Shown one piece after another: positions 1 through 64,000 of a stretch of 64,000 bases of DNA (positions within the stretch are counted from its first letter, which is position 1; every line of letters begins with the position of its first letter). Location of the stretch: NCBI GenBank assembly GCA_036499125.1, contig DASYEH010000014.1, positions 187,398-251,397 of the forward strand, in the 5' to 3' direction. Both the position numbers and the translations under genes were made by a program. The stretch is from Gemmatimonadales bacterium. Lineage in GTDB: Bacteria > Gemmatimonadota > Gemmatimonadetes > Gemmatimonadales > GWC2-71-9. The notes under the pieces were generated by a model that worked only from the letters and a program-made list of their open reading frames with translations, was not told the origin of the DNA and searched no databases.

Positions 1-507
1 CCGGAGGACGGCGTCTGGGTGACTGGTACGCTTGGCGGTGCCCGCGCGGCGCTCGACGCCTGGCAGTCCGGGCGCGAGCCTGCGGCAATCGCGCGATCAG
101 CATTTGCGCATCCGAGTCCGCGCATCAGTGCAGCTCTCTGGCTCGCCACGCACGGTGCAACCGCGATGATGGATCTGAGTGATGGCATCGGCGGCGATGC
201 GCAGCATCTGGCTGCGGCCTCAAAGGTGCAGCTTCGTCTCACGCTGAACGACCTGCCAATCCATCCGGCGGTAGCCAATGAAGCGGGGCGGGGAGGCATT
301 ACCTCGCCGCTCTTCGCTGCTGACGGCGGCGAAGACTATGAGTTGCTGGTGACGCTGCCGCGGGAGTTTGATGCGGCTGGTGCGTTTGAGCGCGATCACA
401 ACCTGGCGCTGACTCGGATTGGTGACGTGTGCGACGGTGCCGGCGTCATTGCCACGCTTGATGGAAAGGTGGTCGCCCTCAACGGCTACCGGCATCGCGT
501 CAAATAG
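1..507 (+). CDS. thiL: Thiamine-monophosphate kinase, C-terminal fragment (5' end outside window)
   Basis: Frame 1 is open from base 1 (PEDGVWVTGTLGG...). ORF track 19..507 shows ThiL/AIR-synthase-like C-terminal motifs (VTGxLGG, MMDLSDGIGGD, GGEDYELLVT). Confidence 0.7.
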   Translation, partial: PEDGVWVTGTLGGARAALDAWQSGREPAAIARSAFAHPSPRISAALWLATHGATAMMDLSDGIGGDAQHLAAASKVQLRLTLNDLPIHPAVANEAGRGGITSPLFAADGGEDYELLVTLPREFDAAGAFERDHNLALTRIGDVCDGAGVIATLDGKVVALNGYRHRVK

Positions 508-628
508 CACATCGCTGGTGAGTGTCCAGGGTTCCGGGATCACGTGAGCTCGCGGCTGAAGCCGCGGCTCGGCACACAAGTGCTGAAGCACTCCATCCTG
601 CGTGAACGACTCTCCATGGCGCACCTGA

Positions 629-655
629 CAGCCATCAGCCATCAGCCATCAGCCA
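629..655. repeat. Tandem heptamer array (CAGCCAT) x about 3.7 in the thiL/arsR intergenic region
   Basis: Read directly: cagccat cagccat cagccat cagcc. The same heptamer forms both arms of the inverted array at 45525..45613. Confidence 0.85.
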
Positions 656-707
656 GACACTAAACCATCCAGTTGACAATCCGCGCCCGCCCCATATATT
701 CAACCAT

Positions 708-1070
708 ATGGTAAATCAACGCTCGCAGCACCTCGACGCTGTCTTCCACGCCCTCTCCGACCCGACCCGCCGAGGCATGCTCCGCCGGCTGGCTCGGCGG
801 GAATGGGCAGTCACCGAGCTTGCCGCGCCGTATGACATGTCGCTGGCAGCTGCGTCGAAGCACATCAAGGTGCTGGAGCACGCCGGACTGGTGCACCGCA
901 CCATCCAGGGGCGGACCCATATCTGCCGGCTCGCCTCCGCGCCGCTCGCGACGGCGCATGAGTGGCTCGACTTCTATGCCCAGTTCTGGACTACCAGCCT
1001 CGACATCCTTGAGGGGTTGCTGAGCAGCGAGAAGCGCAAGCGTCCGGCCAAGGGTGCGTCTGATGAGTGA
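708..1070 (+). CDS. ArsR/SmtB-family winged-helix transcriptional regulator
   Basis: LSDPTRRGMLRRL...TELAAPYDMSLAAASKHIKVLEHAGLV is the classic ArsR HTH signature. It is followed by co-oriented SRPBCC genes, a common arrangement. Confidence 0.85.
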   Translation: MVNQRSQHLDAVFHALSDPTRRGMLRRLARREWAVTELAAPYDMSLAAASKHIKVLEHAGLVHRTIQGRTHICRLASAPLATAHEWLDFYAQFWTTSLDILEGLLSSEKRKRPAKGASDE

Positions 1071-1071
1071 C

Positions 1072-1590
1072 ATGGCGACTTTCCCGGACCCGGTCTCGCT
1101 GCGACTGGAACGTCGCCTTCCCGGGACGATCGGCCAGCTCTGGCGGTACCTCACCGATAGCGACCTGCGGGCCCGCTGGCTCGCGGCCGGACCGATGCTG
1201 CTGGTCGCGGGCGGCGCCTACGAGATGACGTGGGATAACGCGGCACTCTCCGCGCCAGGCGACGAACCGCCGGAACGTTTTCAGGATTACACCCCGACGC
1301 TGCGTGGCCGTGTGCTGCAGTGTGAGCCACCGCACCGGCTGTCTTTCAGCTGGGGCGAAGGGGAGCACGCCAGTGAAGTCACCATCCAGCTGCAGCAGGT
1401 CGGCGAGGCGGTCGCGCTTGAACTGACGCATTGCGCCCTGCCGTTTGCCGCGCTGCTCGTCGACGCGGCCACGGGTTGGCACGCCCATCTCGACCTGCTC
1501 GACGACCTGCTCTCGCATCGCGCTCCGCGCTCATTCTGGCGCGACTGGCGAGAGCTCAACCACAGCTACATCAACCTGCTCACAACCTGA
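1072..1590 (+). CDS. SRPBCC / AHSA1 (Aha1-like) domain protein
   Basis: ORF 1054..1590. The ATG at 1072 lies 1 nt after the arsR stop. The pattern LRLERRLPG...LWRYLTDSDLRARWLAAGPM...MTWDN is typical of ArsR-linked SRPBCC proteins. Alternative starts are 1054 (GTG) and 1063. Confidence 0.75.
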   Translation: MATFPDPVSLRLERRLPGTIGQLWRYLTDSDLRARWLAAGPMLLVAGGAYEMTWDNAALSAPGDEPPERFQDYTPTLRGRVLQCEPPHRLSFSWGEGEHASEVTIQLQQVGEAVALELTHCALPFAALLVDAATGWHAHLDLLDDLLSHRAPRSFWRDWRELNHSYINLLTT

Positions 1591-1606
1591 CTCACGGAGA
1601 ACCATC

Positions 1607-2155
1607 ATGACTGCATCAACCGAGGAACCGTTGCTCGCCACCTATCCCGAAGCCAACACGCTGCGCATGGAGCGGGTGCTCACCGGCCCGATCGAACGGG
1701 TCTGGCAGTATCTCACCGACGCCGAGCTGCGTGGCAAGTGGCTGGCAGCCGGACCGATGGAACTCAGGGCCGGTGGCCGGGTCGAGATGACGTGGGCCAA
1801 CGACACGCTCTCGCCGCTGCCAGACGAGGTGCCCGAGAAGCAGGTTGGTGCGCGGTCGTCGATGCAGGGAACGGTGGTGGCGTGTGACCCACCGCGGATG
1901 ATTCGCTACGAGTGGCAGATCGGTGTCGATGCGACCGAGGTCACCTTTGAGCTGTCGCCCGCCGGCGAGAATGTCCTGCTGCGCCTGACGCATCGGCGGG
2001 TGACGGTGCCAGCGACGCTGCAGGGTGTCTCGATCGGGTGGCAGTCGCATCTCGACGTGCTGGCCGACGTGCTGGAGGGGAAGACGCCGCGTCCTTTCTG
2101 GAAGAACTTCACGGCCTTGAAGGAGCGTTACACGGTACTACTTGCGGGGAAATAA
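1607..2155 (+). CDS. SRPBCC / AHSA1 domain protein (paralog of the preceding gene)
   Basis: Internal ATG at 1607 of ORF 1445..2155, preceded by GGAGA at 1596-1600. LRMERVLTGPIERVWQYLTDAELRGKWLAAGPM...MTWAND parallels the upstream gene. Confidence 0.75.
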   Translation: MTASTEEPLLATYPEANTLRMERVLTGPIERVWQYLTDAELRGKWLAAGPMELRAGGRVEMTWANDTLSPLPDEVPEKQVGARSSMQGTVVACDPPRMIRYEWQIGVDATEVTFELSPAGENVLLRLTHRRVTVPATLQGVSIGWQSHLDVLADVLEGKTPRPFWKNFTALKERYTVLLAGK

Positions 2156-2215
2156 GTAGCCAACCTGGCCGCGCCCGGAGTAGGACTCGCCGGGCGCGGG
2201 CGGTTATCGTTCGGG

Positions 2216-3361
2216 ATGCCCCCAAGCACTTCCCGCTGCGTTGGCTGCAACGCGCTATTCCCGAGCAACCACCAGCTGGCATCAATTCCCGATGCTGCCC
2301 GCGTCGCATTCGACCCGGCGCGGAGTCGTGTCTGGCGGATCTGCACAAAATGCGATAGCTGGAATCTCCTTGGTACGGAGGCGTCGCTGGCGGTGATGCC
2401 GGAACTCGTCGCACGAATGGCAGTCCAGCCATCGCTGGGCACGGTCGCGCTTCACAGAGTCGACAAGCGCCTTGACCTGATCCGGGTCAGCGAAGACAAC
2501 GAGCAGGGAGTCTCGGGCCAGGAGATGCTGGCGTTCCGGGCCCTGCTCGATCGGCGCCGGCTCCGGCGCCGGGTGACGCTCGCCGTCTCAGGGCTCGCCC
2601 TGGTCGCCGTGGCAGGGCTAGTCTCACTGCTGGCGAAGTTTGATGCGAGCATGCCGCTCCTCGTAGCCTACGACTCCTTCGCCGTACTCCTTGCCGGACA
2701 GGTCATCTGCTGGATCGGGCAGCGCAAGCGTAGCGTGCTGGCGCTGCTGGCCAACGCTGCCCTCGTCGCTGGAGCGGCGTGGGGCCTCTATCATGCGCCG
2801 AACGCATTCATGGAGTCGCACCTTGCCATGCCGGTCATCCAGTTCGCCTGGTTGATCGGGTTCGCGTTCGTGATCCCCCACATTCCGCTGTTGCCTGTCG
2901 GTTTGGGTCACAAGGCGATCCGGATCTCGCTTCGGCAGCTCGAGTCGATCTCGATGTCGTGGGACGCGTCGGACGCGATCGCGTTCCATGATCTTCCGCG
3001 TGGCTTGCATTGCGAGGGTGCCGCGGCCCGGACGCTGGGCCAGAAGATCTTTGCGCTGGCCGCGCAGAGCGGACCGACGCGTCCCGTCTTCGCGAAGCCG
3101 GTTCGTTCGGCCGAAGCCGCCTATCAGCTCCTCAACGGGCTCGGTGGACTCAGGGGCGTCCTCAATGCCCTTGAAGGTTTTCGGCGCGACTCGGATGGGC
3201 GGGTGCTGCTGGCCGATATTCCGACCGTCTATCTTCGCGCTCTCGACCTGGCATATGCGTCGACGGTCACGATCAGCGAAGACTTCGGCCTGGACCGTCT
3301 GGCCGACGCGCAGGAAACGGCCGCGCTCGCCGAGGGGCTTGATCGGGAGAACAGTGGATGA
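2216..3361 (+). CDS. Hypothetical membrane protein with N-terminal CxxC...CxxC zinc-ribbon-like motif
   Basis: 381-aa ORF with good GC3 bias. It has CVGC (aa 8-11) and CTKC (aa 43-46), followed by several hydrophobic helices. No family recognised. Confidence 0.5.
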   Translation: MPPSTSRCVGCNALFPSNHQLASIPDAARVAFDPARSRVWRICTKCDSWNLLGTEASLAVMPELVARMAVQPSLGTVALHRVDKRLDLIRVSEDNEQGVSGQEMLAFRALLDRRRLRRRVTLAVSGLALVAVAGLVSLLAKFDASMPLLVAYDSFAVLLAGQVICWIGQRKRSVLALLANAALVAGAAWGLYHAPNAFMESHLAMPVIQFAWLIGFAFVIPHIPLLPVGLGHKAIRISLRQLESISMSWDASDAIAFHDLPRGLHCEGAAARTLGQKIFALAAQSGPTRPVFAKPVRSAEAAYQLLNGLGGLRGVLNALEGFRRDSDGRVLLADIPTVYLRALDLAYASTVTISEDFGLDRLADAQETAALAEGLDRENSG

Positions 3362-3367
3362 ATGGAT

Positions 3368-4120
3368 CTATTTGATGACGGTGACGTCCGCCGTCCGCAC
3401 GGTCGTGCCGGCGCCGCTGATGTCCTGTGATTGCAGTGTCAACTCGTAGCGTCCGGGCCGCAACGCGGTCACATCAATAATGCGATCGACCGTCGTGACC
3501 GGCCCGTTCAGCGAGCTGTTCCACGCCAATCGCAGCACCACCTTGCCGCGTTTCGCGTTGCTGATATCGGTCACCGTGAGTGTCGTGCGCGCGGTGCCAC
3601 GCCGATTGGCACCATGGATCTGATAGCCCACGTGGACGGAGTCGCTCTGCTTCACGCTGTCTGAGCGCGGCACGAGTAACGTGTCACTGCCGACCGGCCA
3701 GGGCATGGCCCGGGCACTAGACGCGACGAGGAGATCGGACATCACCGTTTCGACGCCATCCCAGGCGCGCTGAGTTCCATGCGCGCGGACCAGCAGATGA
3801 CCGTCCGCGGTGACCGCGAGGACGGTCCACGTCCTGAGCGAGTCACGAGTCGCCAGCAGCAGGTAGCCCGACGTCGCGCCTGGCGGTTCCGTCCAGGTCG
3901 TGTCCGTGGCGAGCCGGTTATCGATGTCCGATTGGTGGACGCTGAACCCTACCGGCAAACCGGCGTTGTCGGGCTTCGCGCCCGGAGATGTTTCCTGGTA
4001 CGCGACGATCGCCACCGACTTGCCGGTGGCGTCCCAGAGGCGGAATCGGGCGGCGTAGCCGATGCTGGAGCTGTCCTGTTGGCCCAGCGCGAATACGGCG
4101 ATGGCAATCCACATCGCCAA
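3368..4120 (-). CDS. Hypothetical secreted/anchored protein
   Basis: 250-aa ORF with a hydrophobic N-terminus (MAMWIAIAVFALG) and a beta-rich, Thr/Ser/Val-rich body. It converges on the preceding gene. Start is TTG 4120 or ATG 4114. Confidence 0.5.
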   Translation of the reverse strand: MAMWIAIAVFALGQQDSSSIGYAARFRLWDATGKSVAIVAYQETSPGAKPDNAGLPVGFSVHQSDIDNRLATDTTWTEPPGATSGYLLLATRDSLRTWTVLAVTADGHLLVRAHGTQRAWDGVETVMSDLLVASSARAMPWPVGSDTLLVPRSDSVKQSDSVHVGYQIHGANRRGTARTTLTVTDISNAKRGKVVLRLAWNSSLNGPVTTVDRIIDVTALRPGRYELTLQSQDISGAGTTVRTADVTVIK

Positions 4121-4197
4121 GAGTAGTCCGGGCTCGCCGTGGCCGCGAACCGGGCTGGATTGACCGGGCGCCGCTGCGCCCCCTAGCTTCGGCCTGA

Positions 4198-5810
<1,613 letters not shown>

Positions 5811-5864
5811 GGGTGGGTTTTTCTTGATTTTCGGGGGTCGGATCGCTAAGCTGCCCCGACGTTT

Positions 5865-5938
5865 GGCTGGGTAGCTCAGCTGGTTAGAGCACGGCACTCA
5901 TAATGCCGGGGTCGCGGGTTCGAGTCCCGCCCCAGCTA
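5865..5938 (+). tRNA. tRNA-Met (anticodon CAT, elongator-like); lysidine-modified tRNA-Ile2 not strictly excluded
   Basis: Hand-folded cloverleaf: acceptor GGCTGGG/CCCAGCT (G1-U72 wobble), D arm GCTC-AGCTGGTTA-GAGC, anticodon arm CGGCA-CTCATAA-TGCCG, T arm GCGGG-TTCGAGT-CCCGC, discriminator A. No CCA is encoded. Confidence 0.9.
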
Positions 5939-6180
5939 TGGATGTGAGCGACCTCGCGGCGGTGTCGTGCGCCACGGTCGGGTCGCGGGTGGAGCTGCGG
6001 ATGCTTCGCCTCCTCGCTCGCCTTCGGCTCGAGTCCCGCCCCAGCTATGGATCTGAGCGACCTCGCGGCGGTGTGTTGCGCGACGGCAGGGTCGCGGGTG
6101 GAGCTGCGGATGCTTCGCCTCCTCGCTGGCCGGAGCCTGTCCTGAGCCGCGGCGAAGGAGCTCGAGTCCCGCCCCAGCTA
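5939..6180 (+). repeat. Two tandem direct repeat units (109 bp and 133 bp), each ending in a copy of the tRNA-Met 3' end
   Basis: cgagtcccgccccagcta occurs at 5921-5938 (tRNA), 6030-6047 and 6163-6180. The units share tggat(g/c)tgagcgacctcgcggcggtgt...gggtcgcgggtggagctgcggatgcttcgcctcctcgct. Confidence 0.85.
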
Positions 6181-6205
6181 TTTGCCCCGGCATTGCCGGA
6201 CCACC

Positions 6206-6237
6206 AAACGGCGTCCGAATGAATTCGGGCGCCGTTT
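6206..6237. terminator. Near-perfect palindromic hairpin between the tRNA-Met repeat region and the converging minus-strand gene
   Basis: aaacggcgtccgaat-ga-attcgggcgccgttt gives a stem of about 15 bp with one mismatch, flanked by A/T runs on both sides. This is consistent with a bidirectional intrinsic terminator. Confidence 0.5.
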
Positions 6238-6304
6238 CGGTTGTCAGGACTGAACCATCGGCTGAACCACGTTTAGAAGTTGTATGGTCCGCTCGGTGGC
6301 CAAC

Positions 6305-7249
6305 TCAGCGCTTGAGTACCGCCAGCACAAGATTCGCCGTCGCCCGATTCGGGCCGTCGCTGAAGAACACGTACACCTTGTGGGTCTTCTCATCGACCGC
6401 GCAGGTTCGCGCGCCACCGCCCGTCGGTACTTTCCCGACCACAGTGAACTTGCTGGGCGAATCCTCGTGCACGACCGTGAGGGTGCTATCGGCGCGATTG
6501 GGATTGAACGCGAGCTTCGCCGATGCATCGAAGCAGTTCATGTCGGCTCGGCTGGGAACCGGAATCCGCGCGACGACGCTGCCGTCATCGGCGTTGATGA
6601 CGACCATTTCCTTGTCGCATGCCATGAAAAGGCGGCGGGTGGACTGGTCCATTGACAGTCCCTGCGCCGTGCCGCAGCCGCTCACTGGCCACGTTGCCTC
6701 GATCTTGAGCGTGGTGGCATCGAATTTTTCGATGGCGCCGGCCTCTTCCACGTTCAGGTAGAGTTTGCCCTTGCCGTCCGCGACACCCGACTCGAGTCCG
6801 TCGCCGATATCTGTCTGGGTGATCAGAGTGCCGGTCTTCATGTCGATCACCCACCCGTTGGAGCCCTCCCAAGCGAACGCTCGATGGGTAAACGGATCGT
6901 AGCGGCTTCCGTCGCCCCGGATTGCGAGGTGCCCCGTCACGGCCAGGGTCTTGAGGTCGAACAGCGTGCCGTTCCGCACCAGGCCGCGGTTGAGGTCGGA
7001 CGCAATGGCATAACCGCCGCCGCCACCCGGGATCGTGCCGATCACGGTGTCCTTGTCAACGTCAATGACCTTGTCGCCGAGACCGTAGAGGCGGCGGTTC
7101 ACGCCATCCACGATGACGTAATCGGCGCGGGCCTGGCCGATGACGATCCGCTTGACCACGTGATACTGAGGGCCCTGCGCGGGGAGCGCTGCGCTGAGGA
7201 CGACGGTGAGCGCCGCTGTGGCAATCCCGGCAATACGGAAGCGAAACAT
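6305..7249 (-). CDS. Secreted YncE/YVTN-like beta-propeller repeat protein
   Basis: Signal peptide MFRFRIAGIATAALTVVLSAALPAQG. Repeated beta-strand modules (LYGLGDKVIDVDKDT, GKLYLNVEEAGAIEKFD, RRLFMACDKEMVVINADDGS, HKVYVFFS) resemble YVTN-type propellers. Confidence 0.6.
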   Translation of the reverse strand: MFRFRIAGIATAALTVVLSAALPAQGPQYHVVKRIVIGQARADYVIVDGVNRRLYGLGDKVIDVDKDTVIGTIPGGGGGYAIASDLNRGLVRNGTLFDLKTLAVTGHLAIRGDGSRYDPFTHRAFAWEGSNGWVIDMKTGTLITQTDIGDGLESGVADGKGKLYLNVEEAGAIEKFDATTLKIEATWPVSGCGTAQGLSMDQSTRRLFMACDKEMVVINADDGSVVARIPVPSRADMNCFDASAKLAFNPNRADSTLTVVHEDSPSKFTVVGKVPTGGGARTCAVDEKTHKVYVFFSDGPNRATANLVLAVLKR

Positions 7250-7306
7250 GACGGCTCCTGCTGAAGTGAACCCGCAATTCTAGTTCGCCAACCTGCCGGG
7301 ACGATG

Positions 7307-7339
7307 ACAAAGAGACCCGCCCCAGCGAACCCGGGTCTC
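7307..7339 (-). terminator. Hairpin plus short T-run downstream of the small minus-strand gene
   Basis: gagacccg (7312-7319) pairs with cgggtctc (7332-7339). On the minus strand the stem is followed by TTTGT. Confidence 0.4.
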
Positions 7340-7345
7340 CACCGT

Positions 7346-7648
7346 CTACCGCTGTGGGTCACCGCGGCCCGTCCGCAGTTCCTCCTCGCGAATCTCTGCC
7401 TGCTGCTTCTCAATGAACTTGCGATCCTGAGCGTCGCGAATCAGTCGCGCCCCCCTGGCCATGGCGCAAACGACCATGCCAACCAGGCAGCCGCCGGCGA
7501 CATTGACGAGGATGCTGGCGATCCCAGCAAGAGTCCAGGAATATCCGGAGGCTGACATGGCGCCGACGACCCCGGTCGACAACCAGAGCGAAACGTCCTC
7601 AGGCCGCAGCAGGCGAAAGATCCAGTGTGATTTACTCGTGGTGGCCAC
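7346..7648 (-). CDS. Small hypothetical membrane protein
   Basis: 100-aa ORF with two hydrophobic segments (LWLSTGVVGAMSASG; LAGIASILVNVAGGCLVGMVVCAMA) and a charged C-terminus. No family recognised. Confidence 0.45.
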   Translation of the reverse strand: MATTSKSHWIFRLLRPEDVSLWLSTGVVGAMSASGYSWTLAGIASILVNVAGGCLVGMVVCAMARGARLIRDAQDRKFIEKQQAEIREEELRTGRGDPQR

Positions 7649-7685
7649 GGTGCGGCTCCTTGCAGCGCCAGCGCGTCACTCCATC

Positions 7686-8633
7686 CTAATGCTTTCCGTC
7701 ACACGCCTTCAGTATCTGCCTCGCGTTTGACCCCGGAAAGCCCAGCGACGGCGCATTCAACAAGTTCGGCGCCTGGATCGTGAGCACCTGATCTGGCGAT
7801 CCGCCACCAGTGTTGGTGACCATCGCGATCCCCATGTTGGGCACCACGGTGATCGTCGTCTGCGTGTTCGGCGTGTTCGTTGGTGAGTGCTTGGGCGGCG
7901 GCTCGGTCCGCGTTTCATTGTATTGAAAGATGCTTCCGGCGCCATCGGTCTCGATCGAGATCAATCGCGCCATCGTCTGGCCCCGCGGAAAGAGCATCAA
8001 CACATAATGATGACTGGGGTCGTGCGGCGCATTGCTGCTCGGCCGGCACTCGCCAGCGTCACGACCAATCGGCACCCGCGCGACCCACTGCGCCGGATCG
8101 GTCAGCATTCCCGTCGAACGCAGCACCCGGATTTCGGCCGGATGATTTGCCGCTGCGGCGGCCGCGGCGGAGTCTGGCGGCGGTACGCTGTCGCGGGTGA
8201 TATCGCGCGTTGGGTGCGTGGGCGGGGTGAAGTGATAGGTGATACTGTAGCGCATCGTCTGGCCGCGCTGGAGCGGCTCGAGGCGAAGAAAGAGGTGGGT
8301 CTCACCAGGCTTGAGTTCGCGATCGTAGGTCGTCTGATCGCAGGTCTGCACCAGGTTGGCGCAATCGTGCAGCGTGATGTAGTTGAAGACGAGCACCTCG
8401 CCACCGGTATTGCGTGCATAGACGCCGGCGGCCCCGCTGGACATTGGAATGTCTTCGATCCAGACCCGGATCTTGCCCGGCGCGGGCGTGATATACTGGG
8501 CGCTGGCGCCCGCGGTGGCGAACAGGCCGGCAGCAAGGAGCAGGGACTGGGCGGTGCAGGAACGCGGCACGCGAGCCTCGGGGGCAACGGGGGAGACCGC
8601 TGATTGGAACGGAGCGCCGGCGCCCGCCGACAA
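7686..8633 (-). CDS. Hypothetical secreted protein
   Basis: 315-aa ORF with a signal-like segment (LLLAAGLFATAGASAQ). Coding-type composition. No family recognised. Confidence 0.5.
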   Translation of the reverse strand: MSAGAGAPFQSAVSPVAPEARVPRSCTAQSLLLAAGLFATAGASAQYITPAPGKIRVWIEDIPMSSGAAGVYARNTGGEVLVFNYITLHDCANLVQTCDQTTYDRELKPGETHLFLRLEPLQRGQTMRYSITYHFTPPTHPTRDITRDSVPPPDSAAAAAAANHPAEIRVLRSTGMLTDPAQWVARVPIGRDAGECRPSSNAPHDPSHHYVLMLFPRGQTMARLISIETDGAGSIFQYNETRTEPPPKHSPTNTPNTQTTITVVPNMGIAMVTNTGGGSPDQVLTIQAPNLLNAPSLGFPGSNARQILKACDGKH

Positions 8634-8683
8634 GAAGGAAGGCTAGGCCCGGCCGGTGACGGGCGCAATGTGTAACCAACCGG

Positions 8684-11044
8684 TTGGCCGCTCTTGGCGT
8701 ACCACTGCGGCCGGGTGTTTCTTCCGGTAGCCTTCCCTGGTCGCCCAGCCTCCCGGAGCATGCGTTGCCCTCTGTCGTGCAGTCGCTGGCGACCTTCCTC
8801 TTCAAGTATCCGTCGCGTGTCTTTGCGCGCGGCGATCTGACATGGGCACCGGTGTTGCCAGTGGCGCTGATCGCGCTCGCACTCGCCGCGGCCCTGGTGC
8901 TCGTGGTGATGCGTGCCGCGGCGCTCAAGAACGTCCGCCGTCGCGATCGCGTGGTGCTCGCGGTGCTCCGCGCGCTGGTGTTCATCATCGTCGCAATGGC
9001 GCTCTGTCGGCCCAGCCTGGCACTGACTGCCGCCGTGCCCCAGCGCAATGTGCTGGCGATCATGCTCGACAACTCCCGCAGCATGAACATCCGTGATGCC
9101 GACAGCAGCACCAGGCTCGCGGCGGTGACCCGGACGTTTGCCGATTCCACGGCGCTGATACGCCGCCTCAGCGATCGCTTCACCCTGCGCTTCTTTTCGT
9201 TCAGTGGCGATGCCGCGCCGATTCATGGCGCTGTCCTCGACGGTACCGGCACCCGCACCGACCTGGCCGCCGCCATCGGCGCGGTGCGCGACAACCTGGC
9301 CGACCTGCCGGTGGCCGGTATCGTGATGGCAACCGACGGTGCCGACAACGCCACCACCGACATCGACGCGGCCGTGGCCGCTTTGCGCACCAGCGGGATT
9401 CCCCTCTATACCGTAGGGGTAGGCAGCGCCCAGTTCCGCCGCGACCTCTCGCTCGATCGTCTCGATGTACCGGCCACCACGCTCAAGGGCTCGGGAACGC
9501 TGGTGACTGCCACCATCGGCGTCCGCGGCATGAATCACGACTCGACCACGGTGGTCGTCGAAGCCGATGGACACATCGTCGACCGCGAACCGCTGCCGCT
9601 CGCCGGGAAGGGCGAGGTCGTCAACGTGCCGCTCCGATTGCCACCACTCGACGTCGGCAATCATGTGCTGCTGGTCAGCGTGCTCCCGGTTCGGGGCGAG
9701 TTGATTCCCGACAACAACCAGCGCCGAGCCTTGTTGCGGGTCCGTCCCGGTTTCGAACGGGTGCTGTACCTGGAAGGGGAGCCGCGCTTCGAGTTCTCCT
9801 TCCTGCGCCGTGCCTTTGCCGATGACAGCGCCGTGCGGCTGGTCGGGCTGCTGCGGAGCGCCAAGGGGAAGTTCCTGCGCATCAATGTGCAGGATTCACT
9901 CGACCTGCTGGGTGGCTTCCCGACTCGGCGCAGCGAGCTGTTCCGGTATCGCGCCCTGATCCTCGGCGATGTCGAGGCGACCTTCTTTACCGGCGATCAG
10001 CTGCGGATGATTGCGGATTTCGTTGATCGGCGCGGCGGCGCGTTGATCGCACTCGGCGGGCGCAGTGCGCTCGGTGACGGTGGTTACGCCGGGACCGCCT
10101 TGGCTGACGTGCTCCCCGTGACGCTGGAAAAGAGCGGGCGTGCTAGCCATGACACCGCTGCGGTGCCGCTCAAGGTGACGCCAACGGCAGAAGGGCTGCT
10201 GCATCCTGCGCTGCAACTCGCGGGCACGGCAGCCGGCAGCGCTGCGCGCTGGGATTCGTTGCCGGTCGTCACTACCGTCAACGCCCTTGGCGATGTGCGG
10301 CCCGGGGCAACGGTGCTGCTGGAGAATCGCGCCGACCATCGACCGGTGCTGATCACCCAGCGCTATGGTCGTGGCATCGCAACGGTCTTTGGGGTACAGG
10401 ACAGCTGGCTCTGGAAGATGGATCCGCGGGCACCACTCGATGATCGCTCGTACGAAAACTTCTGGCATCAGTTGGTGCGTTGGAACCTCGATCAGGTGCC
10501 CGAGCGTGTCGACGTGACTGCCGAGCCAGCGCGCGCCGTGCCGGGTGACGCGATAGTGCTGCATGCGCACGTCGTGGATTCGGAATATGTCGACGTCGAC
10601 AATGCTGCGGTGACCGCGACGGTCACGTCACCGAGTGGCAAGGAGACTGACCTGCCACTCGACTGGACGCTGCGCGAGGACGGCAGCTACGCCGGTCGCT
10701 TTGTGGCCGATGAACCGGGCACCTGGCGCTATCAGGTGATAGCCATTGCCGGAGGCGACACCAGCCGTGCGTCGGCCAGCGCCGCGCTCGCCGATGCGAC
10801 CGGCGCCGACATGGATCACGCCGAGCTGCGTCAGGGGCTGCTTGAGCGCCTGGCCAGCGTGACGCAGGGGAAGTATTACGGCATTGACGACCTCAGTCAC
10901 CTCCCCGACGACGTACAACTGACCCACAGCGGCATCACTGCGCACGAATCGCGGGATCTCTGGGACATGCCCATCGTATTGCTGGTGCTGCTCATACTCC
11001 TCGGAATCGACTGGGCCTGGCGCCGCTGGCGAGGGCTGGCATGA
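8684..11044 (+). CDS. Membrane protein with VWA domain and C-terminal class-I-glutamine-amidotransferase-like domain (Bat-type operon member)
   Basis: Two N-terminal TM helices separated by an RRRDR loop; a MIDAS-like DNSRS (VLAIMLDNSRSM); a later block YRALILGDVEA...GGALIALGG; and a C-terminal TM. The true start is probably TTG 8765 (GGAG 6 nt upstream) or GTG 8777. Confidence 0.75.
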   Translation: MAALGVPLRPGVSSGSLPWSPSLPEHALPSVVQSLATFLFKYPSRVFARGDLTWAPVLPVALIALALAAALVLVVMRAAALKNVRRRDRVVLAVLRALVFIIVAMALCRPSLALTAAVPQRNVLAIMLDNSRSMNIRDADSSTRLAAVTRTFADSTALIRRLSDRFTLRFFSFSGDAAPIHGAVLDGTGTRTDLAAAIGAVRDNLADLPVAGIVMATDGADNATTDIDAAVAALRTSGIPLYTVGVGSAQFRRDLSLDRLDVPATTLKGSGTLVTATIGVRGMNHDSTTVVVEADGHIVDREPLPLAGKGEVVNVPLRLPPLDVGNHVLLVSVLPVRGELIPDNNQRRALLRVRPGFERVLYLEGEPRFEFSFLRRAFADDSAVRLVGLLRSAKGKFLRINVQDSLDLLGGFPTRRSELFRYRALILGDVEATFFTGDQLRMIADFVDRRGGALIALGGRSALGDGGYAGTALADVLPVTLEKSGRASHDTAAVPLKVTPTAEGLLHPALQLAGTAAGSAARWDSLPVVTTVNALGDVRPGATVLLENRADHRPVLITQRYGRGIATVFGVQDSWLWKMDPRAPLDDRSYENFWHQLVRWNLDQVPERVDVTAEPARAVPGDAIVLHAHVVDSEYVDVDNAAVTATVTSPSGKETDLPLDWTLREDGSYAGRFVADEPGTWRYQVIAIAGGDTSRASASAALADATGADMDHAELRQGLLERLASVTQGKYYGIDDLSHLPDDVQLTHSGITAHESRDLWDMPIVLLVLLILLGIDWAWRRWRGLA

Positions 11045-11979
11045 AGCGGTTTGCCCTGCTCGCCCTGTCGGTGAGCGTGACGACACCGCTCGTGGCACAG
11101 GCCGGCGGTGCGACGCGAGTGCTCATTGTGAGTGGCCTGTCGGGCGACCCTAGCTTTGCACGCACATTCAATACGGCGGCGGGCGCGGTCTATCAGGCCG
11201 CGCACGATCGCTGGCATGTCGCCGATTCTGACCTGGTCTACCTGAATGAAGACCCGACGACTGCTGCGCATTCGACGGGAAAATCGACCCGGGAGAATGT
11301 CGCGGCGGCCTTTACGCAACTGGCGGCGCGCGAGCACGCGGGCGATGTCGTGCTTGTCCTGCTCATCGGTCATGGTGCCGGCGAAGGCGCGGCCTCCGCG
11401 CTCAACCTTCCGGGGCCCGACCCGACCGCCGGTGACTATGCGACGTGGGTGGCGCGTCTCGCGCCGGCGACCGTGGTCTTTGTCGACGCGTCGAGTGCCA
11501 GCGGGGATTTCGTTCCCGTCCTTGCGGGGCCGAACCGGATCGTGATCACCGCCACGAAAACGGCGTTCGAGCGGAACGCCGTGGAGTTCGCCGGGTTTTT
11601 TGCCAACGGGCTCGCCAGTGGCGACGCCGATGCCGACAAGGATGGCGTGGTCACCGTCGCGGAGGCATTCCACTACGCCGTCAGCCGAGTCGCACAGTCG
11701 TACGACGCGACCAAGCGGATGCTGACCGAACATGCGGTGATTGCCGACAGCAGCCACCTGGCCTCGGCGACCGGATTCGGTGGCCGGGCATCGAGCGCCG
11801 ACCCTCGCGTGACCGCGTTGCTCGGCCAGCGGCGCGCGATCCAGTTGCAGGTGGATTCGTTGCATCGGCTCAAGCCAACGATGGATTCCACGGCGTACCA
11901 GTCCGCCCTGGAGACCTTGTTGCTGCAGCTCGCCGAGCGCACACGCGCGCTGCAGGCACTCCAAGGCGCCAAGCCGTGA
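11041..11979 (+). CDS. Secreted legumain/caspase-fold (clan CD, C13-like) protein with Ser in place of the catalytic Cys
   Basis: ATGA overlap with the upstream gene and a signal peptide. VVLVLLIGHGAGEG provides the His-Gly dyad (CAT at 11371). VVFVDASSASGDF (11485-11505) occupies the position where C13 enzymes have E-A-C-x-S-G. Confidence 0.6.
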   Translation: MKRFALLALSVSVTTPLVAQAGGATRVLIVSGLSGDPSFARTFNTAAGAVYQAAHDRWHVADSDLVYLNEDPTTAAHSTGKSTRENVAAAFTQLAAREHAGDVVLVLLIGHGAGEGAASALNLPGPDPTAGDYATWVARLAPATVVFVDASSASGDFVPVLAGPNRIVITATKTAFERNAVEFAGFFANGLASGDADADKDGVVTVAEAFHYAVSRVAQSYDATKRMLTEHAVIADSSHLASATGFGGRASSADPRVTALLGQRRAIQLQVDSLHRLKPTMDSTAYQSALETLLLQLAERTRALQALQGAKP

Positions 11980-11993
11980 AAAACTGGTGTGCG

Positions 11994-14441
11994 ATGCTCA
12001 TGATGGCGACCTGCGCTGCCCCGTTGGCGGCGCAGACGGCTGTGACGCCCCCGGTGGTTCGCACGCTCGCGCTGCATGGTCGTCGCGACGTTGCGATGCA
12101 ACTGGCGCAGCGTGGTGGCGCGCCGCTTGAGGTGACCGTTGCCGACCTGCTGGTGGCGCGGGGTGACCTGGTGCGCGCCGACTCACTCTACCGGGATGCC
12201 ATAGCGCGGCAATTGCCGGGTTACCGAACGGCGCTGGCTGGCCTCGCCGAGCTGGCAGCGCGACAAGGGAATACTGCCGACGCGGTGCGATACGCCGCCC
12301 GTGCGATCGCAGGGTATCAGGCAGGCGGCGCCTGGTCGGGTGACGATCTCGTCGCGATCGGGCGCGCCGACGCGGTGCTCGGCGCTGGGGATCCACAGGC
12401 CTTTCACGACGCGCTGCGGGCCTTCGACCGGGCAACCGCTGCCGACAGCAGCAACCTCGATGCTCAGGTGCGGGCGGCGGACCTGTTGCTCGACAAGTAC
12501 AATGCCCCCGACGCGCGAGCGGGATATACGGCTGTCCTGCGGCGCGCCGCCGATGATCCGCGCGCCTTGTACGGATTGGCCCGCGCTGCGGCATTCGACA
12601 ACAACGCCGATCCGGTGGTCGATGCACGACGTGCACTGGCCGCCGACGCCGAGTTCGTACCGGCCTGGCTGTTGCTCGCCGAGCAGGAATTGCAGGCCGA
12701 GGCGATGGATTCAGCAACGACTGCGGCAAGGCATGCGCTGGCACTGGATTCGAGTGCGGTGACGGGGTGGGGGATCCTCGGCGCCATTGCGTGGATGCGC
12801 GGGGATTCCACCAGTTTCAATGCGACGCTGGCCGCCGCACGAAAGCTGCAACCGCGGCCCGCGGATTTCTACTCGGAAGTCGCTGAAGCGGCCGGACGTC
12901 AGCGACGGTATGCTGACGCCGTCGTGATGGCGCGGCGGGCCGTCGAGGCAGATTCAACGTCGGCACGAGCGTACGGCGTGCTGGGCGAAAATCTGCTGCG
13001 TACCGGTGACATGGTGGGCGGTCGAGCGGGCGTCGAGCGGGCATTCGCGATTGATCCGTACAATCTCTGGCACAAGAACATGCTGGACCTGCTCGACAAT
13101 CTGCGGAGCTTTCGCACCACGACCACGGCGCGGTTCCAGATCATCGCACCGGCTGACGAATCGGAATACCTCACGCTCTACGTCGGTCCGCTGCTGGAAG
13201 CGGCCTATGACAGCTTCGCAACAAAATACGGTTACCACCCGCCGACCCCGATTCGGGTGGAATACTATGGCCGCCATGCGGACTTTTCGGTACGCACGGT
13301 CGGGCTTACCGGACTGGGTGCGCTGGGTGTCAGCTTCGGCACGGTGCTGGTGCTCGACTCGCCGCGAGCGCAGGATATCGGCGAACTGAACTACGGATCG
13401 ACCACCTGGCACGAACTGGCGCATACGTTCACGCTGGGACTCTCTGATCATCGCGTGCCGCGATGGATGTCGGAAGGGTTGTCGGTGCTCGAAGAGCGGC
13501 AGGCGGGGAAGGGGTGGGGCTTCCAGGCGTCGCCTGATTTTCTCGCGGCCTACAAAGGTGGTGTCCTTCCGACGGCGAGCCGACTCAATGAAGGGCTGGT
13601 GCAATCGCACTTTCCCAATGAGATCGGCCTGAGCTATTACGAAGCATCGCTGGTGATGGAGATGATCGAGTCGCAGCACGGCATGGCGGCCGTGCGTGAC
13701 CTGCTGCAGGCCTACGCCCGCGGCCTCGACACGCCGGCCGCACTGCAGGCGGTTCTGCAGATTTCGCCGGCCGAGTTGGACAACCAGTTTGACGGCTGGA
13801 TCCGGGCGCGGTTCGCGGCGCCACTTGCCGCGATCGATTCATCAGACGGCCGCCGGCCACCGACCGGCCGGTTTATCGACATGATGGCGCACGCGATTGC
13901 GCTCGACAGCGCTGGCCAGCGCGACTCTGCGGCGACGCTGTATCGTGGGGCGGAATCGCTCTTTCCAGATGACGGGTCAGAAGACGGTGCGGCCTGGCAT
14001 CTGGCCGAGCAGGCACGGGCTGCCGGGGACTTGCAGGCGGCCGCCGCCGACCTCCACCGCATCACGATGCACAGCGAAACGGCGCACGAGGCCAACGCAG
14101 CGGAAGCTGCGGTTCGGCTCCAGATTGGAGACTCCGCCGGTGCATTGCAGGCGCTGGAGCGCGATCAATGGATTGATCCTTACCAACCCGGATTGCATCT
14201 GAAGACCGCTGAGCTGGCGGAAGCATTGCACAAGTATCCGATTGCGGTGCGGGAACGGCGGGCGATCGTGGCCAATGTCCCCTCCGACCCCGCTGAGGCA
14301 CGCTATCAACTCGCCCGCACACTGAAAGTGGCCGGCGATATTGCCGGTGCACGCCGCGAGCTGCTCGCGCTGCTGGAGCAGGCGCCGGGATTCGAGCGCG
14401 CGCAGCTGCTGTTGCTGGACTTACAGGATGGGCACCCATGA
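11994..14441 (+). CDS. Secreted TPR-repeat protein with MA-clan zinc-metallopeptidase-like module (HELAH-x16-E)
   Basis: ATG 11994 (or GTG 11976, a GTGA overlap) within ORF 11445..14441. Signal peptide MLMMATCAAPLAAQ and many TPR-like helices. HELAH at 13410-13424 and the Glu of WMSEG at 13473. Confidence 0.7.
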   Translation: MLMMATCAAPLAAQTAVTPPVVRTLALHGRRDVAMQLAQRGGAPLEVTVADLLVARGDLVRADSLYRDAIARQLPGYRTALAGLAELAARQGNTADAVRYAARAIAGYQAGGAWSGDDLVAIGRADAVLGAGDPQAFHDALRAFDRATAADSSNLDAQVRAADLLLDKYNAPDARAGYTAVLRRAADDPRALYGLARAAAFDNNADPVVDARRALAADAEFVPAWLLLAEQELQAEAMDSATTAARHALALDSSAVTGWGILGAIAWMRGDSTSFNATLAAARKLQPRPADFYSEVAEAAGRQRRYADAVVMARRAVEADSTSARAYGVLGENLLRTGDMVGGRAGVERAFAIDPYNLWHKNMLDLLDNLRSFRTTTTARFQIIAPADESEYLTLYVGPLLEAAYDSFATKYGYHPPTPIRVEYYGRHADFSVRTVGLTGLGALGVSFGTVLVLDSPRAQDIGELNYGSTTWHELAHTFTLGLSDHRVPRWMSEGLSVLEERQAGKGWGFQASPDFLAAYKGGVLPTASRLNEGLVQSHFPNEIGLSYYEASLVMEMIESQHGMAAVRDLLQAYARGLDTPAALQAVLQISPAELDNQFDGWIRARFAAPLAAIDSSDGRRPPTGRFIDMMAHAIALDSAGQRDSAATLYRGAESLFPDDGSEDGAAWHLAEQARAAGDLQAAAADLHRITMHSETAHEANAAEAAVRLQIGDSAGALQALERDQWIDPYQPGLHLKTAELAEALHKYPIAVRERRAIVANVPSDPAEARYQLARTLKVAGDIAGARRELLALLEQAPGFERAQLLLLDLQDGHP

Positions 14442-14457
14442 ATCGAAAGGATGTCGC

Positions 14458-15489
14458 GTGACGCTGACCTCAGCACCTTCCTCGCTCGACCAGCTCGACG
14501 ATGTGCAGCTTGCCGATCGCCTGCACGAAGCCGCGGGCCGCATCGGCATCGAGTTGCGCAAGGTGATCATCGGGCAGGAGAAGGTCATCGAACAAGCGCT
14601 GATCGCCCTGTTCGCCGGCGGTAACTGCCTGGTGGTCGGCGTACCCGGCCTGGCCAAGACGCTGCTGATCAACTCACTTGCGCGGGCGCTGGATCTGTCG
14701 TTCTCCCGGATCCAGTTCACGCCCGACCTGATGCCGTCGGACGTGACCGGTACGGACATGATCCAGGATGACCCGGTCACCGGTCACCGCCGGTTGTCGT
14801 TCCTGGCCGGGCCGATCTTCGCGAACGTCGTGCTCGCCGACGAAATCAACCGCACTCCGCCCAAGACGCAGGCTGCGCTGCTCGAGGCGATGCAGGAGAA
14901 GCGGGTGACCGTGCAGGGCAAGACGTATGCGCTGGAGCTGCCGTTCTTTGTCTTTGCGACCCAGAATCCGATCGAGCTGGAAGGCACCTACCCGTTGCCC
15001 GAAGCGCAGCTGGATCGATTCATGTTCGAAGTCGTCATGGAATATTCCCCCGAAGAAGATGAAGTGGCGGTCGTGCGCGCGACGACAACCGTGGCAGCAG
15101 ACGCGATCGTTCCGGTGGTCAGTCGCGCTGAGATCCTGGCGTATCAGCAGCTGGTGCGGCGAGTGCCCGTCGCCGATCCGGTGGTGCGGTATGCCGTCAA
15201 GCTGGTGCGCGCGAGCCGGCCAGACGACGGCGCACCCGAGTTCATTCGGCAATGGCTGGCGTATGGTGCCAGCGTGCGTGCGGCACAGGCGCTGATCCTG
15301 GGCAGCAAGGCGCGCGCGCTGTTGCAGGGAAGGTCTCACGTGAGCTTCGATGACGTGGAGGCCCTGGCTCGGCCGGTGTTGCGGCATCGCCTGTTGCGGA
15401 ATTTCCAGGCACAATCCGAGCGCGTGACGACCGATCATCTCGTTGACCGCCTGATCGCTGCCGTGCCGCGGCCCAAGTCCGGGCTCTGA
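14458..15489 (+). CDS. MoxR-family AAA+ ATPase
   Basis: LVVGVPGLAKT (Walker A), VVLADEINR (Walker B), TPPKTQAALLEAMQE, and FATQNPIELEGTYPLPEAQLDRF. Start is GTG 14458 (AAAGGA upstream) or ATG 14428. Confidence 0.9.
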   Translation: MTLTSAPSSLDQLDDVQLADRLHEAAGRIGIELRKVIIGQEKVIEQALIALFAGGNCLVVGVPGLAKTLLINSLARALDLSFSRIQFTPDLMPSDVTGTDMIQDDPVTGHRRLSFLAGPIFANVVLADEINRTPPKTQAALLEAMQEKRVTVQGKTYALELPFFVFATQNPIELEGTYPLPEAQLDRFMFEVVMEYSPEEDEVAVVRATTTVAADAIVPVVSRAEILAYQQLVRRVPVADPVVRYAVKLVRASRPDDGAPEFIRQWLAYGASVRAAQALILGSKARALLQGRSHVSFDDVEALARPVLRHRLLRNFQAQSERVTTDHLVDRLIAAVPRPKSGL

Positions 15490-15494
15490 TCGGC

Positions 15495-16397
15495 ATGGCT
15501 CGCACCGCGCCGCAGAACTTCATCGATCCGCGCATTCTCGGGCAGATCGGTGACTTGTCGTTGCTGGCGCGCAGCGTGGTCGATGGATTCCTGCATGGAT
15601 TGCATCGTTCGCGGCGGACGGGGACCTCAATGGATTTCGCTGAGCATCGTGCCTATCAGCCGGGCGACGACCTGCGGCGCGTTGACTGGCGCGTGTACGG
15701 GCGCACCGATCGCTTCTATCTCAAGACGTACGAAGCGGACACCAACGCCGATGTGATGATTGCGCTCGATGCTTCCGCGTCAATGGAGTTCGGGAGCGGC
15801 GCAGTAACCAAGTTCGATTACGCGCGCTTTGTGGCGGCGTCACTGGCCTGGCTGGCGCAGCGTCAGGGCGATCGTGTTGGCCTGGTGACGCTGGCCGGCG
15901 ACGTGCTCGACGTCGTGCCACCGTCGTCGCGGCACCTCGACCTGGTACTGCACACCTTGGGGCGCGTGGCGGCGAAAGGGCCCGGGCAGATTCCGGCGAC
16001 GCTCGACCGTGTCAGCCGCTTGCGCGGTCGGTCGGGGATGACGGTGCTGGTGTCGGATTGCTATGAAGAGCCCGCCGTGCTGCGGCGCGCGCTCGGCGCG
16101 TTGCGGTCGCGGGGCAACGATGTGCTCGTCTTCCATATCATCGATGCCGCGGAACGTGACCTGCCGTGGAGCGCACCTGGCAATTTCGAGGACGCGGAGA
16201 GCGGCGACCGGATGCCGCTGCGCCCCGATGACCTGCGGCAAGAGTATCAGGAGTTGTTCGGCGCCCATCGCGAAGAGCTCGCCCGCGAGTTCGGTCGCGA
16301 AGGGATCGAGTACACGGTGCTGGAGACGGATCAGCCACTCGACCGTGCGCTGCGGACCTTTCTTGACCTGCGGTTGATGGGTAGCAAGGCGCGCTGA
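15495..16397 (+). CDS. DUF58 protein (MoxR-associated, VWA-like)
   Basis: DFAEHRAYQPGDDLRRVDWRVYGRTDRFYLKTYEADTN is the DUF58 hallmark. The gene lies immediately downstream of MoxR, the canonical arrangement. Confidence 0.9.
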   Translation: MARTAPQNFIDPRILGQIGDLSLLARSVVDGFLHGLHRSRRTGTSMDFAEHRAYQPGDDLRRVDWRVYGRTDRFYLKTYEADTNADVMIALDASASMEFGSGAVTKFDYARFVAASLAWLAQRQGDRVGLVTLAGDVLDVVPPSSRHLDLVLHTLGRVAAKGPGQIPATLDRVSRLRGRSGMTVLVSDCYEEPAVLRRALGALRSRGNDVLVFHIIDAAERDLPWSAPGNFEDAESGDRMPLRPDDLRQEYQELFGAHREELAREFGREGIEYTVLETDQPLDRALRTFLDLRLMGSKAR

Positions 16398-18463
16398 TGC
16401 CGCTGACCTTCCTCGGACCTGCGCTGTTGGCCGGACTTGCGGCCCTCGGCGTGCCGTTGGTGCTACACCTTCGGCGTCGTGAGCGCGAGCGGCCGATGCG
16501 CTTTCCGTCATTGATGTTCCTGCAGCGTATCAAGACGAGCACCGCGCGTCGCCGCCGCATCACCGACCTGCCGTTGCTGTTGCTGCGGGCCCTGATCGTG
16601 GCGCTGGCCGTACTCGCCTTTGCGCGCCCGGTCTGGCGCGAGCGGGCCGCGGCTGTGGCGCCCCGGTCGGCGCGACGGATCGTGCTGCTGATCGATCATT
16701 CATTGAGCATGGGACATCTCGCGGTGTGGCCTGCCGCGCGCGATTCCGCCCGGGCTGTCGTTGCCGCACTGGCGCCGGATGATCGCATCGCCGTGATCGC
16801 GTTCGACGACGACGCGGTGGTCGAGCAGGGTTGGACCAGCGATCGTGCCGCTGCGCGGGCCGCCGTCGACCGGATCGCACCCGACAGCCGAGCGACGCGC
16901 TTCAGCGCCGGACTGCGGGCGGCGCGGGACCTGCTTGAACGAGAGGCCGACCGGCGTGGTGGTGAGGTGATTCTCGTCAGCGACCTCCAGCGCACCGGCG
17001 CGACCGGCGCGACGGGGTTGACACTACCGCCCGGCGTGACGTTGCGGGTGATTGCGGCGTCGCACGGCAGCCATGCCAACGGCAGTGTGAGCGGCATCAC
17101 CGTGCAGCGCGACTCGGCGACGGAAAACCGGCGTGCGCGGCTCGTCGTGTCGGCCACCATTGCCAGCCGCAACCTCGTGGCGCCACGCGCCACGCATGCA
17201 ACGCTTCTCGTGGGGGGCCGCCCCGTTGGATCGCGAGCTGTGACGTTGCCGACGACCGGCACGACGACGGTCGCCTTTGACGCGGTCGCGTTGCCGCTGG
17301 CCGGTGCGCGGGTGGTGGTGTCGATTGATCATGATTCGTTGACGGCCGACGATTCGCGTCAGGCCATGGTGCCACCGCAACTCGTCCGTCGAGTGATCCT
17401 GGTGAGCCCGGCCGATGCCACCCTCGATGAGACCCTTTATCTGGAACGCGCTGTTGCGGCAGGAAGCGATCCAGCGATGCGGGTGGAGCGGCGCAACGCG
17501 GCATCGCTCGACGCTGGAGCATTGCAGGGAACTCTGGCTGTCATCCTGGATGATGTGCCGGTGCCCGGCGGCGCGGCTGGCACGGCGCTCACAGCCTGGG
17601 TTCACGATGGCGGCGGATTGCTTGTGATCGCCGGCACCCGAACCGCAGGCCGGGGGGAAAATGTGCCGCTTCTGCCTGCCACCGTACATGGAGTCGTGGA
17701 TCGGACCAGTTCTGGTGGCGGGATGCTCGGCGCCGTTGCCTTGGAGCATCCAGTCTTCGCACCGTTCCGGGGTGCCGCGAGTTCCCCGCTGGGACAGGCG
17801 CACTTCTACCGGTACGCGCGGGCAACGCCAGTCGCAGGAGCGGAGGTGGTGGCGCGCTTTGACGATGGCCTCCCCGCGTTGCTCGAACGCGCGGAGGGAA
17901 CCGGGCACGTCATGCTGACAACTGTGCCGCTTGATGCCACGTCAGGGGACTTTGTCTTTCAGCCGACGTATCCCGCGTATGTCCGATCGATCCTCCTCCA
18001 TCTCGCCGGGGCCGCCAATCCTCCGCTGGCGCGAACGGTTGGCGAGGCCTGGGCTGTGCCGCCGGGCCTGCATGATCCGGTGATTCGTACTCCGGCCGGT
18101 GAGGTCGTACGCCCCGAGGGGGCCGGCGCCGTCATGCAGCTCGATGAAGCCGGATTCTATGCAGCGTACGATGGCAAGCCGTCCGGTGATCCAGCCGCCG
18201 TGATCGCGACCAATCCTGCCAGCGCGGAATCCGACCTCGCCACGATGCCGGCGGTCGACCTGGTGGTAGGAGTCGGCAACGATTCGTTACCGGCTGCATC
18301 GGCGACCGCCGCCGCGCTGCTTGAAACGGAACGGCACCAGATGTTGTGGCGTACATTACTGGTCCTGGCGGGGCTGGCCCTGGTCAGCGAGAGCTGGCTT
18401 GCAAGTCGAGGGTGGCGCGGCGCGGCGGTGCGAGTGGCCGGGAGTGAAGGGGGATCCGCATGA
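16397..18463 (+). CDS. BatA-like protein: aerotolerance-regulator N-terminal domain plus VWA domain
   Basis: TGATG overlap. N-terminus LGPALLAGLAALGVPLVLHLRRRERERPMRFPSLMFL is BatA_N-like. MIDAS-like DHSLS in IVLLIDHSLSMG. C-terminal TM helix. Confidence 0.8.
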   Translation: MPLTFLGPALLAGLAALGVPLVLHLRRRERERPMRFPSLMFLQRIKTSTARRRRITDLPLLLLRALIVALAVLAFARPVWRERAAAVAPRSARRIVLLIDHSLSMGHLAVWPAARDSARAVVAALAPDDRIAVIAFDDDAVVEQGWTSDRAAARAAVDRIAPDSRATRFSAGLRAARDLLEREADRRGGEVILVSDLQRTGATGATGLTLPPGVTLRVIAASHGSHANGSVSGITVQRDSATENRRARLVVSATIASRNLVAPRATHATLLVGGRPVGSRAVTLPTTGTTTVAFDAVALPLAGARVVVSIDHDSLTADDSRQAMVPPQLVRRVILVSPADATLDETLYLERAVAAGSDPAMRVERRNAASLDAGALQGTLAVILDDVPVPGGAAGTALTAWVHDGGGLLVIAGTRTAGRGENVPLLPATVHGVVDRTSSGGGMLGAVALEHPVFAPFRGAASSPLGQAHFYRYARATPVAGAEVVARFDDGLPALLERAEGTGHVMLTTVPLDATSGDFVFQPTYPAYVRSILLHLAGAANPPLARTVGEAWAVPPGLHDPVIRTPAGEVVRPEGAGAVMQLDEAGFYAAYDGKPSGDPAAVIATNPASAESDLATMPAVDLVVGVGNDSLPAASATAAALLETERHQMLWRTLLVLAGLALVSESWLASRGWRGAAVRVAGSEGGSA

Positions 18464-21400
18464 CCGATCAATCTGTCAGCAGCGGTGACACAGTATTGCG
18501 CGATGCCATTGGCACCGTGCGTCGTCAATGGCGGCGCCGGCGGCTGATCGAAGGTGCGCCGATGATCGGGGTCGGCATCCTGGTAGCACTGGCGGTGGGC
18601 ATTGTGTTGCGCGCGCTGCTCACGTCGCCCGAGGCGATCGTGATCGCGGTGCGAGTGGCAGGATACACCGTGATCGCGGCGGCCATCGCGTGGTACCTGG
18701 TGCGTCCCGCGATGCAGCGGGTGACCGACGCGCAGATCGCGCTGTATGTCGAAGAAGCCCATCCCGAGATGCGACAACTCTTTGTGAGCGCGGTCGACGC
18801 GATGCAGTCGGCGGGCGCCGACGGTACCTCGCGTCAGTTGGGGCAGCGCCTGATGCGTCAGGCCGCCAACCAGCTGGCCGGGTTGGAGCAGGGGGCCGCG
18901 CTGGAACAGCCACAACTGCGCCGAGCTGGATGGCGCATGGCCGGGCTGCTGGCGGTTGGCGCACTCTTCGTGGCGCTGGGCCCAGCGGTGGTGCGCGACA
19001 TTGCCCGGGTGCTTTTCGTGCCGTGGGAGCATGCCGCGGCTGCGTCCATTCCGATGCTCTCGGTATCGCCGGGCAACGTATCGGTGCCGCGCGGCGGCGC
19101 GCTTGATCTGCATGCTGCCGTGCAGTCGCTGGCCGATCATGGCGCCGTGGTCGAAATGCGTGGCGATGGCGACACGACCTGGACCGTCGTTCCGATGACC
19201 CGCGATTCCACCAGTCACGGCTATGTCGCCCGGTTGCTCGACATCGATCGCAATGCGACCTATCACGTGAAGGCCGCATCCCTGCAATCGCCCGACTATC
19301 GCATCACGGTCACTGACTTGCCCACGGTCATGCAGCTCTCGCTTGAGCTGCGCTATCCGGCGTACACCGGACTCAAACCCGAACAGATCGACAACGGCGG
19401 CGACGTCGTCGGGGTCGTCGGTACCACGGCGGCGCTACGCATCGCCGCGACGCTGCCGATCCGCGCGGGCAGTCTGCATTTCGATGACGGCAGTGATCTC
19501 CCGTTGGTCCTCGATGCCGACGGCGTGCTGCACGGCGAGTTCCGGGTAGCGCACGACGGGTTCTATCGGGTCGACATGGTCGCGGCGGACGGCACGCATG
19601 TGCCTGGTTCGGTGCAGCACTCGATTGAAGCGCTGGTCGACCATCCGCCGACCGTCCGGATCGAAAAGCCCGGCCGCGACACCCGGGTGACCTCGATCGA
19701 AGAAGTCCCGCTGGCGATTCGCGCCAGCGACGACTTTGGCGTGCGCGACGTGCAACTGCACTACTCCATCAACGGCGGCGCGGACCATGTGGTCGCATTG
19801 ACTGACAGCGCCGGACATGCCAGTCTCGATTTCCGGGCCGTGCACACCTTCTTTCTGGAAGAACTGTCGCTGCATGTCGGCGACCTGGTGGCCTATCACG
19901 CCACCGTCCGCGACGGTGCCGGCAATCGCGGCTCCAGCGACATCTACTTCATGGAAGTGCGACCGTTTGACGTCAACTACCACGGGGCCGACGATAACGG
20001 CGGTGGTGGCGGCGGTGGCGGTGGTGGCGGCAACAACCCGGGGAAGCTGACCGAGCGCCAGCGCGAGCTGATCGCCGGGACCTTCAACTGGCAGCGCGAC
20101 AGCGCGCACACCAGCGACCGCGATCGCCGAGCCAATGCGACGACACTGGCGATCGGACAGGGGAAGCTGCGCGCGGATGTGGTCGACCGCGTCGCGCAGA
20201 TGGTGACGCGGGGCGTCGCGAGCAGTGATACGGTGTTCGTGCTGGTCGAGGCCGAGCTTGATAGCGCCGCACACGCCATGAAACCCGCGGAAGACGGCCT
20301 CGGTCGTCACGTCATGGGTGACGCGATTCCGGCGCAGGAGCAGGCGCTGCAGCACCTGCAGGCGGCCGATGCCGCCTATCGCGACATCACCGTGCGGCAA
20401 CAGCAAGGCGGCGGTGGTGGCGGGGGCGGCGGCGGTGCCAGCAGCAGTCCGCAGGATCTGGCCGACCTGTTCGAACTGCAGACCGACAAGCTCAAGAATC
20501 AATACGAGGCGCCGCGCACCGAGGCAACGACTGCCACGCAGCAGGCCATCGATTCGACGCAGGAGAAACTCAAGGAGCTCGCCGCGCGCCAGCAGCAGGA
20601 GAACGAACGGCAGCAGCGTCTTGCGGCGGAGATGGAGCAGCGGCTCGGCCAGACGGCGTCGGCGAGCGGCGGGCAAGGATCCGGTGGCGGCAGCGGATCG
20701 AGCGGGCAGGGCCAGCGTGGGCAAGCCGGTCAATCGGGACAGTCGGGCCAACAAACGCCACGCCAGGGACAGCAACTGGCTCGCAGCGCAAGCGGTGGGG
20801 CAACTGGCAGCAGTCAGCGCGACCTGGCCCGGCAGGCGGAGGAGCAGGCGCGCCAACTTGAAAAGCTGGCGCGCGACCAGAACTCACCCGAACTCGACGA
20901 CGCAGCCCAACGGCTACAGCAAGCCGCCGACGCAATGCGCCAGGCAGCGGCGGGTTCGGCTCAGCAAGGGGCTACGGCGGTGGATCGGTTGCGGGATGCC
21001 GCCCGGAACCTGCAAGGTGCGCAGACGGCGACACAGGGTCAGGCAATTGACGACCTCGCGCGTCGAGCGGGGGATCTCGGCAGACAGCAGGAACAGATCG
21101 CTCACGACGTGAATGCGCTCGGCGGCGTGCCGCAGAGCGAACAAACCAAGCGTGCAGACGATATTGACGCCCGCAAGGATGCGCTGTCACAGGCCGTGAG
21201 CCAGCTCGGTGCGGACGCCGATCGCGTCGCGAGCCAGACGCGGCGTGACCAGCCGAAAGCGGCGGCCGCTGCGCAGACGGCTGCCGATGAAATCCGGAAT
21301 CGCCGCTTGCCCGAGCTGATCAACTACTCCAAGAACGTGATCCGCAGCGGGTCGCCAGAATATGCGCGGCAGTACGAAGCGGAAATCAGTGAGACCGTTG

Positions 21401-22320
21401 ACAGCGTCGCGAAACGGCTCGCGGCAGCAGCAGGGTCGGTTGGGGCCCCGCGCGATCAGCAGCAATCTCTGGCGGTGGCACGAACCTCGGACCTCGTCCG
21501 CGAGCTCGAGTCGTTGCGTGATCGGACCGTGGCGCAGGCGTCGGCTGGAGCGGGGGCGCCTGATTCCGCCGGACAGCGGGCGGGAGCGCGAGGCCAAGGG
21601 ACGGCTGGACAAGGCAAAGGCCAGGATCAGGGTCGCGGCGAGCAGTCGGGCCAACGGGGTCAAGGTCAGGGCCGGGGTCAAGGTCAGGGTCAGGGTCAAG
21701 GCCAGAGCCAGGGTCAGGGCCAAGGTCAGGGTCAGGGTCAGGGTCAGGGTCAGGGTCAGGGTCAGGGTCAGGGTCAGGGCCAAGGTCGCGGCGAGCCGTC
21801 GGGCCAACGGGGCCAAGGTCAGGGGCAAGGCCAGGGTCAGCGTCAGGGCCAAGGTCGCGGCGAGCCGTCGGGCCAACGGGGCCAAGGGCAGGGGCAGGGG
21901 CAGCCGGGCGGTTCGGGCCAGGGCGGCGGTCCCGGCGGTCGGGCAACCGGTTCGGCCGTGGCGGGTCCGGGATCGACGATTGGCGATCCGCGTCAGTTCC
22001 GCGGTGAAGTCGCCGCCCGCCGCGAAGCTGCGGAATCGCTGCGCACCGACCTCAAGCGGCAGGGAGTGGACGTCAGCACACTCGATCATGCGATCGATCA
22101 GCTCGGGCAGCTACAGACCGCCACCAATCCGGGGCGGATCGACCAACTGCAGTCCGCGATCGTCGCCGAACTCAAGGACTTTGAATACAACGTCTGGCGT
22201 TCGTTGATTGGTGGCCAGGCGGGTCAGGGTGCGCTTGGTTCAGCCAGCCAGATTCCGCCCCAGTATCGCGGCATTGCCGAGGAGTACTACCGGGCACTGG
22301 CGCGAAAAGGGCCGCAATGA
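18460..22320 (+). CDS. Large membrane-anchored low-complexity protein (DUF4175-like terminal member of the MoxR/VWA operon)
   Basis: ATGA overlap. Two N-terminal TM helices, a beta-rich middle, two poly-Gly runs, a long Q/A/R-rich coiled-coil-like region and GQ dipeptide repeats. The family assignment is tentative. Confidence 0.65.
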   Translation: MTDQSVSSGDTVLRDAIGTVRRQWRRRRLIEGAPMIGVGILVALAVGIVLRALLTSPEAIVIAVRVAGYTVIAAAIAWYLVRPAMQRVTDAQIALYVEEAHPEMRQLFVSAVDAMQSAGADGTSRQLGQRLMRQAANQLAGLEQGAALEQPQLRRAGWRMAGLLAVGALFVALGPAVVRDIARVLFVPWEHAAAASIPMLSVSPGNVSVPRGGALDLHAAVQSLADHGAVVEMRGDGDTTWTVVPMTRDSTSHGYVARLLDIDRNATYHVKAASLQSPDYRITVTDLPTVMQLSLELRYPAYTGLKPEQIDNGGDVVGVVGTTAALRIAATLPIRAGSLHFDDGSDLPLVLDADGVLHGEFRVAHDGFYRVDMVAADGTHVPGSVQHSIEALVDHPPTVRIEKPGRDTRVTSIEEVPLAIRASDDFGVRDVQLHYSINGGADHVVALTDSAGHASLDFRAVHTFFLEELSLHVGDLVAYHATVRDGAGNRGSSDIYFMEVRPFDVNYHGADDNGGGGGGGGGGGNNPGKLTERQRELIAGTFNWQRDSAHTSDRDRRANATTLAIGQGKLRADVVDRVAQMVTRGVASSDTVFVLVEAELDSAAHAMKPAEDGLGRHVMGDAIPAQEQALQHLQAADAAYRDITVRQQQGGGGGGGGGGASSSPQDLADLFELQTDKLKNQYEAPRTEATTATQQAIDSTQEKLKELAARQQQENERQQRLAAEMEQRLGQTASASGGQGSGGGSGSSGQGQRGQAGQSGQSGQQTPRQGQQLARSASGGATGSSQRDLARQAEEQARQLEKLARDQNSPELDDAAQRLQQAADAMRQAAAGSAQQGATAVDRLRDAARNLQGAQTATQGQAIDDLARRAGDLGRQQEQIAHDVNALGGVPQSEQTKRADDIDARKDALSQAVSQLGADADRVASQTRRDQPKAAAAAQTAADEIRNRRLPELINYSKNVIRSGSPEYARQYEAEISETVDSVAKRLAAAAGSVGAPRDQQQSLAVARTSDLVRELESLRDRTVAQASAGAGAPDSAGQRAGARGQGTAGQGKGQDQGRGEQSGQRGQGQGRGQGQGQGQGQSQGQGQGQGQGQGQGQGQGQGQGQGQGRGEPSGQRGQGQGQGQGQRQGQGRGEPSGQRGQGQGQGQPGGSGQGGGPGGRATGSAVAGPGSTIGDPRQFRGEVAARREAAESLRTDLKRQGVDVSTLDHAIDQLGQLQTATNPGRIDQLQSAIVAELKDFEYNVWRSLIGGQAGQGALGSASQIPPQYRGIAEEYYRALARKGPQ
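21631..21921 (+). repeat. In-frame microsatellite / minisatellite block: (GGTCAG)n plus three copies of a GRGE(Q/P)SGQRGQGQG-encoding unit
   Basis: Nine perfect GGTCAG units at 21724-21777, flanked by degenerate GGYCAR units. ggtcgcggcgagc(a/c)gtcgggccaacgggg starts at 21631, 21784 and 21853; the last two are 69 bp apart. Confidence 0.9.
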
Positions 22321-22508
22321 TGTGAGCCGCGCTGTCGCGCACGCAGCGCACCACCCCTGCGGCCGGCCTGTGGGCGAGGACCCACGTCCAGCCAAACGAC
22401 GTCTGTCGCGCCGATGCCGCACCGCCGCGGCCACTCCGGACCGCGCGGCGACTTGAGATTTACCGCTTCGATCCGACCGCCCTGTTTCTTGACGTTCGAC
22501 CGTAGGGC

Positions 22509-23345
22509 ATGGGATCGATGGCTATCCCGAGACGGCAGTATCGTGGACCGATGCTTGCTGTGTACCGGGGTGTGAAGCCAACCAAACCGGCACCGACACA
22601 AACCACGACCGACGCGCTCTGGCGCAGTTGGCGCGATAAAGGCGATGCCGAAGCGCGTCGTGAGCTGCTGGGCCGCTACCTCGGTCTGGTGCATCACGCA
22701 GCGCGAGAAGTCGCCCCGCGGGTGCGGGATGCCGTGTCACTCGACGAACTGGTCTCGGCCGGTTCAGTCGGCCTGCTGCAGGCGATGGACGGCTTTGATA
22801 TCGATCGGGGCCTGGCATTCTCCACCTTTGCCATGCGCCGAATCCGGGGGGCGATCCTTGACGAACTTCGGGCCCGGGATCCGCTCTCGCGAGCTGATCG
22901 GGCCCATGTGCGGCAACTCGACTCCGCCACCGCCGAGCTGGAGCAGAAGGGCGGGCGCGCCCCGACCCCGACCGAAGTCGCCCAGCATCTCGGCGTCGAC
23001 GACGAAACGGTTCACCGCTGGCGCCGCCGCACGGCACACGCCGGGTACGTCTCACTCGAAACCGAAGCCAATGGGCGCAATCTCGCCGATCAGGTCGGCG
23101 ACGAAACAACGACGGCTGCAGACGGCAACCTGGAACTCGCTGAGCGAAGCGGGGCGATTCGGGCCGCGCTGCAAGACCTGCCGGTCCGCGAGCGGCTGGT
23201 GGTGTCCCGCTCATACTTTGAGGAGCGCCCGCTTCGCGAAATTGCCGAAGAGCTCGGCGTAACCGAATCACGCGTTTGCCAGCTCCGGGCTCAGGCGCTT
23301 GCCCGGCTGCGCCGCGCTCCCGCCATGATGTACGCCAACGAGTAG
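22509..23345 (+). CDS. fliA: Sigma-70 family RNA polymerase sigma factor, FliA/WhiG (group 3) type
   Basis: Region 2 (YLGLVHHAAREV, DELVSAGSVGLLQAMDGFD, FSTFAMRRIRGAILDELR), region 3, and region 4.2 HTH (REIAEELGVTESRVCQLRAQALARLR). The start could be 22509, 22518 or 22551. Confidence 0.75.
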   Translation: MGSMAIPRRQYRGPMLAVYRGVKPTKPAPTQTTTDALWRSWRDKGDAEARRELLGRYLGLVHHAAREVAPRVRDAVSLDELVSAGSVGLLQAMDGFDIDRGLAFSTFAMRRIRGAILDELRARDPLSRADRAHVRQLDSATAELEQKGGRAPTPTEVAQHLGVDDETVHRWRRRTAHAGYVSLETEANGRNLADQVGDETTTAADGNLELAERSGAIRAALQDLPVRERLVVSRSYFEERPLREIAEELGVTESRVCQLRAQALARLRRAPAMMYANE

Positions 23346-23439
23346 GCCCCGTCCGCAGCTCCCTCCGCCGCGCATTTGATGTTCCGTTGAAGGTCAGCCC
23401 TTAGATTCACGCATCGTCCCTGGAAGAGATTCTGGAGCG

Positions 23440-24327
23440 TTGCCAATGCGTGCTGCCTTTGCGGAAATTGTGGACTATGCCGGGCTTTTCCCGCCGGCCA
23501 GCTGTTCCATGGAACAAGCGGTCAAGCAATACGACGAGTATCGAAAATCCACCGATCGGTGGATGCTCGGGCGATTTGTCGTGGCCGCGATCCGGCTGGA
23601 GGAGATGACCGAGGTCGTGACCAGGCTGGGTATCCAGCCCAATCCCGATGACCCGTGGCGGCTGAGCGTTGTCATGGGCGCCTTGATCGCCGACGAGCTG
23701 GCCCGAATCGCCCAATTCCAGGCTGCCTGGCAGGGCCGGGGGATCATCGCTGACTCGGTCGAATATCGAGTCTCGTCGGTCGGGCAGGTCCGGGTGGTGG
23801 CAGAGCAGATTCCAGCCCATTTCCGCCGGTTTTTCGAGGTGCCGCTGGCAACGTTGCCGGATGGCCTGGTCGGCGAGATCGGCCTGGCGGGCGCGTTCGC
23901 GAAGATCCGGACGGGGGGGACAACCGCGGACCTCTTTCCGACCGTTCCCGACCTGGTCCGATTCCTGGGCGAGGCGGCCCGCCATAAGGTCCCTTTCAAG
24001 GCGACGGCCGGGTTGCACCACCCGCTGCGCGGAGGCTATCCGCTCACCTACGACGTGCACTCCGAACATGTGCTGATGTACGGATTCGTGAACCTGCTCC
24101 TGGCCACGGCTGAGTTCATCCGAGGTGGTGAGGACGAAACGGCCGAGGCGATCCTGGATGAGCAGTTTGCCCGGGTCTTTGTGCGGGACGGCGCCGATAT
24201 TCGTTGGCGTGGGGTACGTTTCACTGCGCAGGAACTGGCCGTCGCCCACCAGCAGCTCTTTCTCGGATTCGGATCGTGCTCGTTTCGTGAACCGGTCGAT
24301 GAACTCGGCCTCGGGGTGAACGTATGA
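23440..24327 (+). CDS. Conserved-looking hypothetical protein, translationally coupled to fumarylacetoacetase
   Basis: 295-aa ORF with coding-type composition. Motifs AKIRTGG and FKATAGLHHPLRG. No family recognised. ATGA overlap with the downstream gene. Confidence 0.55.
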   Translation: MPMRAAFAEIVDYAGLFPPASCSMEQAVKQYDEYRKSTDRWMLGRFVVAAIRLEEMTEVVTRLGIQPNPDDPWRLSVVMGALIADELARIAQFQAAWQGRGIIADSVEYRVSSVGQVRVVAEQIPAHFRRFFEVPLATLPDGLVGEIGLAGAFAKIRTGGTTADLFPTVPDLVRFLGEAARHKVPFKATAGLHHPLRGGYPLTYDVHSEHVLMYGFVNLLLATAEFIRGGEDETAEAILDEQFARVFVRDGADIRWRGVRFTAQELAVAHQQLFLGFGSCSFREPVDELGLGVNV

Positions 24328-25616
24328 CGTCGCTCGATCGCTCGCACGACCCGACGCGCACCAGCTGGGTATCCAGTGCGGCCGGCCACGCCGAGTTCCC
24401 GATCCAGAACCTCCCCTATGCACGAGTCCATCTCGGGAAAAGCGCCGGCGCGGTGGCCGTCGCCATTGGCGATGAAGCACTGCTGCTCGCGCCGGCGTTT
24501 GAAGCGGGCTTCGGTGCCGACCTCCCCGAGGGCGCCCGCACGGTTGCCGCATCGGCGCTCAACATCTTCGCCAGCCGGCCCGCCGACGAATGGCGCGCCG
24601 TGCGATTGGCCATCAGCGATGCGCTCTCCGACCCGGCATGGGAAGAGCGGCTCCGCCCAGCGTTAGTGCCGATCGCGTCATTGCACTTCCTGGTGCCATT
24701 CCAGATCTACGACTACACCGATTTTTACGCCTCGATCCATCACGCGACCAACGTCGGTTCGATGTTTCGTCCCGATAACCCGCTACTGCCGAACTACAAG
24801 TGGGTTCCAATCGGCTATCACGGGCGGGCGTCATCGATTGTCGTGTCGGGTACTGCGGTGCGCCGCCCGCGCGGACAGACGTTGCCGGCGGCTGATGCGC
24901 AGCCAGTCTTTGGGCCGGCCCGGTCGCTCGATTATGAACTCGAGCTGGGGTTGTTCATCGGCGGGCGCAATCCGCTCGGTACGCCGGTCACCGCAGCCGC
25001 AGCGTCGCAGCGGATTTTCGGAAGCTGCCTGCTCAACGACTGGTCTGCCCGCGACGTCCAATCGTGGGAATACCAACCGCTCGGACCCTTTCTCGCCAAG
25101 AACTTTGCCACCACGATTTCGCCCTGGGTCGTGACCGCGGACGCGCTGCTGCCGTTTCGTACCACGATGCCAGCGCGTCCGGAAGGGGACCCGGCGCCGC
25201 TCGAATACCTGCGGGTTCCGGATGACTGGACCATCAGCGCGACGATGGAAGTGACGCTGTCGACCAGCTCGATGCGGAGCGCCGGCCGAGCACCCTTTGG
25301 CGTGAGCGAAGTCGAGTTCGCCGAAGCGATGTACTGGAGCCCTTCGCAGCTGGTCACTCATCATGGCAGCAACGGATGCAATCTCTATCCCGGTGACCTG
25401 ATCGGAACAGGAACCGTGTCAGGCCCTGCGGCGGGATCTCGCGGCTGTCTGCTCGAGCGCACGTGGCGGGGCACTGAGCCGCTCGCGCTGCCGGGCGACG
25501 AACGGCGCAAGTTTCTCGAGGATGGCGATGAGGTGATCATGCGCGCGCATTGTCACGCCGACGACGCGGTGTCGATCGGGTTCGGCGAATGCCGCGGAAT
25601 GATCATTCCGGCGTGA
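24324..25616 (+). CDS. fahA: Fumarylacetoacetase (fumarylacetoacetate hydrolase)
   Basis: N-terminal FPIQNLPY and FYASIHHATNVGSMFRPDNPLLPNYKWVPIGYHGRASS, a C-terminal FAH fold (LDYELELG, LLNDWSARD), and the appropriate length (430 aa). Confidence 0.85.
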   Translation: MTSLDRSHDPTRTSWVSSAAGHAEFPIQNLPYARVHLGKSAGAVAVAIGDEALLLAPAFEAGFGADLPEGARTVAASALNIFASRPADEWRAVRLAISDALSDPAWEERLRPALVPIASLHFLVPFQIYDYTDFYASIHHATNVGSMFRPDNPLLPNYKWVPIGYHGRASSIVVSGTAVRRPRGQTLPAADAQPVFGPARSLDYELELGLFIGGRNPLGTPVTAAAASQRIFGSCLLNDWSARDVQSWEYQPLGPFLAKNFATTISPWVVTADALLPFRTTMPARPEGDPAPLEYLRVPDDWTISATMEVTLSTSSMRSAGRAPFGVSEVEFAEAMYWSPSQLVTHHGSNGCNLYPGDLIGTGTVSGPAAGSRGCLLERTWRGTEPLALPGDERRKFLEDGDEVIMRAHCHADDAVSIGFGECRGMIIPA

Positions 25617-26128
25617 CCGAGTCGGCGGGAGCGGTCACGGTCCGCTGGCTGGCAATGTCGGCGCCCGACGACCACCAGCCGGGGCGGCCGCTGCCGTCTG
25701 ACGTCCTGGTGCGGCAGGTCGCTGCCAGCGACTGCGCCCCGCTGGCCAGCGAGCTCTACCGCCGGGTTGGTACGCCATGGCAGTGGACTGACCGACAGCA
25801 TTGGACCGTTGACGAGTGGCGTGCCGCGGTCGACCGTCCAGGCGTGGAACTGTGGACGCTCTCGGTTGGTGGCTCCCTGGCGGGCTATTTTCAACTTCAT
25901 GCGAGCGACGATGACGTCGAAATCAAGTACTTCGGATTGCTGCCGGAATGGATCGGTCGCGGGCTGGGCGGCGGGTTGCTCTCGCGTGCGGTCGATCGTG
26001 CCTGGGAACTCACGCCGGTTCGCGTGACACTCAATACCTGCTCACTTGATCATCCTGCGGCGCTGGCCAACTATCTGGCGCGCGGCTTCCGGGTGATCCG
26101 CTCTGCCGCGCGGGACGAAGGCGCGTGA
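25613..26128 (+). CDS. GNAT-family N-acetyltransferase
   Basis: GTGA overlap with the fahA stop (alternative ATG 25655). Acetyl-CoA pocket-like motif LLPEWIGRGLGGGLLSRAV, with ANYLARGFRV at the C-terminus. Confidence 0.7.
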   Translation: MTESAGAVTVRWLAMSAPDDHQPGRPLPSDVLVRQVAASDCAPLASELYRRVGTPWQWTDRQHWTVDEWRAAVDRPGVELWTLSVGGSLAGYFQLHASDDDVEIKYFGLLPEWIGRGLGGGLLSRAVDRAWELTPVRVTLNTCSLDHPAALANYLARGFRVIRSAARDEGA

Positions 26129-26763
26129 AGCTCGCCGATATCCGGCGCGAGTATGCCCGCGCAGTGCTCAACGAATCCGATACCGATCCTGATCCGCTGC
26201 AGCAGTTGCGTCGCTGGCTGACGGCGGCTGAACACGCGGAGGTGGCCGAACTCAATGCGATGACACTCGCGACGGCCGACGCATCCGGGCAGCCGAGCGC
26301 GCGGATTGTCCTGCTGAAAGGTCTCGACGCGACCGGGTTGCAGTTTTTTACGGATTACCGCTCGCGCAAGGCGAGTGAACTCGCTGCCAATCCCCGGGCT
26401 GCAGTCGTGATCCACTGGCCCGAGCTCGAACGCCAGGTGCGGGCCGTCGGTGCCGTGGAGCGGCTCGATCCGGCCGAGTCGTGGGCGTACTTCCGGACGC
26501 GTCCGGCGGGCTCGCAGGTTGGCGCGTGGGCATCGCAGCAAAGTGCGCCGATTGCCAGCCGGGATGTGCTCGACCGCGAGGTCGCCCGAGTGCAGGGCGA
26601 GTTTGCAGGGCACGAGATTCCGCTGCCGCCGCACTGGGGCGGTTATCGGCTGGTACCGCAGGAGATGGAGTTCTGGCAAGGACGACCGAGTCGACTGCAC
26701 GACCGGATTCATTACTCTCGCAACGGACAGACTGAATGGCACCGTGTTCGCCTCGCACCCTGA
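26125..26763 (+). CDS. pdxH: Pyridoxamine 5'-phosphate oxidase
   Basis: GTGA overlap. RIVLLKG, FFTDYRSRKASEL, ERQVR, YFRTRP, SQQS, HWGGYRL and EFWQGRPSRLHDR all match the PdxH pattern. Confidence 0.9.
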   Translation: MKLADIRREYARAVLNESDTDPDPLQQLRRWLTAAEHAEVAELNAMTLATADASGQPSARIVLLKGLDATGLQFFTDYRSRKASELAANPRAAVVIHWPELERQVRAVGAVERLDPAESWAYFRTRPAGSQVGAWASQQSAPIASRDVLDREVARVQGEFAGHEIPLPPHWGGYRLVPQEMEFWQGRPSRLHDRIHYSRNGQTEWHRVRLAP

Positions 26764-29207
26764 TCAGTGGTCTCCTCGCGACCGCGCTTGGCACTGTCGC
26801 GCCGCTCGCCGCGCAGCGCGCCGACACCAGCACATTTCACCTGGATGTTGCCTCGATCATGCGGGGCGAAGAGACCGTCGGTCGCGAGCCCGCCAACATT
26901 CAGTGGAGTCCGGACTCCAAGTGGATCTATTTCCAGTGGGCACCGCCGGGTACTGACTGGCGCGCGCCCACGACGCCCTACCGCGTCCGCGCCGAGGCCG
27001 GTGCAGTTCCCGAGAAAGTCACCCGGCAGCAAGTCGATTCGATGAATCAGGTCACGCCATCGGGGTTGCTCTCGCATGATGGGCATTGGCGCGCAATGGC
27101 AACCAACGGGGATCTCTGGATCACCGACGCCGCTGGTGGTGCGCGGCGCCAGCTGACCAGCACCGTGCAGAACGAGCAGCCGCTCGGCTGGTCGCTTGAC
27201 GACGCCCGGCTGTTCTACCGGGTGGGTGATGCTGTATTCGCACTGACGCTTGCCAACGGATTCACGGATCAACTGGCGGAGATTCGCGCTGCGGCTAGCG
27301 ACTCTGCGTCGAACGGCACGACGCCGACTGGACGTGGTGGCCGGGGTGGCGCGCAACAGGGCGCGGCTGCGGCGTCGAGTCCGCAACGAGCGGCCCTCGC
27401 GCGCGATCAGCAGGAACTCTTCAATGTGTTGCACGACCGGGCCTATGCCGACTCATTGAGTGGCGGCGGACGGGGCGGGCGCGGTGGACGTGGCGGATTT
27501 GGCGGCGGCCGCGGCGGAGCGGGACCCAGCACAACCAGCAGCCTGCGACCGGTCATGTTGGCGCGGGGCGAACAGCTGCGTTCGCTCTGGGTCTCGCCGC
27601 GCGGTACCCAGATGCTTTTTACTGTCGGCACCGGCGCCGCCACCACGGCCACCGAGATTCCGACCTGGGTGACGGCGAGCGGCTACGTGACCGATCAGCA
27701 GGGACGATCGAAGGTTGGCGACGTGACCGGCACGCAACGGATGGGGCTGCTCGATTTCGCGACCAGCCGGGTGACCTGGCTGCAACCGATTGCGGGCGAC
27801 ACGTCGAGTCACTGGGCGCGACTCTCTTCGTTTGGATGGAATGACGCCGGTACCGCGGCGGTCGTTGTCGCGGAGCCGTCGAACTACAAGCTCCGGATGC
27901 TGGCGCGGCTCGACCCCGACGCCGCGCGCCTGGTGCCACTCGAGACGTTGCGCGACAGTGCCTGGGTCGGTGGGCCGTGTGAAGGATGCGGCGGCTGGCT
28001 GCCGGGCGATCAGGGACTCTGGTTTGTCAATGAATCCGATGGCTGGGCGCACGTCTACACGATGCACACTGATGGCTCGGCGCGGCGCCAGCTCACCAGC
28101 GGCAAATGGGAAGTGCTCACGGCCCGGCTCTCTCCTGACCGCAGCCACTTCGAGATGCACACCAGTGAGCCATCAGTGTATGAGCAGCATTTCTACACCA
28201 TGGCGCTCGACGGCAGTCAGCGGACCCGGTTGACCACCCGGCCCGGTTGGCACGACGTGACGGTGTCGCCTGACGGCAAGCTGCTGGCGGATGTCTATTC
28301 CTACAGCAACGTGCCGCCGGAGCTGTACGTGTCGGCCGCTGCTGAACATGCGGTAGCTGCCAGACTCACGACATCGCCGACCGCGGCGTGGGGCGCCCAC
28401 AAATGGCTCGCCCCTGACATCATCACGATCAAGGCGAGCGACGGCGTCGAGGTCCCTGCGCGTATCTACCGTCCAGAGCAACTCGGCGCGCATTCCAACG
28501 GCGCGGCAGTGCTCTTCGTGCACGGCGCTGGATATCTGCACAACGTCACGCGGGGCTGGTCGAGTTATTTCCGGGAGTATCAGTTCAACCAGCTCCTCGC
28601 GTCGCGCGGCTACCTGGTGCTTGACCTCGACTATCGTGGATCGGCCGGCTACGGACGCGATTGGCGCACGGCGATCTACCGCCACATGGGTGGTCGGGAC
28701 CTCGACGACTATGTCGACGCATCGAAATGGGTGACCGCGAAGTATGGTATTTCGGCCAAACATATCGGAATCTACGGCGGATCGTACGGCGGCTTCATGA
28801 CGCTGATGGCGCTCTTTACCAAGCCGGATTATTTCGGGGCAGGGGCGGCATTACGGGCGGTCTCGGACTGGGCACACTACAATCACGGCTATACCGCGCA
28901 GATTCTCAACCAGCCGCAGGACGACAGCATTGCCTACCATCAGTCCTCGCCGATCTTCTTCGCGGCGGGGCTGCGAGCGCCGTTGCTGATGGCGCACGGC
29001 ATGGTCGACAGCAACGTGGAGTTCGAGGATGCCGTGCGCCTGACGCAGCGGCTGATCGAGCTCGGCAAAGTCAACTGGTGGCTGGCGCCGTACCCGGTCG
29101 AAGATCACGGCTTCACCCGGCCCGATTCGTGGACCGACGAGTACACCCGAATCCTGACGTTGTTCAACGACTGGTTGCCGCGCGGGGCGATTCATCACGC
29201 CCCCTGA
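26736..29207 (+). CDS. Secreted S9-family serine peptidase (DPP-IV-like beta-propeller plus prolyl-oligopeptidase catalytic domain) with RGG-rich insert
   Basis: Signal peptide LISGLLATALGTVAPLAAQ and WSPDSKWIYF propeller motifs. Catalytic GGSYGGFMT, the Asp in MAHGMVDSNV, and the His in YPVEDHGF. Overlaps the pdxH end by 28 nt if ATG 26736 is used. Confidence 0.85.
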   Translation: MAPCSPRTLISGLLATALGTVAPLAAQRADTSTFHLDVASIMRGEETVGREPANIQWSPDSKWIYFQWAPPGTDWRAPTTPYRVRAEAGAVPEKVTRQQVDSMNQVTPSGLLSHDGHWRAMATNGDLWITDAAGGARRQLTSTVQNEQPLGWSLDDARLFYRVGDAVFALTLANGFTDQLAEIRAAASDSASNGTTPTGRGGRGGAQQGAAAASSPQRAALARDQQELFNVLHDRAYADSLSGGGRGGRGGRGGFGGGRGGAGPSTTSSLRPVMLARGEQLRSLWVSPRGTQMLFTVGTGAATTATEIPTWVTASGYVTDQQGRSKVGDVTGTQRMGLLDFATSRVTWLQPIAGDTSSHWARLSSFGWNDAGTAAVVVAEPSNYKLRMLARLDPDAARLVPLETLRDSAWVGGPCEGCGGWLPGDQGLWFVNESDGWAHVYTMHTDGSARRQLTSGKWEVLTARLSPDRSHFEMHTSEPSVYEQHFYTMALDGSQRTRLTTRPGWHDVTVSPDGKLLADVYSYSNVPPELYVSAAAEHAVAARLTTSPTAAWGAHKWLAPDIITIKASDGVEVPARIYRPEQLGAHSNGAAVLFVHGAGYLHNVTRGWSSYFREYQFNQLLASRGYLVLDLDYRGSAGYGRDWRTAIYRHMGGRDLDDYVDASKWVTAKYGISAKHIGIYGGSYGGFMTLMALFTKPDYFGAGAALRAVSDWAHYNHGYTAQILNQPQDDSIAYHQSSPIFFAAGLRAPLLMAHGMVDSNVEFEDAVRLTQRLIELGKVNWWLAPYPVEDHGFTRPDSWTDEYTRILTLFNDWLPRGAIHHAP

Positions 29208-29280
29208 CACGGCCTCGTCTCCCGCCGCGCTCCGTGGACAGCGGATCGCGGTCGCTGGCCTCGGGGCAAATGCCGCCCTG

Positions 29281-30117
29281 GTGTTGGCGAAAGGGATGGC
29301 GGGAATTCTCGGGCATTCATATGCCCTGGTAGCCGACGCGGCCGAATCCGCCGCGGATATCGGCGGCTCACTGGTGGTATGGGGTGGCCTTCGGGTCGCC
29401 GCGCGCTCGCCCGACTATGACCATCCCTACGGTCACGGCAAGGCGGAGGCGTTGTCGACGGCTGCGGTCGGCCTGATGCTGTGCGGCGCGGCGGCCGGTA
29501 TCGCACTCGAATCGGTCCTGGGAATCATCACGCCGCATGGGTCACCGGCGCCGTTCACGCTGGTGGTGCTCGTTGTTGTCATCCTGGTCAAGATTGTGCT
29601 CTTCCGGGTGACCATGCGGATCGCTCGCGATGTCCATAGCGGTGCGGTCGCGGCCGATGCGTGGCATCATCGCGCCGACGTGATCACTTCGTCGGCGGCC
29701 TTCATCGGCATTTCTGCCGCACTCGTCGGTGGGCCCGCCTGGGCATGGTGCGACGGCGCGGCGGGCGCGTTGGCGTCGATCGTGGTCTTTCTCAACGGGC
29801 TCTTTATCCTGCGGCCCGCCCTGCACGAGTTGATGGACGGCGCGCCCGATGTCGCAATGCTCGCGAGACTCTCGCGCGCAGCGGCGGATGTCCCCGGCGT
29901 TCGCCTGATCGAGCAGCTGAAAGCCCGCAAGCTCGGCACGCGTTACCTGGTCGACTTGCACGCGCAAGCTGATCCACGGATGTCGCTGGACGATGCCCAC
30001 GTGCTGAGCGGTTGCATCAAGTCAGCCATTCGGCATGCCGAGCCAGCGGTGCAGGATGTGCTCGTTCACATGGAGCCGTTTCACGGCGCTGTCGACCTTG
30101 CAGGCCCGATCCCGTGA
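29281..30117 (+). CDS. Cation diffusion facilitator (CDF) family metal efflux transporter; annotated start probably too short
   Basis: LVADAAESAADIGGS, HPYGHGKAE, AADAWHHRAD and the C-terminal cytoplasmic domain. TM1-like sequence (IAVAGLGANAALVLAKG) continues in frame upstream of GTG 29281, with no ATG/GTG/TTG available. Confidence 0.8.
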   Translation: MLAKGMAGILGHSYALVADAAESAADIGGSLVVWGGLRVAARSPDYDHPYGHGKAEALSTAAVGLMLCGAAAGIALESVLGIITPHGSPAPFTLVVLVVVILVKIVLFRVTMRIARDVHSGAVAADAWHHRADVITSSAAFIGISAALVGGPAWAWCDGAAGALASIVVFLNGLFILRPALHELMDGAPDVAMLARLSRAAADVPGVRLIEQLKARKLGTRYLVDLHAQADPRMSLDDAHVLSGCIKSAIRHAEPAVQDVLVHMEPFHGAVDLAGPIP

Positions 30118-31457
30118 ACGCGACGCGCGACGAAGCCGACCTTCCGGCTCGCGTCGCGCAGCGGCTCGCGCGGCTGGTCGGCCCATCTGAATCGTGCCTG
30201 CTGGCCGTCTCAGGCGGTCCCGATTCGCTGGCGCTCCTCGACCTTGTCCACCGTACCACGCCGTTACATGGCCGGCGGCTGGCGGTCGGCCACGTCGACC
30301 ATGGGATCAGTCCCGGTAGCGCCGCAGTTGCCCGCGAGGTTGCCCGTGCTGCGGTGGCCCGCGGACTCACGTTCCACATCCGCGCGCTCGGTCTGCCGGC
30401 GGGATCGTCGGAAACTGTGGCGCGCCGTGCGCGGCGCAGCGCGCTCCGCCAACTGCTTGCCGAGTCGGGGGCCGACATGATCGTGCTGGCGCATCACGCC
30501 GATGACCAGGCCGAGACGGTGCTGCTACGGCTGCTGCACGGAAGCGGCCCGGCAGGACTCGCGGCAATGGCGCCGCGGCGGGGAATCTGGGTTCGTCCGT
30601 TGCTCGGCGTCAGGCGTGCCGAGCTGGCAGCATATCTGGCGACCCGGGGCCTGTCGGCGTGGCACGATCCGGCCAATATTGATCCACGGCACCTTCGGTC
30701 GTGGCTCAGGGAGGCGGTGTTGCCTGTGGTCGCAGAACGGCTCCCGACCGTGATGGAGCGGCTGGTTCGGAGTGCGGATCTGGCGGCTTTGGCGCGAGCC
30801 GGCTGGCAGCAGGCGCTCGGTCAACTGGACGGTCTTGACGTGACTCGTGAATCCAATGGCATTTCCGTTGCTGCACCTGTGCTGCAAGGGTATCGTTCAC
30901 CCCTGCGGCACGCCGTTTTGGCGGCCCTTGGGCGCCGGGTGGGCGTCCTTTTGGGAGCGGGGCGGCTCCGGGCGGTGGATCGGCTGTTACGGGGTGTCGC
31001 GGGGAGCGGCCGAATCACGATTGCCCGTTCCTGGGAAGCGGAACTCTCGTTTGGTCGGCTGGCGTTTGTTGAAGCGCAGCCAGACGTGGACCCTTCGCCG
31101 CAGTTGCTGGTTGTCGGCGCGACGCTGACCATCGGGCGTGCCACTTTCCGGGTACGGGCGGCCAGCGCAGTCGAGCCGACGCGAGCGGGTTGGGCGGCCG
31201 ACCTGACGCCGGGAGCGTACGTCGTTCGTGCCTGGCGGCCTGGTGATCGGATTACGCCGCTCGGTGGGCGAGGGAGCCGGGCCGTTGCGGTGCTTTTGCG
31301 TGAGGCGGCGGTGCCGCCGTCCGCACGGCGCGGCCGGCTGGTCGTAGTGTCAGAGCAGGATGCAACCGTTGTGTGGGTTCCCGGCATCTGTCGTTCGGTT
31401 GCCGCGATTCCACCGGAAGGAACCGAGGCCTGGCATGTCGAGTGTGCTGTCTCCTGA
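30114..31457 (+). CDS. tilS: tRNA(Ile)-lysidine synthase
   Basis: GTGA overlap with the CDF stop. PP-loop LLAVSGGPDSLALLDL, HVDHG, HHADDQAETVLLRLL. Sits in the conserved tilS-hpt-ftsH order. Confidence 0.85.
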   Translation: MNATRDEADLPARVAQRLARLVGPSESCLLAVSGGPDSLALLDLVHRTTPLHGRRLAVGHVDHGISPGSAAVAREVARAAVARGLTFHIRALGLPAGSSETVARRARRSALRQLLAESGADMIVLAHHADDQAETVLLRLLHGSGPAGLAAMAPRRGIWVRPLLGVRRAELAAYLATRGLSAWHDPANIDPRHLRSWLREAVLPVVAERLPTVMERLVRSADLAALARAGWQQALGQLDGLDVTRESNGISVAAPVLQGYRSPLRHAVLAALGRRVGVLLGAGRLRAVDRLLRGVAGSGRITIARSWEAELSFGRLAFVEAQPDVDPSPQLLVVGATLTIGRATFRVRAASAVEPTRAGWAADLTPGAYVVRAWRPGDRITPLGGRGSRAVAVLLREAAVPPSARRGRLVVVSEQDATVVWVPGICRSVAAIPPEGTEAWHVECAVS

Positions 31458-31992
31458 GATGAAGCGCCGCACGGGCGGTCGCGAGGTGCGCGTCGTGATC
31501 GACGAAGCCACCATCGCGGGCCGCGTGCGCGAGCTCGGCCAGGAGATCACCGCCGCGTATCCGGACGGCGACCTGCTGGTGCTGGGTTTGCTCAAGGGGA
31601 GTTTCATCTTCCTGAGCGATGTCGTGCGGCAGATCGATCGCCCACTGCACATCGATTTTCTGGTAGCCAGCTCCTATGGTGCTGGTACTGTGTCGAGTGG
31701 TCACGTCCGCCTGTTGTACGATCCCGAAACGCCGCTGGAAGGGAAGCACTTGTTGATCGTTGAAGACATCATCGACAGCGGCCGCACGATGACCCGGATG
31801 CTCGAGTTGCTGGCGGGGCGTCATCCGGCGTCGCTGGCAGTGTGCGCCTTGCTGGACAAACAATTGTTGCCGGAGCCGATCCCTGCGATTCGCTGGGTCG
31901 GCTTTCCCGCGCCTCCTGCGTTCCTGGTCGGTTACGGCCTTGACCACGCGGAAGACTATCGCCATCTCCCGTTCATCGGTGACCTGATTTAA
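31435..31992 (+). CDS. hpt: Hypoxanthine phosphoribosyltransferase
   Basis: Internal ATG 31435 of ORF 31360..31992. LLVLGLLKGSFIFLSDL-type motif, PRPP loop LLIVEDIIDSGRTM, and GYGLDHAEDYRHLPFIG. Confidence 0.9.
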   Translation: MSSVLSPEMKRRTGGREVRVVIDEATIAGRVRELGQEITAAYPDGDLLVLGLLKGSFIFLSDVVRQIDRPLHIDFLVASSYGAGTVSSGHVRLLYDPETPLEGKHLLIVEDIIDSGRTMTRMLELLAGRHPASLAVCALLDKQLLPEPIPAIRWVGFPAPPAFLVGYGLDHAEDYRHLPFIGDLI

Positions 31993-33986
31993 TGCCAGAC
32001 CGCAACTTGACCCCGCCGCCCGCCAATCGCTGGAGTGGGGTGAGCAAGAACGTCGCCCTGTGGGTAGTGATTTCGCTGGTATGCATTGGGATCGCGAAGT
32101 ATTTCGCCGACCAGCATTCGCCAGTAGAGATTGCCTACACGGAGTTCAGCCATCAGCTCGACGCTGGCAACGTTGCCTCCGTCGAAATCATTGAAGGGAA
32201 GCTGGTGCACGGCGATTTCAAGACCGCCGTGGCCGAGCCGCCGGACAATCGCAGCACCAAGGAGTTCACGGTGCTGCTGCCGATTGCCAACTCCGAGGCC
32301 GAGCTGGCACGGTGGAAGGCCGCGGGCGTATCGACGATCAACGCGCGCGAACCGAAGGAGAACCTGCTGACCCTGCTGATCGCCGGGTTGCCGTGGATCG
32401 CCTTCATCGCGTTGTACTGGTTCCTCTTCCGCCAGATGCAGTCGGGTGGCAATCGCGCCTTTTCGTTTGGCAAGTCGAAAGCGAAGCTGCTCACGGGCGA
32501 CACGCCGAAGATCACCTTTGCTGACGTAGCAGGTGCCGACGAAGCCAAGGTCGAACTGCAGGAAGTGATCGAGTTCCTCAAGGACCCGCAGAAGTTCACG
32601 CGGCTCGGCGGGCGGTTGCCCAAGGGGGCGTTGCTGGTCGGCCCTCCGGGAACCGGCAAGACGCTGCTCGCCAAGGCGGTCGCGGGCGAAGCGGGACGGC
32701 CGTTCTTCTCGATGTCGGGTTCGGACTTTGTCGAGATGTTCGTCGGCGTCGGCGCGTCACGGGTGCGTGACCTCTTCGAGCAGGGCAAGGCGCATGCGCC
32801 GTGCATCATCTTCATTGATGAAATCGACGCCGTGGGCCGGCATCGCGGCGCGGGCCTCGGCGGTGGCCACGATGAGCGGGAACAGACCCTCAACCAGCTG
32901 CTGGTGGAGATGGACGGGTTTGAATCGAACGATGGCGTCATCCTGATTGCAGCGACCAATCGTCCCGACGTGCTCGATCCGGCGCTGCTGCGTCCGGGCC
33001 GGTTCGATCGGCAGATCGTGGTCGATGCGCCCGACGTGCGCGGCCGGGAAGGGATCCTGCGCGTGCACACCCGCAAGATCCCGCTGGCCGGCGACGTCAA
33101 CCTCGGCATCATCGCGAAAGGGACGCCGGGAATGGCCGGCGCCGACCTCGCGAACCTGGTCAATGAGGGCGCGCTGCTCGCGGCGCGGCGCAACAAGAGC
33201 GCCGTCGACATGAGTGACCTCGAAGAGGCCAAGGACAAGGTGATGCTCGGCGTCGAGCGTCGCTCCCTGGTGCTGACCGAAGAAGAGAAGCGGCTGACGG
33301 CATACCACGAGGCGGGGCACGCCGTCGTGGCAATGAAGACCGAGGGCAGTGACCCGGTACACAAGGTCACCATCATTCCGCGCGGCCGGGCACTCGGCCT
33401 CACCGCGTCGCTGCCGGAAACCGACCGCCACAACTACACCCGCGACTGGCTGATCGGCCGGCTGGCGATGTGCTTTGGCGGTCGCGCCGCTGAGGAGATC
33501 ATCTTCGGCAAGGGCGCCGTGACGACCGGCGCGGGCGGCGACATCCAGCAAGCGACCACGCTGGCGCGCCGCATGGTGATGGAGTATGGCATGAGCGAAT
33601 CGATCGGCATGATGGCGGTCGGTGAGCGCGAGCAGGAAGTCTTTCTCGGACGCGAGTTCGGCAGCCGGCGCGAGACGTCGGAACGGACCGCCGAGCTGGT
33701 GGACGAAGAGGTCAAGCGTTTCCTCGATGAAGCCTTTGCGACGGCAATGCGTCTGCTGCTCGAGTATCACGACCTGCTCGAACGGATTGCGCAGGCGTTG
33801 CTCGAGCGCGAGACGATTGATCGCGAAGATCTCGACCTGCTGGCGCGCAATCAGCCGTTGCCGCCGCGCATCTCGAATACGCCGCCGTCGAACGCGCCGC
33901 CTGCTGTTCCGGTCGGACGCGAGTCGCCGGCGCTGCGTTCACCGCCAATGCTGGGCGCACCACCGGCTGAACCCGCCGGCGCGTGA
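31992..33986 (+). CDS. ftsH: ATP-dependent zinc metalloprotease FtsH
   Basis: Two TM helices, [28 protein letters not shown], the SRH motif [20 protein letters not shown], and the zinc site HEAGHAV. Confidence 0.97.
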
Positions 33987-35161
33987 TCGTTCGTCCGCTT
34001 TCGGATCGTGCTGATGCGGTCCGCGACGCCCTCCTGTCCCACGGATGGGGGGGCGATTTCGCGCGCCTGACCGCGGATGGCCTGGCCACCAGCGCGGTGC
34101 ACGTCACCGGACTCGACACCGATGCCATCGAAGCGATGCTGGTGTTAGCGCCCAAGCTCGGACTGGAGCTGGTCACTGGCGATGACTGGATCCTGCTGGC
34201 CGGCGGGCGCTCGCGGTTGGGAGCGTTCGCTCGGCCGTGGATGCAACCCGAGGCAGTGCGCGAGCTGGCACACGCGGTCGGCGTTGCGATGCCAGCCGCG
34301 GAGCCACCGGCGTGGCAGCATGCCCGCGGCGCGCTGGTGATGAACCGGCCGTATCTGGTCGGTATTCTCAATGTCACGCCTGATTCCTTTTCCGACGGCG
34401 GCAGCCACTGGCTGGCCGCTGCGGCGTTGCGTCATGTGGACCTGTTGCTCACCGGTGGCGCTGCAATGATCGACATCGGCGGCGAGTCGACGCGCCCCGG
34501 GGCGCAGCCGGTGGACAGCGCAACGGAGCAGGAGCGGATCCTCCCGGTGTTGCGCGAAATCCTGGTGCGGCACCCGACTCTCGTGGTATCTGTCGATACC
34601 ATGCACGCCGACACTGCCCATGCGGCACTGGCATGCGGCGCGGCAGTGATCAATGACGTGACCGCGGGCCGTCACGACCCGGCGTTGCTGGGCGAAGTAG
34701 CGCAGAGCGGCGCCGGGCTCGTGCTGTCACATTCGCGTGGGGCGGCCGGTTCGCTCGCATCGTACGATCTGGCAGACTATCACGATGATGTGACCGGAGC
34801 GGTCGCGGGCGAACTGCAGCAGGCGGTGGCCGCAGCAACAGCATGCGGTGTGGATGCCGGGCACGTCGCGATTGACCCGGGGTTTGGCTTTGCCAAGACG
34901 GCATCGCAGAGCTTGACGATCCTGCAGCAACTGGACGGCATCGCAGCGATCGGGTTGCCGCTGATGGTCGGCCTTTCGCGCAAGCGCTTTCTCGGTGATG
35001 CAACCGGCCGCGAGGTAGATGACCGCGACCGCGCGACGGCCGCGGCGTGCGCGCTGGCGTACGAACGAGGCGCCAGGCTGTTCCGGGTCCACGATCCGGC
35101 CGCAGTCCGGGACGCGCTCGCTGTCGCTGCGGCGCTATCCGGTCAGTCCGCTGAGCAATAG
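33983..35161 (+). CDS. folP: Dihydropteroate synthase with an N-terminal extension of about 115 aa
   Basis: GTGA overlap with ftsH. The DHPS core starts at LVGILNVTPDSFSDGG (about 34347) and continues through IDIGGESTRPG, INDV, and GLSRKRFLG. Confidence 0.85.
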   Translation: MIVRPLSDRADAVRDALLSHGWGGDFARLTADGLATSAVHVTGLDTDAIEAMLVLAPKLGLELVTGDDWILLAGGRSRLGAFARPWMQPEAVRELAHAVGVAMPAAEPPAWQHARGALVMNRPYLVGILNVTPDSFSDGGSHWLAAAALRHVDLLLTGGAAMIDIGGESTRPGAQPVDSATEQERILPVLREILVRHPTLVVSVDTMHADTAHAALACGAAVINDVTAGRHDPALLGEVAQSGAGLVLSHSRGAAGSLASYDLADYHDDVTGAVAGELQQAVAAATACGVDAGHVAIDPGFGFAKTASQSLTILQQLDGIAAIGLPLMVGLSRKRFLGDATGREVDDRDRATAAACALAYERGARLFRVHDPAAVRDALAVAAALSGQSAEQ

Positions 35162-35162
35162 C

Positions 35163-37505
35163 GTGGCGCGTTCCACGACTACCGCCGCGCCAACGTGGGC
35201 GGCGGTGGTCGTCGCCCTGATTGCGCTCGGTGGATATGTCGTGACGCTCGCGCCGCACCTGACCTTCTGGGATGCCGGCGAGTTCATCACCGCTGCACGC
35301 ACCCTCGGCATTCCGCATCCGCCGGGGACGCCGCTCTATGTGCTCCTGGCTCACGTGTGGGGGCTGTTGCCGCTGGGCGAATACGCCGAGCGGATCAACC
35401 TGTTCAGTGCAGTGTGCAGCGCGGCTGCGTGCGGTCTCTGGTTCCTGGTCGCGCAGGACATTGTCTGGCGGATGCATCCCGACGCCGACGATGCGTCGCG
35501 CCGAGTGCTGGCCATTGCGGGCGGGGCCTGCGCGGCACTCCTCGGCGCATTCACGTTCAGCGTCTGGCAGAATGCGACCGAGGCTGAGGTCTATGCGTCA
35601 GCGTCCGTCGGGATCGCCGCCGTCGCGTGGTGTGCGACGCAGTGGCGCAGCCAGCGGGAAACAGGGAGCGGGGCACCGCAGCTGTTGTTGATTGGATACC
35701 TGCTGGCGTTGCTGGTTGCCGACCACATGATGGGGTTGCTGGTCGGGCCGGCGGCGATCGCACTGCTCTTGGCGGAGCGGCGCTGCCGGCCGCTGACGAG
35801 CGAAAGTGCAGCGCGGGCGGAGCTGGCGCGCATCGCATTGCTCGGGGCTGCGTGGGTGATGATCGTGGCGATCGGGTTGGCGTACGGTGCGTTGGTTATC
35901 GTCGGGTTGGTGATGCTCGCGCTCGCGACGGCGTTTGCGTGGCGGCAGGGCGAGCGCGCAATGGCCGCAGCGATGATCGCCGTGGTGCTGGTCGGCGTGT
36001 CGGCGCTGCTTTTCCTGCTGGTACGGGGCCGAGAGCATCCGCTGCTCGATCAGGGCAATCCGGGGAACTGGCACAACTTGATCGCGGCGATCTCGCGGGC
36101 GCAGTATCCGCCGCGCACGCCGTTCGATGATCCGACGGTGATGCACGGTGCCGGCAACCCCGGCCGCACCTTGACGCTCCTGGTCTACCAGCTCGGCAAC
36201 TTCGCGCAGTACTTCGACTGGCAATGGGCCCGGTCGCTGGGCGACCCGTCTCGCCCGTCGATCCCGCGCCTGGCGATCACGCTGGCCATGGCCACGCTGG
36301 GCATTCGTGGCGCCTTTGCGCACCGGCGCCGAGACCCGGCGTCGTTCGCGATGATCATGACGCTCTTCCTGGTCGCTGGGCCAGTGCTGGTCCTCTACCT
36401 CAACTTCAAGCCTGGACCTTCGATCGGCTGGAACGTCTGGGCGCGCGGCCTCGACCACGAGGTCCGCGACCGCGACTACTTCTTTGTGGCGAGTTTCGTC
36501 GCGTGGTCAATCTGGGTCGGGATTGCCCTGGCCGATGCGGTGCGCCACTGGGCGCCGCGTCTTGCCGCGCGACATCGTGGGTGGGCGTTGGCGGTCTGCG
36601 GCGTGGCCGTCATTCCATTCGCGGGCAACTTCCGCGACGCCTCTCGACGGCTGACCGCCGAGTCCGACTTTCCGCGTGATTTCGGGCGAGCGCTATTGCA
36701 GTCGGTGCCGCCCGATGGGATCCTCTTCACCTATGGCGACAACGACACCTTCCCGCTCTGGTACCTGCAGCAGGTCGAAGGGGTGCGGCCCGATGTCACG
36801 GTGATCTGCCTCGCGCTCACGCAGGCCAACTGGTACATCAGCCAGCTTCGCGACATGCCTCACGTTGATGCCACCGACGGGATGCTCCCTGCCATCTGGC
36901 AGCACGCGGCCCGACCGGCGGTGAACTGGCCCGTCCATCCGATGAGCGATTCTGCCATCGACGCGTTCGTCCCCTATCTCGCCATTCGCCGCGAAGAGCT
37001 TGACCTGCCGCCCTACGGACAAGCGATCGTGCCGGTCGGTGCCGCGGTCGAGCCGCTGGACCTCACGCTCTTCGCGATCCTCCGCACCAACGCCGGTCGC
37101 CGGCCGGTAGCGTGGGCGCTCTCGGCCGACGACGCGCTACACGGGCTGGGCTCGGGGCTGGTACAGCAAGGGATGGTCTACGTAATGCCAATCGACCCGG
37201 TCGACAGCGCGAACCTCATCGGCGGCGCAGCGGCTGGGACCAACGGCATTCCGCTGGATGTCACGACCACGCGAACCCTGGTCGACCAGGTCTGGCACTT
37301 CGGCAAGCTGGAAACGGAAGGGGACGCCAGCCTGGATCCGAATATCCGGGCCGTTGCGATGACCGCCACGCAGGCGATTACCCAGGTCGGGCTGGCGCTG
37401 GCGATGCGAGGCGATACGGTCGCCGCCGTGGCTGAACTGCGGCGCGCCAAGCGCATTTCCGGTGACTCGCTGGCGGTGGCGACGTTGGTGAGGTGGGGGC
37501 GGTAG
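35163..37505 (+). CDS. DUF2723 (glycosyltransferase-like, PMT/ArnT-type fold) polytopic membrane protein
   Basis: GTG 35163 lies just after the folP stop. The hallmark WDAGEFITAARTLGIPHPPGTPLYVLL, more than 10 hydrophobic helices, and a soluble C-terminal domain. Confidence 0.75.
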   Translation: MARSTTTAAPTWAAVVVALIALGGYVVTLAPHLTFWDAGEFITAARTLGIPHPPGTPLYVLLAHVWGLLPLGEYAERINLFSAVCSAAACGLWFLVAQDIVWRMHPDADDASRRVLAIAGGACAALLGAFTFSVWQNATEAEVYASASVGIAAVAWCATQWRSQRETGSGAPQLLLIGYLLALLVADHMMGLLVGPAAIALLLAERRCRPLTSESAARAELARIALLGAAWVMIVAIGLAYGALVIVGLVMLALATAFAWRQGERAMAAAMIAVVLVGVSALLFLLVRGREHPLLDQGNPGNWHNLIAAISRAQYPPRTPFDDPTVMHGAGNPGRTLTLLVYQLGNFAQYFDWQWARSLGDPSRPSIPRLAITLAMATLGIRGAFAHRRRDPASFAMIMTLFLVAGPVLVLYLNFKPGPSIGWNVWARGLDHEVRDRDYFFVASFVAWSIWVGIALADAVRHWAPRLAARHRGWALAVCGVAVIPFAGNFRDASRRLTAESDFPRDFGRALLQSVPPDGILFTYGDNDTFPLWYLQQVEGVRPDVTVICLALTQANWYISQLRDMPHVDATDGMLPAIWQHAARPAVNWPVHPMSDSAIDAFVPYLAIRREELDLPPYGQAIVPVGAAVEPLDLTLFAILRTNAGRRPVAWALSADDALHGLGSGLVQQGMVYVMPIDPVDSANLIGGAAAGTNGIPLDVTTTRTLVDQVWHFGKLETEGDASLDPNIRAVAMTATQAITQVGLALAMRGDTVAAVAELRRAKRISGDSLAVATLVRWGR

Positions 37506-37525
37506 GCCGACTATCTTTCTGGGTT

Positions 37526-38209
37526 ATGCCGGAACCCGCCTTTGCCAGCCATCTGGACCAGATACGGTCTGCTATTGCGGCTGAGCAGGAGGCCGGCGGC
37601 TGGACTCATCCGGTCCGCATTATTGCGGTGACCAAGACCCATGGCGCAGAGTCGGTACGCGAGGCTGCAGCGGCCGGGTTGGGTGATGTGGGTGAGAACC
37701 GGGTGCAGGAAGCGCTCGCCAAGCAGGATGCCTGTGCAGACGTCGCGGTCGACTGGCACCTGATCGGGTCACTCCAGCAGAACAAGGTCCGGCATGCGGC
37801 CGGACGGTTCTCGCTGATTCATTCAGTGGATCGTTCCGAACTTGGCGCAGAAATCGATCGCCGGACGCCATCTGGGATGATCCAGCGCGTGCTTGTGCAG
37901 GTGAACTGTTCCGGTGAGGCGCAAAAGGGCGGCGTCACGCCGGATCAGCTTGAACCACTGCTCGAGGCAATGCGCAGCATGCCGCACCTCACGGCGGTGG
38001 GGCTGATGACGATGGCCGCACTCACCGCCGACGTGAGCACCCAACGGCGCACCTTCGGGAGGCTGCGCACGGTGCGCGACGCGATGCAAGCGAGCGGGTA
38101 CATGCTGCCGGAGCTGTCGATGGGGATGTCGAACGATTTCGAGGCCGCCGTGGCGGAAGGCGCCACCATGGTGCGTCTCGGCACTCTTCTCTTCGGAGTA
38201 CGCGCGTGA
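37526..38209 (+). CDS. yggS: YggS-family pyridoxal-phosphate homeostasis protein
   Basis: Internal ATG 37526. IIAVTKTH (PLP lysine), GENRVQE, WHLIGSLQQNKV, SMGMSNDFEAA, VRLGTLLFG. Confidence 0.85.
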   Translation: MPEPAFASHLDQIRSAIAAEQEAGGWTHPVRIIAVTKTHGAESVREAAAAGLGDVGENRVQEALAKQDACADVAVDWHLIGSLQQNKVRHAAGRFSLIHSVDRSELGAEIDRRTPSGMIQRVLVQVNCSGEAQKGGVTPDQLEPLLEAMRSMPHLTAVGLMTMAALTADVSTQRRTFGRLRTVRDAMQASGYMLPELSMGMSNDFEAAVAEGATMVRLGTLLFGVRA

Positions 38210-38215
38210 AGCCTG

Positions 38216-41200
38216 GTGTTCGTGATGCCTGATCGTCCGACATGGCCCGAAGGCGGCGCCAATGAGCTGGAGCGCGAGCTGTTGCTGCAATGGCAGCGCG
38301 AGCAGCTCTTTGCGGCGGTCCAGGGTGCGACCGCCGGCGGCGAGCCGTGGGTCTTTTTCGAGGGTCCGCCAACGGCCAACGGTCGCCCCGGCATTCACCA
38401 CGTCTTTTCGCGGACCATCAAGGATATGGTGTGCCGCTATCACTCGATGCTCGGCCAGCGCGTCACGCGCATCGCGGGGTGGGATACCCATGGGCTGCCC
38501 GTCGAACTCGAAATCGAGAAGCAACTTGGCTTCAAGGGGAAGCAGGATATCGAGGCGTTCGGCGTCGCCGAGTTCAATCGGCGCTGCCTTGAGAGCGTCT
38601 TCACGTATCGCGACGAATGGGTCGATCTGTCGAACCGGATCGGCTACTGGCTCGACTACGATCACGCCTATGTGACCTGCACCAAGGAATACATCGAGTC
38701 GGTCTGGTGGCTGCTGCGTCAATTGCACGACAAGAACCTCCTCTATCGCGGCCACCGCGTCCTGCCGTATTGCCCGCGCTGCGGGACGACGCTGTCGAGT
38801 CACGAACTGGCACTCGGCTACGAGGAAGTGCGCGACAAGTCGGTCTACGTGACCTTTCCGCTCGCTGACGGCAGTGGCCGCGAACTGGTGATCTGGACCA
38901 CTACGCCGTGGACGTTGCCGAGCAATGTGGCGGTTGCCGTGAATCCTGAGCTCGAGTATGGGACGTGGCAGCTCAAGGATGGCCGCAAGCTGGTGGCGGC
39001 GGTCGAACGCGCGGCGGTGATCGAACTGATTGCTGGTGAAGGGAACGCGGCGCTGCTGTCGACCGAACTTGGCGCCGCACTGGTGGGCCAGCGATACACC
39101 CGTCCGCTCGACATCGTGCCGATGCCGGCCGACGGCGCCCACGAGATCGTCGTGGCGGGCGATTTCGTGACGGCCACCGATGGGTCGGGACTGGTGCACA
39201 TGGCACCGGCGTTCGGCGCCGACGACTACGCGGCTGGGAAGGCGAACAACCTGGCGCTGCTGCGGCCGATCGCCGCCGACGGAACGTTCAACGGCACCAC
39301 CTGGCCTGAACTCGAAGGCCTGCTCGTTACTGCCGACGCCACCAACGAGCTGATCATCCGCCGGCTCAAGGAGTTGGGGCGGCACCTGCGTACCGAGCAG
39401 TACGTGCACAGCTATCCGCATTGCTGGCGGTGCCGGAGCAAGCTGCTCTACCTGGCGCGTGATTCATGGTTTGTGCGGACCTCCGAGATCAAGGAGCGGA
39501 TGTCGGCGCTGAATCGTGATATCGCCTGGCATCCGCCGGAAACGGGGAGCGGACGCTTTGGCGAATGGCTGAGCAACAACATCGACTGGGCGCTGTCGCG
39601 GGAACGTTACTGGGGCACGCCGCTACCGATCTGGGTCAACGATCGCGATCCGTCGCAGATCGAGGTGATCGGGTCATTCGCGGAGCTGCAGGAAAAGACC
39701 GGCGTGCTTCCGGCGAGCGACCTTGACGTACACAAGCCGTGGGTCGACGCCTACACCTGGGTCGCTGCCGACGGCGGGACCATGCGGCGCGTGCCCGAGG
39801 TGATCGACACCTGGTTTGACTCCGGGTCGATGCCGTACGCGCAGTGGCACTATCCGTTCGAGAACGCCGACCGCTTCGCGACGCACTTTCCGGCAGACTA
39901 CATCTGCGAGGGGATCGACCAGACCCGTGGCTGGTTCTATTCGCTGCTGGCGATCGGGACAGCCGTGTTCGACCAGGCGCCCTACCGCAACGTGATCGTC
40001 AACGAACTGGTCCTTGATGTCCAGGGCCAGAAAATGTCGAAGAGCCGCGGCAACGCGGTCAATCCGTGGGACGTGATTGAGCAGCATGGCGCCGATGCCG
40101 CGCGACTCTACCTGGTGATGTCGAGCCAGGTGTGGCAGCCGAAGCGCTTCGACCCGGAGCAGCTCAAGGAAACGGCCGGCCGCTTCCTGATCACGCTGCG
40201 CAATACCTATCAGTTCTTTGCGCTGTACGCTGGCGAGAGTGGTGCGGCGCCGCCAGTTGGTGATCGGCCACTCACCGATCGCTGGATCCTCGGCCGGCTC
40301 GATGCGACGACCGCAGCAGTGCGTGCCGCGTTCGACAGCTACGACGTCACCGCCGCGACGCGGGCGATCGCCGAGTTTGTCGATGCGGACCTGTCGAACT
40401 GGTACGTGCGGCTCAACCGCGGCCGATTCTGGGCGCCCGACGGATCCGCTGACGCGGCCGCCGTGGCCACGCTTGAGGAAGTGCTGATCACCACGGCTCG
40501 CCTCCTGGCACCGGCAGCACCGTTCGCGAGTGACTGGCTCCACCGGGCGCTCACTGGAACTTCGGTGCACCTGGCGCCGTTCCCGGTCGAGGCCGGACGC
40601 CTCGACCCCGAACTCGATCGGGCCATGGATGCGATTCGTCGCTTGGCATCGCTCGGTCGATCGGCGCGGGAATCGGCGACGCTGCGCGTGCGACAGCCCC
40701 TGGCTGCGTTGCGGGTGGCCGTACCCGAAGCCGCTCGGAATGACATGTTGACCGCACTGCTGCCGATGTTGGCCAGCGAGACCAACGTCAAGCGAGTGGA
40801 AGTGGTGGTGTCTGACGCGGACCTGGTGCGACTGCGCGGCAAGGCCAACTTCCGCACCCTCGGCAAGCGGTTTGGTGGCCAGGTCAAAGCCGCCGCAGCT
40901 GCGGTCCTGGGGCTCGATCGGGATCAGCTCCAGCAGCTGGAGCGCGGCGAGTCGGTCCAGGCGATGGTTGATGGTTCGCTGGCAGAACTGCTGCCTGAGG
41001 ATGTCGTGATCGAGCGTGAGGTCGCGACCGACTGGCCGGTGGCGAGTGAAGGGCCATTCGTCGTGGCGCTTGACCCGGTGGTCACGCCGGCGTTGGCGCA
41101 GGAAGGCCTGGCACGTGAACTCGTCAACCGGATCCAGCGACTGCGCAAGGAGACCGGCTACGATGTCTCCACGCGCATTGCGGTCGGGATCGAAGGTGAC

Positions 41201-41404
41201 GCCGAGGTGTTGGCGGCCGCCGCGACCCATGAGGGATACATCGGCCGCGAAACGTTGGCCCGGCAGGTAACGGTAGGTGCAGCACTGGACCCAGCCGATC
41301 GGCGCGAGTCGATCACGATCGATGCGTACACAGCCGCGCTGACCGTGCGGCGTCTCGGGGACGGCCAGACCCTTTCTGGCCCCGCACATTCGGAAGCCAT
41401 GTGA
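38216..41404 (+). CDS. ileS: Isoleucine--tRNA ligase (type 2)
   Basis: PPTANGRPGIHHV (HIGH), KMSKSRGN (KMSKS), a CP1 editing insert, GWDTHGLP, and 1062 aa in length. Confidence 0.95.
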   Translation: MFVMPDRPTWPEGGANELERELLLQWQREQLFAAVQGATAGGEPWVFFEGPPTANGRPGIHHVFSRTIKDMVCRYHSMLGQRVTRIAGWDTHGLPVELEIEKQLGFKGKQDIEAFGVAEFNRRCLESVFTYRDEWVDLSNRIGYWLDYDHAYVTCTKEYIESVWWLLRQLHDKNLLYRGHRVLPYCPRCGTTLSSHELALGYEEVRDKSVYVTFPLADGSGRELVIWTTTPWTLPSNVAVAVNPELEYGTWQLKDGRKLVAAVERAAVIELIAGEGNAALLSTELGAALVGQRYTRPLDIVPMPADGAHEIVVAGDFVTATDGSGLVHMAPAFGADDYAAGKANNLALLRPIAADGTFNGTTWPELEGLLVTADATNELIIRRLKELGRHLRTEQYVHSYPHCWRCRSKLLYLARDSWFVRTSEIKERMSALNRDIAWHPPETGSGRFGEWLSNNIDWALSRERYWGTPLPIWVNDRDPSQIEVIGSFAELQEKTGVLPASDLDVHKPWVDAYTWVAADGGTMRRVPEVIDTWFDSGSMPYAQWHYPFENADRFATHFPADYICEGIDQTRGWFYSLLAIGTAVFDQAPYRNVIVNELVLDVQGQKMSKSRGNAVNPWDVIEQHGADAARLYLVMSSQVWQPKRFDPEQLKETAGRFLITLRNTYQFFALYAGESGAAPPVGDRPLTDRWILGRLDATTAAVRAAFDSYDVTAATRAIAEFVDADLSNWYVRLNRGRFWAPDGSADAAAVATLEEVLITTARLLAPAAPFASDWLHRALTGTSVHLAPFPVEAGRLDPELDRAMDAIRRLASLGRSARESATLRVRQPLAALRVAVPEAARNDMLTALLPMLASETNVKRVEVVVSDADLVRLRGKANFRTLGKRFGGQVKAAAAAVLGLDRDQLQQLERGESVQAMVDGSLAELLPEDVVIEREVATDWPVASEGPFVVALDPVVTPALAQEGLARELVNRIQRLRKETGYDVSTRIAVGIEGDAEVLAAAATHEGYIGRETLARQVTVGAALDPADRRESITIDAYTAALTVRRLGDGQTLSGPAHSEAM

Positions 41405-41784
41405 CCAAGACCCAGCTCAAGCACCTCGAGAAGCGCCTCCTCGAGGAGCGGGCCCGCGTGATGAAGGAACTCGGCTACTACGACGAGTCCTTCAACGCGA
41501 CATTGCAGTCGTCCGACGGCGACCTGTCGTCGTACTCGTTTCACATGGCCGACCAGGGCACCGACGCAATGGAACGCGAGAAGCAGTTCCTCTTCGCGTC
41601 CCAGGAAGGGCGGTACCTCTGGCACATCAACGAAGCGCTCCGGCGGATGTACAACCAGCCGGACAAGTTCGGACACTGTCATCAGTGCGGCGTGGAAATC
41701 GAGTTTGATCGCCTCGATGCACTACCGCACGCGCGGCTCTGCATTTCGTGCAAGGAAAAGGAAGAGGATGCCAAGCGGCGGTGA
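41401..41784 (+). CDS. DksA/TraR-family C4-type zinc-finger protein
   Basis: GTGA overlap with the ileS stop. Coiled-coil N-terminus and CHQCGVEIEFDRLDALPHARLCISC, a four-Cys finger. Confidence 0.8.
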   Translation: MTKTQLKHLEKRLLEERARVMKELGYYDESFNATLQSSDGDLSSYSFHMADQGTDAMEREKQFLFASQEGRYLWHINEALRRMYNQPDKFGHCHQCGVEIEFDRLDALPHARLCISCKEKEEDAKRR

Positions 41785-42274
41785 AGGGCGCCGCCCGTTC
41801 TGGGCGGTGATCGTGCTGGTGGTCATCCTTGACCGGATCACCAAGCTGCTGGCGGTGGCCCATCTGGCGGGCCAGCCGCGCAACGTGCTTGGCGACACGG
41901 TGCAGCTGCGGCTGGTCTTCAATCAGGCCGCGGCCTTTGGCCTGAGCCTCGGCAGTTTCCAGCGCTGGCTTTTCCTGGGCATCGCTGTCGCCGCGATCGT
42001 CTGGCTCTATACGGCGTCGCGGCAGGCATCGGCGACTGACTGGCTGCGGCAGTGGTCGGTGGCGCTGGTGGCCGGGGGTGCGGCGGGTAATGCGGTCGAT
42101 CGGATTCTCTCGGCGCGCGGGGTGGTGGATTTCATCGACGTGGGCCTCGGTGCGTTGCGCTGGCCGACGTTCAATGTGGCCGACATTGCCGTGACCTGCG
42201 GCGCGGTGGCGCTTGCCTTCTCGCTCTGGCGCGAGGACTCGCGTCGCGCGGCCGCTGCGGCGACGGCGCCTTGA
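41768..42274 (+). CDS. lspA: Lipoprotein signal peptidase (signal peptidase II)
   Basis: Internal ATG 41768. ILDRITK, FNQAAAFG, GAAGNAVDRI, VVDFID, FNVADIAV. The ileS...lspA linkage is conserved. Confidence 0.85.
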   Translation: MPSGGEGRRPFWAVIVLVVILDRITKLLAVAHLAGQPRNVLGDTVQLRLVFNQAAAFGLSLGSFQRWLFLGIAVAAIVWLYTASRQASATDWLRQWSVALVAGGAAGNAVDRILSARGVVDFIDVGLGALRWPTFNVADIAVTCGAVALAFSLWREDSRRAAAAATAP

Positions 42275-42284
42275 TCGGCGCACC

Positions 42285-43283
42285 ATGATCTTCTCGGTCG
42301 CCGTCCCGGCTACCGAACGGCTCGACCGCTTCCTGGCCGACCAACTTGGCATGTCGCGGACTCAATCCGCGCGACTGGTCGCCGAAGGATGCGTTGCCGT
42401 GGCTGGTAAAGCCGCGCGGGCGTCGCGGACGATGGTGTATCAGGAAGTGGTCGACATCACTGAGCCGGATCGTCCGCCACCGCGTCAGTTCATGCCGCGG
42501 GAGCTGGACCTGTCGGTCGTGTATGAGGACGAACACCTGGCGGTGATCGACAAGCCCGCTGGACTCGTCGTTCATCCGGCGCCCGGTCATTGGGACGACA
42601 CCCTCGTCAACGCCCTGGTCGCCCGCGGCACGACGCTCGCTGGCGGCGCGGAAGGGCGGCCCGGCATTGTCCATCGGCTCGACCGCGACACGTCGGGACT
42701 GATCCTGGTGGCCAAGAGCGAAGTCGCGCATCGCAAGCTGAGCGCAATGATCGCGGCCCGCCGCGTCACCCGGGTCTATGCGGCGCTGATCTGGGGGCAC
42801 CTCGACGCCAGCCCGCTCGTCATTGATGCCCCGATCGCCCGCGACCTCCGGGACCGCAAGCGGATGGCGATACTAGCCGATGGCCGCCGGTCGCGGACCG
42901 ACGCCTTCGTGGCGGCCCGCCTGGGGTCGATGGATCTGGTTCGCCTCGAGCTGCACAGCGGCCGCACCCACCAGATCCGGGTCCACCTGGAGTCGGTTGG
43001 GCATCCGATTGTCGGCGACCCCGTCTACGCTGGCGGTGGGTCACGGCGGATTTCCGGACCGGAGCGGCTGGAAGCCCGGCGGTTGGAGGCGCTGGCGCCC
43101 CGGCAGGCGCTCCATGCGGCGCTTCTGGCGTTCCGCCACCCGATCACCGCCGAACCGCTTCGGGTAACCGCGCCGTGGCCGGCAGACCTCTGGCCGCTGC
43201 TGGAAGCCACCGTCGGGGCCGGGGTGGTTGCCGGCCGCGAGGTGGCGCTGCAGGCTCTGGGATTCTTCCCCGATGATGGCTGA
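42285..43283 (+). CDS. rluD: 23S rRNA pseudouridine synthase, RluD/RluA family
   Basis: Internal ATG 42285. S4 domain (RLDRFLADQLGMSRTQSARLV), catalytic HRLDRDTSGLILVAKS, and HQIRVH. Confidence 0.9.
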   Translation: MIFSVAVPATERLDRFLADQLGMSRTQSARLVAEGCVAVAGKAARASRTMVYQEVVDITEPDRPPPRQFMPRELDLSVVYEDEHLAVIDKPAGLVVHPAPGHWDDTLVNALVARGTTLAGGAEGRPGIVHRLDRDTSGLILVAKSEVAHRKLSAMIAARRVTRVYAALIWGHLDASPLVIDAPIARDLRDRKRMAILADGRRSRTDAFVAARLGSMDLVRLELHSGRTHQIRVHLESVGHPIVGDPVYAGGGSRRISGPERLEARRLEALAPRQALHAALLAFRHPITAEPLRVTAPWPADLWPLLEATVGAGVVAGREVALQALGFFPDDG

Positions 43284-43638
43284 GGCCGGTGCGGGGATCA
43301 GCGGTATCGTGGTCCAGTCCATGGGGTCGCGTTGGCTGGTGCCGGTTGCAAGCGTGATTGAGGTGCTCCGCGACGCCCGGCTGATCCGGGTTCCCGGCGG
43401 GGTGCCGGCCGTCCGGGGGCTGGCCAATCACCGGGGGCGGATCCTGACGGTCGCTGATCCGATCCGGGCGCTGGAGCTCCCTGGCGACAGCGGAGCGGCC
43501 CGGGAAGTGGTGGTAGTAGAGTGGGCCGGACGCCGGTTCGGGCTGGCGGTGGACGGCGTGGTGGAGCTGGGCCGCGAGGCGCGCACGGGCCTTGCAGAAA
43601 TCGACCTCGAACGGATCGCAGCGGCAATCTTTGCCTGA
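43273..43638 (+). CDS. cheW: Chemotaxis coupling protein CheW
   Basis: Internal ATG 43273, overlapping the rluD end by 11 nt. IRVPGGVPAVRGLANHRGRILTVADP and FGLAVDGVVEL match the CheW-like domain. Confidence 0.8.
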   Translation: MMAEAGAGISGIVVQSMGSRWLVPVASVIEVLRDARLIRVPGGVPAVRGLANHRGRILTVADPIRALELPGDSGAAREVVVVEWAGRRFGLAVDGVVELGREARTGLAEIDLERIAAAIFA

Positions 43639-43654
43639 CGACTCTGGGGGAACA

Positions 43655-44020
43655 ATGGGACAACGGATCCTGATCTGTGACGATGCGATCTTCATGCGGA
43701 CGATGATCGCGGACATTCTCACCGGCGCCGGTTACGAAGTGGCCGGCGAAGCGGAAAGCGGGCTGCAGGCGGTCGAGCGCTACAAGAGCGTGAAACCGGA
43801 CCTGGTCACGATGGATATCGTGATGCCCGACATGGGCGGCATCGATGCGGTCAAGGCGATCGTCGCCGCCGACCCGAACGCCCGGATCCTGATGTGCAGC
43901 GCCATGGGTCAGCAATCGCTGGTGGTCGAGGCGATCCAGGCCGGCGCCAAGGATTTTGTGGTCAAGCCGTTCCAGCCGGCCCGGGTCCTCGAGGCCGTTC
44001 AGCGCGTCCTGGCGGGATGA
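43655..44020 (+). CDS. cheY: Chemotaxis response regulator CheY (single receiver domain)
   Basis: GGGGG RBS before ATG 43655. ILICDDAIFMR, phospho-acceptor DLVTMDIVMPDMGG, SAMG, and FVVKPF. Confidence 0.9.
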   Translation: MGQRILICDDAIFMRTMIADILTGAGYEVAGEAESGLQAVERYKSVKPDLVTMDIVMPDMGGIDAVKAIVAADPNARILMCSAMGQQSLVVEAIQAGAKDFVVKPFQPARVLEAVQRVLAG

Positions 44021-45522
44021 CTGACGCGCGGCGCGCCCGGTACGTCGCGCTCTTCGCGACCGAAGCGCGCTCGCTGTTGAGCGGTGCGCGTCGTGCGCTC
44101 GATCGGTGGCACGACAACCCCGACGATGCCGATCCGGCTGAAGAAATTTTCCGGGCGCTGCATACCGTCAAGGGAATGGCCGCCTCGCTGGAGTTTGCTG
44201 AGGCCGCCGAACTGGTCCACGCCACTGAGTCCACCCTGAGCGACGTCCGGCGCGGCGACACCGCTGTCACTACCGCCTGGCTTCACGATTTCGCCATCGA
44301 GCTTGATGCGGTCACGGCCAGCTGCGAGCGGGCGGTGGACGACGCCGGTGGCACGCCGGTCGCGGCGAACTCGTCGGCCCCCCGAGGTCCGCGCATCGTC
44401 CGCGTCGACCTCGATCGCCTCGACGCACTGATGGCCGACCTCGGCGGGCTGGTCACTGCACGGCAGGAACTGGAGCGTCGTGCCGACGCCGACGCGCTGT
44501 CGCCCATCGCGCAGGCAGCAATGCAGATGGCGCGGCGGCTCGATACGCTGCAAGCGCGCATCCTGGATGTCCGCCTGGCGCCGCTCGCCGAGGTGCTTGA
44601 GCGGGCACCACCGCTGGTGCGTGACGTCGCGCGCCAGTTGGGGAAGGATGTGCAGGTCGACATCACGGGCGACACGCTCGAAGTCGACCGCGCCATCCTC
44701 GATCAGCTCGCCGAGCCGCTGCTGCACCTGCTGCGCAACGCCGTCGATCACGGCATCGAAACGCCCGAGGTGCGTCGGGCAGCCGGCAAGCGCCCGGTGG
44801 GACGCATCGCGGTCGCGGCACGCCAGGACGGCGACGCGGTTGTCCTGGAAATCACCGACGATGGCCGCGGCGTCGATCGCGAGGCCGTGGCTGCTCGCGC
44901 CCGCGCCCTGGGGATGCTTGATGCCGATGCCACGCTCACCGATGACGGTCTCCTCGGCCTGCTTGAGCGGCCGGGCTTCTCGACCGCGTCGAGAGTCACC
45001 GATATCTCCGGCCGCGGCGTCGGCCTCGATGTCGTGGTCGCGCGGATGCGCGACATCGGCGCGTCGCTGACGCTCACCACTGTGCTCGGGCACGGCACCG
45101 TCTTTTCCTTGCGACTGCCGACGCGGCTCGGGATCGTCCGTGCCCTGGTCACCCGCGTGGGTGACGAACGGTACGTCATGCCATTGATGCACGTGGTCGA
45201 ACTGGTGCCGTGGGCACGCGAGCTGGTGACTCAAGTGAACGGTCGCGCAACTCTGCGGGTGCACGATCAGGACCTGCCGATCGTGGACTTGCGGCGCCTG
45301 GTGCAGTTTCGCGGTGACGACGCGCCGGCGCACCGTCCGGCAATCGTGGTCGAGGCGAACGGTCAGCGAATGGCGTTGCTGACCGACGCGATCCTCGGCC
45401 AGGTGGACGCTGTGGTGCAGGCAATCGACCGACCGGCGGGGCTGGCGCGCTGGATTACCGGCGCAACGGTGCTGGATGACGGGCGGCCAGCGTTGTTGAT
45501 GGATCTGGCGAGTGTGGTGTGA
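44017..45522 (+). CDS. cheA: Chemotaxis histidine kinase CheA
   Basis: ATGA overlap with cheY. HPt HTVKGMAASL, N-box HLLRNAVDHGIE, G1 DDGRGVD, G2 GRGVGLDVV, and a C-terminal CheW-like domain. Confidence 0.9.
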   Translation: MTDARRARYVALFATEARSLLSGARRALDRWHDNPDDADPAEEIFRALHTVKGMAASLEFAEAAELVHATESTLSDVRRGDTAVTTAWLHDFAIELDAVTASCERAVDDAGGTPVAANSSAPRGPRIVRVDLDRLDALMADLGGLVTARQELERRADADALSPIAQAAMQMARRLDTLQARILDVRLAPLAEVLERAPPLVRDVARQLGKDVQVDITGDTLEVDRAILDQLAEPLLHLLRNAVDHGIETPEVRRAAGKRPVGRIAVAARQDGDAVVLEITDDGRGVDREAVAARARALGMLDADATLTDDGLLGLLERPGFSTASRVTDISGRGVGLDVVVARMRDIGASLTLTTVLGHGTVFSLRLPTRLGIVRALVTRVGDERYVMPLMHVVELVPWARELVTQVNGRATLRVHDQDLPIVDLRRLVQFRGDDAPAHRPAIVVEANGQRMALLTDAILGQVDAVVQAIDRPAGLARWITGATVLDDGRPALLMDLASVV

Positions 45523-45524
45523 TG

Positions 45525-45613
45525 ATGGCTGATGGCAGATGGCAGATGGATGCACTTGTGCAGAACGCTGCGGAGTCGGGCCGACGCAGCCATTAGCCAT
45601 CAGCCATCAGCCC
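45525..45613. repeat. Inverted arrays of the heptamer ATGGCTG/CAGCCAT flanking an inner hairpin (cheA-cheC intergenic)
   Basis: Left arm: atggctg atggcag atggcag atggatg (45525-45552). Right arm: cagccat tagccat cagccat cagccc (45587-45613). Inner stem GCTGCG/CGCAGC (about 45568-45590). Confidence 0.85.
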
Positions 45614-45635
45614 AAAAACAATCCGGAGAACGCGC

Positions 45636-46259
45636 ATGACCTCACAGACGAACGACCTCGACAGCCTCCGCCGCGACGCGCTCGGCGAAGTCGCCACCAT
45701 CGGTGCAGGACACGCCGCGACGGCGCTGTCGCAGCTCACCGATCGACGGATCATGATCTCGGTGCCGCACGTCCATCGGATGTCGTACGCCGAAGTGCCG
45801 TCGATGGCCGGTGTCTTCGGCGATCACATCGCCGTGGTCGCGATGCGGATGCTGGGCGACCTCACCGGCCGGGCGCTGCTGATCTTCGGTGAACGCGATG
45901 CCACCCGTCTCTGCGACCTGATCCTGCGCCGCCCGCCCGGCCCGCCGCGGGTGCTCGGTGAGCTGGAGCAGTCGGGACTCAAGGAGGTTGGCAACATCGT
46001 CTGCTCGGCGTACCTGACAGCGCTCAGCAACTTCATGGGGATGATGCTCCTGCCGTCGGTGCCTTCGTTGACAATCGGGCCGACTGATCACGCCGTGGCT
46101 GCGACAGTGGACGCGGCTGAGGCAAGCAGCGATCTGGTGTTCTGCGTCGACACGGCGTTTCGTGCCGAGGGCGCGGAGGACCCGCTGACTGGCGCGTTTC
46201 TGCTGATGCCCGATCAGGCATCAGTGCGCGCCATCCTCGAGGCGATCCGGCTCGACTGA
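45636..46259 (+). CDS. cheC: CheC-family CheY-P phosphatase
   Basis: GGAGA RBS. Two CheC repeats: DALGEVATIGAGHA...(22 aa)P and SGLKEVGNIVCSAY...(22 aa)P. Only the second keeps the E-x2-N consensus. Confidence 0.8.
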   Translation: MTSQTNDLDSLRRDALGEVATIGAGHAATALSQLTDRRIMISVPHVHRMSYAEVPSMAGVFGDHIAVVAMRMLGDLTGRALLIFGERDATRLCDLILRRPPGPPRVLGELEQSGLKEVGNIVCSAYLTALSNFMGMMLLPSVPSLTIGPTDHAVAATVDAAEASSDLVFCVDTAFRAEGAEDPLTGAFLLMPDQASVRAILEAIRLD

Positions 46260-46260
46260 G

Positions 46261-47394
46261 ATGCCGGCGGCACGCTCTCGCGACGCGCAGATCGTCGCTG
46301 CACTGGGGCGCCGTCTGGCTGCGGCCGACGCAACCACGCTCACCAACTTCGCGTGGTTCGCGGCGCGGCGTGGTGCCCATCCCGCTGCCCTCGAGGCGGC
46401 TCGACGAGCCGTCACGCACGGTGACGCACCCCGGGCCGCATGGCGCGCATTGGAGCGGCTGGCGGCCGGCCGCACGGATGGCATGCTGCTCACTGCCGAC
46501 GCCGCCGAGCCTGCGGCGCCTGAGCCACCCCGCAACCCGCTCGCAGCAGCCGTGTCAGCCCACGCCCAGGGCCAGCTCGCCGTGGCCGAGGCATGCTATC
46601 TCGCCGCGCTGCCGCAGGACGCGCTGGCCGCCGCTGCATCAAACGGGCTGGCTGTGTTGCACGAGCAGCGTCGTGAGCGCGCCGCCGCCGACGCCGCCTG
46701 GCAGCACTCCGTCGCCGAGGGCAACGTGGCCGGCCGGCATAACCAGGCGTTGGCAATGCTGCGGCGGGGATTGCCACATCGAGCTCGGGCCAACCTCGCA
46801 CCGCTGGTCGTCGGCGCTGGCGCGCCCGCCGTGCTGCGCTTCCTGGCGGGGTACGCCGCGCTCGCTGACCAGGATCCCCATGCGGCGATCGCCATCCTGA
46901 CGACCCCCGGGCTCGACGAATCGGCGCGGGCACAGTTCACGCTCGGACTCGCGTGTGAGCGACTGGGCCGGCATGACGAGGCGCTGGTCGCCATCCGCCG
47001 CGCACTGCTGATGTCGCCCTGGTACGCACCGCAAGTCTGGTTGCTGCAGGCGACCGCCGACGCAGCGCTGACGGAAATTCCGGCGGACCTGGGCGAGTCG
47101 GGCGCGCTGGCGCACACCGCCGATGTGCTGCTGTCACTGGGCCGGTCATTGCTGCAGACCGGACACCTGGGCGAAGCACTTGCCGTGTTCGATCAGGTCC
47201 TGACGCAGCAGCCGTCCGAGCCCGCAGCCCTCTTTCATCGCGGCGTCGTGCTGGCCAAGCTGCGGCGATACGGCGAAGCACTTGACGACTGGGAACGCGC
47301 CGGACAGGCTGATCCCGCCAGTGAACTTGGCGACGCGAGCCTGCGGCATGCGCGCTCGGCGCGGCAACTCGCCACGCTGTTCGCGAGTCGCTGA
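46261..47394 (+). CDS. TPR-repeat protein
   Basis: Starts 1 nt after the cheC stop. Ala/Leu-rich helical repeats, with recognisable TPR units near the C-terminus (LGRSLLQTGHLGEALAVFDQVLTQQPSEPAALFHRGVVLAKLRRYGEALDDWERA). Confidence 0.6.
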   Translation: MPAARSRDAQIVAALGRRLAAADATTLTNFAWFAARRGAHPAALEAARRAVTHGDAPRAAWRALERLAAGRTDGMLLTADAAEPAAPEPPRNPLAAAVSAHAQGQLAVAEACYLAALPQDALAAAASNGLAVLHEQRRERAAADAAWQHSVAEGNVAGRHNQALAMLRRGLPHRARANLAPLVVGAGAPAVLRFLAGYAALADQDPHAAIAILTTPGLDESARAQFTLGLACERLGRHDEALVAIRRALLMSPWYAPQVWLLQATADAALTEIPADLGESGALAHTADVLLSLGRSLLQTGHLGEALAVFDQVLTQQPSEPAALFHRGVVLAKLRRYGEALDDWERAGQADPASELGDASLRHARSARQLATLFASR

Positions 47395-47395
47395 G

Positions 47396-48322
47396 ATGCA
47401 CGGGCCGCTGGATGAAATCGGCTTGATCGAAGTGCTGCAGTTGCTGCAGCGGGGACGGCGCAGCGGCGTACTCCGCGTGAGCGGGGCCGACGTCGACTTG
47501 CCGCATGACATCGTCATTGCCGAAGGCCTGATCGTCGCGCTCCTCCCGGAAGCCGGTGACGCTGCCACTCTTGCCGCCCTCGCGGCGCGCCACCTGGTCA
47601 CCAGCAGCGAGACCGCCGATGATCCGCTCCTGCTGGCCCAGCCGGCGGCGGCCGACGCGCGGGGGCAACTCGCTCGGCACGCGCTCGCCACCATGATGCA
47701 CTGGCAACGTGGCCGGTTCGACTTTGCCGAAACACCGCCCGCCGCCGGTCCGCTGTCGCTTTCGCCGGAAGCGCTGGTGTTCGACCTGGTGAGTGCCGAG
47801 AGCCAACGTGTCGAACTCGCCGAGGCCCTCAACGATTTTCACGCGGTCCCTGACTTTGTCGCCGATGACCTGCTGGCCCAGGGGGCAATCCCGGAGCTGA
47901 CGCCGCGTGACTGGCGCATCCTCGACGCGATCGACGGTCGTCGCGACGTCGCAGCGGTCGCGGCTGCCGTCGCCGAGCCGATCGCGGAGGTAGCGGCCCA
48001 GATTCAGGCGCTGCAGGCTGCCGCTATACTTGAGCTCCGTCGGCCAGCCGCCGACGGCGGCGTGGCGGCCCGGGCGGCGATCGAAGCGGGACGGTACGAG
48101 GAGGCAGCCACCTTGCTGCGTGCCCGGCTCGCGGAACACGGTGGCGACGGTGAAATGTGGCGCGCACTCGGACTCGCCGAAGTGGGCGCAGGGCGATTCG
48201 AACACGCCATCGACGCGTGGCAGACCTGGCGCGATGCTGATCCCGGTCGTGCCGGGGACGCTGTTGCACTGATGCAGGCGGCCCGGACCATGGTGGAGGC
48301 ACTGCGCGACGCTCGTGAATGA
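47396..48322 (+). CDS. PATAN/DUF4388 domain protein with C-terminal TPR-like region
   Basis: ATG lies 1 nt after the upstream stop. The N-terminus GPLDEIGLIEVLQLLQRGRRSGVLRV fits the DUF4388 signature (G-L-x3-L-x-D/E-hLQ-x-h-x4-G-x-L). The C-terminus has RYEEAATLLRARL... helices. Confidence 0.65.
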   Translation: MHGPLDEIGLIEVLQLLQRGRRSGVLRVSGADVDLPHDIVIAEGLIVALLPEAGDAATLAALAARHLVTSSETADDPLLLAQPAAADARGQLARHALATMMHWQRGRFDFAETPPAAGPLSLSPEALVFDLVSAESQRVELAEALNDFHAVPDFVADDLLAQGAIPELTPRDWRILDAIDGRRDVAAVAAAVAEPIAEVAAQIQALQAAAILELRRPAADGGVAARAAIEAGRYEEAATLLRARLAEHGGDGEMWRALGLAEVGAGRFEHAIDAWQTWRDADPGRAGDAVALMQAARTMVEALRDARE

Positions 48323-49064
48323 CCTGCCCGCAACCCCCGGACGTCACGGCTTCGCCTTTCTTGAACTCGGCGAACGTCTGCGCCAGCGTGGCCAGTTCGC
48401 GGCGGCGGCGTCGGTCGCGTCGGCCGGACTGAGCCGATATCCCTCGGTGGCCGACGCCCACGATCTGCTGGCCCGGATTCGCGCCGACCAGGGCGACGAT
48501 GCCGGCGCCGTCGCCGCGTGGCATGCCGCGCTGGAATGCGATCCGGTGCACATCGGCGCGCGAAAGGGACTCGCCTTCGTCGCGTTCCGGGCTCACGACT
48601 TCGTCAATGCAGAGCGCCATCTCGACCTCGCCGCAACGCAGGCGCCCCACGACGCATCGGTCCTGGCGGCACTTGACCGGGTGCGCGCCGCAGCACGGCA
48701 GCGCCCCGGCGACGAATCGCCGGAGCCGGGCGATCCTGGCAGCGGGCTGATCCTCTACGACATGCAAGGGCTTCGGCTTGCCGGCAGCATTGACCAGGAC
48801 AGCGACGATGCGGACGCTGACGCGGCGGCCGCGACGGGCGCCGGACTCACCAGTGAATCGGTCCGGGTGGCCCGCCTGCTGCAGCTCGGCGCGGTCCGCC
48901 ATCTCATCATCGAGGCGGCCGACGCTCGCGTCATCATGATGCCACTCACCGCCGACGCCGCGTTGCTGCTCCATCGCGGGGCTACAACACCGCTGGGCCG
49001 TCTGCTGGCTCTTGGCTCGCGCGCAACGGTCGCTGCCCGGGCGTGGCTGGAGCGAATGGCATGA
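48315..49064 (+). CDS. TPR N-terminal half fused to a Roadblock/LC7 (MglB-like) C-terminal half
   Basis: 8-nt overlap. The N-terminal half has TPR-like helices. The C-terminal half (GLILYDMQGLRLAGS...VRHLIIEAADARVIMMPLTADAALLL) follows the Roadblock alpha-beta pattern. Domain call made by eye only. Confidence 0.55.
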   Translation: MNDLPATPGRHGFAFLELGERLRQRGQFAAAASVASAGLSRYPSVADAHDLLARIRADQGDDAGAVAAWHAALECDPVHIGARKGLAFVAFRAHDFVNAERHLDLAATQAPHDASVLAALDRVRAAARQRPGDESPEPGDPGSGLILYDMQGLRLAGSIDQDSDDADADAAAATGAGLTSESVRVARLLQLGAVRHLIIEAADARVIMMPLTADAALLLHRGATTPLGRLLALGSRATVAARAWLERMA

Positions 49065-49414
49065 GCATCGCTCGCTGGGAGAATGCCTTGCGTGAAGTGA
49101 CGCGCGTACCGGGTGTGCTGGGCGCGCTGATCATCTCTGCTGACGACGGTCTGGTGGTTGCTGAGTCGTCCATGGATGAACTTGCGACCGCCGACGTGGC
49201 AGCCTTGTCGGCAGCACTGATTCTTCGCGCGTCGCGCTGCATGAGCGCGATGGGGAAGGGCGCCCCCGGGAGCGTGCACCTGGTCGGCGACGCTGGCGCA
49301 CTCCTGGCCGTCGCTGGCCCGGCACCGCTCTGGCTGGTGGCCGTCGCGCATGGCGACGCCGAACTCGGCCGCGTGCGCTTGTTGTTGCGCGACTTTGCCG
49401 TGGTGCTCGCCTGA
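49061..49414 (+). CDS. Roadblock/LC7 domain protein (MglB-like)
   Basis: ATGA overlap. VPGVLGALIISADDGLVVAES...ADVAALSAAL...LVGDAGALLAV...LWLVAVAH, and the size (117 aa), fit Roadblock/LC7. Confidence 0.7.
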   Translation: MSIARWENALREVTRVPGVLGALIISADDGLVVAESSMDELATADVAALSAALILRASRCMSAMGKGAPGSVHLVGDAGALLAVAGPAPLWLVAVAHGDAELGRVRLLLRDFAVVLA

Positions 49415-49881
49415 TGCGCGTGCTGGAGCCATGGGTCACGGCACCGTTGACCGAGTTCCTGCGAGAATCGTCGGCCCGGCTCGCACTGGTGATGACCAGT
49501 TCGGGACAAGTCATCGCACAGCACGGGTTCACCCGGTCGGTTGATGTCATGTCGGCGGCCGCGCTGGGTGCCGGCATTCTCGCTACCACAACCGAGATCG
49601 CGACGATGGTCGACGCGCCCGCCGGATTCGGCGCGGTCGTGCACCAGGGTGCAGCGCAGGGGATCTGGCTCGCCGGATTCGACACCCCGCGCGGGCGGTG
49701 GATCGGACTGGTAGTCTTTGGCCCCGAGTCGACGGTCGGGTTGGTGCGAATGTTCTTCGCCCGGTTTGCCGAACAGGTGGCGGCGGCGACGCCCGCCGTG
49801 GTGCCGGTCCGCGATGTCCTCGCTGAGGGCTTCGAGCGCGAGCTCGACGACTCGCTGCGCGCCCTGTTCGGGAGCCGTTGA
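49414..49881 (+). CDS. Roadblock/LC7-like protein (divergent, third consecutive copy)
   Basis: TGATG overlap. ARLALVMTSSGQVIAQHG...DVMSAAALGAGILATT...GIWLAGFDT...IGLVVFG shows the same strand/helix periodicity as the preceding gene. Confidence 0.5.
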   Translation: MRVLEPWVTAPLTEFLRESSARLALVMTSSGQVIAQHGFTRSVDVMSAAALGAGILATTTEIATMVDAPAGFGAVVHQGAAQGIWLAGFDTPRGRWIGLVVFGPESTVGLVRMFFARFAEQVAAATPAVVPVRDVLAEGFERELDDSLRALFGSR

Positions 49882-49883
49882 CG

Positions 49884-50489
49884 ATGGCACGCATGGATGA
49901 AGCGCAACGTGACCTGACACTCACCGTGGTGGTGTACGGTGCGCCGCGGGTCGGCAAGACGTCCATCTTGCACTGCATTCAGGACCGGGTCGCGCCGGAG
50001 CGGCGCACCGGGCTGTCACCGCTCGGCACCGACTCCGGAGTGGCCACACTGCTCGACTGGCTGCCGCTGGAACTCGGTACGATCGGCGGCTGGAACGCGC
50101 GGGTCCACCTGTACGCCATTCCGGATCAGCGGCACGCGGATTCGACGCGACGGGTCATCCTGGGCGACGCGGATGGCGTGCTCTTCGCCGCCGACGCGCA
50201 GGCCAACCGCAGTGGGGATAACCTCGACGCGTTGCGCAGTCTGCAGAGCAATCTCGAGGATGCCGATGGCCTGCTGCGTCAGGTTCCGACCGTGTTCATG
50301 TACACCAAGCATGACTTGCCGGCCGAGCTGCTGCTGTCACGACCGGCGCTTGACCAGGAGCTGAACCCCGCCGACGCGCCGAGCTTTTCCGTCAGTGCGC
50401 TGCGCGGCGAGGGCGTGCTGGAAGCCTTGCACGCGACCATCAGCATGGTGATGCGGCGCCTGGTTGGCCCCGGAACGCGAGCCTCGTGA
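49884..50489 (+). CDS. MglA-like Ras-superfamily small GTPase
   Basis: G1 GAPRVGKTS, G3-equivalent LYAIPDQ (MglA has TVPGQ), G4 TKHD, G5 SALRGEG. ATG 49884 has a GGGAG-like RBS; TTG 49878 (TTGA overlap) is the alternative. Confidence 0.75.
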   Translation: MARMDEAQRDLTLTVVVYGAPRVGKTSILHCIQDRVAPERRTGLSPLGTDSGVATLLDWLPLELGTIGGWNARVHLYAIPDQRHADSTRRVILGDADGVLFAADAQANRSGDNLDALRSLQSNLEDADGLLRQVPTVFMYTKHDLPAELLLSRPALDQELNPADAPSFSVSALRGEGVLEALHATISMVMRRLVGPGTRAS

Positions 50490-50490
50490 C

Positions 50491-52452
50491 ATGGCGCTCC
50501 TGAATCCGCACGCGCGGTTCGCGTCGTTCGTCGTCGGCTCGTCCAATCGGCTGGCAGCCACGGCCGCCAAGACGGTGGCCGAGGCGCCCGGCGCCGCGTA
50601 CAACCCGCTCTTCTTCTATGCCCGGCCCGGCCTGGGCAAGACGCACCTGCTCAGCGCAATCGGGCACGAAGCGCAGACGATCGATCCGTCACGCGTGGTG
50701 GAATACGTCACGGTCGATGACTTCGTCGAGGCATACCACACTGCGCTCGCGGCGGGACAGGCTGAGGCGTATCGGCGTCGCTTCACCGACGCCCATCTCG
50801 TGCTCCTCGATGACGCTCAGCTGCTCAGCGATCAACGTGAGCTGCAATCCGAGTTGCTCCGGCTGATTGACCTGCTGATGGCAGCCGATCGCCAGATCGT
50901 CCTGGCGAGCGACCGTCCGCCGGAAGAGATCCAGTCGCTCGACGAGCGGCTGATCCGTCGCTTTGCCGGCGGACTGGTCATCGACATTGGCGCGCCGGAC
51001 TATGAAACGCGACTCGCAATCCTGGCCCGCCGGGCGACGGAACGACAGACGACCTTTGCGCCGGAGGTGCTGGCCACCGTCGCGGAACTGCCGATTACGA
51101 CCGTCCGGGAACTGCTCGGTGCGCTGAACCGCCTGATTGCCCAGCAGGCGGTCGCGGGTGCGCCGGTGGGTGTCGCCGAAGCGCGCCGAGTGCTGGCTGC
51201 ACTGGGCCATGGCAAGGCCTCACCAGCGCCGGTTCTGGCTGACCTCGATCTGCTCCCGCCACCCGCCGCACCGGGGATCCACGAAGAGTTCACGTCATTC
51301 CTGTCGGACGTGTCCACGGCCGTCTCGCAGCAGGTGGATCGTTGGCGGCAGCGGGTCACCGAAGCGGCGTTGCGTCTTGGGGGCGAAGGATTCCACACCG
51401 GCCGCCTTGATGCGCTCCTCGCCCGCGAGATTGCCGTCGATCCGGCCGCTGCGCTGGCCGCATTCGAGGCCGATGTCGATCTGCTTCGACAGTTGCAGGC
51501 AGAGATCGCGCTGCTGGCGCCGACGCTGCTGATGGAGGCGGCGCTGCATGATCCCGATCGGGTCGCGGAGGCCGAACTGCTGGTGGTCGAGGCGCGCGAA
51601 AGCGGCGAGCCGTTACCGGCGCCGCTGGCGCGGTACACCCTCGCACAGTTCGCCGAAGGAAGCGGCACGCGGCCCGTGGTTGAAGCGATCCGGACCGTCG
51701 CCGAAGGCCCGGGGCAGCGTTACAACCCGCTGGTGATCGTCGGCAAGTCGGGCGTGGGCAAGACGCACTTGCTCCATGCGTTGGGCCACGCGCTCAAGGC
51801 AACCGGGCTCAATCGGGTCGCCGTGTTTGACGGCAAGGATTTTGTCGACGGCCTGGTCACCGCACTGGGTGATGGCACGATTGCCCGGTGGCGGCAGCGG
51901 TTGCGGCGAGCTGATGCATTCCTGCTCGACGATGTCGGCGTGCTTGCCGGGAAGGAACGCAGTCAGGAAGAGTTGTACCTGCTGTACAACCTGATGCTCG
52001 AGTCCGGTCGGCAGATGGCATTCACCGCCAGCGTGACGCCGGCGCACCTCACTGGCTTCGAACCCCGACTGGCGACGCGCTTGGCCGGCGGGCTGGTGGT
52101 GGAACTCGGTCCGCCTGATCGCGACGCCCGCATTCATGAGGCCACGCGCCTGCTCGGCGTTGGTGTCGCTGATCCCGACCTGATCGAGTATCTCGCTGCG
52201 CGGCCGGCCGGCTCGCTGCGCGAACTGCAGCAGCTGATTCAGCGCCTGGTCGCTGCGGCGGAGCAGCGAGAAACGGCGCTGACGATGGACGTGGCACGCG
52301 CCATCCTCGAAGGCAATCGCGTCGCCATCGTCCGCCAGCCGCGGCGCAGCAGCGGATTGCTGGCGCCCGGCAGTGGTGCCATTCGTTCGCGCGAGAAGAT
52401 GATCGAGACGTGGCCGGACATCTCCGAACGCATGCTTGAGGAGTGGACCTGA
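50491..52452 (+). CDS. Protein with two tandem DnaA-type (domain III) AAA+ ATPase modules and no DnaA domain IV
   Basis: Module 1: NPLFFYARPGLGKTHLL, VLLDDAQLLSDQRELQ, IVLASDRPPEEI, RLIRRFAGGLV, TVRELLGAL. Module 2: NPLVIVGKSGVGKTHLL, FLLDDVGVLAGKERSQEEL, RLATRLAGGLV, SLRELQQL. Linker of about 170 aa. No DnaA-signature HTH at the C-terminus. Confidence 0.8.
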   Translation: MALLNPHARFASFVVGSSNRLAATAAKTVAEAPGAAYNPLFFYARPGLGKTHLLSAIGHEAQTIDPSRVVEYVTVDDFVEAYHTALAAGQAEAYRRRFTDAHLVLLDDAQLLSDQRELQSELLRLIDLLMAADRQIVLASDRPPEEIQSLDERLIRRFAGGLVIDIGAPDYETRLAILARRATERQTTFAPEVLATVAELPITTVRELLGALNRLIAQQAVAGAPVGVAEARRVLAALGHGKASPAPVLADLDLLPPPAAPGIHEEFTSFLSDVSTAVSQQVDRWRQRVTEAALRLGGEGFHTGRLDALLAREIAVDPAAALAAFEADVDLLRQLQAEIALLAPTLLMEAALHDPDRVAEAELLVVEARESGEPLPAPLARYTLAQFAEGSGTRPVVEAIRTVAEGPGQRYNPLVIVGKSGVGKTHLLHALGHALKATGLNRVAVFDGKDFVDGLVTALGDGTIARWRQRLRRADAFLLDDVGVLAGKERSQEELYLLYNLMLESGRQMAFTASVTPAHLTGFEPRLATRLAGGLVVELGPPDRDARIHEATRLLGVGVADPDLIEYLAARPAGSLRELQQLIQRLVAAAEQRETALTMDVARAILEGNRVAIVRQPRRSSGLLAPGSGAIRSREKMIETWPDISERMLEEWT

Positions 52453-54074
52453 TGGCCATCAAGGGTTCACTCAAGGAAGCGTCGCTCCCCGATGTCGTCC
52501 AGCTGCTTTTCCTGGGCCGGCGCACCGGCTGTCTTGCCGTCGCCAACGACCGGAACTTCGGCTCGATCTGGTTCGAGGAAGGATGGATCACCTTTGCCGG
52601 GATGGTCACGCGTCTCGACCGGATCGGCGAACGCCTGGTCGCGGCCGGCAAGTTGACGCCGGAACAACTCGACGCGGGCATGGCAGCGCACAGCGCCACC
52701 CCCGGCACGCGCCTCGGTGAGATGCTGGTGCATCTGGGTCATGTGACCGCCGGCGAGCTCGCTGCGGAACTCAAGCTGCAGGTCGAAGAGGCGGTGTACA
52801 CGCTCTTCAGCTGGACCAGCGGCACCTTCTCCTTTGAAGTGGGCGCGCGGCCTGATACACCGGATGTCGCGCTGCGACTCAATCCCGAAGGCCTGCTGCT
52901 CGAAGGCGCACGCCGCGTGGACGAGTGGAGCATCATCGCCAAGAAGATCACGACCGTCGAGGCCGTCTACGGGTTCGAGGGCGAGGCAATGACGCCGCCG
53001 GTTGGCGATGCACCGGTGATGGAGTCGGAGCGCCGCGTGATGCCGTTCATCAATGGCGTCAACACCGTGCGCGAGATCGTCGATCAGACCGGATTGAGCG
53101 AGTTCGAAGTGTGTCGGGTGCTCTTTGGCCTGCTGTCTGCGGGGCGGCTCCGGCGCCTGGCAACAGCGCCACCGCCGCCGCCGCGCGAAGATCTTTCCCG
53201 CGTCGACGAGCATCGCAATCTCGGCATCGCCTTCTATCGGACCGGGATGTACACCGAATCCGAGCGGGAGTTCCGCCGCGTCGCGGAACTGCGGCCTACC
53301 GATGCGATCGCGCCATTTCACCTCGGCGGCATCGCGCTGCGGCAGGCCCGCTGGCAGGACGCCGTCGACCAGCTCCATCGCGCGGCCGAGCGTGACGGCG
53401 GCCGCGTGGCCGTGGTACACAATCTGGCGTTGGCGCTCGAAGCCGCCGGGCGGCTGGACGAGGCCGACGCGGTGCTGGTCGCCACTGTGCAGCGTCATCA
53501 TCACGACGCACGCCTCTGGACCGCGTGGGGATTGCTTGCCTTGCGCCGCAACGAAGCACCGCAGGCGTTGGAACGTTTTGCGCGCGCTCGCGACCTGCTG
53601 GGTCAGGAGACGCCACCGGCGCGCTGGTTCTGGGGATGCGGCTGGGCACAGGCATTGTCCGAAGCGTGGCCCGATGCGATCGGTACGGTGCGGGAAGGGG
53701 TCAACGCGTATCCCGATCATCCGGTGCTTCGCACCACCCTTGCCGTGTTGCTCGAAGGATCTGGTGAAGTCGGAGAAGCCGAGGCGCACTTGCGTCATGC
53801 GCTCGGAGAAGAGCCGACCATTCCACAGATTTCCAAGAATCTCGGTGACTTGCTCTATCGCGCAGGACGTTGGGACGAAGCGGAAGAATCGTACGATCGC
53901 GCCACCCGGCTCGCGCCGACGCTCGGGGACGACATCTACTTCAAGCTGGGCAACCTGGCGTGTCGGCGCGGCGATCTGGTGACGGCTCGGCGGCACTGGG
54001 AGCAGGCGGTGACGCTGAATCCCGAGCACGCACTCGCGCGTGCGAACCTTGCCGGATCGGGCACCGCCGCATGA
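52452..54074 (+). CDS. PATAN/DUF4388 domain (with helical insertion) fused to a C-terminal TPR array
   Basis: TGATG overlap (alternative start 52443). MAIKGSLKEASLPDVVQLLFLGRRTGCLAV is the DUF4388 signature. A helical insert (RLGEMLVHLGHVTAGELAAELKLQ) is followed by at least 6 TPR-like units. Confidence 0.7.
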   Translation: MAIKGSLKEASLPDVVQLLFLGRRTGCLAVANDRNFGSIWFEEGWITFAGMVTRLDRIGERLVAAGKLTPEQLDAGMAAHSATPGTRLGEMLVHLGHVTAGELAAELKLQVEEAVYTLFSWTSGTFSFEVGARPDTPDVALRLNPEGLLLEGARRVDEWSIIAKKITTVEAVYGFEGEAMTPPVGDAPVMESERRVMPFINGVNTVREIVDQTGLSEFEVCRVLFGLLSAGRLRRLATAPPPPPREDLSRVDEHRNLGIAFYRTGMYTESEREFRRVAELRPTDAIAPFHLGGIALRQARWQDAVDQLHRAAERDGGRVAVVHNLALALEAAGRLDEADAVLVATVQRHHHDARLWTAWGLLALRRNEAPQALERFARARDLLGQETPPARWFWGCGWAQALSEAWPDAIGTVREGVNAYPDHPVLRTTLAVLLEGSGEVGEAEAHLRHALGEEPTIPQISKNLGDLLYRAGRWDEAEESYDRATRLAPTLGDDIYFKLGNLACRRGDLVTARRHWEQAVTLNPEHALARANLAGSGTAA

Positions 54075-54907
54075 GCGACGACCTGATGGAACCGTTGGAG
54101 CGCGAGTTCGCGCGGCTGAAGGAAGTGATTGCTGCCGGGCCGCCGCCAGCAGAACGAGGCGCCGTGCGCGCCGAGATCGTCGCTTTGTTCCGGCGGACTG
54201 AGGTGGCCGTCGCCGAGCTCACCGGATTCAAGGAGCGGATCCGCGAGCTGGTCGACGCCGTCAAGGCGCTTCCCGACGCGCCCGCTATATCGGTTCGCCA
54301 CGATCATATCGGCGCGTCCACTCATATCGAACGCGGCTGGAGCGCGATTGCCTCGGGCGACTGGGCGATGGCCCAGCGTGAGCTGCAAACGGCCGCGTCG
54401 CTCGATGGTACCAACGTGGTGGCGCCGGCGCTGCTCGGCTGGGCGCTCATGTACGAGAATCGTTATGACGAAGCGCTCCAGATCTGCCTGCAGGTGCTCC
54501 TCCGCGAGCCAGAACAGGGGCTCGCCCGTGTGGCGGTCGGGGCGATCTGCCTGCGCAAGGGGATCGTCGGCGAGGCGATCGAACACCTCTCTCGCGCACT
54601 GGCTCGGTCAACTGATGCCCGAGTCTCGTTGTACGCGAACTTCTGGCTCGGCGCGGCGTATCTCGAGCGGGAGATGCACAACGATGCCATCGAGTTCCTG
54701 CGTCGCGCCGTGTCGCTGGGGCCCAACCTCGCGGAAGGATGGACCGAGCTCGGCCGCGCGCTCTGGCTTCGCGGGCGGCACGCCGAGGCCAATGAAGCCT
54801 GGCAGGTCGGGGCCGGAATCCGCCATTCGCCGCATGCCCGCCGGTGCAGCGAGTTGATTGCGCTTGTTGCTGGGGGAGGGACGCCGCCACGTTCGCCCTT
54901 CGCCTGA
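54071..54907 (+). CDS. Coiled-coil plus TPR-repeat protein
   Basis: ATGA overlap. Internal ATG 54071 of ORF 53870..54907. TPR-like units (WAMAQRELQTAASLD, YDEALQICLQVLLREP, GEAIEHLSRAL, HNDAIEFLRRAVSLGP, HAEANEAWQ). Confidence 0.6.
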   Translation: MSDDLMEPLEREFARLKEVIAAGPPPAERGAVRAEIVALFRRTEVAVAELTGFKERIRELVDAVKALPDAPAISVRHDHIGASTHIERGWSAIASGDWAMAQRELQTAASLDGTNVVAPALLGWALMYENRYDEALQICLQVLLREPEQGLARVAVGAICLRKGIVGEAIEHLSRALARSTDARVSLYANFWLGAAYLEREMHNDAIEFLRRAVSLGPNLAEGWTELGRALWLRGRHAEANEAWQVGAGIRHSPHARRCSELIALVAGGGTPPRSPFA

Positions 54908-55794
54908 TCGTTGCGCTCGCCCAGCTCGCGGCTCCGCTTCCAGAGCGGCGCATCGAGGTGGGCGACGTGACAGTGATTGCCGACCAGGCTCATATCGGCT
55001 TGGCCACCTCGCTCGGCGAGGCCGCCGATGTACCGCATGACTGGATTGGCCTCGGGCGTCTCGATGCCGGGCGGCAGACCATCGTTCTGGTCACCGATCA
55101 ACGCGATTTCGCGCGGGTCTCGCATGGCAGGATTCCCAGCTGGGGCGCTGGTGCGACCTTTCCGGGGAGTCACCTGATCATCATCCGGCTCGACGGCGGC
55201 GACCCGTTCCAGACGCTGGCCCACGAGCTCGCGCACGTGGCGCTGCACCAATCGGTGCATCAGCGGGTGCCGCTCTGGTTTGACGAGGGGTACGCGGTGG
55301 TGGCAGCGCATGAGTATGGCCGTTTTGCCGCCTTGCGTCTCAACCTTGCCGTGGCGATGGGCCGGGTGCCGGAACTGCGGGCGCTCGATGCGGCGTTAAG
55401 GGGAACGGATACCGAGGCCGAGTCTGCCTACGCCCTGGCCGGGTCGGCGGTGGCCGAGTTGGGGCGCCGGAGCCGGAATGGCCAGTTGAGCGAGTTCATG
55501 GCGCTGCTGCGGGCCGGACTTCCCTTTGATGAGGCCGTCCGGCGTGGCACGGGCCTCACGGTCGATCAGTTTGAGGAGCGTTGGATCGCGTCGGTCCGAT
55601 CGCACTACAACTGGCTTGTCTGGCTGGCTACCGGGGGGATGTGGTTGATCGTGGCCTTGGGGCTCAGCGTTGCGGCGGCGTCGCGAAAGCGGCGAGAAGC
55701 CCCTCGGCGGGCGGCCCTGGACCAGGGGTGGCCGGAGCCGGTCGAAGATGACGAAACGATTACGATTGAAGCTGTTGGACCACCTTCAACTTGA
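54844..55794 (+). CDS. MA-clan zinc-metallopeptidase-like protein (HELAH-x16-E) with C-terminal TM anchor
   Basis: HELAHVALH at 55222-55236 and the Glu of WFDEGYA at 55285. C-terminal helix LVWLATGGMWLIVALGLSVAAA. Start uncertain (ORF start 54844 overlaps the upstream gene by 64 nt). Confidence 0.6.
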   Translation: MQRVDCACCWGRDAATFALRLIVALAQLAAPLPERRIEVGDVTVIADQAHIGLATSLGEAADVPHDWIGLGRLDAGRQTIVLVTDQRDFARVSHGRIPSWGAGATFPGSHLIIIRLDGGDPFQTLAHELAHVALHQSVHQRVPLWFDEGYAVVAAHEYGRFAALRLNLAVAMGRVPELRALDAALRGTDTEAESAYALAGSAVAELGRRSRNGQLSEFMALLRAGLPFDEAVRRGTGLTVDQFEERWIASVRSHYNWLVWLATGGMWLIVALGLSVAAASRKRREAPRRAALDQGWPEPVEDDETITIEAVGPPST

Positions 55795-55826
55795 CCGTAT
55801 TCGGTCTGGGCACTAGGCTCCCCGCT

Positions 55827-56018
55827 ATGCCACCAACAGTGTCGAATCTCGAAGCTCGCGCGTCGCTCTTTACGCGTCGCAACCTGCTACTGATTGGCGT
55901 GGCGATTTTGACGATCGCCGCCGGGTACGCAGTGCTTGTCCACGGAGCGGCCAGTGCGGCGTCCGTGCTGCTCGTGATCGGTTATTGCGTGCTTTTTCCG
56001 CTGGCGCTCATCATCTGA
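55827..56018 (+). CDS. Small two-TM membrane protein (DUF3098-like?)
   Basis: Internal ATG of ORF 55791..56018. RRNLLLIGVAILTIAAGYAVLV and a second hydrophobic helix. Family call tentative. Confidence 0.4.
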   Translation: MPPTVSNLEARASLFTRRNLLLIGVAILTIAAGYAVLVHGAASAASVLLVIGYCVLFPLALII

Positions 56019-56022
56019 TGCA

Positions 56023-56096
56023 GGGCGAATAGCTCAGCTGGTTAGAGCGCCTGCCTTACACGCAGGATGTCGGGGGTTCGAATCCCTCTTCGCCCA
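56023..56096 (+). tRNA. tRNA-Val (anticodon TAC)
   Basis: Hand-folded: acceptor GGGCGAA/TTCGCCC, D arm GCTC-AGCTGGTTA-GAGC, anticodon arm CCTGC-CTTACAC-GCAGG, T arm GGGGG-TTCGAAT-CCCTC, discriminator A. Confidence 0.9.
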
Positions 56097-56152
56097 TCGC
56101 CAGCGTCGATGCATGATGCGTCGGCCAACTCAGCAAGGCTCGGTGCGGATCC

Positions 56153-57943
56153 ATGATTTCACTCTTGGGGGTTCTCGGGATGTTGCAACAGGTAATCTCG
56201 GTGGCATTGGTCACGTTCGTCGCGGCGACACCGCCGGCTGTCTCGCAAGGCATCGCGCCAGGCGCCTGCGTGACTTGCACGACCATCTCGGTCCCCGCAG
56301 AGCGCGTGCTGGTTGCGACGCCCTACACGTCCAACTCGGCTGACTCGGCCAACGCTGTGCATCTGGGATACGCCCTGCGCGATCGCATTGCCAAGAATAT
56401 CGATGGCGGGACATGGCGAGTGATCACGACGCAGGAGATGAACACCAACCTGATGACGTCCGGATACAGCAAGGACGCGCTGTTGCCGCCCGACGTGGCG
56501 ATGCAGCTGGCGCACCTGACGTCCAGGATGTTCGTGATGACAACGCTGGCGAAGGCGGCGGATGGAACCTACAACGCCACCATGCGGGTGATTTCGCTCC
56601 CCGGCGATGCGGGCTACGTCGTGCGCTTGCCGCAAGCGCCCAACCAGTCCTTTGCCGATTGGGGCAACAAGCTGGGCGACCAGGCAAATATCGTGTTCAA
56701 GGCCTTCGCTGACGCCAAGCAGTGCCTCTCCAACGAGACCGCTGCACCAGCCAAGGCCGTCGATGCCGCCAACCACGCGCTCAAGACACTGCCCAACTAT
56801 GGTCTGGCAGAATATTGCCTCGGTGAAATGGCGCAGGCCAAGGATTCAGGCTCGGTCGACGCGCAGCAGCACTTCCGTAACGCGCTGACTGGCGACCCGC
56901 TGTCGCTGCGCGCGGTGCAGAGCATTGCGGCGATTGATCTCAAGCGCAATGACTCGACTGCCGTCGTCAACGACTTCAAGCAGATGATCACGATTGCGCC
57001 GACCGATCGCGCCATTGCCGATCGTGCCTGGAAGGTCTTCTCGGCGTTTGGTCGCCCCGACGCTGCCAACGAAGTGGTTGCCCAGCAGATCGCCCTCGAT
57101 CCGACGGACCCTGACTGGCCGGACCTCAAGGGCAACTCGTGCATGATTGCCGCAGGCGACCAGAAGGATCCCGCCGTGGCCACGGCAAAATATGCCTGTG
57201 CATACGAGGCGTTCCAGACGGTGGTCAAGCTCGACCCGGCCCGGGCCGATACCGATTTCTTCGCCAAGATCATCTACGTTGCGCCGACCTCGCAGGACTC
57301 ACTCGTCTGGGTCAAGCACTACGTCGACAAGTACCCGAGCAGCACCGACCCGCTCAAGATCGAAGCGCAGATCTACGTGGCGCAGGGGCAGCTCGACTCA
57401 GCCGTCAAGGTGGTCAACCTGCTGGTCCGGATTGATCCGACTGACGCCAAGCCGGTGCTGATCGTGGCCAACGCCATGATCGATGCGAAGCACCCGGAAG
57501 CGGTGCTCCAGTTCGTACCGTACTTCCAGAAGGGCGCGTCGGACAATGACAAGAACCAGTTCGTCGGCTTGCTGATCAACAAGGTGCTGCAGCCGATGGC
57601 TACGTCGACTCCGCGGCCTGATTCGTCGCTGATCACCTTCGGGCAGGCGATCATCGCTATTGCGCCGACAGGGGCGAATCTGCTCATATACGCGAACTAC
57701 TACGTGGCCATTGGCCTCGCGGACCAGCTGAAGCCGCTATCGGACGCACTCCGGGCGAACAAGACATGCGAAGCCGCCAAGGCCGAGGACACGTTGCTGA
57801 CCAGCCTTGAGGCCGCCGCTGCGGTCGCCGCCACCAGCACGACCGAGGGGATTGCGACTTTCGGCAAGAACTACATCACGAACCTTCCGCCCGAGCACAC
57901 CTTCGTGCGGGACATGATGACCAAGGAGCTGAAGTGCCCGTGA
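56153..57943 (+). CDS. Secreted helical-repeat (TPR-like) protein of unknown function, compositionally atypical
   Basis: 596-aa ORF with a hydrophobic N-terminus (VISVALVTFVAATPPAVSQG). Lys/Asn/Asp/Thr-rich and Arg-poor relative to its neighbours. Helical repeats (ALDPTDPDW, KLDPARAD, RIDPTDAKP). Confidence 0.55.
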   Translation: MISLLGVLGMLQQVISVALVTFVAATPPAVSQGIAPGACVTCTTISVPAERVLVATPYTSNSADSANAVHLGYALRDRIAKNIDGGTWRVITTQEMNTNLMTSGYSKDALLPPDVAMQLAHLTSRMFVMTTLAKAADGTYNATMRVISLPGDAGYVVRLPQAPNQSFADWGNKLGDQANIVFKAFADAKQCLSNETAAPAKAVDAANHALKTLPNYGLAEYCLGEMAQAKDSGSVDAQQHFRNALTGDPLSLRAVQSIAAIDLKRNDSTAVVNDFKQMITIAPTDRAIADRAWKVFSAFGRPDAANEVVAQQIALDPTDPDWPDLKGNSCMIAAGDQKDPAVATAKYACAYEAFQTVVKLDPARADTDFFAKIIYVAPTSQDSLVWVKHYVDKYPSSTDPLKIEAQIYVAQGQLDSAVKVVNLLVRIDPTDAKPVLIVANAMIDAKHPEAVLQFVPYFQKGASDNDKNQFVGLLINKVLQPMATSTPRPDSSLITFGQAIIAIAPTGANLLIYANYYVAIGLADQLKPLSDALRANKTCEAAKAEDTLLTSLEAAAAVAATSTTEGIATFGKNYITNLPPEHTFVRDMMTKELKCP

Positions 57944-58003
57944 TGGCGGGCACCCCTCGCGTCTGGTAATCGATCCGATTAGCTTCGCGTCCGGTTGGTG
58001 TGA

Positions 58004-58077
58004 GGGGTTGTAGCTCAGTTGGTTAGAGTGCCGCACTGTCACTGCGGAGGTCGCGGGTTCGAGCCCCGTCAGCCCCG
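58004..58077 (+). tRNA. tRNA-Asp (anticodon GTC)
   Basis: Hand-folded: acceptor GGGGTTG/CAGCCCC, D arm GCTC-AGTTGGTTA-GAGT, anticodon arm CCGCA-CTGTCAC-TGCGG, T arm GCGGG-TTCGAGC-CCCGT, discriminator G. Confidence 0.9.
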
Positions 58078-58082
58078 TATTA

Positions 58083-58117
58083 CACCCCGTCCGATGTCGG
58101 ACGGGGTGCTCTGTTTT
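58083..58117 (+). terminator. Rho-independent terminator after tRNA-Asp
   Basis: caccccgtccg-atgt-cggacggggtg (11-bp GC-rich stem) followed by ctctgtttt. Confidence 0.65.
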
Positions 58118-58127
58118 CCGGGACCCC

Positions 58128-59042
58128 ATGGTTGACCTGCCACGCCACCTTCCCGTCCTTCTCGACCCGATCCTCGAGCGCGCCCGAGGGGCAGGGCGGG
58201 TCGTCGACGCGACGCTCGGCCATGGTGGCCACGCGGAGGCGTTCCTGGCCGCTGGCGCCTCTGTGCTGGGAATCGACCGTGATCCCGATGCCATTGCCAC
58301 TGCCCGGGCCCGCCTCGGCGACAGCCAGATCACCTACCTGCAGCGTCCCTACGCCAGCGACGAGGTAATCCAGGCGGTAACGGCCTTTCGTCCCGATTTC
58401 GTGCTGCTTGATCTGGGCGTCTCATCCCGACAACTCGACCAGGCCGATCGGGGCTTCACCTTTCGCGAGGGCGCCCCGCTCGACATGCGCATGGGTCCGG
58501 ACGCCCCAACCGCAGCTGAATGGCTGGCCGGCGTGGAGGACGAGGAACTGGTCATGGTCCTCCGGAACTACGCCGATGAGCCCAAGGCGCGGCGACTGGC
58601 GCGCGAGATCGTGCGCCGGCGCGCGACAGCGCCATTCCAGATCAGCGACGACCTGGTCAACGCCATCCGCGCGGCCCTGGGCCCCCGGAGCGGCCCCGGC
58701 GACTTCGCCCGGATCTTCCAGGCGGTCCGCATCGCCGTCAACGACGAACTCGAGGGTCTGGCCGTGGCGTTGCCGGCATTTCGCGACGCGCTCCGGCCTG
58801 ATGGAACCCTTGCCGTGATCAGCTATCATTCAGGCGAAGATCGGCTCGTCAAGGGAGCCTTCCGGGCCTGGGCAGAGGGTTGCACCTGTCCGCCCGGGTT
58901 GCCGCAATGCATCTGCGGTACGGTCCCTCTTGGTGTGTCCGAACCTCGCAAGGCCATCATCCCGCTCGCGGCGGAGGTGGCCGGCAATCCACGGGCCCGC
59001 AGCGCCAAGCTGCGCTTCTTCCGAGTCCAACATGCAGGTTAG
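58128..59042 (+). CDS. rsmH: 16S rRNA (cytosine1402-N4)-methyltransferase
   Basis: HLPVLLDPILE, DATLGHGGHAEA, GIDRDPDAI, LLDLGVSSRQLD, RGFTF, ISYHSGEDRLVK. First gene of the dcw cluster. Confidence 0.92.
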   Translation: MVDLPRHLPVLLDPILERARGAGRVVDATLGHGGHAEAFLAAGASVLGIDRDPDAIATARARLGDSQITYLQRPYASDEVIQAVTAFRPDFVLLDLGVSSRQLDQADRGFTFREGAPLDMRMGPDAPTAAEWLAGVEDEELVMVLRNYADEPKARRLAREIVRRRATAPFQISDDLVNAIRAALGPRSGPGDFARIFQAVRIAVNDELEGLAVALPAFRDALRPDGTLAVISYHSGEDRLVKGAFRAWAEGCTCPPGLPQCICGTVPLGVSEPRKAIIPLAAEVAGNPRARSAKLRFFRVQHAG

Positions 59043-59313
59043 AGGACGCTACCTCATTGCAGTCTGGACGGTGGTCTTCGCCGCAGCGTTTGTGGTGATC
59101 ATTCGCCGTGACCACAATGGCTGGGCTACGCGTCGCGCGATCGACGACGCCGAGAAGAACATTCGCAAGCTGCAGAGCCTGCGCCAGGTGTATGAAGGGG
59201 AGATCTTCAATCTCACCAGCCCCGAGGTGCTGCAACCCAAGGCGGAGGCGCTCGGCCTGCATATCGTGTCGGATTCCGATTTCATCCAGCTCTCGATTCC
59301 GGCGCCCCACTGA
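59032..59313 (+). CDS. ftsL: Cell division protein FtsL-like
   Basis: Internal ATG 59032 of ORF 58930..59313. Single TM (YLIAVWTVVFAAAFVVII) plus a coiled-coil. The position between rsmH and ftsI is canonical. Confidence 0.55.
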   Translation: MQVRGRYLIAVWTVVFAAAFVVIIRRDHNGWATRRAIDDAEKNIRKLQSLRQVYEGEIFNLTSPEVLQPKAEALGLHIVSDSDFIQLSIPAPH

Positions 59314-61266
59314 ATGGCGAAGGTGGCAACCCGGGTGGCATTCCTGCAGGGAGTGCTGGGCCTCGCCGCCGTGGTCGTCGTGGTGCGGAGCTTTCAGGTG
59401 CAACTGCTGCAACATTCGATCTGGGTAGCGCGGGTCAACGAGCGGCGTTCGGAAAATATTCCGGTGCGCGCCCAGCGCGGACGGATCCTCGACCGCAACG
59501 GCCGCACGCTCGCGATGAGCGAGGAACAGTATCACCTCTCGATCGCCCTCAATGAAGTGCGTGACACCGCTGCGTTGCGCGACATGCTGGTACGCCAGCT
59601 CAGCCTGAAGCCGGCCCGGGTGCTCACGGTGCTGAAGGCGCGTTACCCCTATTTCTACGGTCCGTTCACGGCGGACCAGATTGACCACCTGCGCAGCGTC
59701 CATGGCGTGCATGTCGAGCCGGTCTATAACCGGGTGTATCCGGTGGAGTCACTCGCTGACCGGCTCCTCGGCCGGCTCGACCAGAATGGTGAGCATGGCG
59801 TCGAAGGCATCGAAAAGTCCGAGGACTCGCTGCTGCAAGGGACGCCCGGTGTCGAGCACTACCTGCTCGATGCCCGGGGTACCCAGTTGCGCGCCCCCGA
59901 CGCGCACGACGTCAAGCCGGTGGCCGGCAACGATATCTACCTGACCATCGACGCTGACCTGCAGGGCATTGTTGAGGGAGCGCTGCGGCGAGCCGTGAGC
60001 CAATCTGGCGCGCTGGGCGGCGACATGGTCATCATCAACGCCCACACGGGTGAAATCCTCGCCGTCGCGTCGTTGCGGACGGACTCCGGCCGCCGCCTCG
60101 TCTCGACGTCGTCAGCGATCGTCGAACCGAATGAGCCCGGATCAACCTCGAAGATCTTTACCGTGGCGGCCATGCTGCGGGATCGCGTTGATACCACGCC
60201 GGTCCCCGGCTGGGGCGGTCATTGGATGATGGACGTCGGTGGCGGCGTGCGTCGGCCGCTCGACGACGTGGACAAGCGGGATGGACTGGTGACCCTGGGT
60301 GAAACGGTCAAGTATTCGAGCAACATCGCAATCTCCCAATACGCCATGCGGCTCACCCCCGCTCAGCAGTTCGGGACCATCCGTGATTTCGGATTCGGGA
60401 CACCTCTTGCATTGAACTTTCCGGGCGAGGCACCGGGGCTACTCCGGCGCCCGGCGTTGTGGCCGAACCGCCGCTATACCCAGCCCTCGCTTGGCATGGG
60501 ATACGAATGGGAAGCGACCGCAGTCCAGCTGGCTGCCGGGTATGGTGCGATCGCAAACGGTGGCGTGCTGATGGCCTCGTCGCTGCTGGCCGCCGTCCGC
60601 GACAATCGTGGTCGGCTGATCTGGCGGCTCGCACCGGACACGCTGCGGCGCGCGGTGCCCGATTCGATCGCGCATCACCTGCTTGACTATCTCGCGCTGG
60701 TCACCGACAGCGGTGGCACGGGACGGAAGGGGCAACTCGACCGTGCCAAGCTGGTCGGCAAGACCGGGACCGCGCAGCGGCGTCTCGCTGGCGGTGGCTA
60801 CCGCTCGTCGTTCGTCGCGATCTATCCGCGCGATCACCCGCAGGCGGTCGTTTACGTGATGGTCGACCGGCCGACGGCATCTGGGAAGTTTTATGGCGGC
60901 GACGTCGCCGCGCCGATTGTGCGCACCGTGGTCCAGCAGGCACTCGTGTCGATCGCCAGCCCGCTCGACCGGCGCGACCTCACCGCCTCCGCCGCGATTG
61001 CCAGTGCGCGACCCGTTGAGGTGAGTGAACCGATCGACGTGCATGCCGTCGCGTGGCCGGCGCCCGCAGTTGTGCGCGACGCGGCGCGGGAGGAAATTCC
61101 CACCGTCGACGGTCGCTCGCTCCGGGATGCGATCGTGGCGCTGGAGCGCGCCGGCTTTGCCGTGCGGCTGACCGGGCGCGCGCAAGTGCGCGGGACGTTG
61201 CCGGCCGCCGGCGATTCATTGGCGCGCGGATCGACCGTCACCCTTCTTGCGGACTCACTGCCGTGA
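59314..61266 (+). CDS. ftsI: Penicillin-binding protein (FtsI-type class B transpeptidase) with C-terminal PASTA-like domain
   Basis: N-terminal anchor, dimerisation domain, STSK (SxxK), SSN, KTGT. C-terminus IPTVDGRSLRDAIVALERAGFAVRLTGRAQVRGTLPAAGDSLARGSTVTLL resembles PASTA. Confidence 0.9.
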   Translation: MAKVATRVAFLQGVLGLAAVVVVVRSFQVQLLQHSIWVARVNERRSENIPVRAQRGRILDRNGRTLAMSEEQYHLSIALNEVRDTAALRDMLVRQLSLKPARVLTVLKARYPYFYGPFTADQIDHLRSVHGVHVEPVYNRVYPVESLADRLLGRLDQNGEHGVEGIEKSEDSLLQGTPGVEHYLLDARGTQLRAPDAHDVKPVAGNDIYLTIDADLQGIVEGALRRAVSQSGALGGDMVIINAHTGEILAVASLRTDSGRRLVSTSSAIVEPNEPGSTSKIFTVAAMLRDRVDTTPVPGWGGHWMMDVGGGVRRPLDDVDKRDGLVTLGETVKYSSNIAISQYAMRLTPAQQFGTIRDFGFGTPLALNFPGEAPGLLRRPALWPNRRYTQPSLGMGYEWEATAVQLAAGYGAIANGGVLMASSLLAAVRDNRGRLIWRLAPDTLRRAVPDSIAHHLLDYLALVTDSGGTGRKGQLDRAKLVGKTGTAQRRLAGGGYRSSFVAIYPRDHPQAVVYVMVDRPTASGKFYGGDVAAPIVRTVVQQALVSIASPLDRRDLTASAAIASARPVEVSEPIDVHAVAWPAPAVVRDAAREEIPTVDGRSLRDAIVALERAGFAVRLTGRAQVRGTLPAAGDSLARGSTVTLLADSLP

Positions 61267-62708
61267 CTCTTGCTGATCTGGCGCGCGCACTGCGTCGGCA
61301 CGACCTGATCGTGACGGCGCCCCATGACGATGTTCCGTTGACCGGCATTTCGGCGGATTCGCGGACAGTCGCTGCGGGCCAGCTCTTCATCGCCGCGCGA
61401 GGCTCCGCCGTCGACGGCCATCGCTACATCGCAACAGCGCTGGCGGCCGGTGCGGCGGCATTGGTGGTTGAACAGCCAGCCGAGGCGACGGTCCCTGTGG
61501 TCGTGGTACGCGATGGACGCCGCGCGGCCCAGGTGATCGCCGAAACGTGGTTTGACATGCCGGCCCGCGCGCTCGAGCTGGTGGCGGTGACCGGCACTAA
61601 CGGCAAGACCACCACGACGGCCATGATGCGTCACCTGCTCAACGCCGAGCACGACGCCGGCAGCATCGGTACCCTCGGCGCCTTCGACGCCAGCGGGGGC
61701 AGGGTGGAGTCGTCGGCGGGTTCGCTCACGACTCCGGGTGCCATCGACCTGCAGGGGACCTTCCGGCGGCTGGTCGACCGCGGCGTGCGTCACGTGGCGA
61801 TGGAAACGTCGTCTCACGCGCTCGATCAGGGTCGTCTTGACGGGCTCACCTTTGGCGCTGGCATCTTCACCAACATGACGCGCGAGCATCTCGATTACCA
61901 CGGCACGATGGCTGCCTATCTCCAGGCCAAGCTGCGACTCGCCGATCTGGTCGCGCCCGACGGCGTGCTGAGCGTCAACGCCGATGACCCGGCCTGGCTT
62001 CCGCTACAAGGCGATCGGCGCGCACTGTCGTGGGGCTTTGTACCGACCGCTGACGTGCGACTCGCCGACCCGGTCTACCGCAACTCCGGCAGCGAGTTCA
62101 CAGTGCAAAGCCGTTTCGGGTCCCGGCGATTGGCGATTCCCTTTCTCGGCGAGTTCAACATCGCCAACGCGGCCGGCGCCGCCACCGCCGCGCTGGGATT
62201 GGGCCATCCCCTGGCCCAGGTTGCCGAGCGGCTGGCAGACGCACCGCAAGTTCCGGGACGGATGGAACGCCTCGCGGATCAGCCATTCACGATTCTGCGC
62301 GACTACGCTCACACGCCCGATGCCTATGAACGAGTGCTCGATATGCTCCGGCCACTCACGCCAGGACGCCTCTTCATCCTCTTCGGCTGCGGCGGCGATC
62401 GTGATCGTGGCAAGCGACCGATCATGGGCACCATCGCGGCGTCCCGTGCCGACCACGTCTTCCTGACGTCGGACAACCCGCGTACCGAGGACCCCGAACA
62501 GATCATGGACGATGTGGCGGCCGGCATGCCGGCCGGCTCGTACGACCGGATCTTCGATCGCGAAGAGGCGATCGCGCATGCGATCAGGACGGGTCGCCCC
62601 GGCGACACTCTGCTGTTGGCGGGGAAGGGACACGAGACCTACCAGATCGAGGGCAAGGTGTACCGGCACTTCGACGAGCGCGAAATCGTGCAGCGGCTGG
62701 TCCGGTGA
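61263..62708 (+). CDS. murE: UDP-N-acetylmuramoyl-L-alanyl-D-glutamate--2,6-diaminopimelate ligase
   Basis: GTGA overlap with ftsI. VTGTNGKTTTT, METSSHAL, the DNPR motif (TSDNPRTEDP), and LLAGKGHE. Confidence 0.92.
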   Translation: MTLADLARALRRHDLIVTAPHDDVPLTGISADSRTVAAGQLFIAARGSAVDGHRYIATALAAGAAALVVEQPAEATVPVVVVRDGRRAAQVIAETWFDMPARALELVAVTGTNGKTTTTAMMRHLLNAEHDAGSIGTLGAFDASGGRVESSAGSLTTPGAIDLQGTFRRLVDRGVRHVAMETSSHALDQGRLDGLTFGAGIFTNMTREHLDYHGTMAAYLQAKLRLADLVAPDGVLSVNADDPAWLPLQGDRRALSWGFVPTADVRLADPVYRNSGSEFTVQSRFGSRRLAIPFLGEFNIANAAGAATAALGLGHPLAQVAERLADAPQVPGRMERLADQPFTILRDYAHTPDAYERVLDMLRPLTPGRLFILFGCGGDRDRGKRPIMGTIAASRADHVFLTSDNPRTEDPEQIMDDVAAGMPAGSYDRIFDREEAIAHAIRTGRPGDTLLLAGKGHETYQIEGKVYRHFDEREIVQRLVR

Positions 62709-64000
62709 ACGAGCCACGTTTTCCGGATGGCTGGGTGCGAACGGCGTTGCAAGTGGACGGCGCCGGGTCGAGTGGATACGCGGCGATCGTGACTGACACT
62801 CGCTTGGCCGTGTCCGGGTCGCTCTTCGTGGCACTCCGCGGCGAGCGATACGACGGCCACGATTTTCTGGTGACTGCCCGCGATGCCGGCGCCACGGGCG
62901 CCGTGGTGCGCACCGGGACGCCACCGGTTGCCGGGCTGGAGTTCTACGTCGTGGCTGATACGTTGCGGGCGCTTGGTGATCTGGCCGCGGCCCATCGACG
63001 TCGCTTTCACGGCCCGGTGATCGCGATCACGGGACAGAACGGCAAGACGTCGACCAAGGAGATGACCGCGGCCGCTCTCGGCACCCGCTGGCGGGTACAC
63101 AAGACGCGGGCCAATGACAACAACCTCGTCGGTGTGCCCTTGACGATTCTGCAGGCGCCGGCTGATGCTGAAGCGCTCGTCATCGAAGCCGGTGCCAACT
63201 TGCCGGGCGAGATTCCGCGCTATCGCGAAATCGTGCAGCCCGATGTGGCCTTCGTGCTGAATGCCGGGGCTGGCCACCTCGAAGGATTCGGATCGGTCGA
63301 AGGTGTGATTCGCGAAAAACTGTCGCTGGCCGAGCACGTGTCGCTGGCGATCGTCGGCGTGCAGCCGCCGGAACTGGCACCGCGCGCGCGCGCGCTGGCG
63401 CGGCGTGTCATCACGGCTGGGCTCACCGGTGCAGAGGTTGTGCCGGAGGGTGTCACGATGTCGGCGGATGGCCGTCCGATCGTAACGATGGATCGACGCA
63501 CTTTTACGCTCGCTGCACGCGGGCGCCACCAGGCTGGCAACGCGATGTTCGTATGGGCGCTGGCGCGCGAATGTCGCCTCGACCTCGACGCGGTTGCCGT
63601 CGCGCTCGAGCACTTCACGGTCCCTGGTGGCCGCGGCGAACTGGCCCAGCACGGCGAGCTGACAGTCGTCAACGATGGCTACAACGCCAACCCGCAATCG
63701 TTCGCGACGGCAATGGCGTTGGCGACCGACTTGCGCGTGGGCCGCCGGTTGGTCTTCGTCGCAGGGACGATGCGAGAACTCGGCGGCCATTCTGCCGGGT
63801 TGCATGGCGAGGTTGCGGCGGCGTTGCTGGCGCTCAATCCCGAAGTCCTGGCGCTGGTGGGAGATTTCGTGCCGGCGTTCGAGCCGCTGCGGAGCCGCTA
63901 CAATGGCCGACTGATCGAGGCGCCCGACGCCGAATCAATGGGGCCACTCCTCGCTGCCGCGTTGCACGGCGACGAACTGGTGATCCTGAAGGGTTCTCGG
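62705..64000 (+). CDS. murF: UDP-N-acetylmuramoyl-tripeptide--D-alanyl-D-alanine ligase, 3' end outside window
   Basis: Not in the ORF track because no stop lies within the window. My hand translation from GTG 62705 (GTGA overlap with murE) gives VNEPRFPDGW...FVALRGERYDGHDF, ITGQNGKTSTKEM (about 63020-63060) and a final ...DELVILKGSR. The frame stays open through base 64000. Confidence 0.85.
   Translation, partial: MNEPRFPDGWVRTALQVDGAGSSGYAAIVTDTRLAVSGSLFVALRGERYDGHDFLVTARDAGATGAVVRTGTPPVAGLEFYVVADTLRALGDLAAAHRRRFHGPVIAITGQNGKTSTKEMTAAALGTRWRVHKTRANDNNLVGVPLTILQAPADAEALVIEAGANLPGEIPRYREIVQPDVAFVLNAGAGHLEGFGSVEGVIREKLSLAEHVSLAIVGVQPPELAPRARALARRVITAGLTGAEVVPEGVTMSADGRPIVTMDRRTFTLAARGRHQAGNAMFVWALARECRLDLDAVAVALEHFTVPGGRGELAQHGELTVVNDGYNANPQSFATAMALATDLRVGRRLVFVAGTMRELGGHSAGLHGEVAAALLALNPEVLALVGDFVPAFEPLRSRYNGRLIEAPDAESMGPLLAAALHGDELVILKGSR

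Follow-up and report, generated by a model that had tools for sequence, protein, structure and literature searches.

What does a string of genes achieve that joins chemotaxis-type genes to those for an MglA-like GTPase, PATAN and Roadblock proteins and a duplicated DnaA-type ATPase? The question is posed by the window, a 64-kb stretch of DNA from a metagenome-assembled genome (MAG) of the Gemmatimonadales, in which 14 genes (an earlier note on this DNA had counted 15) are tightly packed on the + strand between positions 43273 and 55794. The domain calls made in that note were all reproduced with Pfam, NCBIfam and matches to PDB sequences. The string and its surroundings comprise:

43273-43638, +: cheW, CheW-like coupling protein (PF01584, 1.1e-13, profile positions 2-90 of 138; short, 121 aa)
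43655-44020, +: cheY, single-domain response regulator (Response_reg, 2.3e-29)
44017-45522, +: cheA, histidine kinase with P1, P3, P4 and P5 (Pfam Hpt, H-kinase_dim, HATPase_c, CheW)
45523-45635, +: CheA-CheC intergenic hairpin, 113 nt, with short repeats of the GATGGCA/TGCCATC type
45636-46259, +: cheC, CheC-type CheY~P phosphatase (PF04509, 1e-17, two stretches; NCBIfam CheC_Thtogales, 3e-39)
46261-47394, +: TPR protein, 377 aa (Pfam TPR families)
47396-48322, +: PATAN (DUF4388) + TPR protein 1 (PF14332, 4.1e-12; TPR_16/14/19)
48315-49064, +: TPR + Roadblock/LC7 fusion (TPR_2/TPR_14; Robl_LC7, 5.7e-7, residues 144-218)
49061-49414, +: stand-alone Roadblock/LC7 protein (Robl_LC7, 5.2e-7; PDB 7f8m Robl_LC7 protein, 8e-9)
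49414-49881, +: MglB homologue, a Roadblock-fold GAP encoded directly upstream of the GTPase gene (phmmer against PDB; NCBIfam MglB, 9e-6)
49884-50489, +: MglA-family small GTPase matching MglA structures, with degenerate catalytic motifs
50491-52452, +: double DnaA-domain-III AAA+ ATPase (Bac_DnaA twice, 8e-86)
52452-54074, +: PATAN (DUF4388) + TPR protein 2 (PF14332, 6.8e-33; many TPR families)
54071-54907, +: TPR protein 2 (TPR_2, 8e-19, and other TPR families)
54844-55794, +: membrane-anchored HExxH zincin, Peptidase_MA_2 (PF13485, 7.9e-10), last gene of the string
56023-56096, +: tRNA-Val, 3' boundary of the string (ARAGORN; Rfam RF00005, 74.7 bits)

The coordinates confirm that the junctions within the string are overlaps or gaps of at most 16 nt, such as the TGATG in which the start of the second PATAN-TPR gene overlaps the ATPase stop, the 113-nt gap between cheA and cheC being the sole exception. 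Terminator-like sites inside the string did not exceed shuffle expectation. At the 5' end, the start of cheW overlaps the stop of the upstream rluD gene by 11 nt, so that no intergenic gap marks the boundary on this side. The genes mraW-ftsI-murE come after the string both in the window and in L044, a relative with a more complete layout.

No gene of the string is as well conserved as cheY (73-93% identity among Gemmatimonadota loci), whose product has CheY_Halo as its best NCBIfam match (2e-36). In CheA, the HTVKG motif of P1 was read directly in the translation; a P2 domain was not found by Pfam, and the protein aligns to the 659-residue CheA of L044, which has a P2 match, at residues 5-103 and 285-659 only. 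The TPR protein encoded after cheC, 377 residues long in the window, reaches about 900 in relatives with the full layout (897 in L044). Pfam detected no receiver domain in the first PATAN-TPR protein, and the stand-alone Roadblock protein did not match MglB or MglC sequences. The zincin, which keeps its position in relatives, has the motif HELAH and the hydrophobic segment WLVWLATGGMWLIVALGLSVAAA, both read in the translation, and a C-terminal transmembrane segment.

A survey of relatives covered 80 species genomes and 75 metagenome loci, in which the string is collinear; tallies were made over 149 related loci. The double DnaA-type ATPase gene follows those for MglB and MglA in all informative loci (130/130 and 136/136, respectively), the second PATAN-TPR gene comes after it in 114 of 114, and CheA, CheC and CheY are encoded upstream of it in 68 of 69. 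A scattering of these genes was looked for; instead, 149 independent loci share the same gene order and orientation, which places the arrangement far beyond chance and bears out the proposal that che, Roadblock/MglB-MglA, PATAN/TPR and double DnaA-like genes form one conserved, co-oriented, overlapping string.

Three layouts were seen: full, reduced and che-less. Most relatives hold the full layout, with CheR-CheD-CheB-CheW2, a P2-containing CheA and a canonical MglA; here, che genes flank the core on both sides, CheR, CheD, CheB and CheW2 being encoded between the second PATAN-TPR and the second TPR protein. CheB and CheD are found inside the string in 47 of the 75 informative relatives and CheR in 46. 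In the window, MCP, CheR and CheB genes are absent, as had been claimed (tblastn over 64 kb; Pfam of large ORFs), and the same searches detected neither CheD nor a second CheW anywhere in the 64 kb. Judged by gene content, the window clade is a secondarily reduced derivative of a string conserved across Gemmatimonadota, having lost the adaptation genes as well as R53, T54, T78 and G81 of MglA. Both losses coincide in one clade and thus probably represent a single event, not a replicated correlation. Since relatives keep receptor-modifying enzymes, methyl-accepting receptors must be encoded elsewhere, which implies the same for the receptors of the window pathway, as with many che operons. The che-less locus L153 keeps the whole core, and L162 keeps only the TPR and ATPase genes, so the parts can be uncoupled. 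Two further MAGs, L161 (labelled Cloacimonadota) and L164 (GCA_964404765.1), encode CheW-CheY-CheA-AAA_22-CheW-CheC-TPR-PATAN-double-DnaA, with a CheY 69% identical to that of the window. MglA and Roadblock are absent there, and the flanking genes differ from those of the Gemmatimonadota loci. The link between che, PATAN and ATPase is therefore probably older than the link to MglA.

Our preferred explanation, which we put forward tentatively, is that the string couples an F1-like chemosensory pathway to a spatial-organisation module and that the window carries a reduced form of it. The pathway would probably drive a spatial or polarity device, not a motor only. Its chemosensory part would consist of CheW, CheY, CheA and CheC, joined in most relatives by CheR, CheD, CheB and a second CheW. 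The spatial module would be made up of the long TPR protein, the two PATAN-TPR proteins, three Roadblock proteins (one of them MglB), MglA, the double DnaA-domain-III ATPase, the second TPR protein and the membrane zincin. Under the control of receptors encoded elsewhere, CheA would phosphorylate the single CheY, which CheC would reset. CheY~P would act on the PATAN-TPR/Roadblock scaffold, in analogy to the action of Frz on the MglA/MglB module of Myxococcus, and the scaffold would determine the place and time of assembly of MglA and the ATP-dependent DnaA-type ATPase, presumably at a cell pole, and would thereby organise a polar structure. We infer which way the signal runs, which proteins make contact and what they act on in the cell. 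Contact of CheY with the PATAN proteins in particular is conjecture, because the latter are without receiver domains here; PATAN-TPR protein and separate CheY could be a split version of the cyanobacterial PATAN-receiver regulators.

Precedents exist for such coupling: two papers describe Frz as acting on MglA/MglB (PMC3441718, PMC10329633), and PATAN-receiver regulators act on a pilus motor (bioRxiv 2021.06.11.447907, PMC11181946). As in the Myxococcus xanthus Frz and MglA/MglB/MglC/RomR system, a Che-type pathway (CheA, CheW, receivers) is associated with an MglA-family GTPase, the gene for the MglB Roadblock GAP lies directly upstream of mglA, and there are additional Roadblock paralogues. 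However, frz and mglBA reside at separate loci in Myxococcus, whereas a single string is present here, without an FrzE-type CheA-receiver fusion, FrzZ or FrzX, and no RomR or RomX was seen in it. PATAN-TPR proteins, the double DnaA-type ATPase and the membrane zincin are added, while catalytic residues of MglA are lost in the window clade. In the cyanobacterial Tax/Pix systems (PixG, TaxP; PatA), PATAN genes likewise stand beside cheY, cheW and cheA, and PATAN links a Che-like pathway to a polar machine, the pilus motor PilB1. In contrast, PATAN is fused to TPR instead of a receiver in the string studied here, the only receiver is the stand-alone CheY, an MCP is lacking, and the cyanobacterial operons contain nothing that corresponds to MglA/MglB or to the ATPase. 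Actinobacterial conservons also combine a histidine kinase (CvnA), a Roadblock protein (CvnB) and an MglA-like GTPase (CvnD) in one operon, along with CvnC, but the kinase is a membrane sensor in place of CheA/CheW/CheY/CheC, the GTPase belongs to another MglA group (Group 2), and PATAN, TPR and a DnaA-type ATPase are missing.

CheC/CheD-type che sets normally control flagella, and a possible, if doubtful, alternative is that the che genes serve ordinary flagellar chemotaxis while the core positions the chemoreceptor array or a single polar flagellum, being co-transcribed with che much as parC and parP are within the che operons of polar flagellates. Information would then pass from the core to the siting of Che and flagellar structures and not from CheY~P to the core. 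In some layouts, genes for an AAA_22 ATPase and a CheW-domain protein of about 300 residues lie between cheB and cheW or after cheA, which is where parC and parP are found in Vibrio. Full relatives have the CheC/CheD/CheR/CheB set and CheA with P2, the che-less L153 shows that the core can exist by itself, the window encodes a FliA/WhiG sigma factor, and cultured Gemmatimonas has one polar flagellum (PMC9862903). Given the type of che set, this sigma factor and this flagellum, CheY~P may simply go to the flagellar switch. Such a division of labour leaves unexplained why che remains attached to TPR, PATAN and ATPase genes over a phylum-level distance and in another genomic context, and why PATAN, which provides an output of Che-like pathways in other systems, is invariably present. 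Moreover, flagellar structural and MCP genes are absent from all of the loci.

The ATPase comprises an AAA+ domain (residues 1-236), a helical bundle (264-371), a second AAA+ domain (380-607), a disordered linker and conserved C-terminal helices (EK....W.....R). It lacks DnaA domains I, II and IV, and Pfam did not find Bac_DnaA_C. The N-terminal half matches Bacillus subtilis DnaA domain III at the sequence level (1.5e-48), and Foldseek aligned the AF2 model of the protein (pLDDT 81.7) to 8bv3 with a target TM of 0.93, an rmsd of 1.7 Å and 39% identity over the structural alignment. Walker A and B, the box VII arginines and sensor II are conserved in this half. Among 136 orthologues, conservation is 95% or higher in the two Walker A motifs and in every DnaA motif of the N-terminal half; Walker B of the second copy is partly degenerate, and the N-terminal site is fully intact in the window clade. 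The protein has the AAA+ fold of the initiator clade; it reaches 411 bits with the DnaA family TIGR00362 and 162 with Hda. It could act on replication by capping or co-assembling with DnaA-ATP filaments or by stimulating DnaA-ATP hydrolysis like Hda. In that case the string would tie the cell cycle to chemosensory or polarity state, in keeping with its fixed position beside the division and cell-wall (dcw) cluster and with PMC7380572, in which PATAN of Anabaena PatA is reported to interact with divisome proteins. We nevertheless consider this unlikely. A protein without domains I and IV would neither bind DnaA boxes nor load a helicase, conservation within the family falls short of 95% around the initiator-specific motif (about residues 61-100), the gene does not adjoin dcw genes in L161/L164 and L162, and no link to oriC emerged among these results. 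It also differs from DnaA and Hda in its two copies joined by a helical bundle of about 110 residues, in its conserved C-terminal tail and in the company of its gene, which in every case consists of genes for signalling and scaffold proteins instead of dnaN or replication genes.

The small GTPase yielded no Pfam or NCBIfam match but aligned over its full length with MglA structures (2e-30 for M. xanthus, 6e-27 for Thermus thermophilus). The motif table lists the substitutions G21P, R53V, T54A, T78A and G81D, and NKxD reads TKHD. The window-clade protein is thus devoid of the arginine finger, the switch-I threonine and the switch-II glycine, residues on which the GTPase switch of MglA depends. 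With dN/dS values of 0.12-0.21 in the window clade versus 0.01-0.06 in canonical relatives, it is nonetheless still under purifying selection. The neighbouring MglB homologue, below threshold for Robl_LC7 in Pfam (1.5e-3) and found by phmmer against PDB (M. xanthus MglB, 1.6e-7; T. thermophilus MglB, 2.7e-5), is kept and well conserved although MglA has lost far more than G21. A partial parallel is the MglA of Bdellovibrio bacteriovorus, which is naturally non-G21, binds the TPR protein Bd2492 and works at one fixed pole without oscillating (PMC3983030); there, however, MglB is missing and the locus holds no che or DnaA-like genes. If a chemosensory pathway is coupled to a spatial module, the GTPase of the window clade would most likely be a non-cycling nucleotide-binding adaptor and the ATPase the remaining energy-using switch. 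The earlier note had pictured a Che module without receptors and an MglA-like GTPase switch as a self-contained polarity machine. Tight packing and the absence of MCP, CheR, CheB and CheD from the window agree with that picture, which we regard as very improbable: most relatives hold CheR, CheD, CheB and a second CheW within the string, these enzymes act on methyl-accepting receptors encoded elsewhere, and the role of the GTPase is overstated, its switch residues being lost in the window and MglA itself being absent from the two MAGs that have che, PATAN and ATPase linked.

That the adjacency is inherited synteny devoid of functional coupling is scarcely credible: the place of the string between rluD and a tRNA/dcw region is constant in Gemmatimonadota, and vertical inheritance could explain much of the collinearity, but genes of unrelated families still overlap by 1-10 nt at their starts and stops in genome loci down to 41% protein identity, the layout is unchanged in metagenome loci 28-37% identical to the divergent query P0171, and the che-TPR-PATAN-ATPase order recurs in another genomic context in MAGs that do not carry the Gemmatimonadota label.

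The literature searched yielded no characterised MglA system of such build, and the ATPase and the che linkage appear to be undescribed. The neighbourhood is already partly on record for Gemmatimonas aurantiaca. Table S2 of Wuichet & Søgaard-Andersen 2015 (PMC4316618) gives GAU_1409 as 'PATAN>MglA>-PATAN>' with an MglA of Group 1. MglA is flanked by PATAN there, and one unnamed gene stands between MglA and the second PATAN, just where the double DnaA-like gene would be expected. In all likelihood a cultured species thus carries the locus described here, an equivalence that we infer, although the table names neither the intervening gene nor Roadblock or che genes, and DnaA, CheA and chemotaxis do not occur in the paper.

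Finally, the 113-nt gap between cheA and cheC is structured, as had been suggested: its fold is a long hairpin of -51.8 kcal/mol (z -3.4), as stable a fold being reached by 1 of 200 shuffles, and it matches no Rfam family. The hairpin is not conserved. In distant relatives the gap measures 4-20 nt, and in close relatives it is filled by unrelated repeat hairpins, giving an overall range of 4-113 nt with non-homologous content.

Fourteen genes, all on the + strand, were counted and listed in the gene string, where the earlier note had claimed 15. The string and the individual features considered here are:

43273-55794, + strand, string of 14 genes
45523-45635, gap of 113 nt between cheA and cheC
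49414-49881, + strand, gene for an MglB homologue
50491-52452, + strand, gene for the ATPase with two DnaA-type AAA+ domains
56023-56096, tRNA-Val gene, 3' of the string's end

CheW, CheY, CheA and CheC were each identified by profile search, CheA with Hpt, dimerisation, HATPase_c and CheW domains and without P2. The same searches identified a TPR protein, a PATAN/DUF4388-TPR protein, a TPR-Roadblock protein, a stand-alone Roadblock protein and a weak Roadblock protein as further members and, in the 3' part, a PATAN-TPR protein, a TPR protein and a Peptidase_MA_2 protein, the latter with an HELAH motif and a hydrophobic segment at its C terminus. All domain calls made previously were thereby confirmed, those for MglA and MglB by phmmer against the PDB and not by Pfam. 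The PATAN domain scores above the Pfam threshold in both PATAN proteins (46.6 and 113.7 bits, cut-off 25); both have TPR repeats, neither matched Response_reg in the profile searches, and neither shows the PatA-type layout, a PATAN-receiver fusion. The tight packing described before also held, as neighboring genes overlap or lie at most 16 nt apart, the 113-nt cheA/cheC junction being the sole exception. At its 5' end, the string overlaps the preceding rluD by 11 nt. No second MglA, second DnaA-like gene or second CheW was found in the 64 kb, large-ORF Pfam searches included. Promoter and terminator scans inside the string yielded nothing beyond shuffle expectation, which is weak evidence in DNA of 66% G+C; values across the window range from 64 to 70%. 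Upstream, ileS, a dksA/traR-type zinc-finger gene, lspA and rluD (38216-43283) are overlap-packed and run directly into cheW, so that transcription of the string could begin well upstream of 43273.

These genes form one conserved overlapping string that occurs in several variants and with different motif states. A Gemmatimonadales MAG encodes, on a 674-kb contig, a protein 100% identical to the ATPase. When one genome per species was scanned, relatives of the ATPase turned up in 213 species, the best 80 of which all belong to Gemmatimonadota (77-41% identity), and all 14 genes plus rluD have the same order and strand in every sufficiently long locus. A metagenome scan starting from divergent family members added 75 loci and gave the same picture. 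Gene tallies were based on 149 loci with a full-length ATPase anchor, with the informative loci as denominators. The MglA gene resides directly upstream of the ATPase gene in 136/136 loci, the MglB gene is upstream in 130/130, and a PATAN-TPR gene (PATAN2) follows directly downstream in 114/114; CheA, CheC and CheY are encoded upstream in 68 of 69. The proposed linkage of che, GTPase, Roadblock and DnaA-like genes was thus right, and the alternative, that these genes would be scattered in related genomes, clearly does not apply to the 149 loci.

Among more distant relatives, the string extends over about 5 kb more. This full layout has four extra genes between PATAN2 and the last TPR gene, for CheR, CheD, CheB (receiver plus methylesterase) and another CheW; its CheA includes a P2 domain, and its first TPR protein is about 900 aa in length. 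The related loci L165 and L166 have the full layout as well. Among 75 loci informative downstream, CheR was present in 46, CheD in 47 and CheB in 47. The Che pathway of the window has CheA, CheW, CheY and CheC in common with the F1-like, CheC/CheD-containing class, with CheC_Thtogales and CheY_Halo as best NCBIfam matches; CheD, CheR, CheB, CheW2 and the P2 domain of CheA are absent from its 64 kb and from its clade. A 505-aa ORF in the related locus L044 (13382-14899) was considered as a single CheD and rejected, as its N-terminal part is an out-of-frame artefact; the region really encodes CheR, in another frame, and a short CheD. It had been stated that MCP, CheR and CheB are missing from the window, and this holds over 64 kb; no MCP signalling domain was detected in 155 loci either. 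CheR, CheD and CheB modify methyl-accepting receptors. Their presence within most relatives' strings suggests that the pathway is not receptor-less by design and that its receptors are probably encoded elsewhere, so that the description as receptor-less and self-contained was not supported. The state of MglA and the presence of CheB go together: MglA is canonical and CheB present in 45 loci, MglA is degenerate and CheB absent in 24, and there is one exception. Since both changes are confined to one clade, we treat them as one evolutionary event. The string of the window is a later reduction of a fuller one.

For the small GTPase, neither a Pfam match beyond noise, even at E = 10, nor an NCBIfam match was obtained. 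In phmmer searches against the PDB, this P-loop protein of 201-203 aa is a full-length MglA homologue (2e-30 for Myxococcus xanthus, 6e-27 for Thermus thermophilus); the match spans residues 7-196, and the next PDB match, Rab27B, reaches 0.11. The P-loop GxxxxGK[ST] is kept (GAPRVGKTS), and the NKxD motif reads TKHD, with K and D retained and N replaced by T; among the orthologues, K142 and D144 are each conserved in 74/75. Of the catalytic and switch residues inspected, i.e., the intrinsic arginine finger R53, switch-I T54, the T78xxG81Q82 motif and G21, only Q82 is retained in the window (R53V, T54A, T78A, G81D, G21P), whereas all are canonical in 42 full-layout genome loci. Full-layout MglA motifs are nearly invariant (GPGRSGKTT, TQTDRTLF, LYTVPGQVY, YNKQDL); the window counterparts are GAPRVGKTS, TDSGVATL, LYAIPDQRH and YTKHDL, and such degenerate motifs vary between close relatives. 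The degenerate MglA is an intact ORF under purifying selection, yet the fastest-evolving gene of the string, with a dN/dS of 0.12-0.21 compared with 0.01-0.06 for canonical MglA and 0.03-0.11 for MglB of the same genomes. Judging from these motifs, MglA in the window's clade probably no longer cycles and acts as an adaptor. Of the GTPase switch put forward in the earlier note, membership in the MglA family thus stands, while the GTPase role was overstated for this protein because its catalytic and switch residues are lost. In the related locus L039, an MglA-like gene at about 9386-9990 encodes a short protein (189 aa) that has lost the NKxD region (SPSATC) and has a dN/dS of 0.43 relative to the related locus L009; it may reflect a frameshift, a pseudogene or an assembly error.

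The product of 49414-49881 is an MglB homologue, matching the M. xanthus protein at 1.6e-7 (residues 13-152) and that of T. thermophilus at 2.7e-5 in phmmer searches against the PDB, although Pfam Robl_LC7 alone is sub-threshold (18.6 versus 23 bits). Its gene is joined to the GTPase gene by a 4-nt overlap or a 2-nt gap. With an MglB homologue directly upstream of an MglA homologue, the classical mglB-mglA pair is present. Roadblock 2 was considered as an MglC orthologue and rejected, as it has no sequence match to MglC (PDB 7CT3/7CY1, per PMC7949163); its PDB matches are the Roadblock proteins 7f8m and 9jue only, and a literature search on structure 7F8M returned nothing relevant.

The ATPase comprises 653 aa with two Bac_DnaA domains and no Bac_DnaA_C. 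It has the features of DnaA domain III, i.e., an AAA+ domain with Walker A and B motifs, the box VII arginine and sensor II, and its N-terminal half matches domain III of Bacillus subtilis DnaA at 1.5e-48. Domains IV (PF08299) and I (PF11638), both present in canonical DnaA proteins, gave no match in the window ATPase, which without them is not a replication initiator. Nor is it an Hda protein, as it contains two domain-III copies instead of a single domain of about 230 aa and scores 162 bits with TIGR03420, below the cut-off of 194.8. The AlphaFold model (pLDDT 81.7) shows an AAA+ domain (1-236), a disordered stretch, a helical bundle (264-371), a second AAA+ domain (380-607), a disordered linker and two short C-terminal helices, the relative placement of the domains being unreliable at a pTM of 0.46. 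Foldseek ranks structures of DnaA domain III highest (8bv3, target TM 0.93, rmsd 1.7 Å, identity 39%). Across 136 orthologues, the N-terminal half conserves at 95% or more Walker A, Walker B, DRPP, box VII (D.RL..R..GGL), PD.ETR.AIL and sensor II (VREL.G..NR), and the C-terminal half conserves Walker A, one Walker B aspartate and R...R...GLV. A tail motif, EK....W(P), is invariant also when the branch lacking MglA is included in the alignment, and the partner of the tail is therefore unlikely to be MglA.

Layouts other than the full and the reduced one also occur. The related locus L153 (metagenome contig Ga0224512_10000017, 1-16000) contains the whole core with a canonical MglA and zero che genes, in the order rluD-TPR-PATAN-TPR/Roadblock-Roadblock-MglB-MglA-ATPase-PATAN-TPR-zincin. 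The most divergent ATPase branch, represented by query P0171, has a 66%-identical relative in the MAG Candidatus Cloacimonetes bacterium 4572_55, placed by NCBI in Cloacimonadota (FCB group). In this MAG (L161, 500-12100; labelled Cloacimonadota) and in a second, unlabelled one (L164, 1350-12120; GCA_964404765.1), the order is CheW-CheY-CheA(P2)-AAA_22-CheW-domain protein-CheC-TPR (about 820 aa)-PATAN-double DnaA. MglA and Roadblock genes are absent from both loci, the flanking genes differ on either side, and CheY is 69% identical to that of the window. The MglA-less arrangement makes che, TPR, PATAN and double DnaA probably the deepest association. The mglA gene and the three Roadblock genes would then be an insertion specific to Gemmatimonadota, the alternative being their loss in the other lineage. 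In a further Gemmatimonadota MAG (L162/L163, 3765-12094), the string is down to the ATPase gene and, in front of it, a long TPR gene (867 aa); che, PATAN and Mgl genes are absent from this region. A 200-aa gene 3' of the ATPase gene in L162 was rejected as an MglA candidate, since it shows no similarity and has an N-terminal hydrophobic leader. Some 5 kb upstream of the TPR-ATPase pair there are two bactofilin genes. A pair not found in the window recurs amid che genes elsewhere and encodes an AAA_22/AAA_16 ATPase of about 270 aa and a CheW-domain protein of about 300 aa (L161 3743-5493; L164 4339-6011; L166 7074-8902). In Vibrio che operons, the array-positioning genes parC/parP occupy a comparable position.

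In the mechanism that we propose, receptors encoded elsewhere would feed CheA/CheW, which would phosphorylate CheY, with CheC resetting it. CheY~P would act on the PATAN-TPR/Roadblock scaffold, and this scaffold would control MglA and the ATP-dependent double DnaA ATPase at a pole. The main competing explanation, which we hold to be less likely, is that the che genes serve flagellar chemotaxis in the usual way, with the core placing the array or the polar flagellum. In its favor are the CheC/CheD type of the che set, the single polar flagellum of Gemmatimonas (PMC9862903), the AAA_22 plus CheW-domain pair of some layouts in the position of Vibrio parC/parP, and a FliA/WhiG sigma factor encoded at 22509-23345 (+; TIGR02479, 195 bits versus a cut-off of 189.6). 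The latter points to a flagellar regulon in this organism and is relevant to what the che genes control. A more far-reaching version of the proposed mechanism, which we put forward very tentatively and regard as unlikely, sees the ATPase as a new signalling ATPase: an initiator-clade AAA+ protein recruited off the replication origin would serve as an ATP-driven assembly switch at the chemosensory output, with PATAN/TPR scaffolds docking it and, in Gemmatimonadota, MglA/MglB gating it, in a GTPase-ATPase cascade that marks a cell pole and possibly talks back to DnaA and the cell cycle. A third reading, in which the ATPase is tied to DnaA and the cell cycle, appears improbable. The dcw genes mraW, ftsI and murE lie 3' of the string, which speaks for it; this adjacency is lost outside Gemmatimonadales.

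Che pathways coupled to an MglA/PATAN module are a known kind of system. One parallel is Myxococcus Frz, a Che-type pathway acting on MglA/MglB (PMC3441718, PMC10329633). However, the FrzE-type CheA-receiver fusion, the dual receiver FrzZ and the receptor FrzCD are missing here; the window CheA has no receiver domain, and the sole receiver is the 121-aa CheY. Cyanobacterial Che-like systems, in which PATAN-receiver regulators act on the pilus motor (bioRxiv 2021.06.11.447907, PMC11181946), are a further parallel, as are the actinobacterial conservon and Bdellovibrio MglA with S21, no MglB, a TPR partner and a fixed pole (PMC3983030). Wuichet & Sogaard-Andersen (2015; PMC4316618) reported PATAN genes in the vicinity of some mglA genes of Groups 1 and 5; DnaA, CheA and chemotaxis occur nowhere in their text. 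In their Table S2, G. aurantiaca GAU_1409 is entered as 'PATAN>MglA>-PATAN>' and a second pair, GAU_1115, as 'MglB>MglA>'. The unnamed gene in the first entry is at the position of the ATPase, and this cultured species very probably has the string. In literature searches, no link of DnaA with MglA, MglB or Roadblock came up, and those for Gemmatimonas with MglA found no relevant paper. As far as the literature searched shows, three things are new, namely the invariant double DnaA ATPase, the physical joining to a complete che set and the natural series of layouts.

To our knowledge, MglA polarity control is understood almost solely from Myxococcus. There, chemosensory input and GTPase module are encoded apart from each other, and it took years to map how they are wired; here, the wiring is written into one gene string, which a widespread soil phylum with cultured, flagellated members keeps in at least 149 of the loci sampled. 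The string offers an independent test of Che pathways driving small-GTPase polarity switches, and the full, reduced, che-less and MglA-less layouts provide a natural comparison series, including one lineage in which the catalytic residues of MglA are lost but its GAP is conserved. Its invariant partner, a duplicated DnaA ATPase domain, belongs to a type that is not known to have been linked with polarity or chemotaxis. Should it assemble at a pole or touch DnaA, sensory signalling, polarity and replication would be linked.

The 113-nt cheA-cheC gap was considered as a conserved regulatory RNA. It folds well, but is not conserved in relatives, and this idea was rejected; neither an Rfam match nor a U-tract was found in it. 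In distant, full-layout relatives the spacer measures only 4-20 nt; in close relatives it is occupied by repeat hairpins that are unrelated. In the reduced clade (45523-45635 and the related loci L001, L007, L015, L018, L020 and L022), short-period tandem repeats form long hairpins of down to -54 kcal/mol, with sequences unrelated even between close relatives, and the spacer looks like a hypervariable hairpin-forming insertion site.

Some observations concern the surroundings of the string. Between tRNA-Val and tRNA-Asp, a gene at 56153-57943 (+), in DNA of lower G+C (0.62), encodes a protein of 596 aa that begins with a hydrophobic leader and shows weak TPR matches, and its position is kept in most relatives at 21-56% identity. 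The region 58004-62708 contains tRNA-Asp, a strong terminator-like hairpin (58083-58108) and then mraW, ftsI (with a PASTA domain) and murE, with no mraZ seen between the tRNA and mraW; the string adjoins a division and cell-wall cluster in L044 as well. Further upstream, a Bat/MoxR-type operon (14341-22320) encodes an AAA_3 MoxR protein, a DUF58 protein, a BatA/VWA protein and a 1286-aa DUF4175 protein, and the 20-22 kb block of the window has an unusual AT skew (+0.28) at 69% G+C.

Follow-up and report, generated by a model that had tools for sequence, protein, structure and literature searches.

An MglA-derived GTPase with a degenerate catalytic site, preceded by three Roadblock genes, at the core of a conserved Gemmatimonadota signalling cluster

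Four translationally coupled genes at positions 48315-50489 of the window (the whole 64,000-nucleotide stretch of Gemmatimonadales DNA that was analysed) encode a TPR+Roadblock fusion, a minimal Roadblock protein, an MglB orthologue and an MglA homologue. We conclude with high confidence that this locus forms the core of a Gemmatimonadota signalling cluster that has been inherited vertically and is organised around an MglA/MglB pair. Judging from sequence, we lean towards a Frz/Mgl-like polarity module whose GTPase would bind nucleotide but would no longer cycle by MglB-stimulated hydrolysis.

The cluster spans ~12 kb between rluD on one side and the dcw cluster on the other and reads CheW-CheY-CheA-CheC, TPR, PATAN/TPR, three Roadblocks, GTPase, tandem DnaA/Hda AAA+, PATAN/TPR, TPR and peptidase; all genes and motifs described here are on the + strand. 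The chemosensory genes encode a CheW-like coupling protein (43273..43638; Pfam CheW 51.5 bits; same position in related loci), a CheY-type single-domain response regulator (43655..44020; Pfam Response_reg E=2e-29) with a mean identity of 89% in 24 genomes, a CheA-type histidine kinase with Hpt, dimerisation, HATPase_c and CheW domains according to Pfam (44017..45522; start checked), the start of which overlaps the cheY stop as ATGA, and a CheC-type phosphatase (45636..46259; Pfam CheC E=1e-17, two stretches). The CheW-like open reading frame itself opens at 43228, its likely start being the ATG at 43273. These genes are followed by TPR1 (46261..47394; Pfam TPR_1 and TPR_2 E ~1e-15), a TPR protein whose sister-lineage counterpart is 852 aa long, and by PATAN (DUF4388/PatA_N) + TPR protein 1, or PATAN1 (47396..48322; Pfam DUF4388 E=4e-12, TPR_16; start checked).

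On the other side of the four genes, 1 nt past the GTPase stop codon and directly 3′ of mglA in both lineages compared below, begins the gene of a 653-aa tandem DnaA/Hda-type AAA+ protein (50491..52452; Pfam Bac_DnaA 8e-86, two stretches). It consists of two domain-III modules, its two halves being 36% identical to each other, and is devoid of DnaA domains I, II and IV; the TIGR00362 match spans model positions 102-339 only. Next come the 540-aa PATAN (DUF4388) + TPR protein 2 (52452..54074; Pfam DUF4388 7e-33, many TPR models; start checked), the 278-aa TPR protein TPR3 (54071..54907; Pfam TPR) and a Peptidase_MA_2 protein (54844..55794; Pfam 39.3 bits), whose gene is syntenic in all loci and whose membership of the module is uncertain. 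Across the two lineages, TPR3 and the GTPase vary together in conservation (partial distance correlation 0.73), and we infer that TPR3 is a candidate GTPase effector. From PATAN1 through TPR3, adjacent genes overlap or lie no more than 2 nt apart, an operon-like coupling; the junctions and edges of the four-gene set are, in order, an 8-nt overlap, ATGA, TGATG, a 2-nt gap and a 1-nt gap.

Gene order, compared from CheY to the TPR gene after the peptidase as far as each contig extends, is identical in 29/29 related species-level Gemmatimonadales genomes. Upstream, rluD, ileS and cheW were checked in the window and in loci L002 and L003; downstream, rsmH-ftsI was checked as far as the contig extends. 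A sister lineage, with members named Gemmatimonadaceae or Gemmatimonadota, has this cluster in the corresponding place, with rluD and rsmH-ftsI on either side, and the location between rluD and the dcw cluster is fixed in >60 loci of the two lineages. The four-gene set occurs in the same order in all 29 Gemmatimonadales genomes and in 38/39 sister-lineage loci, as do all three Roadblock genes in the latter; the arrangement is therefore not due to chance, though window and sister loci were each gathered by similarity to their own GTPase and these conservation figures are not unbiased samples.

The original prediction of three back-to-back, non-identical Roadblock genes, the first fused to a TPR half, is borne out by domain models, a family profile, structure comparison and alignment to MglB. 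The Pfam Robl_LC7 model, run on the three products, gave 29.6, 29.8 and 18.6 bits against a gathering score of 23, the third falling below it. Roadblock 1 (48315..49064, 249 aa) contains TPR helices at aa 14-128 (Pfam TPR_2 30 bits) and a Roadblock domain at aa ~145-248 (Robl_LC7 match at aa 144-218) without the N-terminal alpha1 helix. Its AlphaFold2 (AF2) model (pLDDT 91) has seven TPR helices followed by beta-beta-alpha-beta-beta-beta-alpha, and Foldseek matched it to TPR as well as Roadblock/MglB/LAMTOR structures. The C-terminal half has a Roadblock fold: it matched Roadblock structures at a target TM of ~0.7, with Asgard Roadblock3 9jue, M. xanthus MglB 6hjm, 3kye, 1j3w and MP1-p14 2zl1 among them. 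Database relatives of Roadblock 1 number 476, and among the 120 matches listed every named one is from Gemmatimonadota.

Roadblock 2 (49061..49414, 117 aa) is a minimal Roadblock/LC7 protein; its reading frame opens at 49043, with the likely start at ATG 49061 in an ATGA overlap with the upstream stop. Its family profile matched the Thorarchaeota Roadblock 7f8m (6e-11), CvnB5 3leq (2e-4), dynein LC7 (~1e-2) and also 9jue; no MglB or MglC was among these matches. Roadblock 3 (49414..49881, 155 aa; TGATG overlap) likewise has the predicted Roadblock fold and is the MglB orthologue. It aligns over its full length with M. xanthus MglB 6izw_B (E=1.6e-7), including the acidic C-terminal helix (LAEGFERELDDSLRALF), and matches the NCBIfam MglB model at 9e-6. 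Helix alpha2 and the Ct-helix are near-invariant in 27 genomes, and the mean identity of MglB is 76% in the window lineage versus 60% in the sister lineage. In known systems, nucleotide exchange is driven by the Ct-helix of MglB, which contacts basic residues in helix alpha5 of MglA (PMC6785124), and both GAP and GEF behaviour have been shown for MglB (PMC13408092). Profile-profile similarity among the three Roadblocks is weak; they are old paralogues, each of a different type: one is TPR-fused, one LC7/CvnB-like and one an MglB that has the Ct-helix. Their strict co-conservation and translational coupling in two lineages fit a multi-Roadblock assembly.

The fourth gene (49884..50489) encodes a 201-aa small GTPase derived from MglA. 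The reading frame originally given opens at TTG 49878; the likely start is ATG 49884, homologues start MAR(L/M)D, and numbering from this ATG equals M. xanthus MglA numbering. The protein matches M. xanthus MglA 5ymx (E=2e-30, 34% identity), and the top 14 PDB matches of its AF2 model (pLDDT 86.5) in Foldseek are all MglA (TM 0.82/0.87), with Ras/Rab ranking after. The predicted MglA kinship thus holds, and an Era/Obg-type identity is ruled out by these sequence and structure matches. The Pfam Ras and Arf models stay below threshold on the window GTPase, though canonical MglA domains pass them.

The motifs GAPRVGKT, LYAIPDQ, TKHD and SAL read as first stated. G1 (P-loop GAPRVGKT, 49938..49961) and G4 (TKHD, guanine specificity, 50304..50315; [TNSA]KxD in the family) persist across the window lineage. 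The GTPase has kept GxxxxGK[ST] and [TN]KxD, as well as the hydrophobic beta2 face and the basic alpha5 helix, two elements through which M. xanthus MglA binds MglB; Leu57 is nearly invariant, Trp59 invariant and Met190-Arg191 of alpha5 near-invariant.

The catalytic positions are another matter: P21, V53, A54, A78, D81 and Q82 of the window GTPase correspond to G21, R53, T54, T78, G81 and Q82 of MglA. Pro21, within G1, occupies the site of MglA Gly21 (Ras Gly12), where Gly is found in 0/30 genomes. Val53-Ala54 (50040..50045), aligned to M. xanthus MglA, replaces the arginine finger Arg53 and switch-I Thr54; this segment is the most variable of the GTPase family (2.03 bits entropy), and AF2 pLDDT is <50 at aa 51-56 (TTG numbering). 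In G3/switch II (50115..50129), motif alignment places AIPDQ (Ala78, Asp81 encoded by GAT, Gln82) where MglA has TVPGQ. According to a motif table of 30 genomes, Gly21, Arg53, Thr54 and Thr78 are all lost in the window lineage. The "PGQ" slot differs by sub-lineage (PDQ, PAE, PAQ, PLV, SGR and others), PDQ being fixed within its own sub-clade (51/111 homologues), and Gln82 is kept in the window genome and about half of the lineage. The Gly-to-Asp change to which the original prediction drew attention is thus present, but its extent was understated: no fewer than five catalytic positions have changed, this one among them, and, since several such positions changed throughout the lineage and the G3 slot is variable, PDQ is one sign that the catalytic signature has been lost across the whole lineage. 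In published work on MglA, R53A nearly abolishes and Q82A abolishes hydrolysis, both intrinsic and MglB-stimulated, while both mutants still bind MglB; MglA Thr54 and Gly81 bind the gamma-phosphate, and Phe57 and Phe59 touch MglB (PMC3199381).

In the sister lineage, MglA is canonical, with DRT and TVPGQ in 80/80 loci. Its mean identity is 85%, compared to 53% for the GTPase of the window lineage (26 genomes), whereas flanking genes are similarly diverged in window and sister lineages (PATAN1 0.56/0.57, TPR-Robl 0.58/0.57, Robl2 0.57/0.55). M. xanthus MglA is 58% identical to sister-lineage MglA and 34% to the window protein, the latter two being 38% identical; MglB is without such asymmetry (25, 23 and 47% in the corresponding comparisons). 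Outside the clade, the 134 nearest representatives from a set of 1.84 billion proteins have TVPGQ in 129 and DRT in 124 cases. Since the three-Roadblock layout is ancestral and accompanies canonical MglA too, it is not an adaptation to PDQ. The window-lineage cluster has lost the CheR-CheD-CheB-CheW-CheW adaptation genes of the sister-lineage cluster; genes for CheR, CheB and CheD may exist at other sites in these genomes.

We propose that a Che relay would feed a GTPase-based spatial or polarity switch, by homology to M. xanthus Frz-MglA/MglB. An MglB homodimer would act on the GTPase, the two other Roadblocks, probably paired as a heterodimer, would serve as accessory or adaptor subunits, comparable to MglC for MglB, and the TPR and PATAN proteins may be scaffolds or effectors. 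Because nucleotide- and MglB-binding elements are kept and catalytic residues are lost, the window-lineage GTPase most likely remains able to bind guanine nucleotide and MglB and is probably without an MglB-stimulated hydrolysis cycle, being either GTP-locked or pseudo-GTPase-like. MglB would then be kept for something other than GAP activity, for instance binding, exchange or sequestration. Loss of cis catalytic residues does not in itself prove lost hydrolysis: as in Rap/RapGAP and group-1 Rup, catalytic residues can come in trans.

A rival reading is the hetero-oligomeric, Ragulator-like GAP/GEF platform of three Roadblocks first suggested for the locus. In a fuller form of this model, the accessory Roadblock or TPR subunits would supply missing catalytic residues, e.g. 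an arginine, in trans, and the GTPase would still cycle. A Ragulator-like hetero-oligomer is plausible, and Roadblock proteins are obligate dimers, with LAMTOR and MP1-p14 among the structural matches of Roadblock 1 and the three types anciently diverged, strictly co-conserved and coupled. Helix alpha2 of both accessory Roadblocks carries invariant arginines (Robl2 Arg56, TPR-Robl Arg184) and near-invariant ones (TPR-Robl Arg180 and Arg187) on the face that MglB turns toward MglA, and M. xanthus MglC and the co-GAP RomY work beside MglB (PMC4719450, PMC9481161). However, in the sister lineage these three Roadblocks occur with an MglA that is fully canonical, and the Robl2 alpha2 arginine, the one compared between lineages, is conserved there too and therefore does not compensate for lost cis residues. 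The catalytic Gln and gamma-phosphate Gly are variable as well, for which a trans arginine is no substitute. Rag GTPases work as heterodimers and have a Roadblock domain of their own at the C-terminus, whereas the window GTPase is a single MglA-type G domain with neither such a domain nor a heterodimer partner. We consider a platform with a cycling GTPase a tentative reading, rather unlikely on balance; Ragulator is a loose analogy for the locus, and M. xanthus MglB/MglC is a closer precedent.

An ordinary MglA/MglB switch, with tolerated substitutions, MglB as GAP and canonical cycling, is improbable. The fold, G1, G4 and Gln82 are present next to an MglB with intact alpha2 and Ct-helix, and the GTPase gene is under purifying selection (dN/dS ~0.22, a rough value because dS is ~1.2, near saturation). 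Yet all residues experimentally required for MglB-stimulated hydrolysis except Gln82 are changed, canonical MglAs almost always keep them, as the counts above show, and evolution in the window clade is much faster than in the positional orthologue. A functionless, decaying mglA remnant retained only through its operon location is very unlikely: the GTPase is the least conserved member of the cluster (12% invariant columns), and some homologues have no P-loop Ser/Thr (GKQ or GKR), but every short-read genome carries an intact reading frame of about 200 aa, dN/dS is low, conservation extends to G1, G4, the beta2-beta3 hairpin and the "TRR" that follows switch II, G3 motifs are fixed sub-clade by sub-clade, and AF2 modelled the protein with confidence. 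An anti-phage defence or mobile island of small GTPase, AAA+ ATPases and TPR proteins hardly deserves consideration, since AAA+ and TPR parts and one weak PADLOC P-loop match to mad8 are outweighed by the fixed rluD-dcw position, a GC content of 0.67-0.70 without a sharp break from the flanks and the lack of any PADLOC family matching a Roadblock, GTPase or PATAN protein.

Among the closest known systems is the M. xanthus MglA/MglB polarity module, together with Frz, MglC and TPR effectors, of which SgmX is an example (PMC3199381, PMC6785124, PMC4719450, PMC10329633, PMC7519303). Shared are the MglA-family GTPase, for which MglA gives the best sequence and structure matches, mglB with a Ct-helix directly upstream, an extra Roadblock paralogue (M. 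xanthus has MglC besides MglB; PMC4719450, PMC10329633), genes for a Che-type kinase, CheY and CheW, and TPR proteins as candidate effectors. Unlike M. xanthus, the window has three Roadblock genes in the operon, one TPR-fused, no RomR/RomX or MCP seen within the cluster, PATAN/TPR proteins and the tandem DnaA-like AAA+ protein as integral conserved neighbours, and a GTPase without Gly21, Arg53, Thr54, Thr78 and Gly81 (the Gly81 loss applying to this genome).

The nearest relatives of the GTPase are group 1 MglAs (Wuichet and Sogaard-Andersen 2014, PMC4316618), with which it shares MglB coupling and PATAN neighbours; Gemmatimonadetes are listed with group-1 MglA, and the group includes 1:2 MglA:MglB systems, one MglA coupled to two MglB genes being documented, and PATAN association (PMC4316618). 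For Gemmatimonas aurantiaca, the listing has two MglAs of group 1. The window GTPase nevertheless fails both group 1 signatures (Arg beside the G2 Thr; TVPGQ) as well as the signature Thr plus GTPGQ of groups 2-5, and the MglA:Roadblock ratio is 1:3, compared to 1:1 or 1:2 in group 1. Bdellovibrio bacteriovorus offers another natural MglA with a non-Gly position 21 (Ser21, predicted GTP-locked; PMC3983030) and loss of chemosensory reversal genes. There, Arg53, Thr54 and TVPGQ were kept and mglB was lost; in the window lineage the catalytic residues are gone, and mglB, better conserved here than in the sister lineage, is kept.

Eukaryotic Ragulator/LAMTOR-Rag and Asgard archaeal Roadblock-GTPase sets (PMC10933270) also have several distinct Roadblock-fold proteins beside a small GTPase, and the closest sequences to Roadblock 2 are those of Asgard Roadblocks (7f8m, 9jue); the window GTPase is of the MglA type rather than Rag/Gtr1 and has no C-terminal Roadblock domain, and nothing resembling a LAMTOR1 anchor turned up. 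Actinobacterial conservons CvnA-D (PMC13343842) share an operon with a Roadblock, an MglA-family GTPase and histidine-kinase-type input, and Roadblock 2 resembles their CvnB5, but the window has no DUF742/CvnC or CvnA-type kinase, and its GTPase derives from group 1, not group 2. The pattern of loss in the window GTPase, which is prokaryotic and MglA-derived, appears to be that of eukaryotic pseudoGTPases. The latter, e.g. Rnd and RhoH-type proteins, keep the Ras-like fold and nucleotide-binding motifs and have lost catalytic residues.

Conservation of G3 at the level of sub-clades looks more like functional divergence than simple decay. A role in polarity or motility would be carried over from Myxococcus by homology; the vicinity of the dcw cluster and the DnaA-like partner could point to a role in the cell cycle instead.

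The four genes at positions 48315-50489 (+) are tightly packed and lie in the middle of a longer co-directional run; in order, neighbouring genes meet by an overlap of 8 nt, by ATGA and by TGATG, then across a gap of 2 nt and, before a DnaA-like gene, one of 1 nt. According to the original prediction, the first three genes, one of them fused to TPRs, code for Roadblock proteins and the fourth for a divergent MglA-like GTPase. Gene 1 (TPR-Robl, 48315-49064, +) encodes 249 aa, with TPRs in the N-terminal half and a Roadblock domain in the C-terminal half that scores 29.6 bits against Pfam Robl_LC7 (PF03259, gathering score 23). In its AlphaFold2 model (28 homologues, pLDDT 91), aa 14-128 form seven TPR helices, after which comes a β-β-α-β-β-β-α arrangement. 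When the model was compared with the PDB by Foldseek, the N-terminal half resembled TPR proteins and the C-terminal half resembled Roadblock structures (target TM about 0.7), including Asgard Roadblock3 9jue, MglB of M. xanthus and T. thermophilus, 3kye and MP1-p14/LAMTOR. Gene 2 (Robl2, +), whose start is most likely the ATG at 49061, encodes a minimal Roadblock protein of 117 aa that also exceeds the gathering score (29.8 bits). Gene 3 (49414-49881, +; 155 aa) scores just 18.6 bits, which is under the gathering score, yet it aligns over its full length with M. xanthus MglB (6izw_B, E=1.6e-7, aa 13-152), including the acidic C-terminal helix, where DDSLRALF here corresponds to DDDIDNLF in M. 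xanthus; the NCBIfam MglB model matches it at 9e-6, under the model cut-off. Gene 3 thus combines a Roadblock fold with the features of an MglB orthologue, and the prediction of three Roadblock genes was borne out, including for the two segments that it had named as tests, the C-terminal half of gene 1 (Foldseek) and gene 3 (MglB alignment).

The family profile of Robl2 retrieved Asgard Roadblocks (7f8m at 6e-11, 9jue), CvnB5 and dynein LC7 among PDB chains, and no MglB or MglC chain at E<=1. Since the profile matches are LC7/CvnB/Asgard-like and do not include MglC, we rejected Robl2 as an MglC orthologue, and any analogy to MglC concerns role only. Pairwise comparison of the three Roadblock family profiles with hhalign revealed weak similarity (P 0.002-0.17), which fits old paralogues and is silent on how the proteins pair. 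A mirror-tree analysis of 15 genomes, with background distances removed, gave partial correlations of 0.26-0.73 throughout and did not discriminate among the Roadblock proteins.

Gene 4 (49884-50489, +) encodes the GTPase, of 201 aa. Homologues begin with MAR(L/M)D, and the true start is therefore the ATG at 49884, which brings the numbering into register with that of M. xanthus MglA. The motifs originally quoted for this protein (GAPRVGKTS, LYAIPDQ, TKHD and SAL) are present exactly as given, and G1 GAPRVGKT and G4 TKHD fit GxxxxGK[ST] and [NT]KxD and are kept in nearly all of 30 genomes. A phmmer search of the PDB returned MglA of M. xanthus (E=2e-30, 34% identity) and T. thermophilus (6e-27), the next match being Rab27B at only 0.11. 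The best 14 PDB matches of the AlphaFold2 model (pLDDT 86.5) were likewise MglA (Foldseek, TM 0.82/0.87), with Ras and Rab behind. The protein is thus a single Ras-like G domain whose nearest relatives in both sequence and fold are MglA, as had been proposed. An Era/Obg or other translation-factor GTPase was rejected, as NCBIfam Obg matched only at noise level (E 0.025-0.08) against 2e-30 for MglA. There are 111 database relatives, all named ones being from Gemmatimonadota, and tblastn found no second MglA within the 64-kb window.

Group-1 MglA proteins are defined by an arginine adjoining the conserved G2 threonine, by G3 TVPGQ and by an mglB gene within four genes, and groups 2-5 by a threonine replacing the G2 arginine and by G3 GTPGQ (PMC4316618). 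In the window GTPase the Arg53-Thr54 pair is replaced by Val53-Ala54 and G3 reads AIPDQ, so it has neither group-1 motif, though mglB lies immediately upstream; neither motif of groups 2-5 is present either. Judged by these signatures, the protein is MglA-derived but should not be filed as a functional group-1 MglA.

Alignment to M. xanthus MglA shows how far the active site has changed. Gly21 (the equivalent of Ras Gly12) is Pro21, the intrinsic arginine finger Arg53 is Val53, Thr54 of switch I, which binds Mg and the γ-phosphate, is Ala54, Thr78 of G3 is Ala78, and the γ-phosphate-binding Gly81 is Asp81; the catalytic Gln82 is kept. The switch-II Gly-to-Asp change singled out by the original prediction is thus real, but its scale was underestimated, as most catalytic positions have changed. 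Across the 30 genomes position 21 is never Gly, and neither a conserved Arg nor a conserved Thr remains in switch I, which varies more than any other segment of the protein (mean entropy 2.03 bits; AlphaFold2 pLDDT <50). PDQ itself occupies the "PGQ" slot in 8 of the 30 genomes and in 51 of 111 homologues; elsewhere in the window lineage (Gemmatimonadales with the degenerate GTPase) the slot reads PAE, PAQ, PGQ/AGQ, PGH/PGR, PLL/PLV, PPQ/PPE, SSR, SGR or PVG, with every variant fixed in the sub-clade that carries it. Retained across the lineage are the P-loop GxxxxGK[ST], G4 [TNSA]KxD, the β2-β3 hairpin LLDWLPLxLG, a "TRR" that follows switch II and, in helix α5, Met190-Arg191. By sequence, the GTPase is still under purifying selection (dN/dS about 0.22, against 0.12 for MglB, both values rough with dS near saturation).

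In M. xanthus MglA, R53A nearly abolishes and Q82A abolishes hydrolysis, intrinsic and MglB-stimulated alike, and both substitutions preserve MglB binding; Thr54 and Gly81 are γ-phosphate ligands, and Phe57 and Phe59 touch MglB (PMC3199381). At the latter two positions the window lineage has a nearly invariant Leu57 and an invariant Trp59. Its MglB likewise shows hardly any variation in helix α2, the MglA-contact face, or in the acidic C-terminal helix (LAEGFERELDDSLRALF). The C-terminal helix of M. xanthus MglB binds basic residues of MglA α5 and promotes nucleotide exchange (PMC6785124), and MglB has lately been credited with GEF as well as GAP behaviour (PMC13408092). Since these MglB elements are intact and the window GTPase keeps Met-Arg-Arg in α5, MglB probably still binds the GTPase. 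The canonical GAP mechanism, in which MglB positions Arg53 and Gln82, is predicted to be inoperable in the window lineage. A trans-acting arginine finger as compensation was rejected: the conserved arginine in Robl2 α2 is also present beside canonical MglA in the sister lineage described below, so the window lineage did not newly acquire it.

A profile of the window clade, searched against 1.84 billion representative proteins, first retrieved some dozen members of the clade, each with an aberrant G3, and then canonical group-1 MglA domains; among the next 134 proteins TVPGQ is present in 129 and DRT in 124. Many of the nearest canonical-motif representatives (P0242-P0378) are 300-970 aa long, with C-terminal extensions such as a Ser/Thr kinase joined to TPRs (P0258) or pentapeptide repeats with an ion-channel domain (P0262), while other extensions have no recognisable domain; these may be real fusions or gene-calling merges. 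The closest canonical protein (P0238) has a DnaA-type AAA+ gene 3 nt downstream on the same contig, and a metagenome scan with it as query produced 562 relatives and 80 loci, with source names of Gemmatimonadaceae or Gemmatimonadota. The cluster of this sister lineage reads CheY-CheA-CheC-TPR-PATAN-TPR/Robl-Robl2-MglB-MglA-tandem DnaA-PATAN/TPR, followed further on by TPR3 and the peptidase, and it is flanked by rluD and rsmH-ftsI, which establishes positional orthology with the window cluster. Of the 39 sister loci that extend far enough upstream, 38 have all three Roadblock genes; DRT and TVPGQ are found in 80/80 loci. It follows that the three-Roadblock layout is ancestral and unlinked to the PDQ variant, and that the loss of catalytic residues is derived within the window lineage.

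We compared conservation of the cluster proteins between the two lineages as mean pairwise identity within each; the loci of each lineage were selected for similarity to the GTPase of that lineage, so these identities are not free of bias, and the flanking genes serve as an internal control. The GTPase falls from 0.85 in the sister lineage to 0.53 in the window lineage (12% invariant columns), whereas MglB rises from 0.60 to 0.76 (41% invariant columns) and the tandem DnaA from 0.60 to 0.72. PATAN1, the first PATAN protein of the run (0.57 and 0.56), TPR-Robl (0.57 and 0.58) and Robl2 (0.55 and 0.57) are about equally diverged in both. The same reversal is seen in the consensus sequences: almost every sister MglA position is at least 90% conserved and few are in the window lineage, with the opposite for MglB. 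The direction of change is given by three-way identities. For MglA these are 58% (M. xanthus-sister), 34% (M. xanthus-window) and 38% (sister-window), so it is the window GTPase that has diverged; for MglB they are 25%, 23% and 47%, respectively, the expected pattern. TPR3, a TPR protein encoded downstream, tracks the GTPase (0.69 in the sister lineage and 0.56 in the window lineage) and is its top mirror-tree partner, with a partial distance correlation of 0.73 in the 15 genomes; on these grounds TPR3 may be a GTPase effector.

The co-directional run begins with genes for CheW (43273-43638, +), CheY (43655-44020, +), CheA (44017-45522, +) and CheC (45636-46259, +), followed by a TPR protein (46261-47394, +) and PATAN1, a PATAN(DUF4388)+TPR protein (47396-48322, +). 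Beyond the GTPase gene lie those for a tandem DnaA/Hda-type AAA+ protein (50491-52452, +), a second PATAN+TPR protein (PATAN2, 52452-54074, +), TPR3 (54071-54907, +), a Peptidase_MA_2 protein (54844-55794, +) and a large TPR protein (56153-57943, +). Upstream of the cluster are ileS and rluD, and downstream rsmH, ftsI and murE of the dcw cluster. As far as each contig reaches, the genes and their order are common to 29 Gemmatimonadales genomes (tblastn, species-representative genomes); the cluster is vertically inherited and chromosomal, not an island. Broken gene calls in the long-read MAG contigs L001/L014, L025 and L033 (for example, a GTPase G4 "PSAT" and a split CheA) most likely stem from frameshifts in the assemblies, not from biology, and these contigs were left out of the conservation statistics.

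The 653-aa DnaA-like protein consists of two domain-III modules that share 36% identity, and lacks DnaA domains I, II and IV, and with them the DNA-binding domain. Both modules have Walker A/B-like motifs (GLGKTHLL...LLDD and GVGKTHLL...LLDD), and the first is almost invariant across genomes. Its gene follows mglA in both Gemmatimonadota lineages. The best 120 matches listed form one family (62-100% identical) in which every named member is from Gemmatimonadota, and no relative outside the phylum is among them.

Elsewhere in the window, a 1286-aa DUF4175 ORF (18460-22320) has runs of poly-Gly and extended low-complexity (Gly-Gln)n tracts, which account for a spike in AT-skew (0.28) and GC-skew at 20001-22000. 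It is preceded by an aerotolerance-like set: MoxR (14341-15489), DUF58/VWA (15495-16397) and BatA/VWA (16397-18463). About 20 kb upstream of the cluster, 22509-23345 encodes a σ70-family factor of 278 aa with regions 2, 3 and 4, whose size and architecture fit a FliA/WhiG-like alternative σ factor.

The cluster can be compared with Frz-like chemosensory control of MglA. As there, a Che-type kinase, a coupling protein and a response regulator are linked to mglBA, with CheW, CheY, CheA and CheC in the run at all loci; unlike there, neither a FrzCD-type MCP nor CheR or CheB was found in the cluster or in the scanned long ORFs of the window. The sister lineage carries cheR, cheD, cheB and two cheW genes between PATAN2 and TPR3 (14086-17445 in locus L074); they are absent at the corresponding window position (54071-54074), where PATAN2 and TPR3 are joined by an ATGA overlap. 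The first TPR protein of the sister lineage is 852 aa, much longer than that of the window, and neither cluster showed an MCP. In having lost both the adaptation genes and the hydrolysis signature, the window lineage recalls Bdellovibrio, in which MglA, with Ser21, is predicted to be locked in the GTP state and MglB and Frz are both absent (PMC3983030); the striking difference is that the window lineage retains MglB, in a more conserved form. The cluster is not an actinobacterial conservon (CvnA-D): Pfam found no DUF742/CvnC in any cluster gene, and the kinase is CheA-type instead of a CvnA-type sensor kinase. The Ragulator-like hetero-oligomeric GAP/GEF platform of the original prediction comes down to a loose analogy. 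Several Roadblock genes do adjoin that of one GTPase, with co-conservation and translational coupling, and a multi-Roadblock assembly is plausible; the GTPase, however, is a 201-aa single G domain with no Gtr1_RagA match, not a Rag/Gtr1 protein with a C-terminal Roadblock domain, and its best matches are MglA. A defence system was rejected, as PADLOC returned no relevant match.

PATAN association, 1:2 MglA:MglB systems and group-1 MglA in Gemmatimonadetes are already documented, the Gemmatimonas aurantiaca loci being GAU_1115 ("MglB>MglA>") and GAU_1409 ("PATAN>MglA>-PATAN>") (PMC4316618); our literature search found MglA together with Gemmatimonadetes only in that paper. The search returned nothing linking PATAN, Roadblock and MglA to DnaA, and no description of a 1:3 layout with a TPR-fused Roadblock, of a conserved Che/PATAN/TPR/tandem-DnaA cluster beside dcw, or of an MglA clade that fails the group-1 and group 2-5 signatures yet keeps a highly conserved MglB.

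By homology, the cluster would work as a Frz/Mgl-like spatial switch in which a small GTPase receives Che input. On the GTPase, MglB would act as a dimer, and TPR-Robl, which lacks helix α1 and carries a TPR arm, and the minimal Robl2 would be accessory subunits that in the simplest case form a heterodimer; scaffold or effector roles would fall to the TPR and PATAN proteins. The window-lineage GTPase is expected to bind guanine nucleotide and MglB without cycling by MglB-stimulated hydrolysis, and MglB would then have a non-GAP role. By analogy, motility or polarity would be the default cellular output. The invariant tandem DnaA/Hda partner and the dcw-adjacent position would also be compatible with a role in the cell cycle or division. 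A bolder scheme, which we consider unlikely, makes the window GTPase a pseudo-GTPase adaptor that, via the multi-Roadblock assembly and the PATAN/TPR proteins, joins the Che phosphorelay to the DnaA-like AAA+ protein. Nucleotide would be bound with no switching, an MglB homodimer and a TPR-Robl/Robl2 heterodimer would make up the assembly, and the cluster would be a device beside dcw coupling polarity to the cell cycle or division. If this were true, the canonical sister MglA would be the ancestral switching version, and the two lineages a natural before-and-after pair for the conversion of a small-GTPase switch into a scaffold.

To our knowledge, the cell biology of Gemmatimonadota is almost unstudied. 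In bacteria, Ras-like polarity control has MglA/MglB as its reference system, whose mechanism relies on MglB positioning the intrinsic Arg53 and Gln82. The analysis also brings out a conserved association of PATAN/TPR proteins, and of a tandem DnaA/Hda ATPase devoid of a DNA-binding domain, with MglA next to the division cluster. The binding, exchange and sequestration roles of MglB are under current debate (PMC6785124, PMC13408092), and the contrast between the two lineages offers a comparative handle on non-GAP roles of MglB and on extra Roadblock subunits. For specialists, the interest lies in canonical and degenerate MglA occupying one conserved cluster with the MglA/MglB constraint reversed; should the biochemical inference be wrong, neither the arginine finger nor Thr54 nor Gly81 would be indispensable for MglA-type hydrolysis.

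Follow-up and report, generated by a model that had tools for sequence, protein, structure and literature searches.

A tandem DnaA-type AAA+ protein encoded in a conserved signalling operon of Gemmatimonadota

To our knowledge, hardly any role other than driving origin melting is known for domain III of DnaA, apart from its occurrence in Hda and in helicase loaders. We have analysed a stretch of 64,000 nucleotides from a Gemmatimonadales bacterium (GCA_036499125.1, DASYEH010000014.1:187398-251397; hereafter the window), in which a 653-aa protein with two such modules is encoded among signalling genes. The question raised by this locus is what an ATPase of the initiator type does in such surroundings. 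Since its tandem modules lack the DNA-binding and helicase-loading domains and sit in a conserved operon of genes for cell polarity and second-messenger signalling, an initiator-type ATPase seems to have been reused here as a signalling switch. The gene and the parts of its product are listed below.

50491..52452, + strand: tandem DnaA-type AAA+ protein (“DnaA2”), 653 aa (ORF and translation; two Pfam Bac_DnaA matches)
50500..51198, + strand: N-terminal DnaA domain-III module, aa 4-236 (alignment to B. subtilis DnaA, 8bv3)
51217..51282, + strand: disordered connector, aa 243-264 (pLDDT < 50 in the AF2 model)
51283..51603, + strand: family-specific helical linker domain, aa 265-371 (confidently folded; conserved across the family)
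51625..52311, + strand: C-terminal DnaA domain-III module, aa 379-607 (alignment to B. subtilis DnaA, 8bv3)
52312..52449, + strand: C-terminal tail, aa 608-653 (disordered in the AF2 model)

Pfam searches matched Bac_DnaA (PF00308) in two stretches of the protein (E 7.7e-86) and returned neither DnaA_N (PF11638) nor Bac_DnaA_C (PF08299), as a preliminary description of the sequence had predicted. The N-terminal module aligned with residues 7-230 of B. subtilis DnaA in 8bv3 (E 1.7e-49), and the C-terminal module matched the same structure with an E-value of 1.8e-34 and Hda (3bos) more weakly (E 2.7e-10). Both halves cover the whole of domain III in 8bv3 (IIIa and lid) and are 36% identical to each other (E 3e-38). 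The AF2 model (pLDDT 89.9) had B. subtilis DnaA domain III as its best PDB match, with a TM of 0.95 and an rmsd of 1.4 Å, so that the comparison of folds proposed earlier also led to DnaA; the inter-domain confidence of the model was low (pTM 0.52).

The motifs quoted in the preliminary description, among them GLGKTHLL/GVGKTHLL and RLIRRFAGGLV/RLATRLAGGLV, were all found in their places. Its statement that both halves carry the full DnaA motif set holds for the first half, with K50/T51 in Walker A, D107/D108 in Walker B, D141/R142 in sensor I, R153/R157 in box VII and R206 in sensor II. It does not hold for the second half, because sensor I (TASV, with S514/V515) has lost the conserved Asp and Arg; the remaining residues are K424/T425 (Walker A), D480/D481 (Walker B), R526/R530 (box VII) and R577 (sensor II).

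Domain I is absent by alignment, residue 3 of the protein already aligning with residue 110 of B. subtilis DnaA, where domain III starts. A remnant of domain IV in the linker or in the tail was considered and rejected, the hhalign probabilities being 0.1% and 2.6%, respectively. A tblastn search with DnaA domain IV gave no match in the window and 86 other loci (1.56 Mb in total). Together with the Pfam result, this bore out the view that the tail holds no DnaA helix-turn-helix and that the protein is an internally duplicated DnaA relative devoid of the duplex-DNA-binding domain.

The inter-module region spans about 140 aa (237-378), rather than the about 170 aa first estimated, and about 46 aa follow the second lid, rather than about 65 aa. 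The connector at aa 243-264 is gapped and poorly conserved in the family alignment. The linker domain that follows is as conserved as the ATPase modules, with the motifs EEFxxFL, GEGFxTxRL and DPDR. Modelled alone, aa 258-385 gave an all-helical fold with a pLDDT of 90.4 and a pTM of 0.74; searches of the PDB by fold (best E 5.3) and by profile, and of Pfam and NCBIfam, returned no match to it. Conservation on a par with that of the modules was also seen in the tail, which carries the peptide RSxEKM(V/I)xxWP....L(I/L)EE (aa 632-651); among 44 sequences, E635, K636, W641 and P642 were each either invariant or conserved in 90% or more.

The family was present in 213 species genomes, the best 80 of which were all from Gemmatimonadota, and one named relative was found in a Cloacimonetes MAG. 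It is vertically inherited. P0001, from a Gemmatimonadales MAG, is 100% identical to the window protein and bears the name “DnaA/Hda family protein.” Database names for the family are this one (NCBI) or “chromosomal replication initiator protein” (JGI), and the replication initiator label is wrongly applied. The literature search found no paper describing the family, in line with the earlier remark that it was not recognised as a described one.

We have then compared 77 Gemmatimonadota orthologues. The P-loops, Walker B motifs, box VII arginines and sensor II arginines were invariant or nearly so in both modules, and the second module's sensor I was the sole catalytic motif free to vary; R142 of the N-terminal module was replaced by Cys in 2 of the 77. 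These alignments indicate that both ATP sites and both box VII arginines are under strong purifying selection. Among more divergent family members, the arginine finger of the first module was kept in 13 of 29 and its sensor I in 16 of 29. Because of these losses, one mechanism may not fit the whole family.

In a neighbor-joining tree of the modules (200 bootstraps), the N-terminal modules of the family clustered together and so did the C-terminal ones, with the exception of P0171, both modules of which sat among canonical DnaAs. A few modules from variant or MshEN-fused proteins fell within the N- and C-module groups. Canonical DnaA and most MshEN-fused modules lay between these two groups, and E. 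coli Hda lay outside. The phylogeny proposed earlier thus separated the N- and C-modules, with few exceptions, but its deep nodes had negligible support. P0248, which combines an alphaproteobacterial-type DnaA_N with a tandem-family N-module on a 1.6-kb contig, was rejected as the nearest canonical DnaA; its relatives are alphaproteobacterial and it looks like an assembly chimera.

The gene neighbourhood is given below. Fractions refer to the species-representative genomes eligible at each gene position.

43273..46259, + strand: Che gene block (gene calls and Pfam in locus L001; window coordinate = L001 coordinate + 40490)
43273-43638, + strand: CheW (Che block gene call; 32/56 genomes)
43655-44020, + strand: CheY (Che block gene call; 54/56)
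44017-45522, + strand: CheA (Che block gene call; 56/56)
45636-46259, + strand: CheC (Che block gene call, Pfam match; 57/59)
46261..47394, + strand: TPR protein, 377 aa (Pfam TPR families; 53/59)
47396..48322, + strand: PATAN (DUF4388) and TPR protein, 308 aa (Pfam DUF4388, E 4.1e-12; 67/67)
48315..49064, + strand: TPR and Roadblock fusion protein, 249 aa (Pfam TPR_2 and Robl_LC7; 68/68)
49061..49414, + strand: second Roadblock/LC7 protein, 117 aa (Pfam Robl_LC7, E 5.2e-7; gene call in L001; 56/72)
49414..49881, + strand: MglB-like Roadblock/LC7 protein, 155 aa (full-length match to M. xanthus MglB 6izw_B, E 1.6e-7; 74/74)
49884..50489, + strand: MglA-like small GTPase, 201 aa; switch regions degenerate (M. 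xanthus MglA 5ymx, E 2.1e-30; directly upstream of the tandem DnaA gene in 75/75)
52452..54074, + strand: PATAN and TPR protein, 540 aa (Pfam DUF4388, E 6.8e-33; 75/75)
54071-54907, + strand: TPR protein (gene call)
54958-55794, + strand: Peptidase_MA_2 protein (gene call)
55827-56018, + strand: 63-aa protein (gene call)

The ATG of the tandem DnaA gene (50491) lies 1 nt past the TGA of the GTPase gene, and its own TGA shares bases with the ATG of the downstream PATAN-TPR gene (TGATG, 52450-52454). Both junctions, seen in the sequence, are as previously described, and they point to translational coupling to the MglA-like gene on the 5' side and to the PATAN-TPR gene on the 3' side. The placement of the gene within a GTPase/Roadblock cluster was likewise correct, the surroundings consisting of signalling genes, with no replication genes. 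Roughly half of the 80 genomes have the last three genes of the list (54071..56018). The dcw division cluster is often found downstream of the operon, the locus being placed between ileS-rluD and dcw, and in distant members the locus adjoins divIVA. This position fits a cell-cycle role as well as it fits a polarity or signalling role.

The same set of genes is also found at 33% protein identity. Distant loci have an MglB-like Roadblock gene 5' and a PATAN-TPR gene 3' of the tandem DnaA gene, with neither MglA nor Che genes. Such is the case of L094, where an MglB-like homologue (35% identity) is encoded directly upstream, and in L093 the gene at this position encodes a Robl_LC7 protein (Pfam); both minimal-core loci keep the Peptidase_MA_2 and small protein genes. 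A PATAN-TPR orthologue adjoined every full-length tandem DnaA locus inspected, except the locus of the receiver-fused P0199. A Cloacimonetes-type relative has Che, TPR and PATAN genes with the tandem DnaA, and no MglA or MglB. The irreducible core is the MglB-like Roadblock protein, the tandem DnaA and the PATAN-TPR protein, and the Che genes and MglA are lineage-specific additions. The coupling to a small GTPase proposed in the preliminary description was confirmed in all 75 eligible genomes, but it is not part of the core, because distant members keep only the Roadblock and PATAN-TPR partners.

The MglA homologue of the window clade has Val at the position of the intrinsic Arg finger, PDQ in place of PGQ, and switch motifs that vary. 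Canonical MglA motifs occurred at this gene position in 42 of 77 classified genomes, and the other 35 lacked them. No compensation of this decay by the tandem DnaA motifs was found: the catalytic residues of the tandem DnaA are invariant in both MglA classes.

In the 540-aa PATAN-TPR protein, the helical insert of the PATAN domain contains two MshEN-type c-di-GMP motifs, RIGERLVAAGKLTPEQLDAGMAAH and RLGEMLVHLGHVTAGELAAELKLQ. The protein scored 44.8 bits against NCBIfam NF053729 (“c-di-GMP motif, MshE-related”; cutoff 38) and weakly matched the PilF GSPII domain. On these sequence matches, it is predicted to bind c-di-GMP. The PATAN domain has been linked earlier with MglA/MglB neighbourhoods (PMC4316618), and in Synechocystis it serves as an output domain by binding the motor of type IV pili (bioRxiv 10.1101/2021.06.11.447907).

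Relatives of the tandem modules occur fused to receiver, MshEN or TPR domains. The receiver-fused tandem DnaA adjoins an Hpt-REC-Hpt-REC relay, a hybrid kinase and an HD-GYP regulator; proteins combining MshEN with DnaA modules are encoded between pilD and pilB in two loci (L085 and L091), and a TPR-fused relative was also seen. No type IV pilus genes were found in the window or up to 10 kb from the gene in any Gemmatimonadota locus, and a direct pilus link in this phylum was rejected, since such a link is confined to the MshEN-fused relatives.

It is the gene context and the domain fusions that suggest a non-replication role. Our main reading, to which we assign a probability of about one half, is that the tandem DnaA is a switch or scaffold that assembles itself in the manner of DnaA, driven by ATP, within a module for polarity and c-di-GMP signalling, and that it is not an initiator. 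Its obligate partners would be the MglB-like Roadblock protein and the PATAN-TPR protein with its predicted c-di-GMP binding. Gemmatimonadales would have added to this module the MglA-like GTPase and more Roadblock, TPR and PATAN proteins, together with a CheW-CheY-CheA-CheC phosphorelay. Each of the two modules would bind ATP, and the box VII arginine of one module would complete the ATP site of its neighbour, within and between chains, so that ATP would promote a DnaA-like head-to-tail assembly that hydrolysis would reset. The first ATP site has its full catalytic set, and the second, devoid of sensor I, would probably hydrolyse slowly and serve as a regulatory site. We infer that the helical linker domain and the C-terminal peptide may dock the partners and that the output may be to control where an envelope, motility or division process takes place, and not origin firing.

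A broader version is offered as a tentative proposal, with less than an even chance of being right. It holds that initiator-clade AAA+ modules may act as a nucleotide-dependent polymerising switch or scaffold outside replication, that the Roadblock (MglB-like) dimer may regulate an AAA+ ATPase in place of a small GTPase, and that c-di-GMP may enter through MshEN-type motifs. At this locus such motifs occur in the PATAN-TPR partner, and in pilus clusters elsewhere they belong to the same chain as the DnaA-type modules; the ancestral unit would be Roadblock, tandem DnaA and PATAN-TPR. If true, a novel class of polarity or cytoskeletal ATPases would stand beside the MglA/MglB and ParA/MinD systems in bacteria.

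Could the protein act on replication after all? It might be a replication or cell-cycle regulator that co-assembles with the genuine DnaA and either caps or poisons the DnaA filament or, in the manner of Hda, uses a box VII arginine to stimulate ATP hydrolysis by DnaA, with origin firing being tied to polarity, c-di-GMP or chemosensory signals. Hda, a DnaA relative without a DNA-binding domain that regulates DnaA, is a precedent. The modules are far closer to DnaA than to other AAA+ proteins (identity to B. subtilis domain III is 40%, with an rmsd of 1.4 Å), the 77 orthologues show little or no variation at either arginine finger, and the location between ileS-rluD and dcw, next to divIVA in distant members, would also be compatible with such a regulator. 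Moreover, the second module keeps residues at the DnaA ssDNA-contact positions, as read by eye (the V211 position is hydrophobic and the R245 position reads K-E-R), which makes nucleic-acid binding possible. However, the N-terminus (MALLNPHARF) lacks, by inspection, an Hda-type clamp-binding motif (QLSLPL in E. coli Hda), the Hda model TIGR03420 scored 162.1 bits, below its cutoff of 194.8, and no replication gene is conserved nearby. The fusion of related modules to receiver, MshEN and TPR domains, with some relatives in pilus clusters, further argues against this regulator, which we consider rather unlikely. The residue at the R245 position, which the second module of the window protein retains, also bears on whether the protein could be an ssDNA-handling ATPase, acting for example on incoming DNA during pilus-dependent uptake through the initiator-specific motif of domain III. 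DnaA domain III does bind ssDNA through its AAA+ core (PDB 3r8f was among the matches), and the MshEN-DnaA fusions lie between pilD and pilB/pilT/pilC in two loci. Against this, neither the first module nor the family at large conserves the ssDNA-contact positions, pilus and competence genes are missing near the Gemmatimonadota loci, and the operon partners are signalling proteins, all of which makes the idea improbable.

That the protein is the organism's own, divergent replication initiator is suggested by the JGI name and by the NCBIfam DnaA model TIGR00362, the whole-protein cutoff of which was exceeded (411 vs. 343.9 bits) only because the two module scores add up. The absence of domain I/II for helicase recruitment and of domain IV for DnaA-box binding speaks against it, as does the position of the gene, which was never beside dnaN-type genes, was always flanked by MglA/Roadblock and PATAN genes, and was at 0.55 Mb and 1.4 Mb in two near-complete chromosomes. 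Moreover, the family hardly extends beyond one phylum, and “DnaA/Hda family protein” is the only name that NCBI gives it; we regard an initiator as very improbable. An NTPase of an anti-phage or conflict system is just as hard to credit. Its traces are weak Pfam matches to STAND-type NTPase models and a sole PADLOC match (mad8, E 1.5e-8) over 77 residues around the second P-loop. These matches reflect generic P-loop similarity, four neighbours tested had no PADLOC match, and the gene is syntenic, vertically inherited and fixed between housekeeping genes across the phylum, with no sign of a patchy or island-like distribution; the defence reading was rejected.

If the self-assembling signalling switch is the correct reading, a filament-forming AAA+ fold of the initiator type would have found a further use in signalling or polarity, phylum-wide and under strong constraint. 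The tandem DnaA is connected with proteins of the Roadblock, PATAN/c-di-GMP, MglA and Che types, with relatives fused to receiver and, in pilus clusters, to MshEN domains. It may reveal a new partner class for Roadblock proteins and would give experimenters a way into the cell biology of Gemmatimonadota, which are abundant in soil and have been little studied. There is a practical side as well, since the exceeded DnaA equivalog cutoff and the “chromosomal replication initiator” naming by some pipelines can mislead origin prediction and genome annotation.

Regarding known systems, two AAA+ modules per polypeptide, one with a degenerate catalytic set, recall the type II AAA+ proteins p97/Cdc48, NSF and ClpB, which belong to a different AAA+ clade and form closed double-ring hexamers. 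Unlike these, the modules are of the initiator clade, are separated by a 140-aa linker and have sequence matches to DnaA only; Foldseek matches to type II proteins were per module, with a global TM of 0.24-0.31 and an rmsd above 12 Å. Sequence matches in the PDB were only to DnaA, Hda and DnaC/DnaI-type loaders, and the highest-ranking fold matches were to DnaA domain III, which places the modules in the AAA+ initiator clade (DnaA/DnaC/Orc/Cdc6). With Hda, the protein shares a DnaA-type AAA+ architecture without a DNA-binding domain, as well as the weak match of its second module to 3bos. Hda, however, consists of one module (about 230-250 aa) and has at its N-terminus a clamp-binding motif of the QL[SP]LPL type, whereas the tandem protein has two modules in 653 aa and no such motif, both modules are far closer to DnaA, and the gene context differs.

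With DnaA itself, both modules have in common the domain III fold and the motif order, namely Walker A GxGKTHL, Walker B LLxDD, box VII RLxxR[FL] and sensor II VRELxGA, and, as judged from the alignment only, no large gaps through the initiator-specific helical insertion. They differ from it by the lack of domain I/II (DnaB recruitment, self-interaction) and domain IV (DnaA-box binding), by the presence of two modules per chain with a new helical linker domain and a conserved tail, and by a signalling-operon gene that is flanked by MglA-like and PATAN genes (75/75) and is not at a dnaA-dnaN locus. The coupled PATAN protein resembles PatA-type PATAN regulators and MshEN receptors in that its helical insert matches the 24-residue c-di-GMP motif of MshEN; unlike the cyanobacterial PatA type, it has TPR repeats in place of receiver domains, and there are no nearby pilus genes in Gemmatimonadota.

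In gene content, there is a likeness with the MglA/MglB polarity module of Myxococcus xanthus and Thermus (with Frz), the locus comprising MglA and MglB homologues, Roadblock and TPR proteins and a Che-type phosphorelay. We know of no DnaA-type ATPase in the Myxococcus MglA/MglB module. Further differences are that the window MglA lacks the intrinsic arginine finger and that the Roadblock-tandem DnaA-PATAN core also exists without MglA. The MglB-type Roadblock partner is encoded alongside in all 74 eligible genomes (E 1.6e-7 in the window), and the operon logic resembles that of Frz acting on MglA/MglB and then on TPR effectors (PMC4316618).

The tandem DnaA gene encodes a 653-aa protein and lies in a run of closely packed genes, which includes:

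49414-49881: MglB-like Roadblock protein
49884-50489: MglA-like GTPase
50491-52452, + strand: tandem DnaA protein, ORF of 653 aa
52452-54074: PATAN-TPR protein (PATAN = DUF4388)

As described previously, its ATG lies 1 nt past the stop of the GTPase gene and its own TGA overlaps the PATAN-TPR start (TGATG), which points to translational coupling of the three genes. Pfam Bac_DnaA (PF00308) matched the protein twice (E 7.7e-86), with no match to DnaA_N or Bac_DnaA_C. In a search of solved structures, the two halves, 36% identical to each other, each aligned along the entire Bacillus subtilis DnaA domain III, IIIa and lid included (E 1.7e-49 and 1.8e-34, respectively). Their remaining matches were Thermotoga and Aquifex DnaA, with Hda and DnaC/DnaI-type loaders matched by the second half only. 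An AlphaFold2 model built from a 44-sequence family alignment (mean pLDDT 89.9) had B. subtilis DnaA domain III as its top PDB match (TM 0.95 on the target, rmsd 1.4 Å); its pTM was only 0.52, so the mutual placement of the modules is not fixed by the model. Both the profile search and the fold comparison thus bore out the two DnaA domain-III modules of the preliminary description.

That description had also reported a full DnaA motif set in each half. All the quoted motifs are present, but TASV, the second-half "sensor I", is missing the Asp and Arg that are conserved at this site. Across 77 Gemmatimonadota orthologues, the invariant or nearly invariant residues comprised Walker A K50, Walker B D107/D108, sensor I D141/R142, box VII R153/R157 and sensor II R206 in the first module, and Walker A K424, Walker B D480/D481, box VII R526/R530 and sensor II R577 in the second; sensor I of the second module (514/515) was the sole varying site of the set. 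Among 29 divergent representatives, the first-module arginine finger and sensor I are eroding (kept in 13 and 16, respectively) and the second-module arginine finger is mostly retained (24/29).

The region between the modules spans about 140 aa, shorter than the 170 aa first estimated, and the tail about 46 rather than 65 aa. Residues 265-371 of the linker form a confidently predicted helical domain (pLDDT 90.4 and pTM 0.74 when aa 258-385 were modelled separately), for which the PDB gave neither a profile match nor a fold match (best E 5.3). Profile-profile comparison with a DnaA domain IV alignment gave the linker a probability of 0.1% and the tail one of 2.6%, and domain IV of five canonical DnaAs had zero tblastn matches in the window and 86 other loci (1.56 Mb in total). 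A hidden domain IV in linker or tail is thereby ruled out, and the absence of the DNA-binding domain, including an HTH in the tail, was upheld by all three approaches (Pfam, profile-profile and tblastn). Conservation of the linker motifs EEFxxFL, GEGFxTxRL and DPDR equals that of the ATPase cores, and so does that of the C-terminal peptide EKM(V/I)xxWP...LIEE.

Among the matches listed, the 119 next-closest clusters were 62-80% identical and nearly all about 650 aa long, with three truncated entries. When one genome per GTDB species was scanned, 213 genomes contained a relative, and the best 80 of these were all from Gemmatimonadota (41-77% identity). Searching 1.84 billion representatives exhaustively without a profile gave full-length matches in a single stretch at identities as low as 33%, which places linker and tail within the family signature. 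For P0171, a protein of a divergent branch, a 66% relative occurs in "Candidatus Cloacimonetes bacterium 4572_55". The tandem DnaA proteins are a real family under constraint, conserved across Gemmatimonadota and reaching at least one further FCB-group lineage.

Gene calls on the source contig (674 kb, from a Gemmatimonadales MAG; JGI 3300036781 Ga0376653_0000026) gave the order ileS, DksA-type zinc finger gene, lspA, rluD, CheW, CheY, CheA, CheC, TPR, PATAN-TPR, TPR-Roadblock, Roadblock, Roadblock, GTPase, tandem DnaA, PATAN-TPR, TPR, Peptidase_MA_2, small protein, TPR, rsmH, ftsL, ftsI and murE. The GTPase is a homologue of Myxococcus xanthus MglA (E 2.1e-30), and the adjoining Roadblock protein is an MglB homologue (E 1.6e-7). 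The entire arrangement is kept even where the tandem proteins share 33% identity.

Synteny in 80 species genomes; each gene is counted only where the locus is long enough to contain it.
MglA-like GTPase, directly upstream: 75/75
MglB-like Roadblock, expected position: 74/74
PATAN-TPR, directly downstream: 75/75
TPR-Roadblock, expected position: 68/68
Upstream PATAN, expected position: 67/67
CheA, expected position: 56/56
CheC, expected position: 57/59
CheY, expected position: 54/56

No pilus genes were found near the Gemmatimonadota loci. In the window, yggS (37493-38209) adjoins ileS, and the dcw cluster lies further downstream. Unrelated to the tandem DnaA protein, the window also holds a MoxR-type AAA_3 ATPase (14341-15489) followed about 3 kb on by a 1286-aa DUF4175 protein (18460-22320), a pair that presumably resembles a Bat/aerotolerance-type operon, and a TMEM260-like O-mannosyltransferase homologue (35019-37505).

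The distant loci revealed what is dispensable. Two minimal loci (L093 and L094, one on a 3.58-Mb contig) contain only Roadblock, tandem DnaA, PATAN-TPR, Peptidase_MA_2 and small protein genes, with Che genes and MglA absent. The Cloacimonetes-type locus comprises CheW, CheY, CheA, an AAA_16/STAND-like ATPase, a second CheW, CheC, TPR, PATAN and tandem DnaA, and neither MglA nor MglB was found there. A 1168-aa variant has PATAN-TPR and TPR genes next downstream, as elsewhere. Hence, the constant partner is PATAN(-TPR), followed by the MglB-like Roadblock, and MglA and Che are lineage-specific additions. A PATAN protein is the obligate genomic associate, with PATAN-TPR in nearly all loci and Roadblock less constant. 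The minimal module occupies the same chromosomal place, with yggS, divIVA, PNP_UDP_1 (nucleoside phosphorylase family), ileS and rluD upstream; this fixed site beside division genes, shared with the window, may or may not be meaningful.

Two classes of MglA homologue occupy the same position (window and L003-L082). The canonical class (42 species genomes) has a near-invariant TDRTLFFDF with the intrinsic Arg finger, and YTVPGQVY, whereas the altered class (35 genomes, including the window's clade) retains the P-loop, has highly variable switches I/II, has lost the Arg finger and carries PDQ, PAE, PGV, SGR and others in place of PGQ. Judged by sequence, the latter looks like a GTPase on its way to a pseudo-GTPase or to a form that is constitutively bound. 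The helical insert (aa 54-113) of the downstream PATAN domain contains two copies of the MshEN 24-residue c-di-GMP motif, as defined in PMC5013675. The protein also matches NCBIfam NF053729 ("c-di-GMP motif, MshE-related"; 44.8 bits, cutoff 38) and, weakly, the PilF GSPII domain; the motifs and matches make PATAN-TPR a candidate c-di-GMP receptor.

Fusions were found among the relatives. P0199 (L092, 9249-11465) is a tandem DnaA protein with a C-terminal receiver domain; Hpt-REC-Hpt-REC genes lie beside it, together with those for a PAS hybrid histidine kinase and an HD-GYP response regulator. In P0235, a DnaA module is fused to TPR repeats. In P0196 and P0207, of about 1900 aa, and in smaller proteins encoded nearby, an MshEN c-di-GMP-binding domain is joined to DnaA-type modules. 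Such genes, of 246 to 1990 aa with one or two DnaA modules, form runs on two independent contigs (L085, 4309-15923; L091, 2681-13179), between a prepilin peptidase gene and pilB, with pilT and pilC following in L085; a literature search found no description of this type IV pilus-associated family. DnaA-type modules without domain IV thus recur with c-di-GMP sensors, TPR and phosphorelay, fused or adjacent. P0248 (ENA, 1.6-kb contig), whose DnaA_N resembles alphaproteobacterial DnaA (62% to P0292) and whose domain III is 75% identical to a tandem-family N-module, is most likely an assembly chimera and less likely a real hybrid gene.

The highly DnaA-like modules, and the residues retained by the second at ssDNA-contact positions, would suit a DnaA-directed regulator, Hda-like or filament-capping. 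We regard this main alternative as rather unlikely: the clamp-binding motif typical of Hda was not found in the protein, the Hda model scored under its own cutoff, and the neighbours and fusions give no indication of a role in replication. That the protein is itself the initiator is very unlikely, given the missing DnaA domains and a locus unlike the initiator's, and a role in defence is not supported. Its 411 bits do exceed the whole-protein cutoff (343.9) of the NCBIfam DnaA equivalog TIGR00362, because the two module scores add up. Identical proteins are named "DnaA/Hda family protein [Gemmatimonadales bacterium]" in NCBI and "chromosomal replication initiator protein" in JGI, the latter label also being on many relatives; this naming can misdirect origin prediction. 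In line with the preliminary description, which did not recognise it as a described family, databases gave generic or wrong names only, and the literature searched held no account of a tandem DnaA-module protein and no link of Roadblock, PATAN, MglA/B or MshEN to a DnaA-like ATPase. We conclude that the tandem DnaA protein is an initiator-clade AAA+ ATPase of new architecture, whose role is probably new and non-replicative.

With ATP, DnaA oligomerises head to tail, and the box VII arginine of one subunit completes the ATP site of the next. In the tandem protein, P-loop and Walker B are intact at both nucleotide sites, one of which lacks sensor I, and both trans-acting arginines are strongly constrained. 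By analogy with DnaA, ATP would drive assembly both inside a chain and from chain to chain, and hydrolysis at the first site, whose motif set is complete, would reset it; the second site is likely slow or regulatory. Linker and tail would dock partners, and the tail may bind a TPR groove. Since the dcw cluster and divIVA lie nearby, a cell-cycle role is also possible. PATAN binds the pilus motor (bioRxiv 10.1101/2021.06.11.447907), and MglA/MglB offer a comparison system for the output (PMC4316618). By analogy with these and with the MshEN-DnaA pilus loci, but against the lack of pilus genes near the Gemmatimonadota loci, the output is probably the spatial control of machinery at the cell surface or pole.
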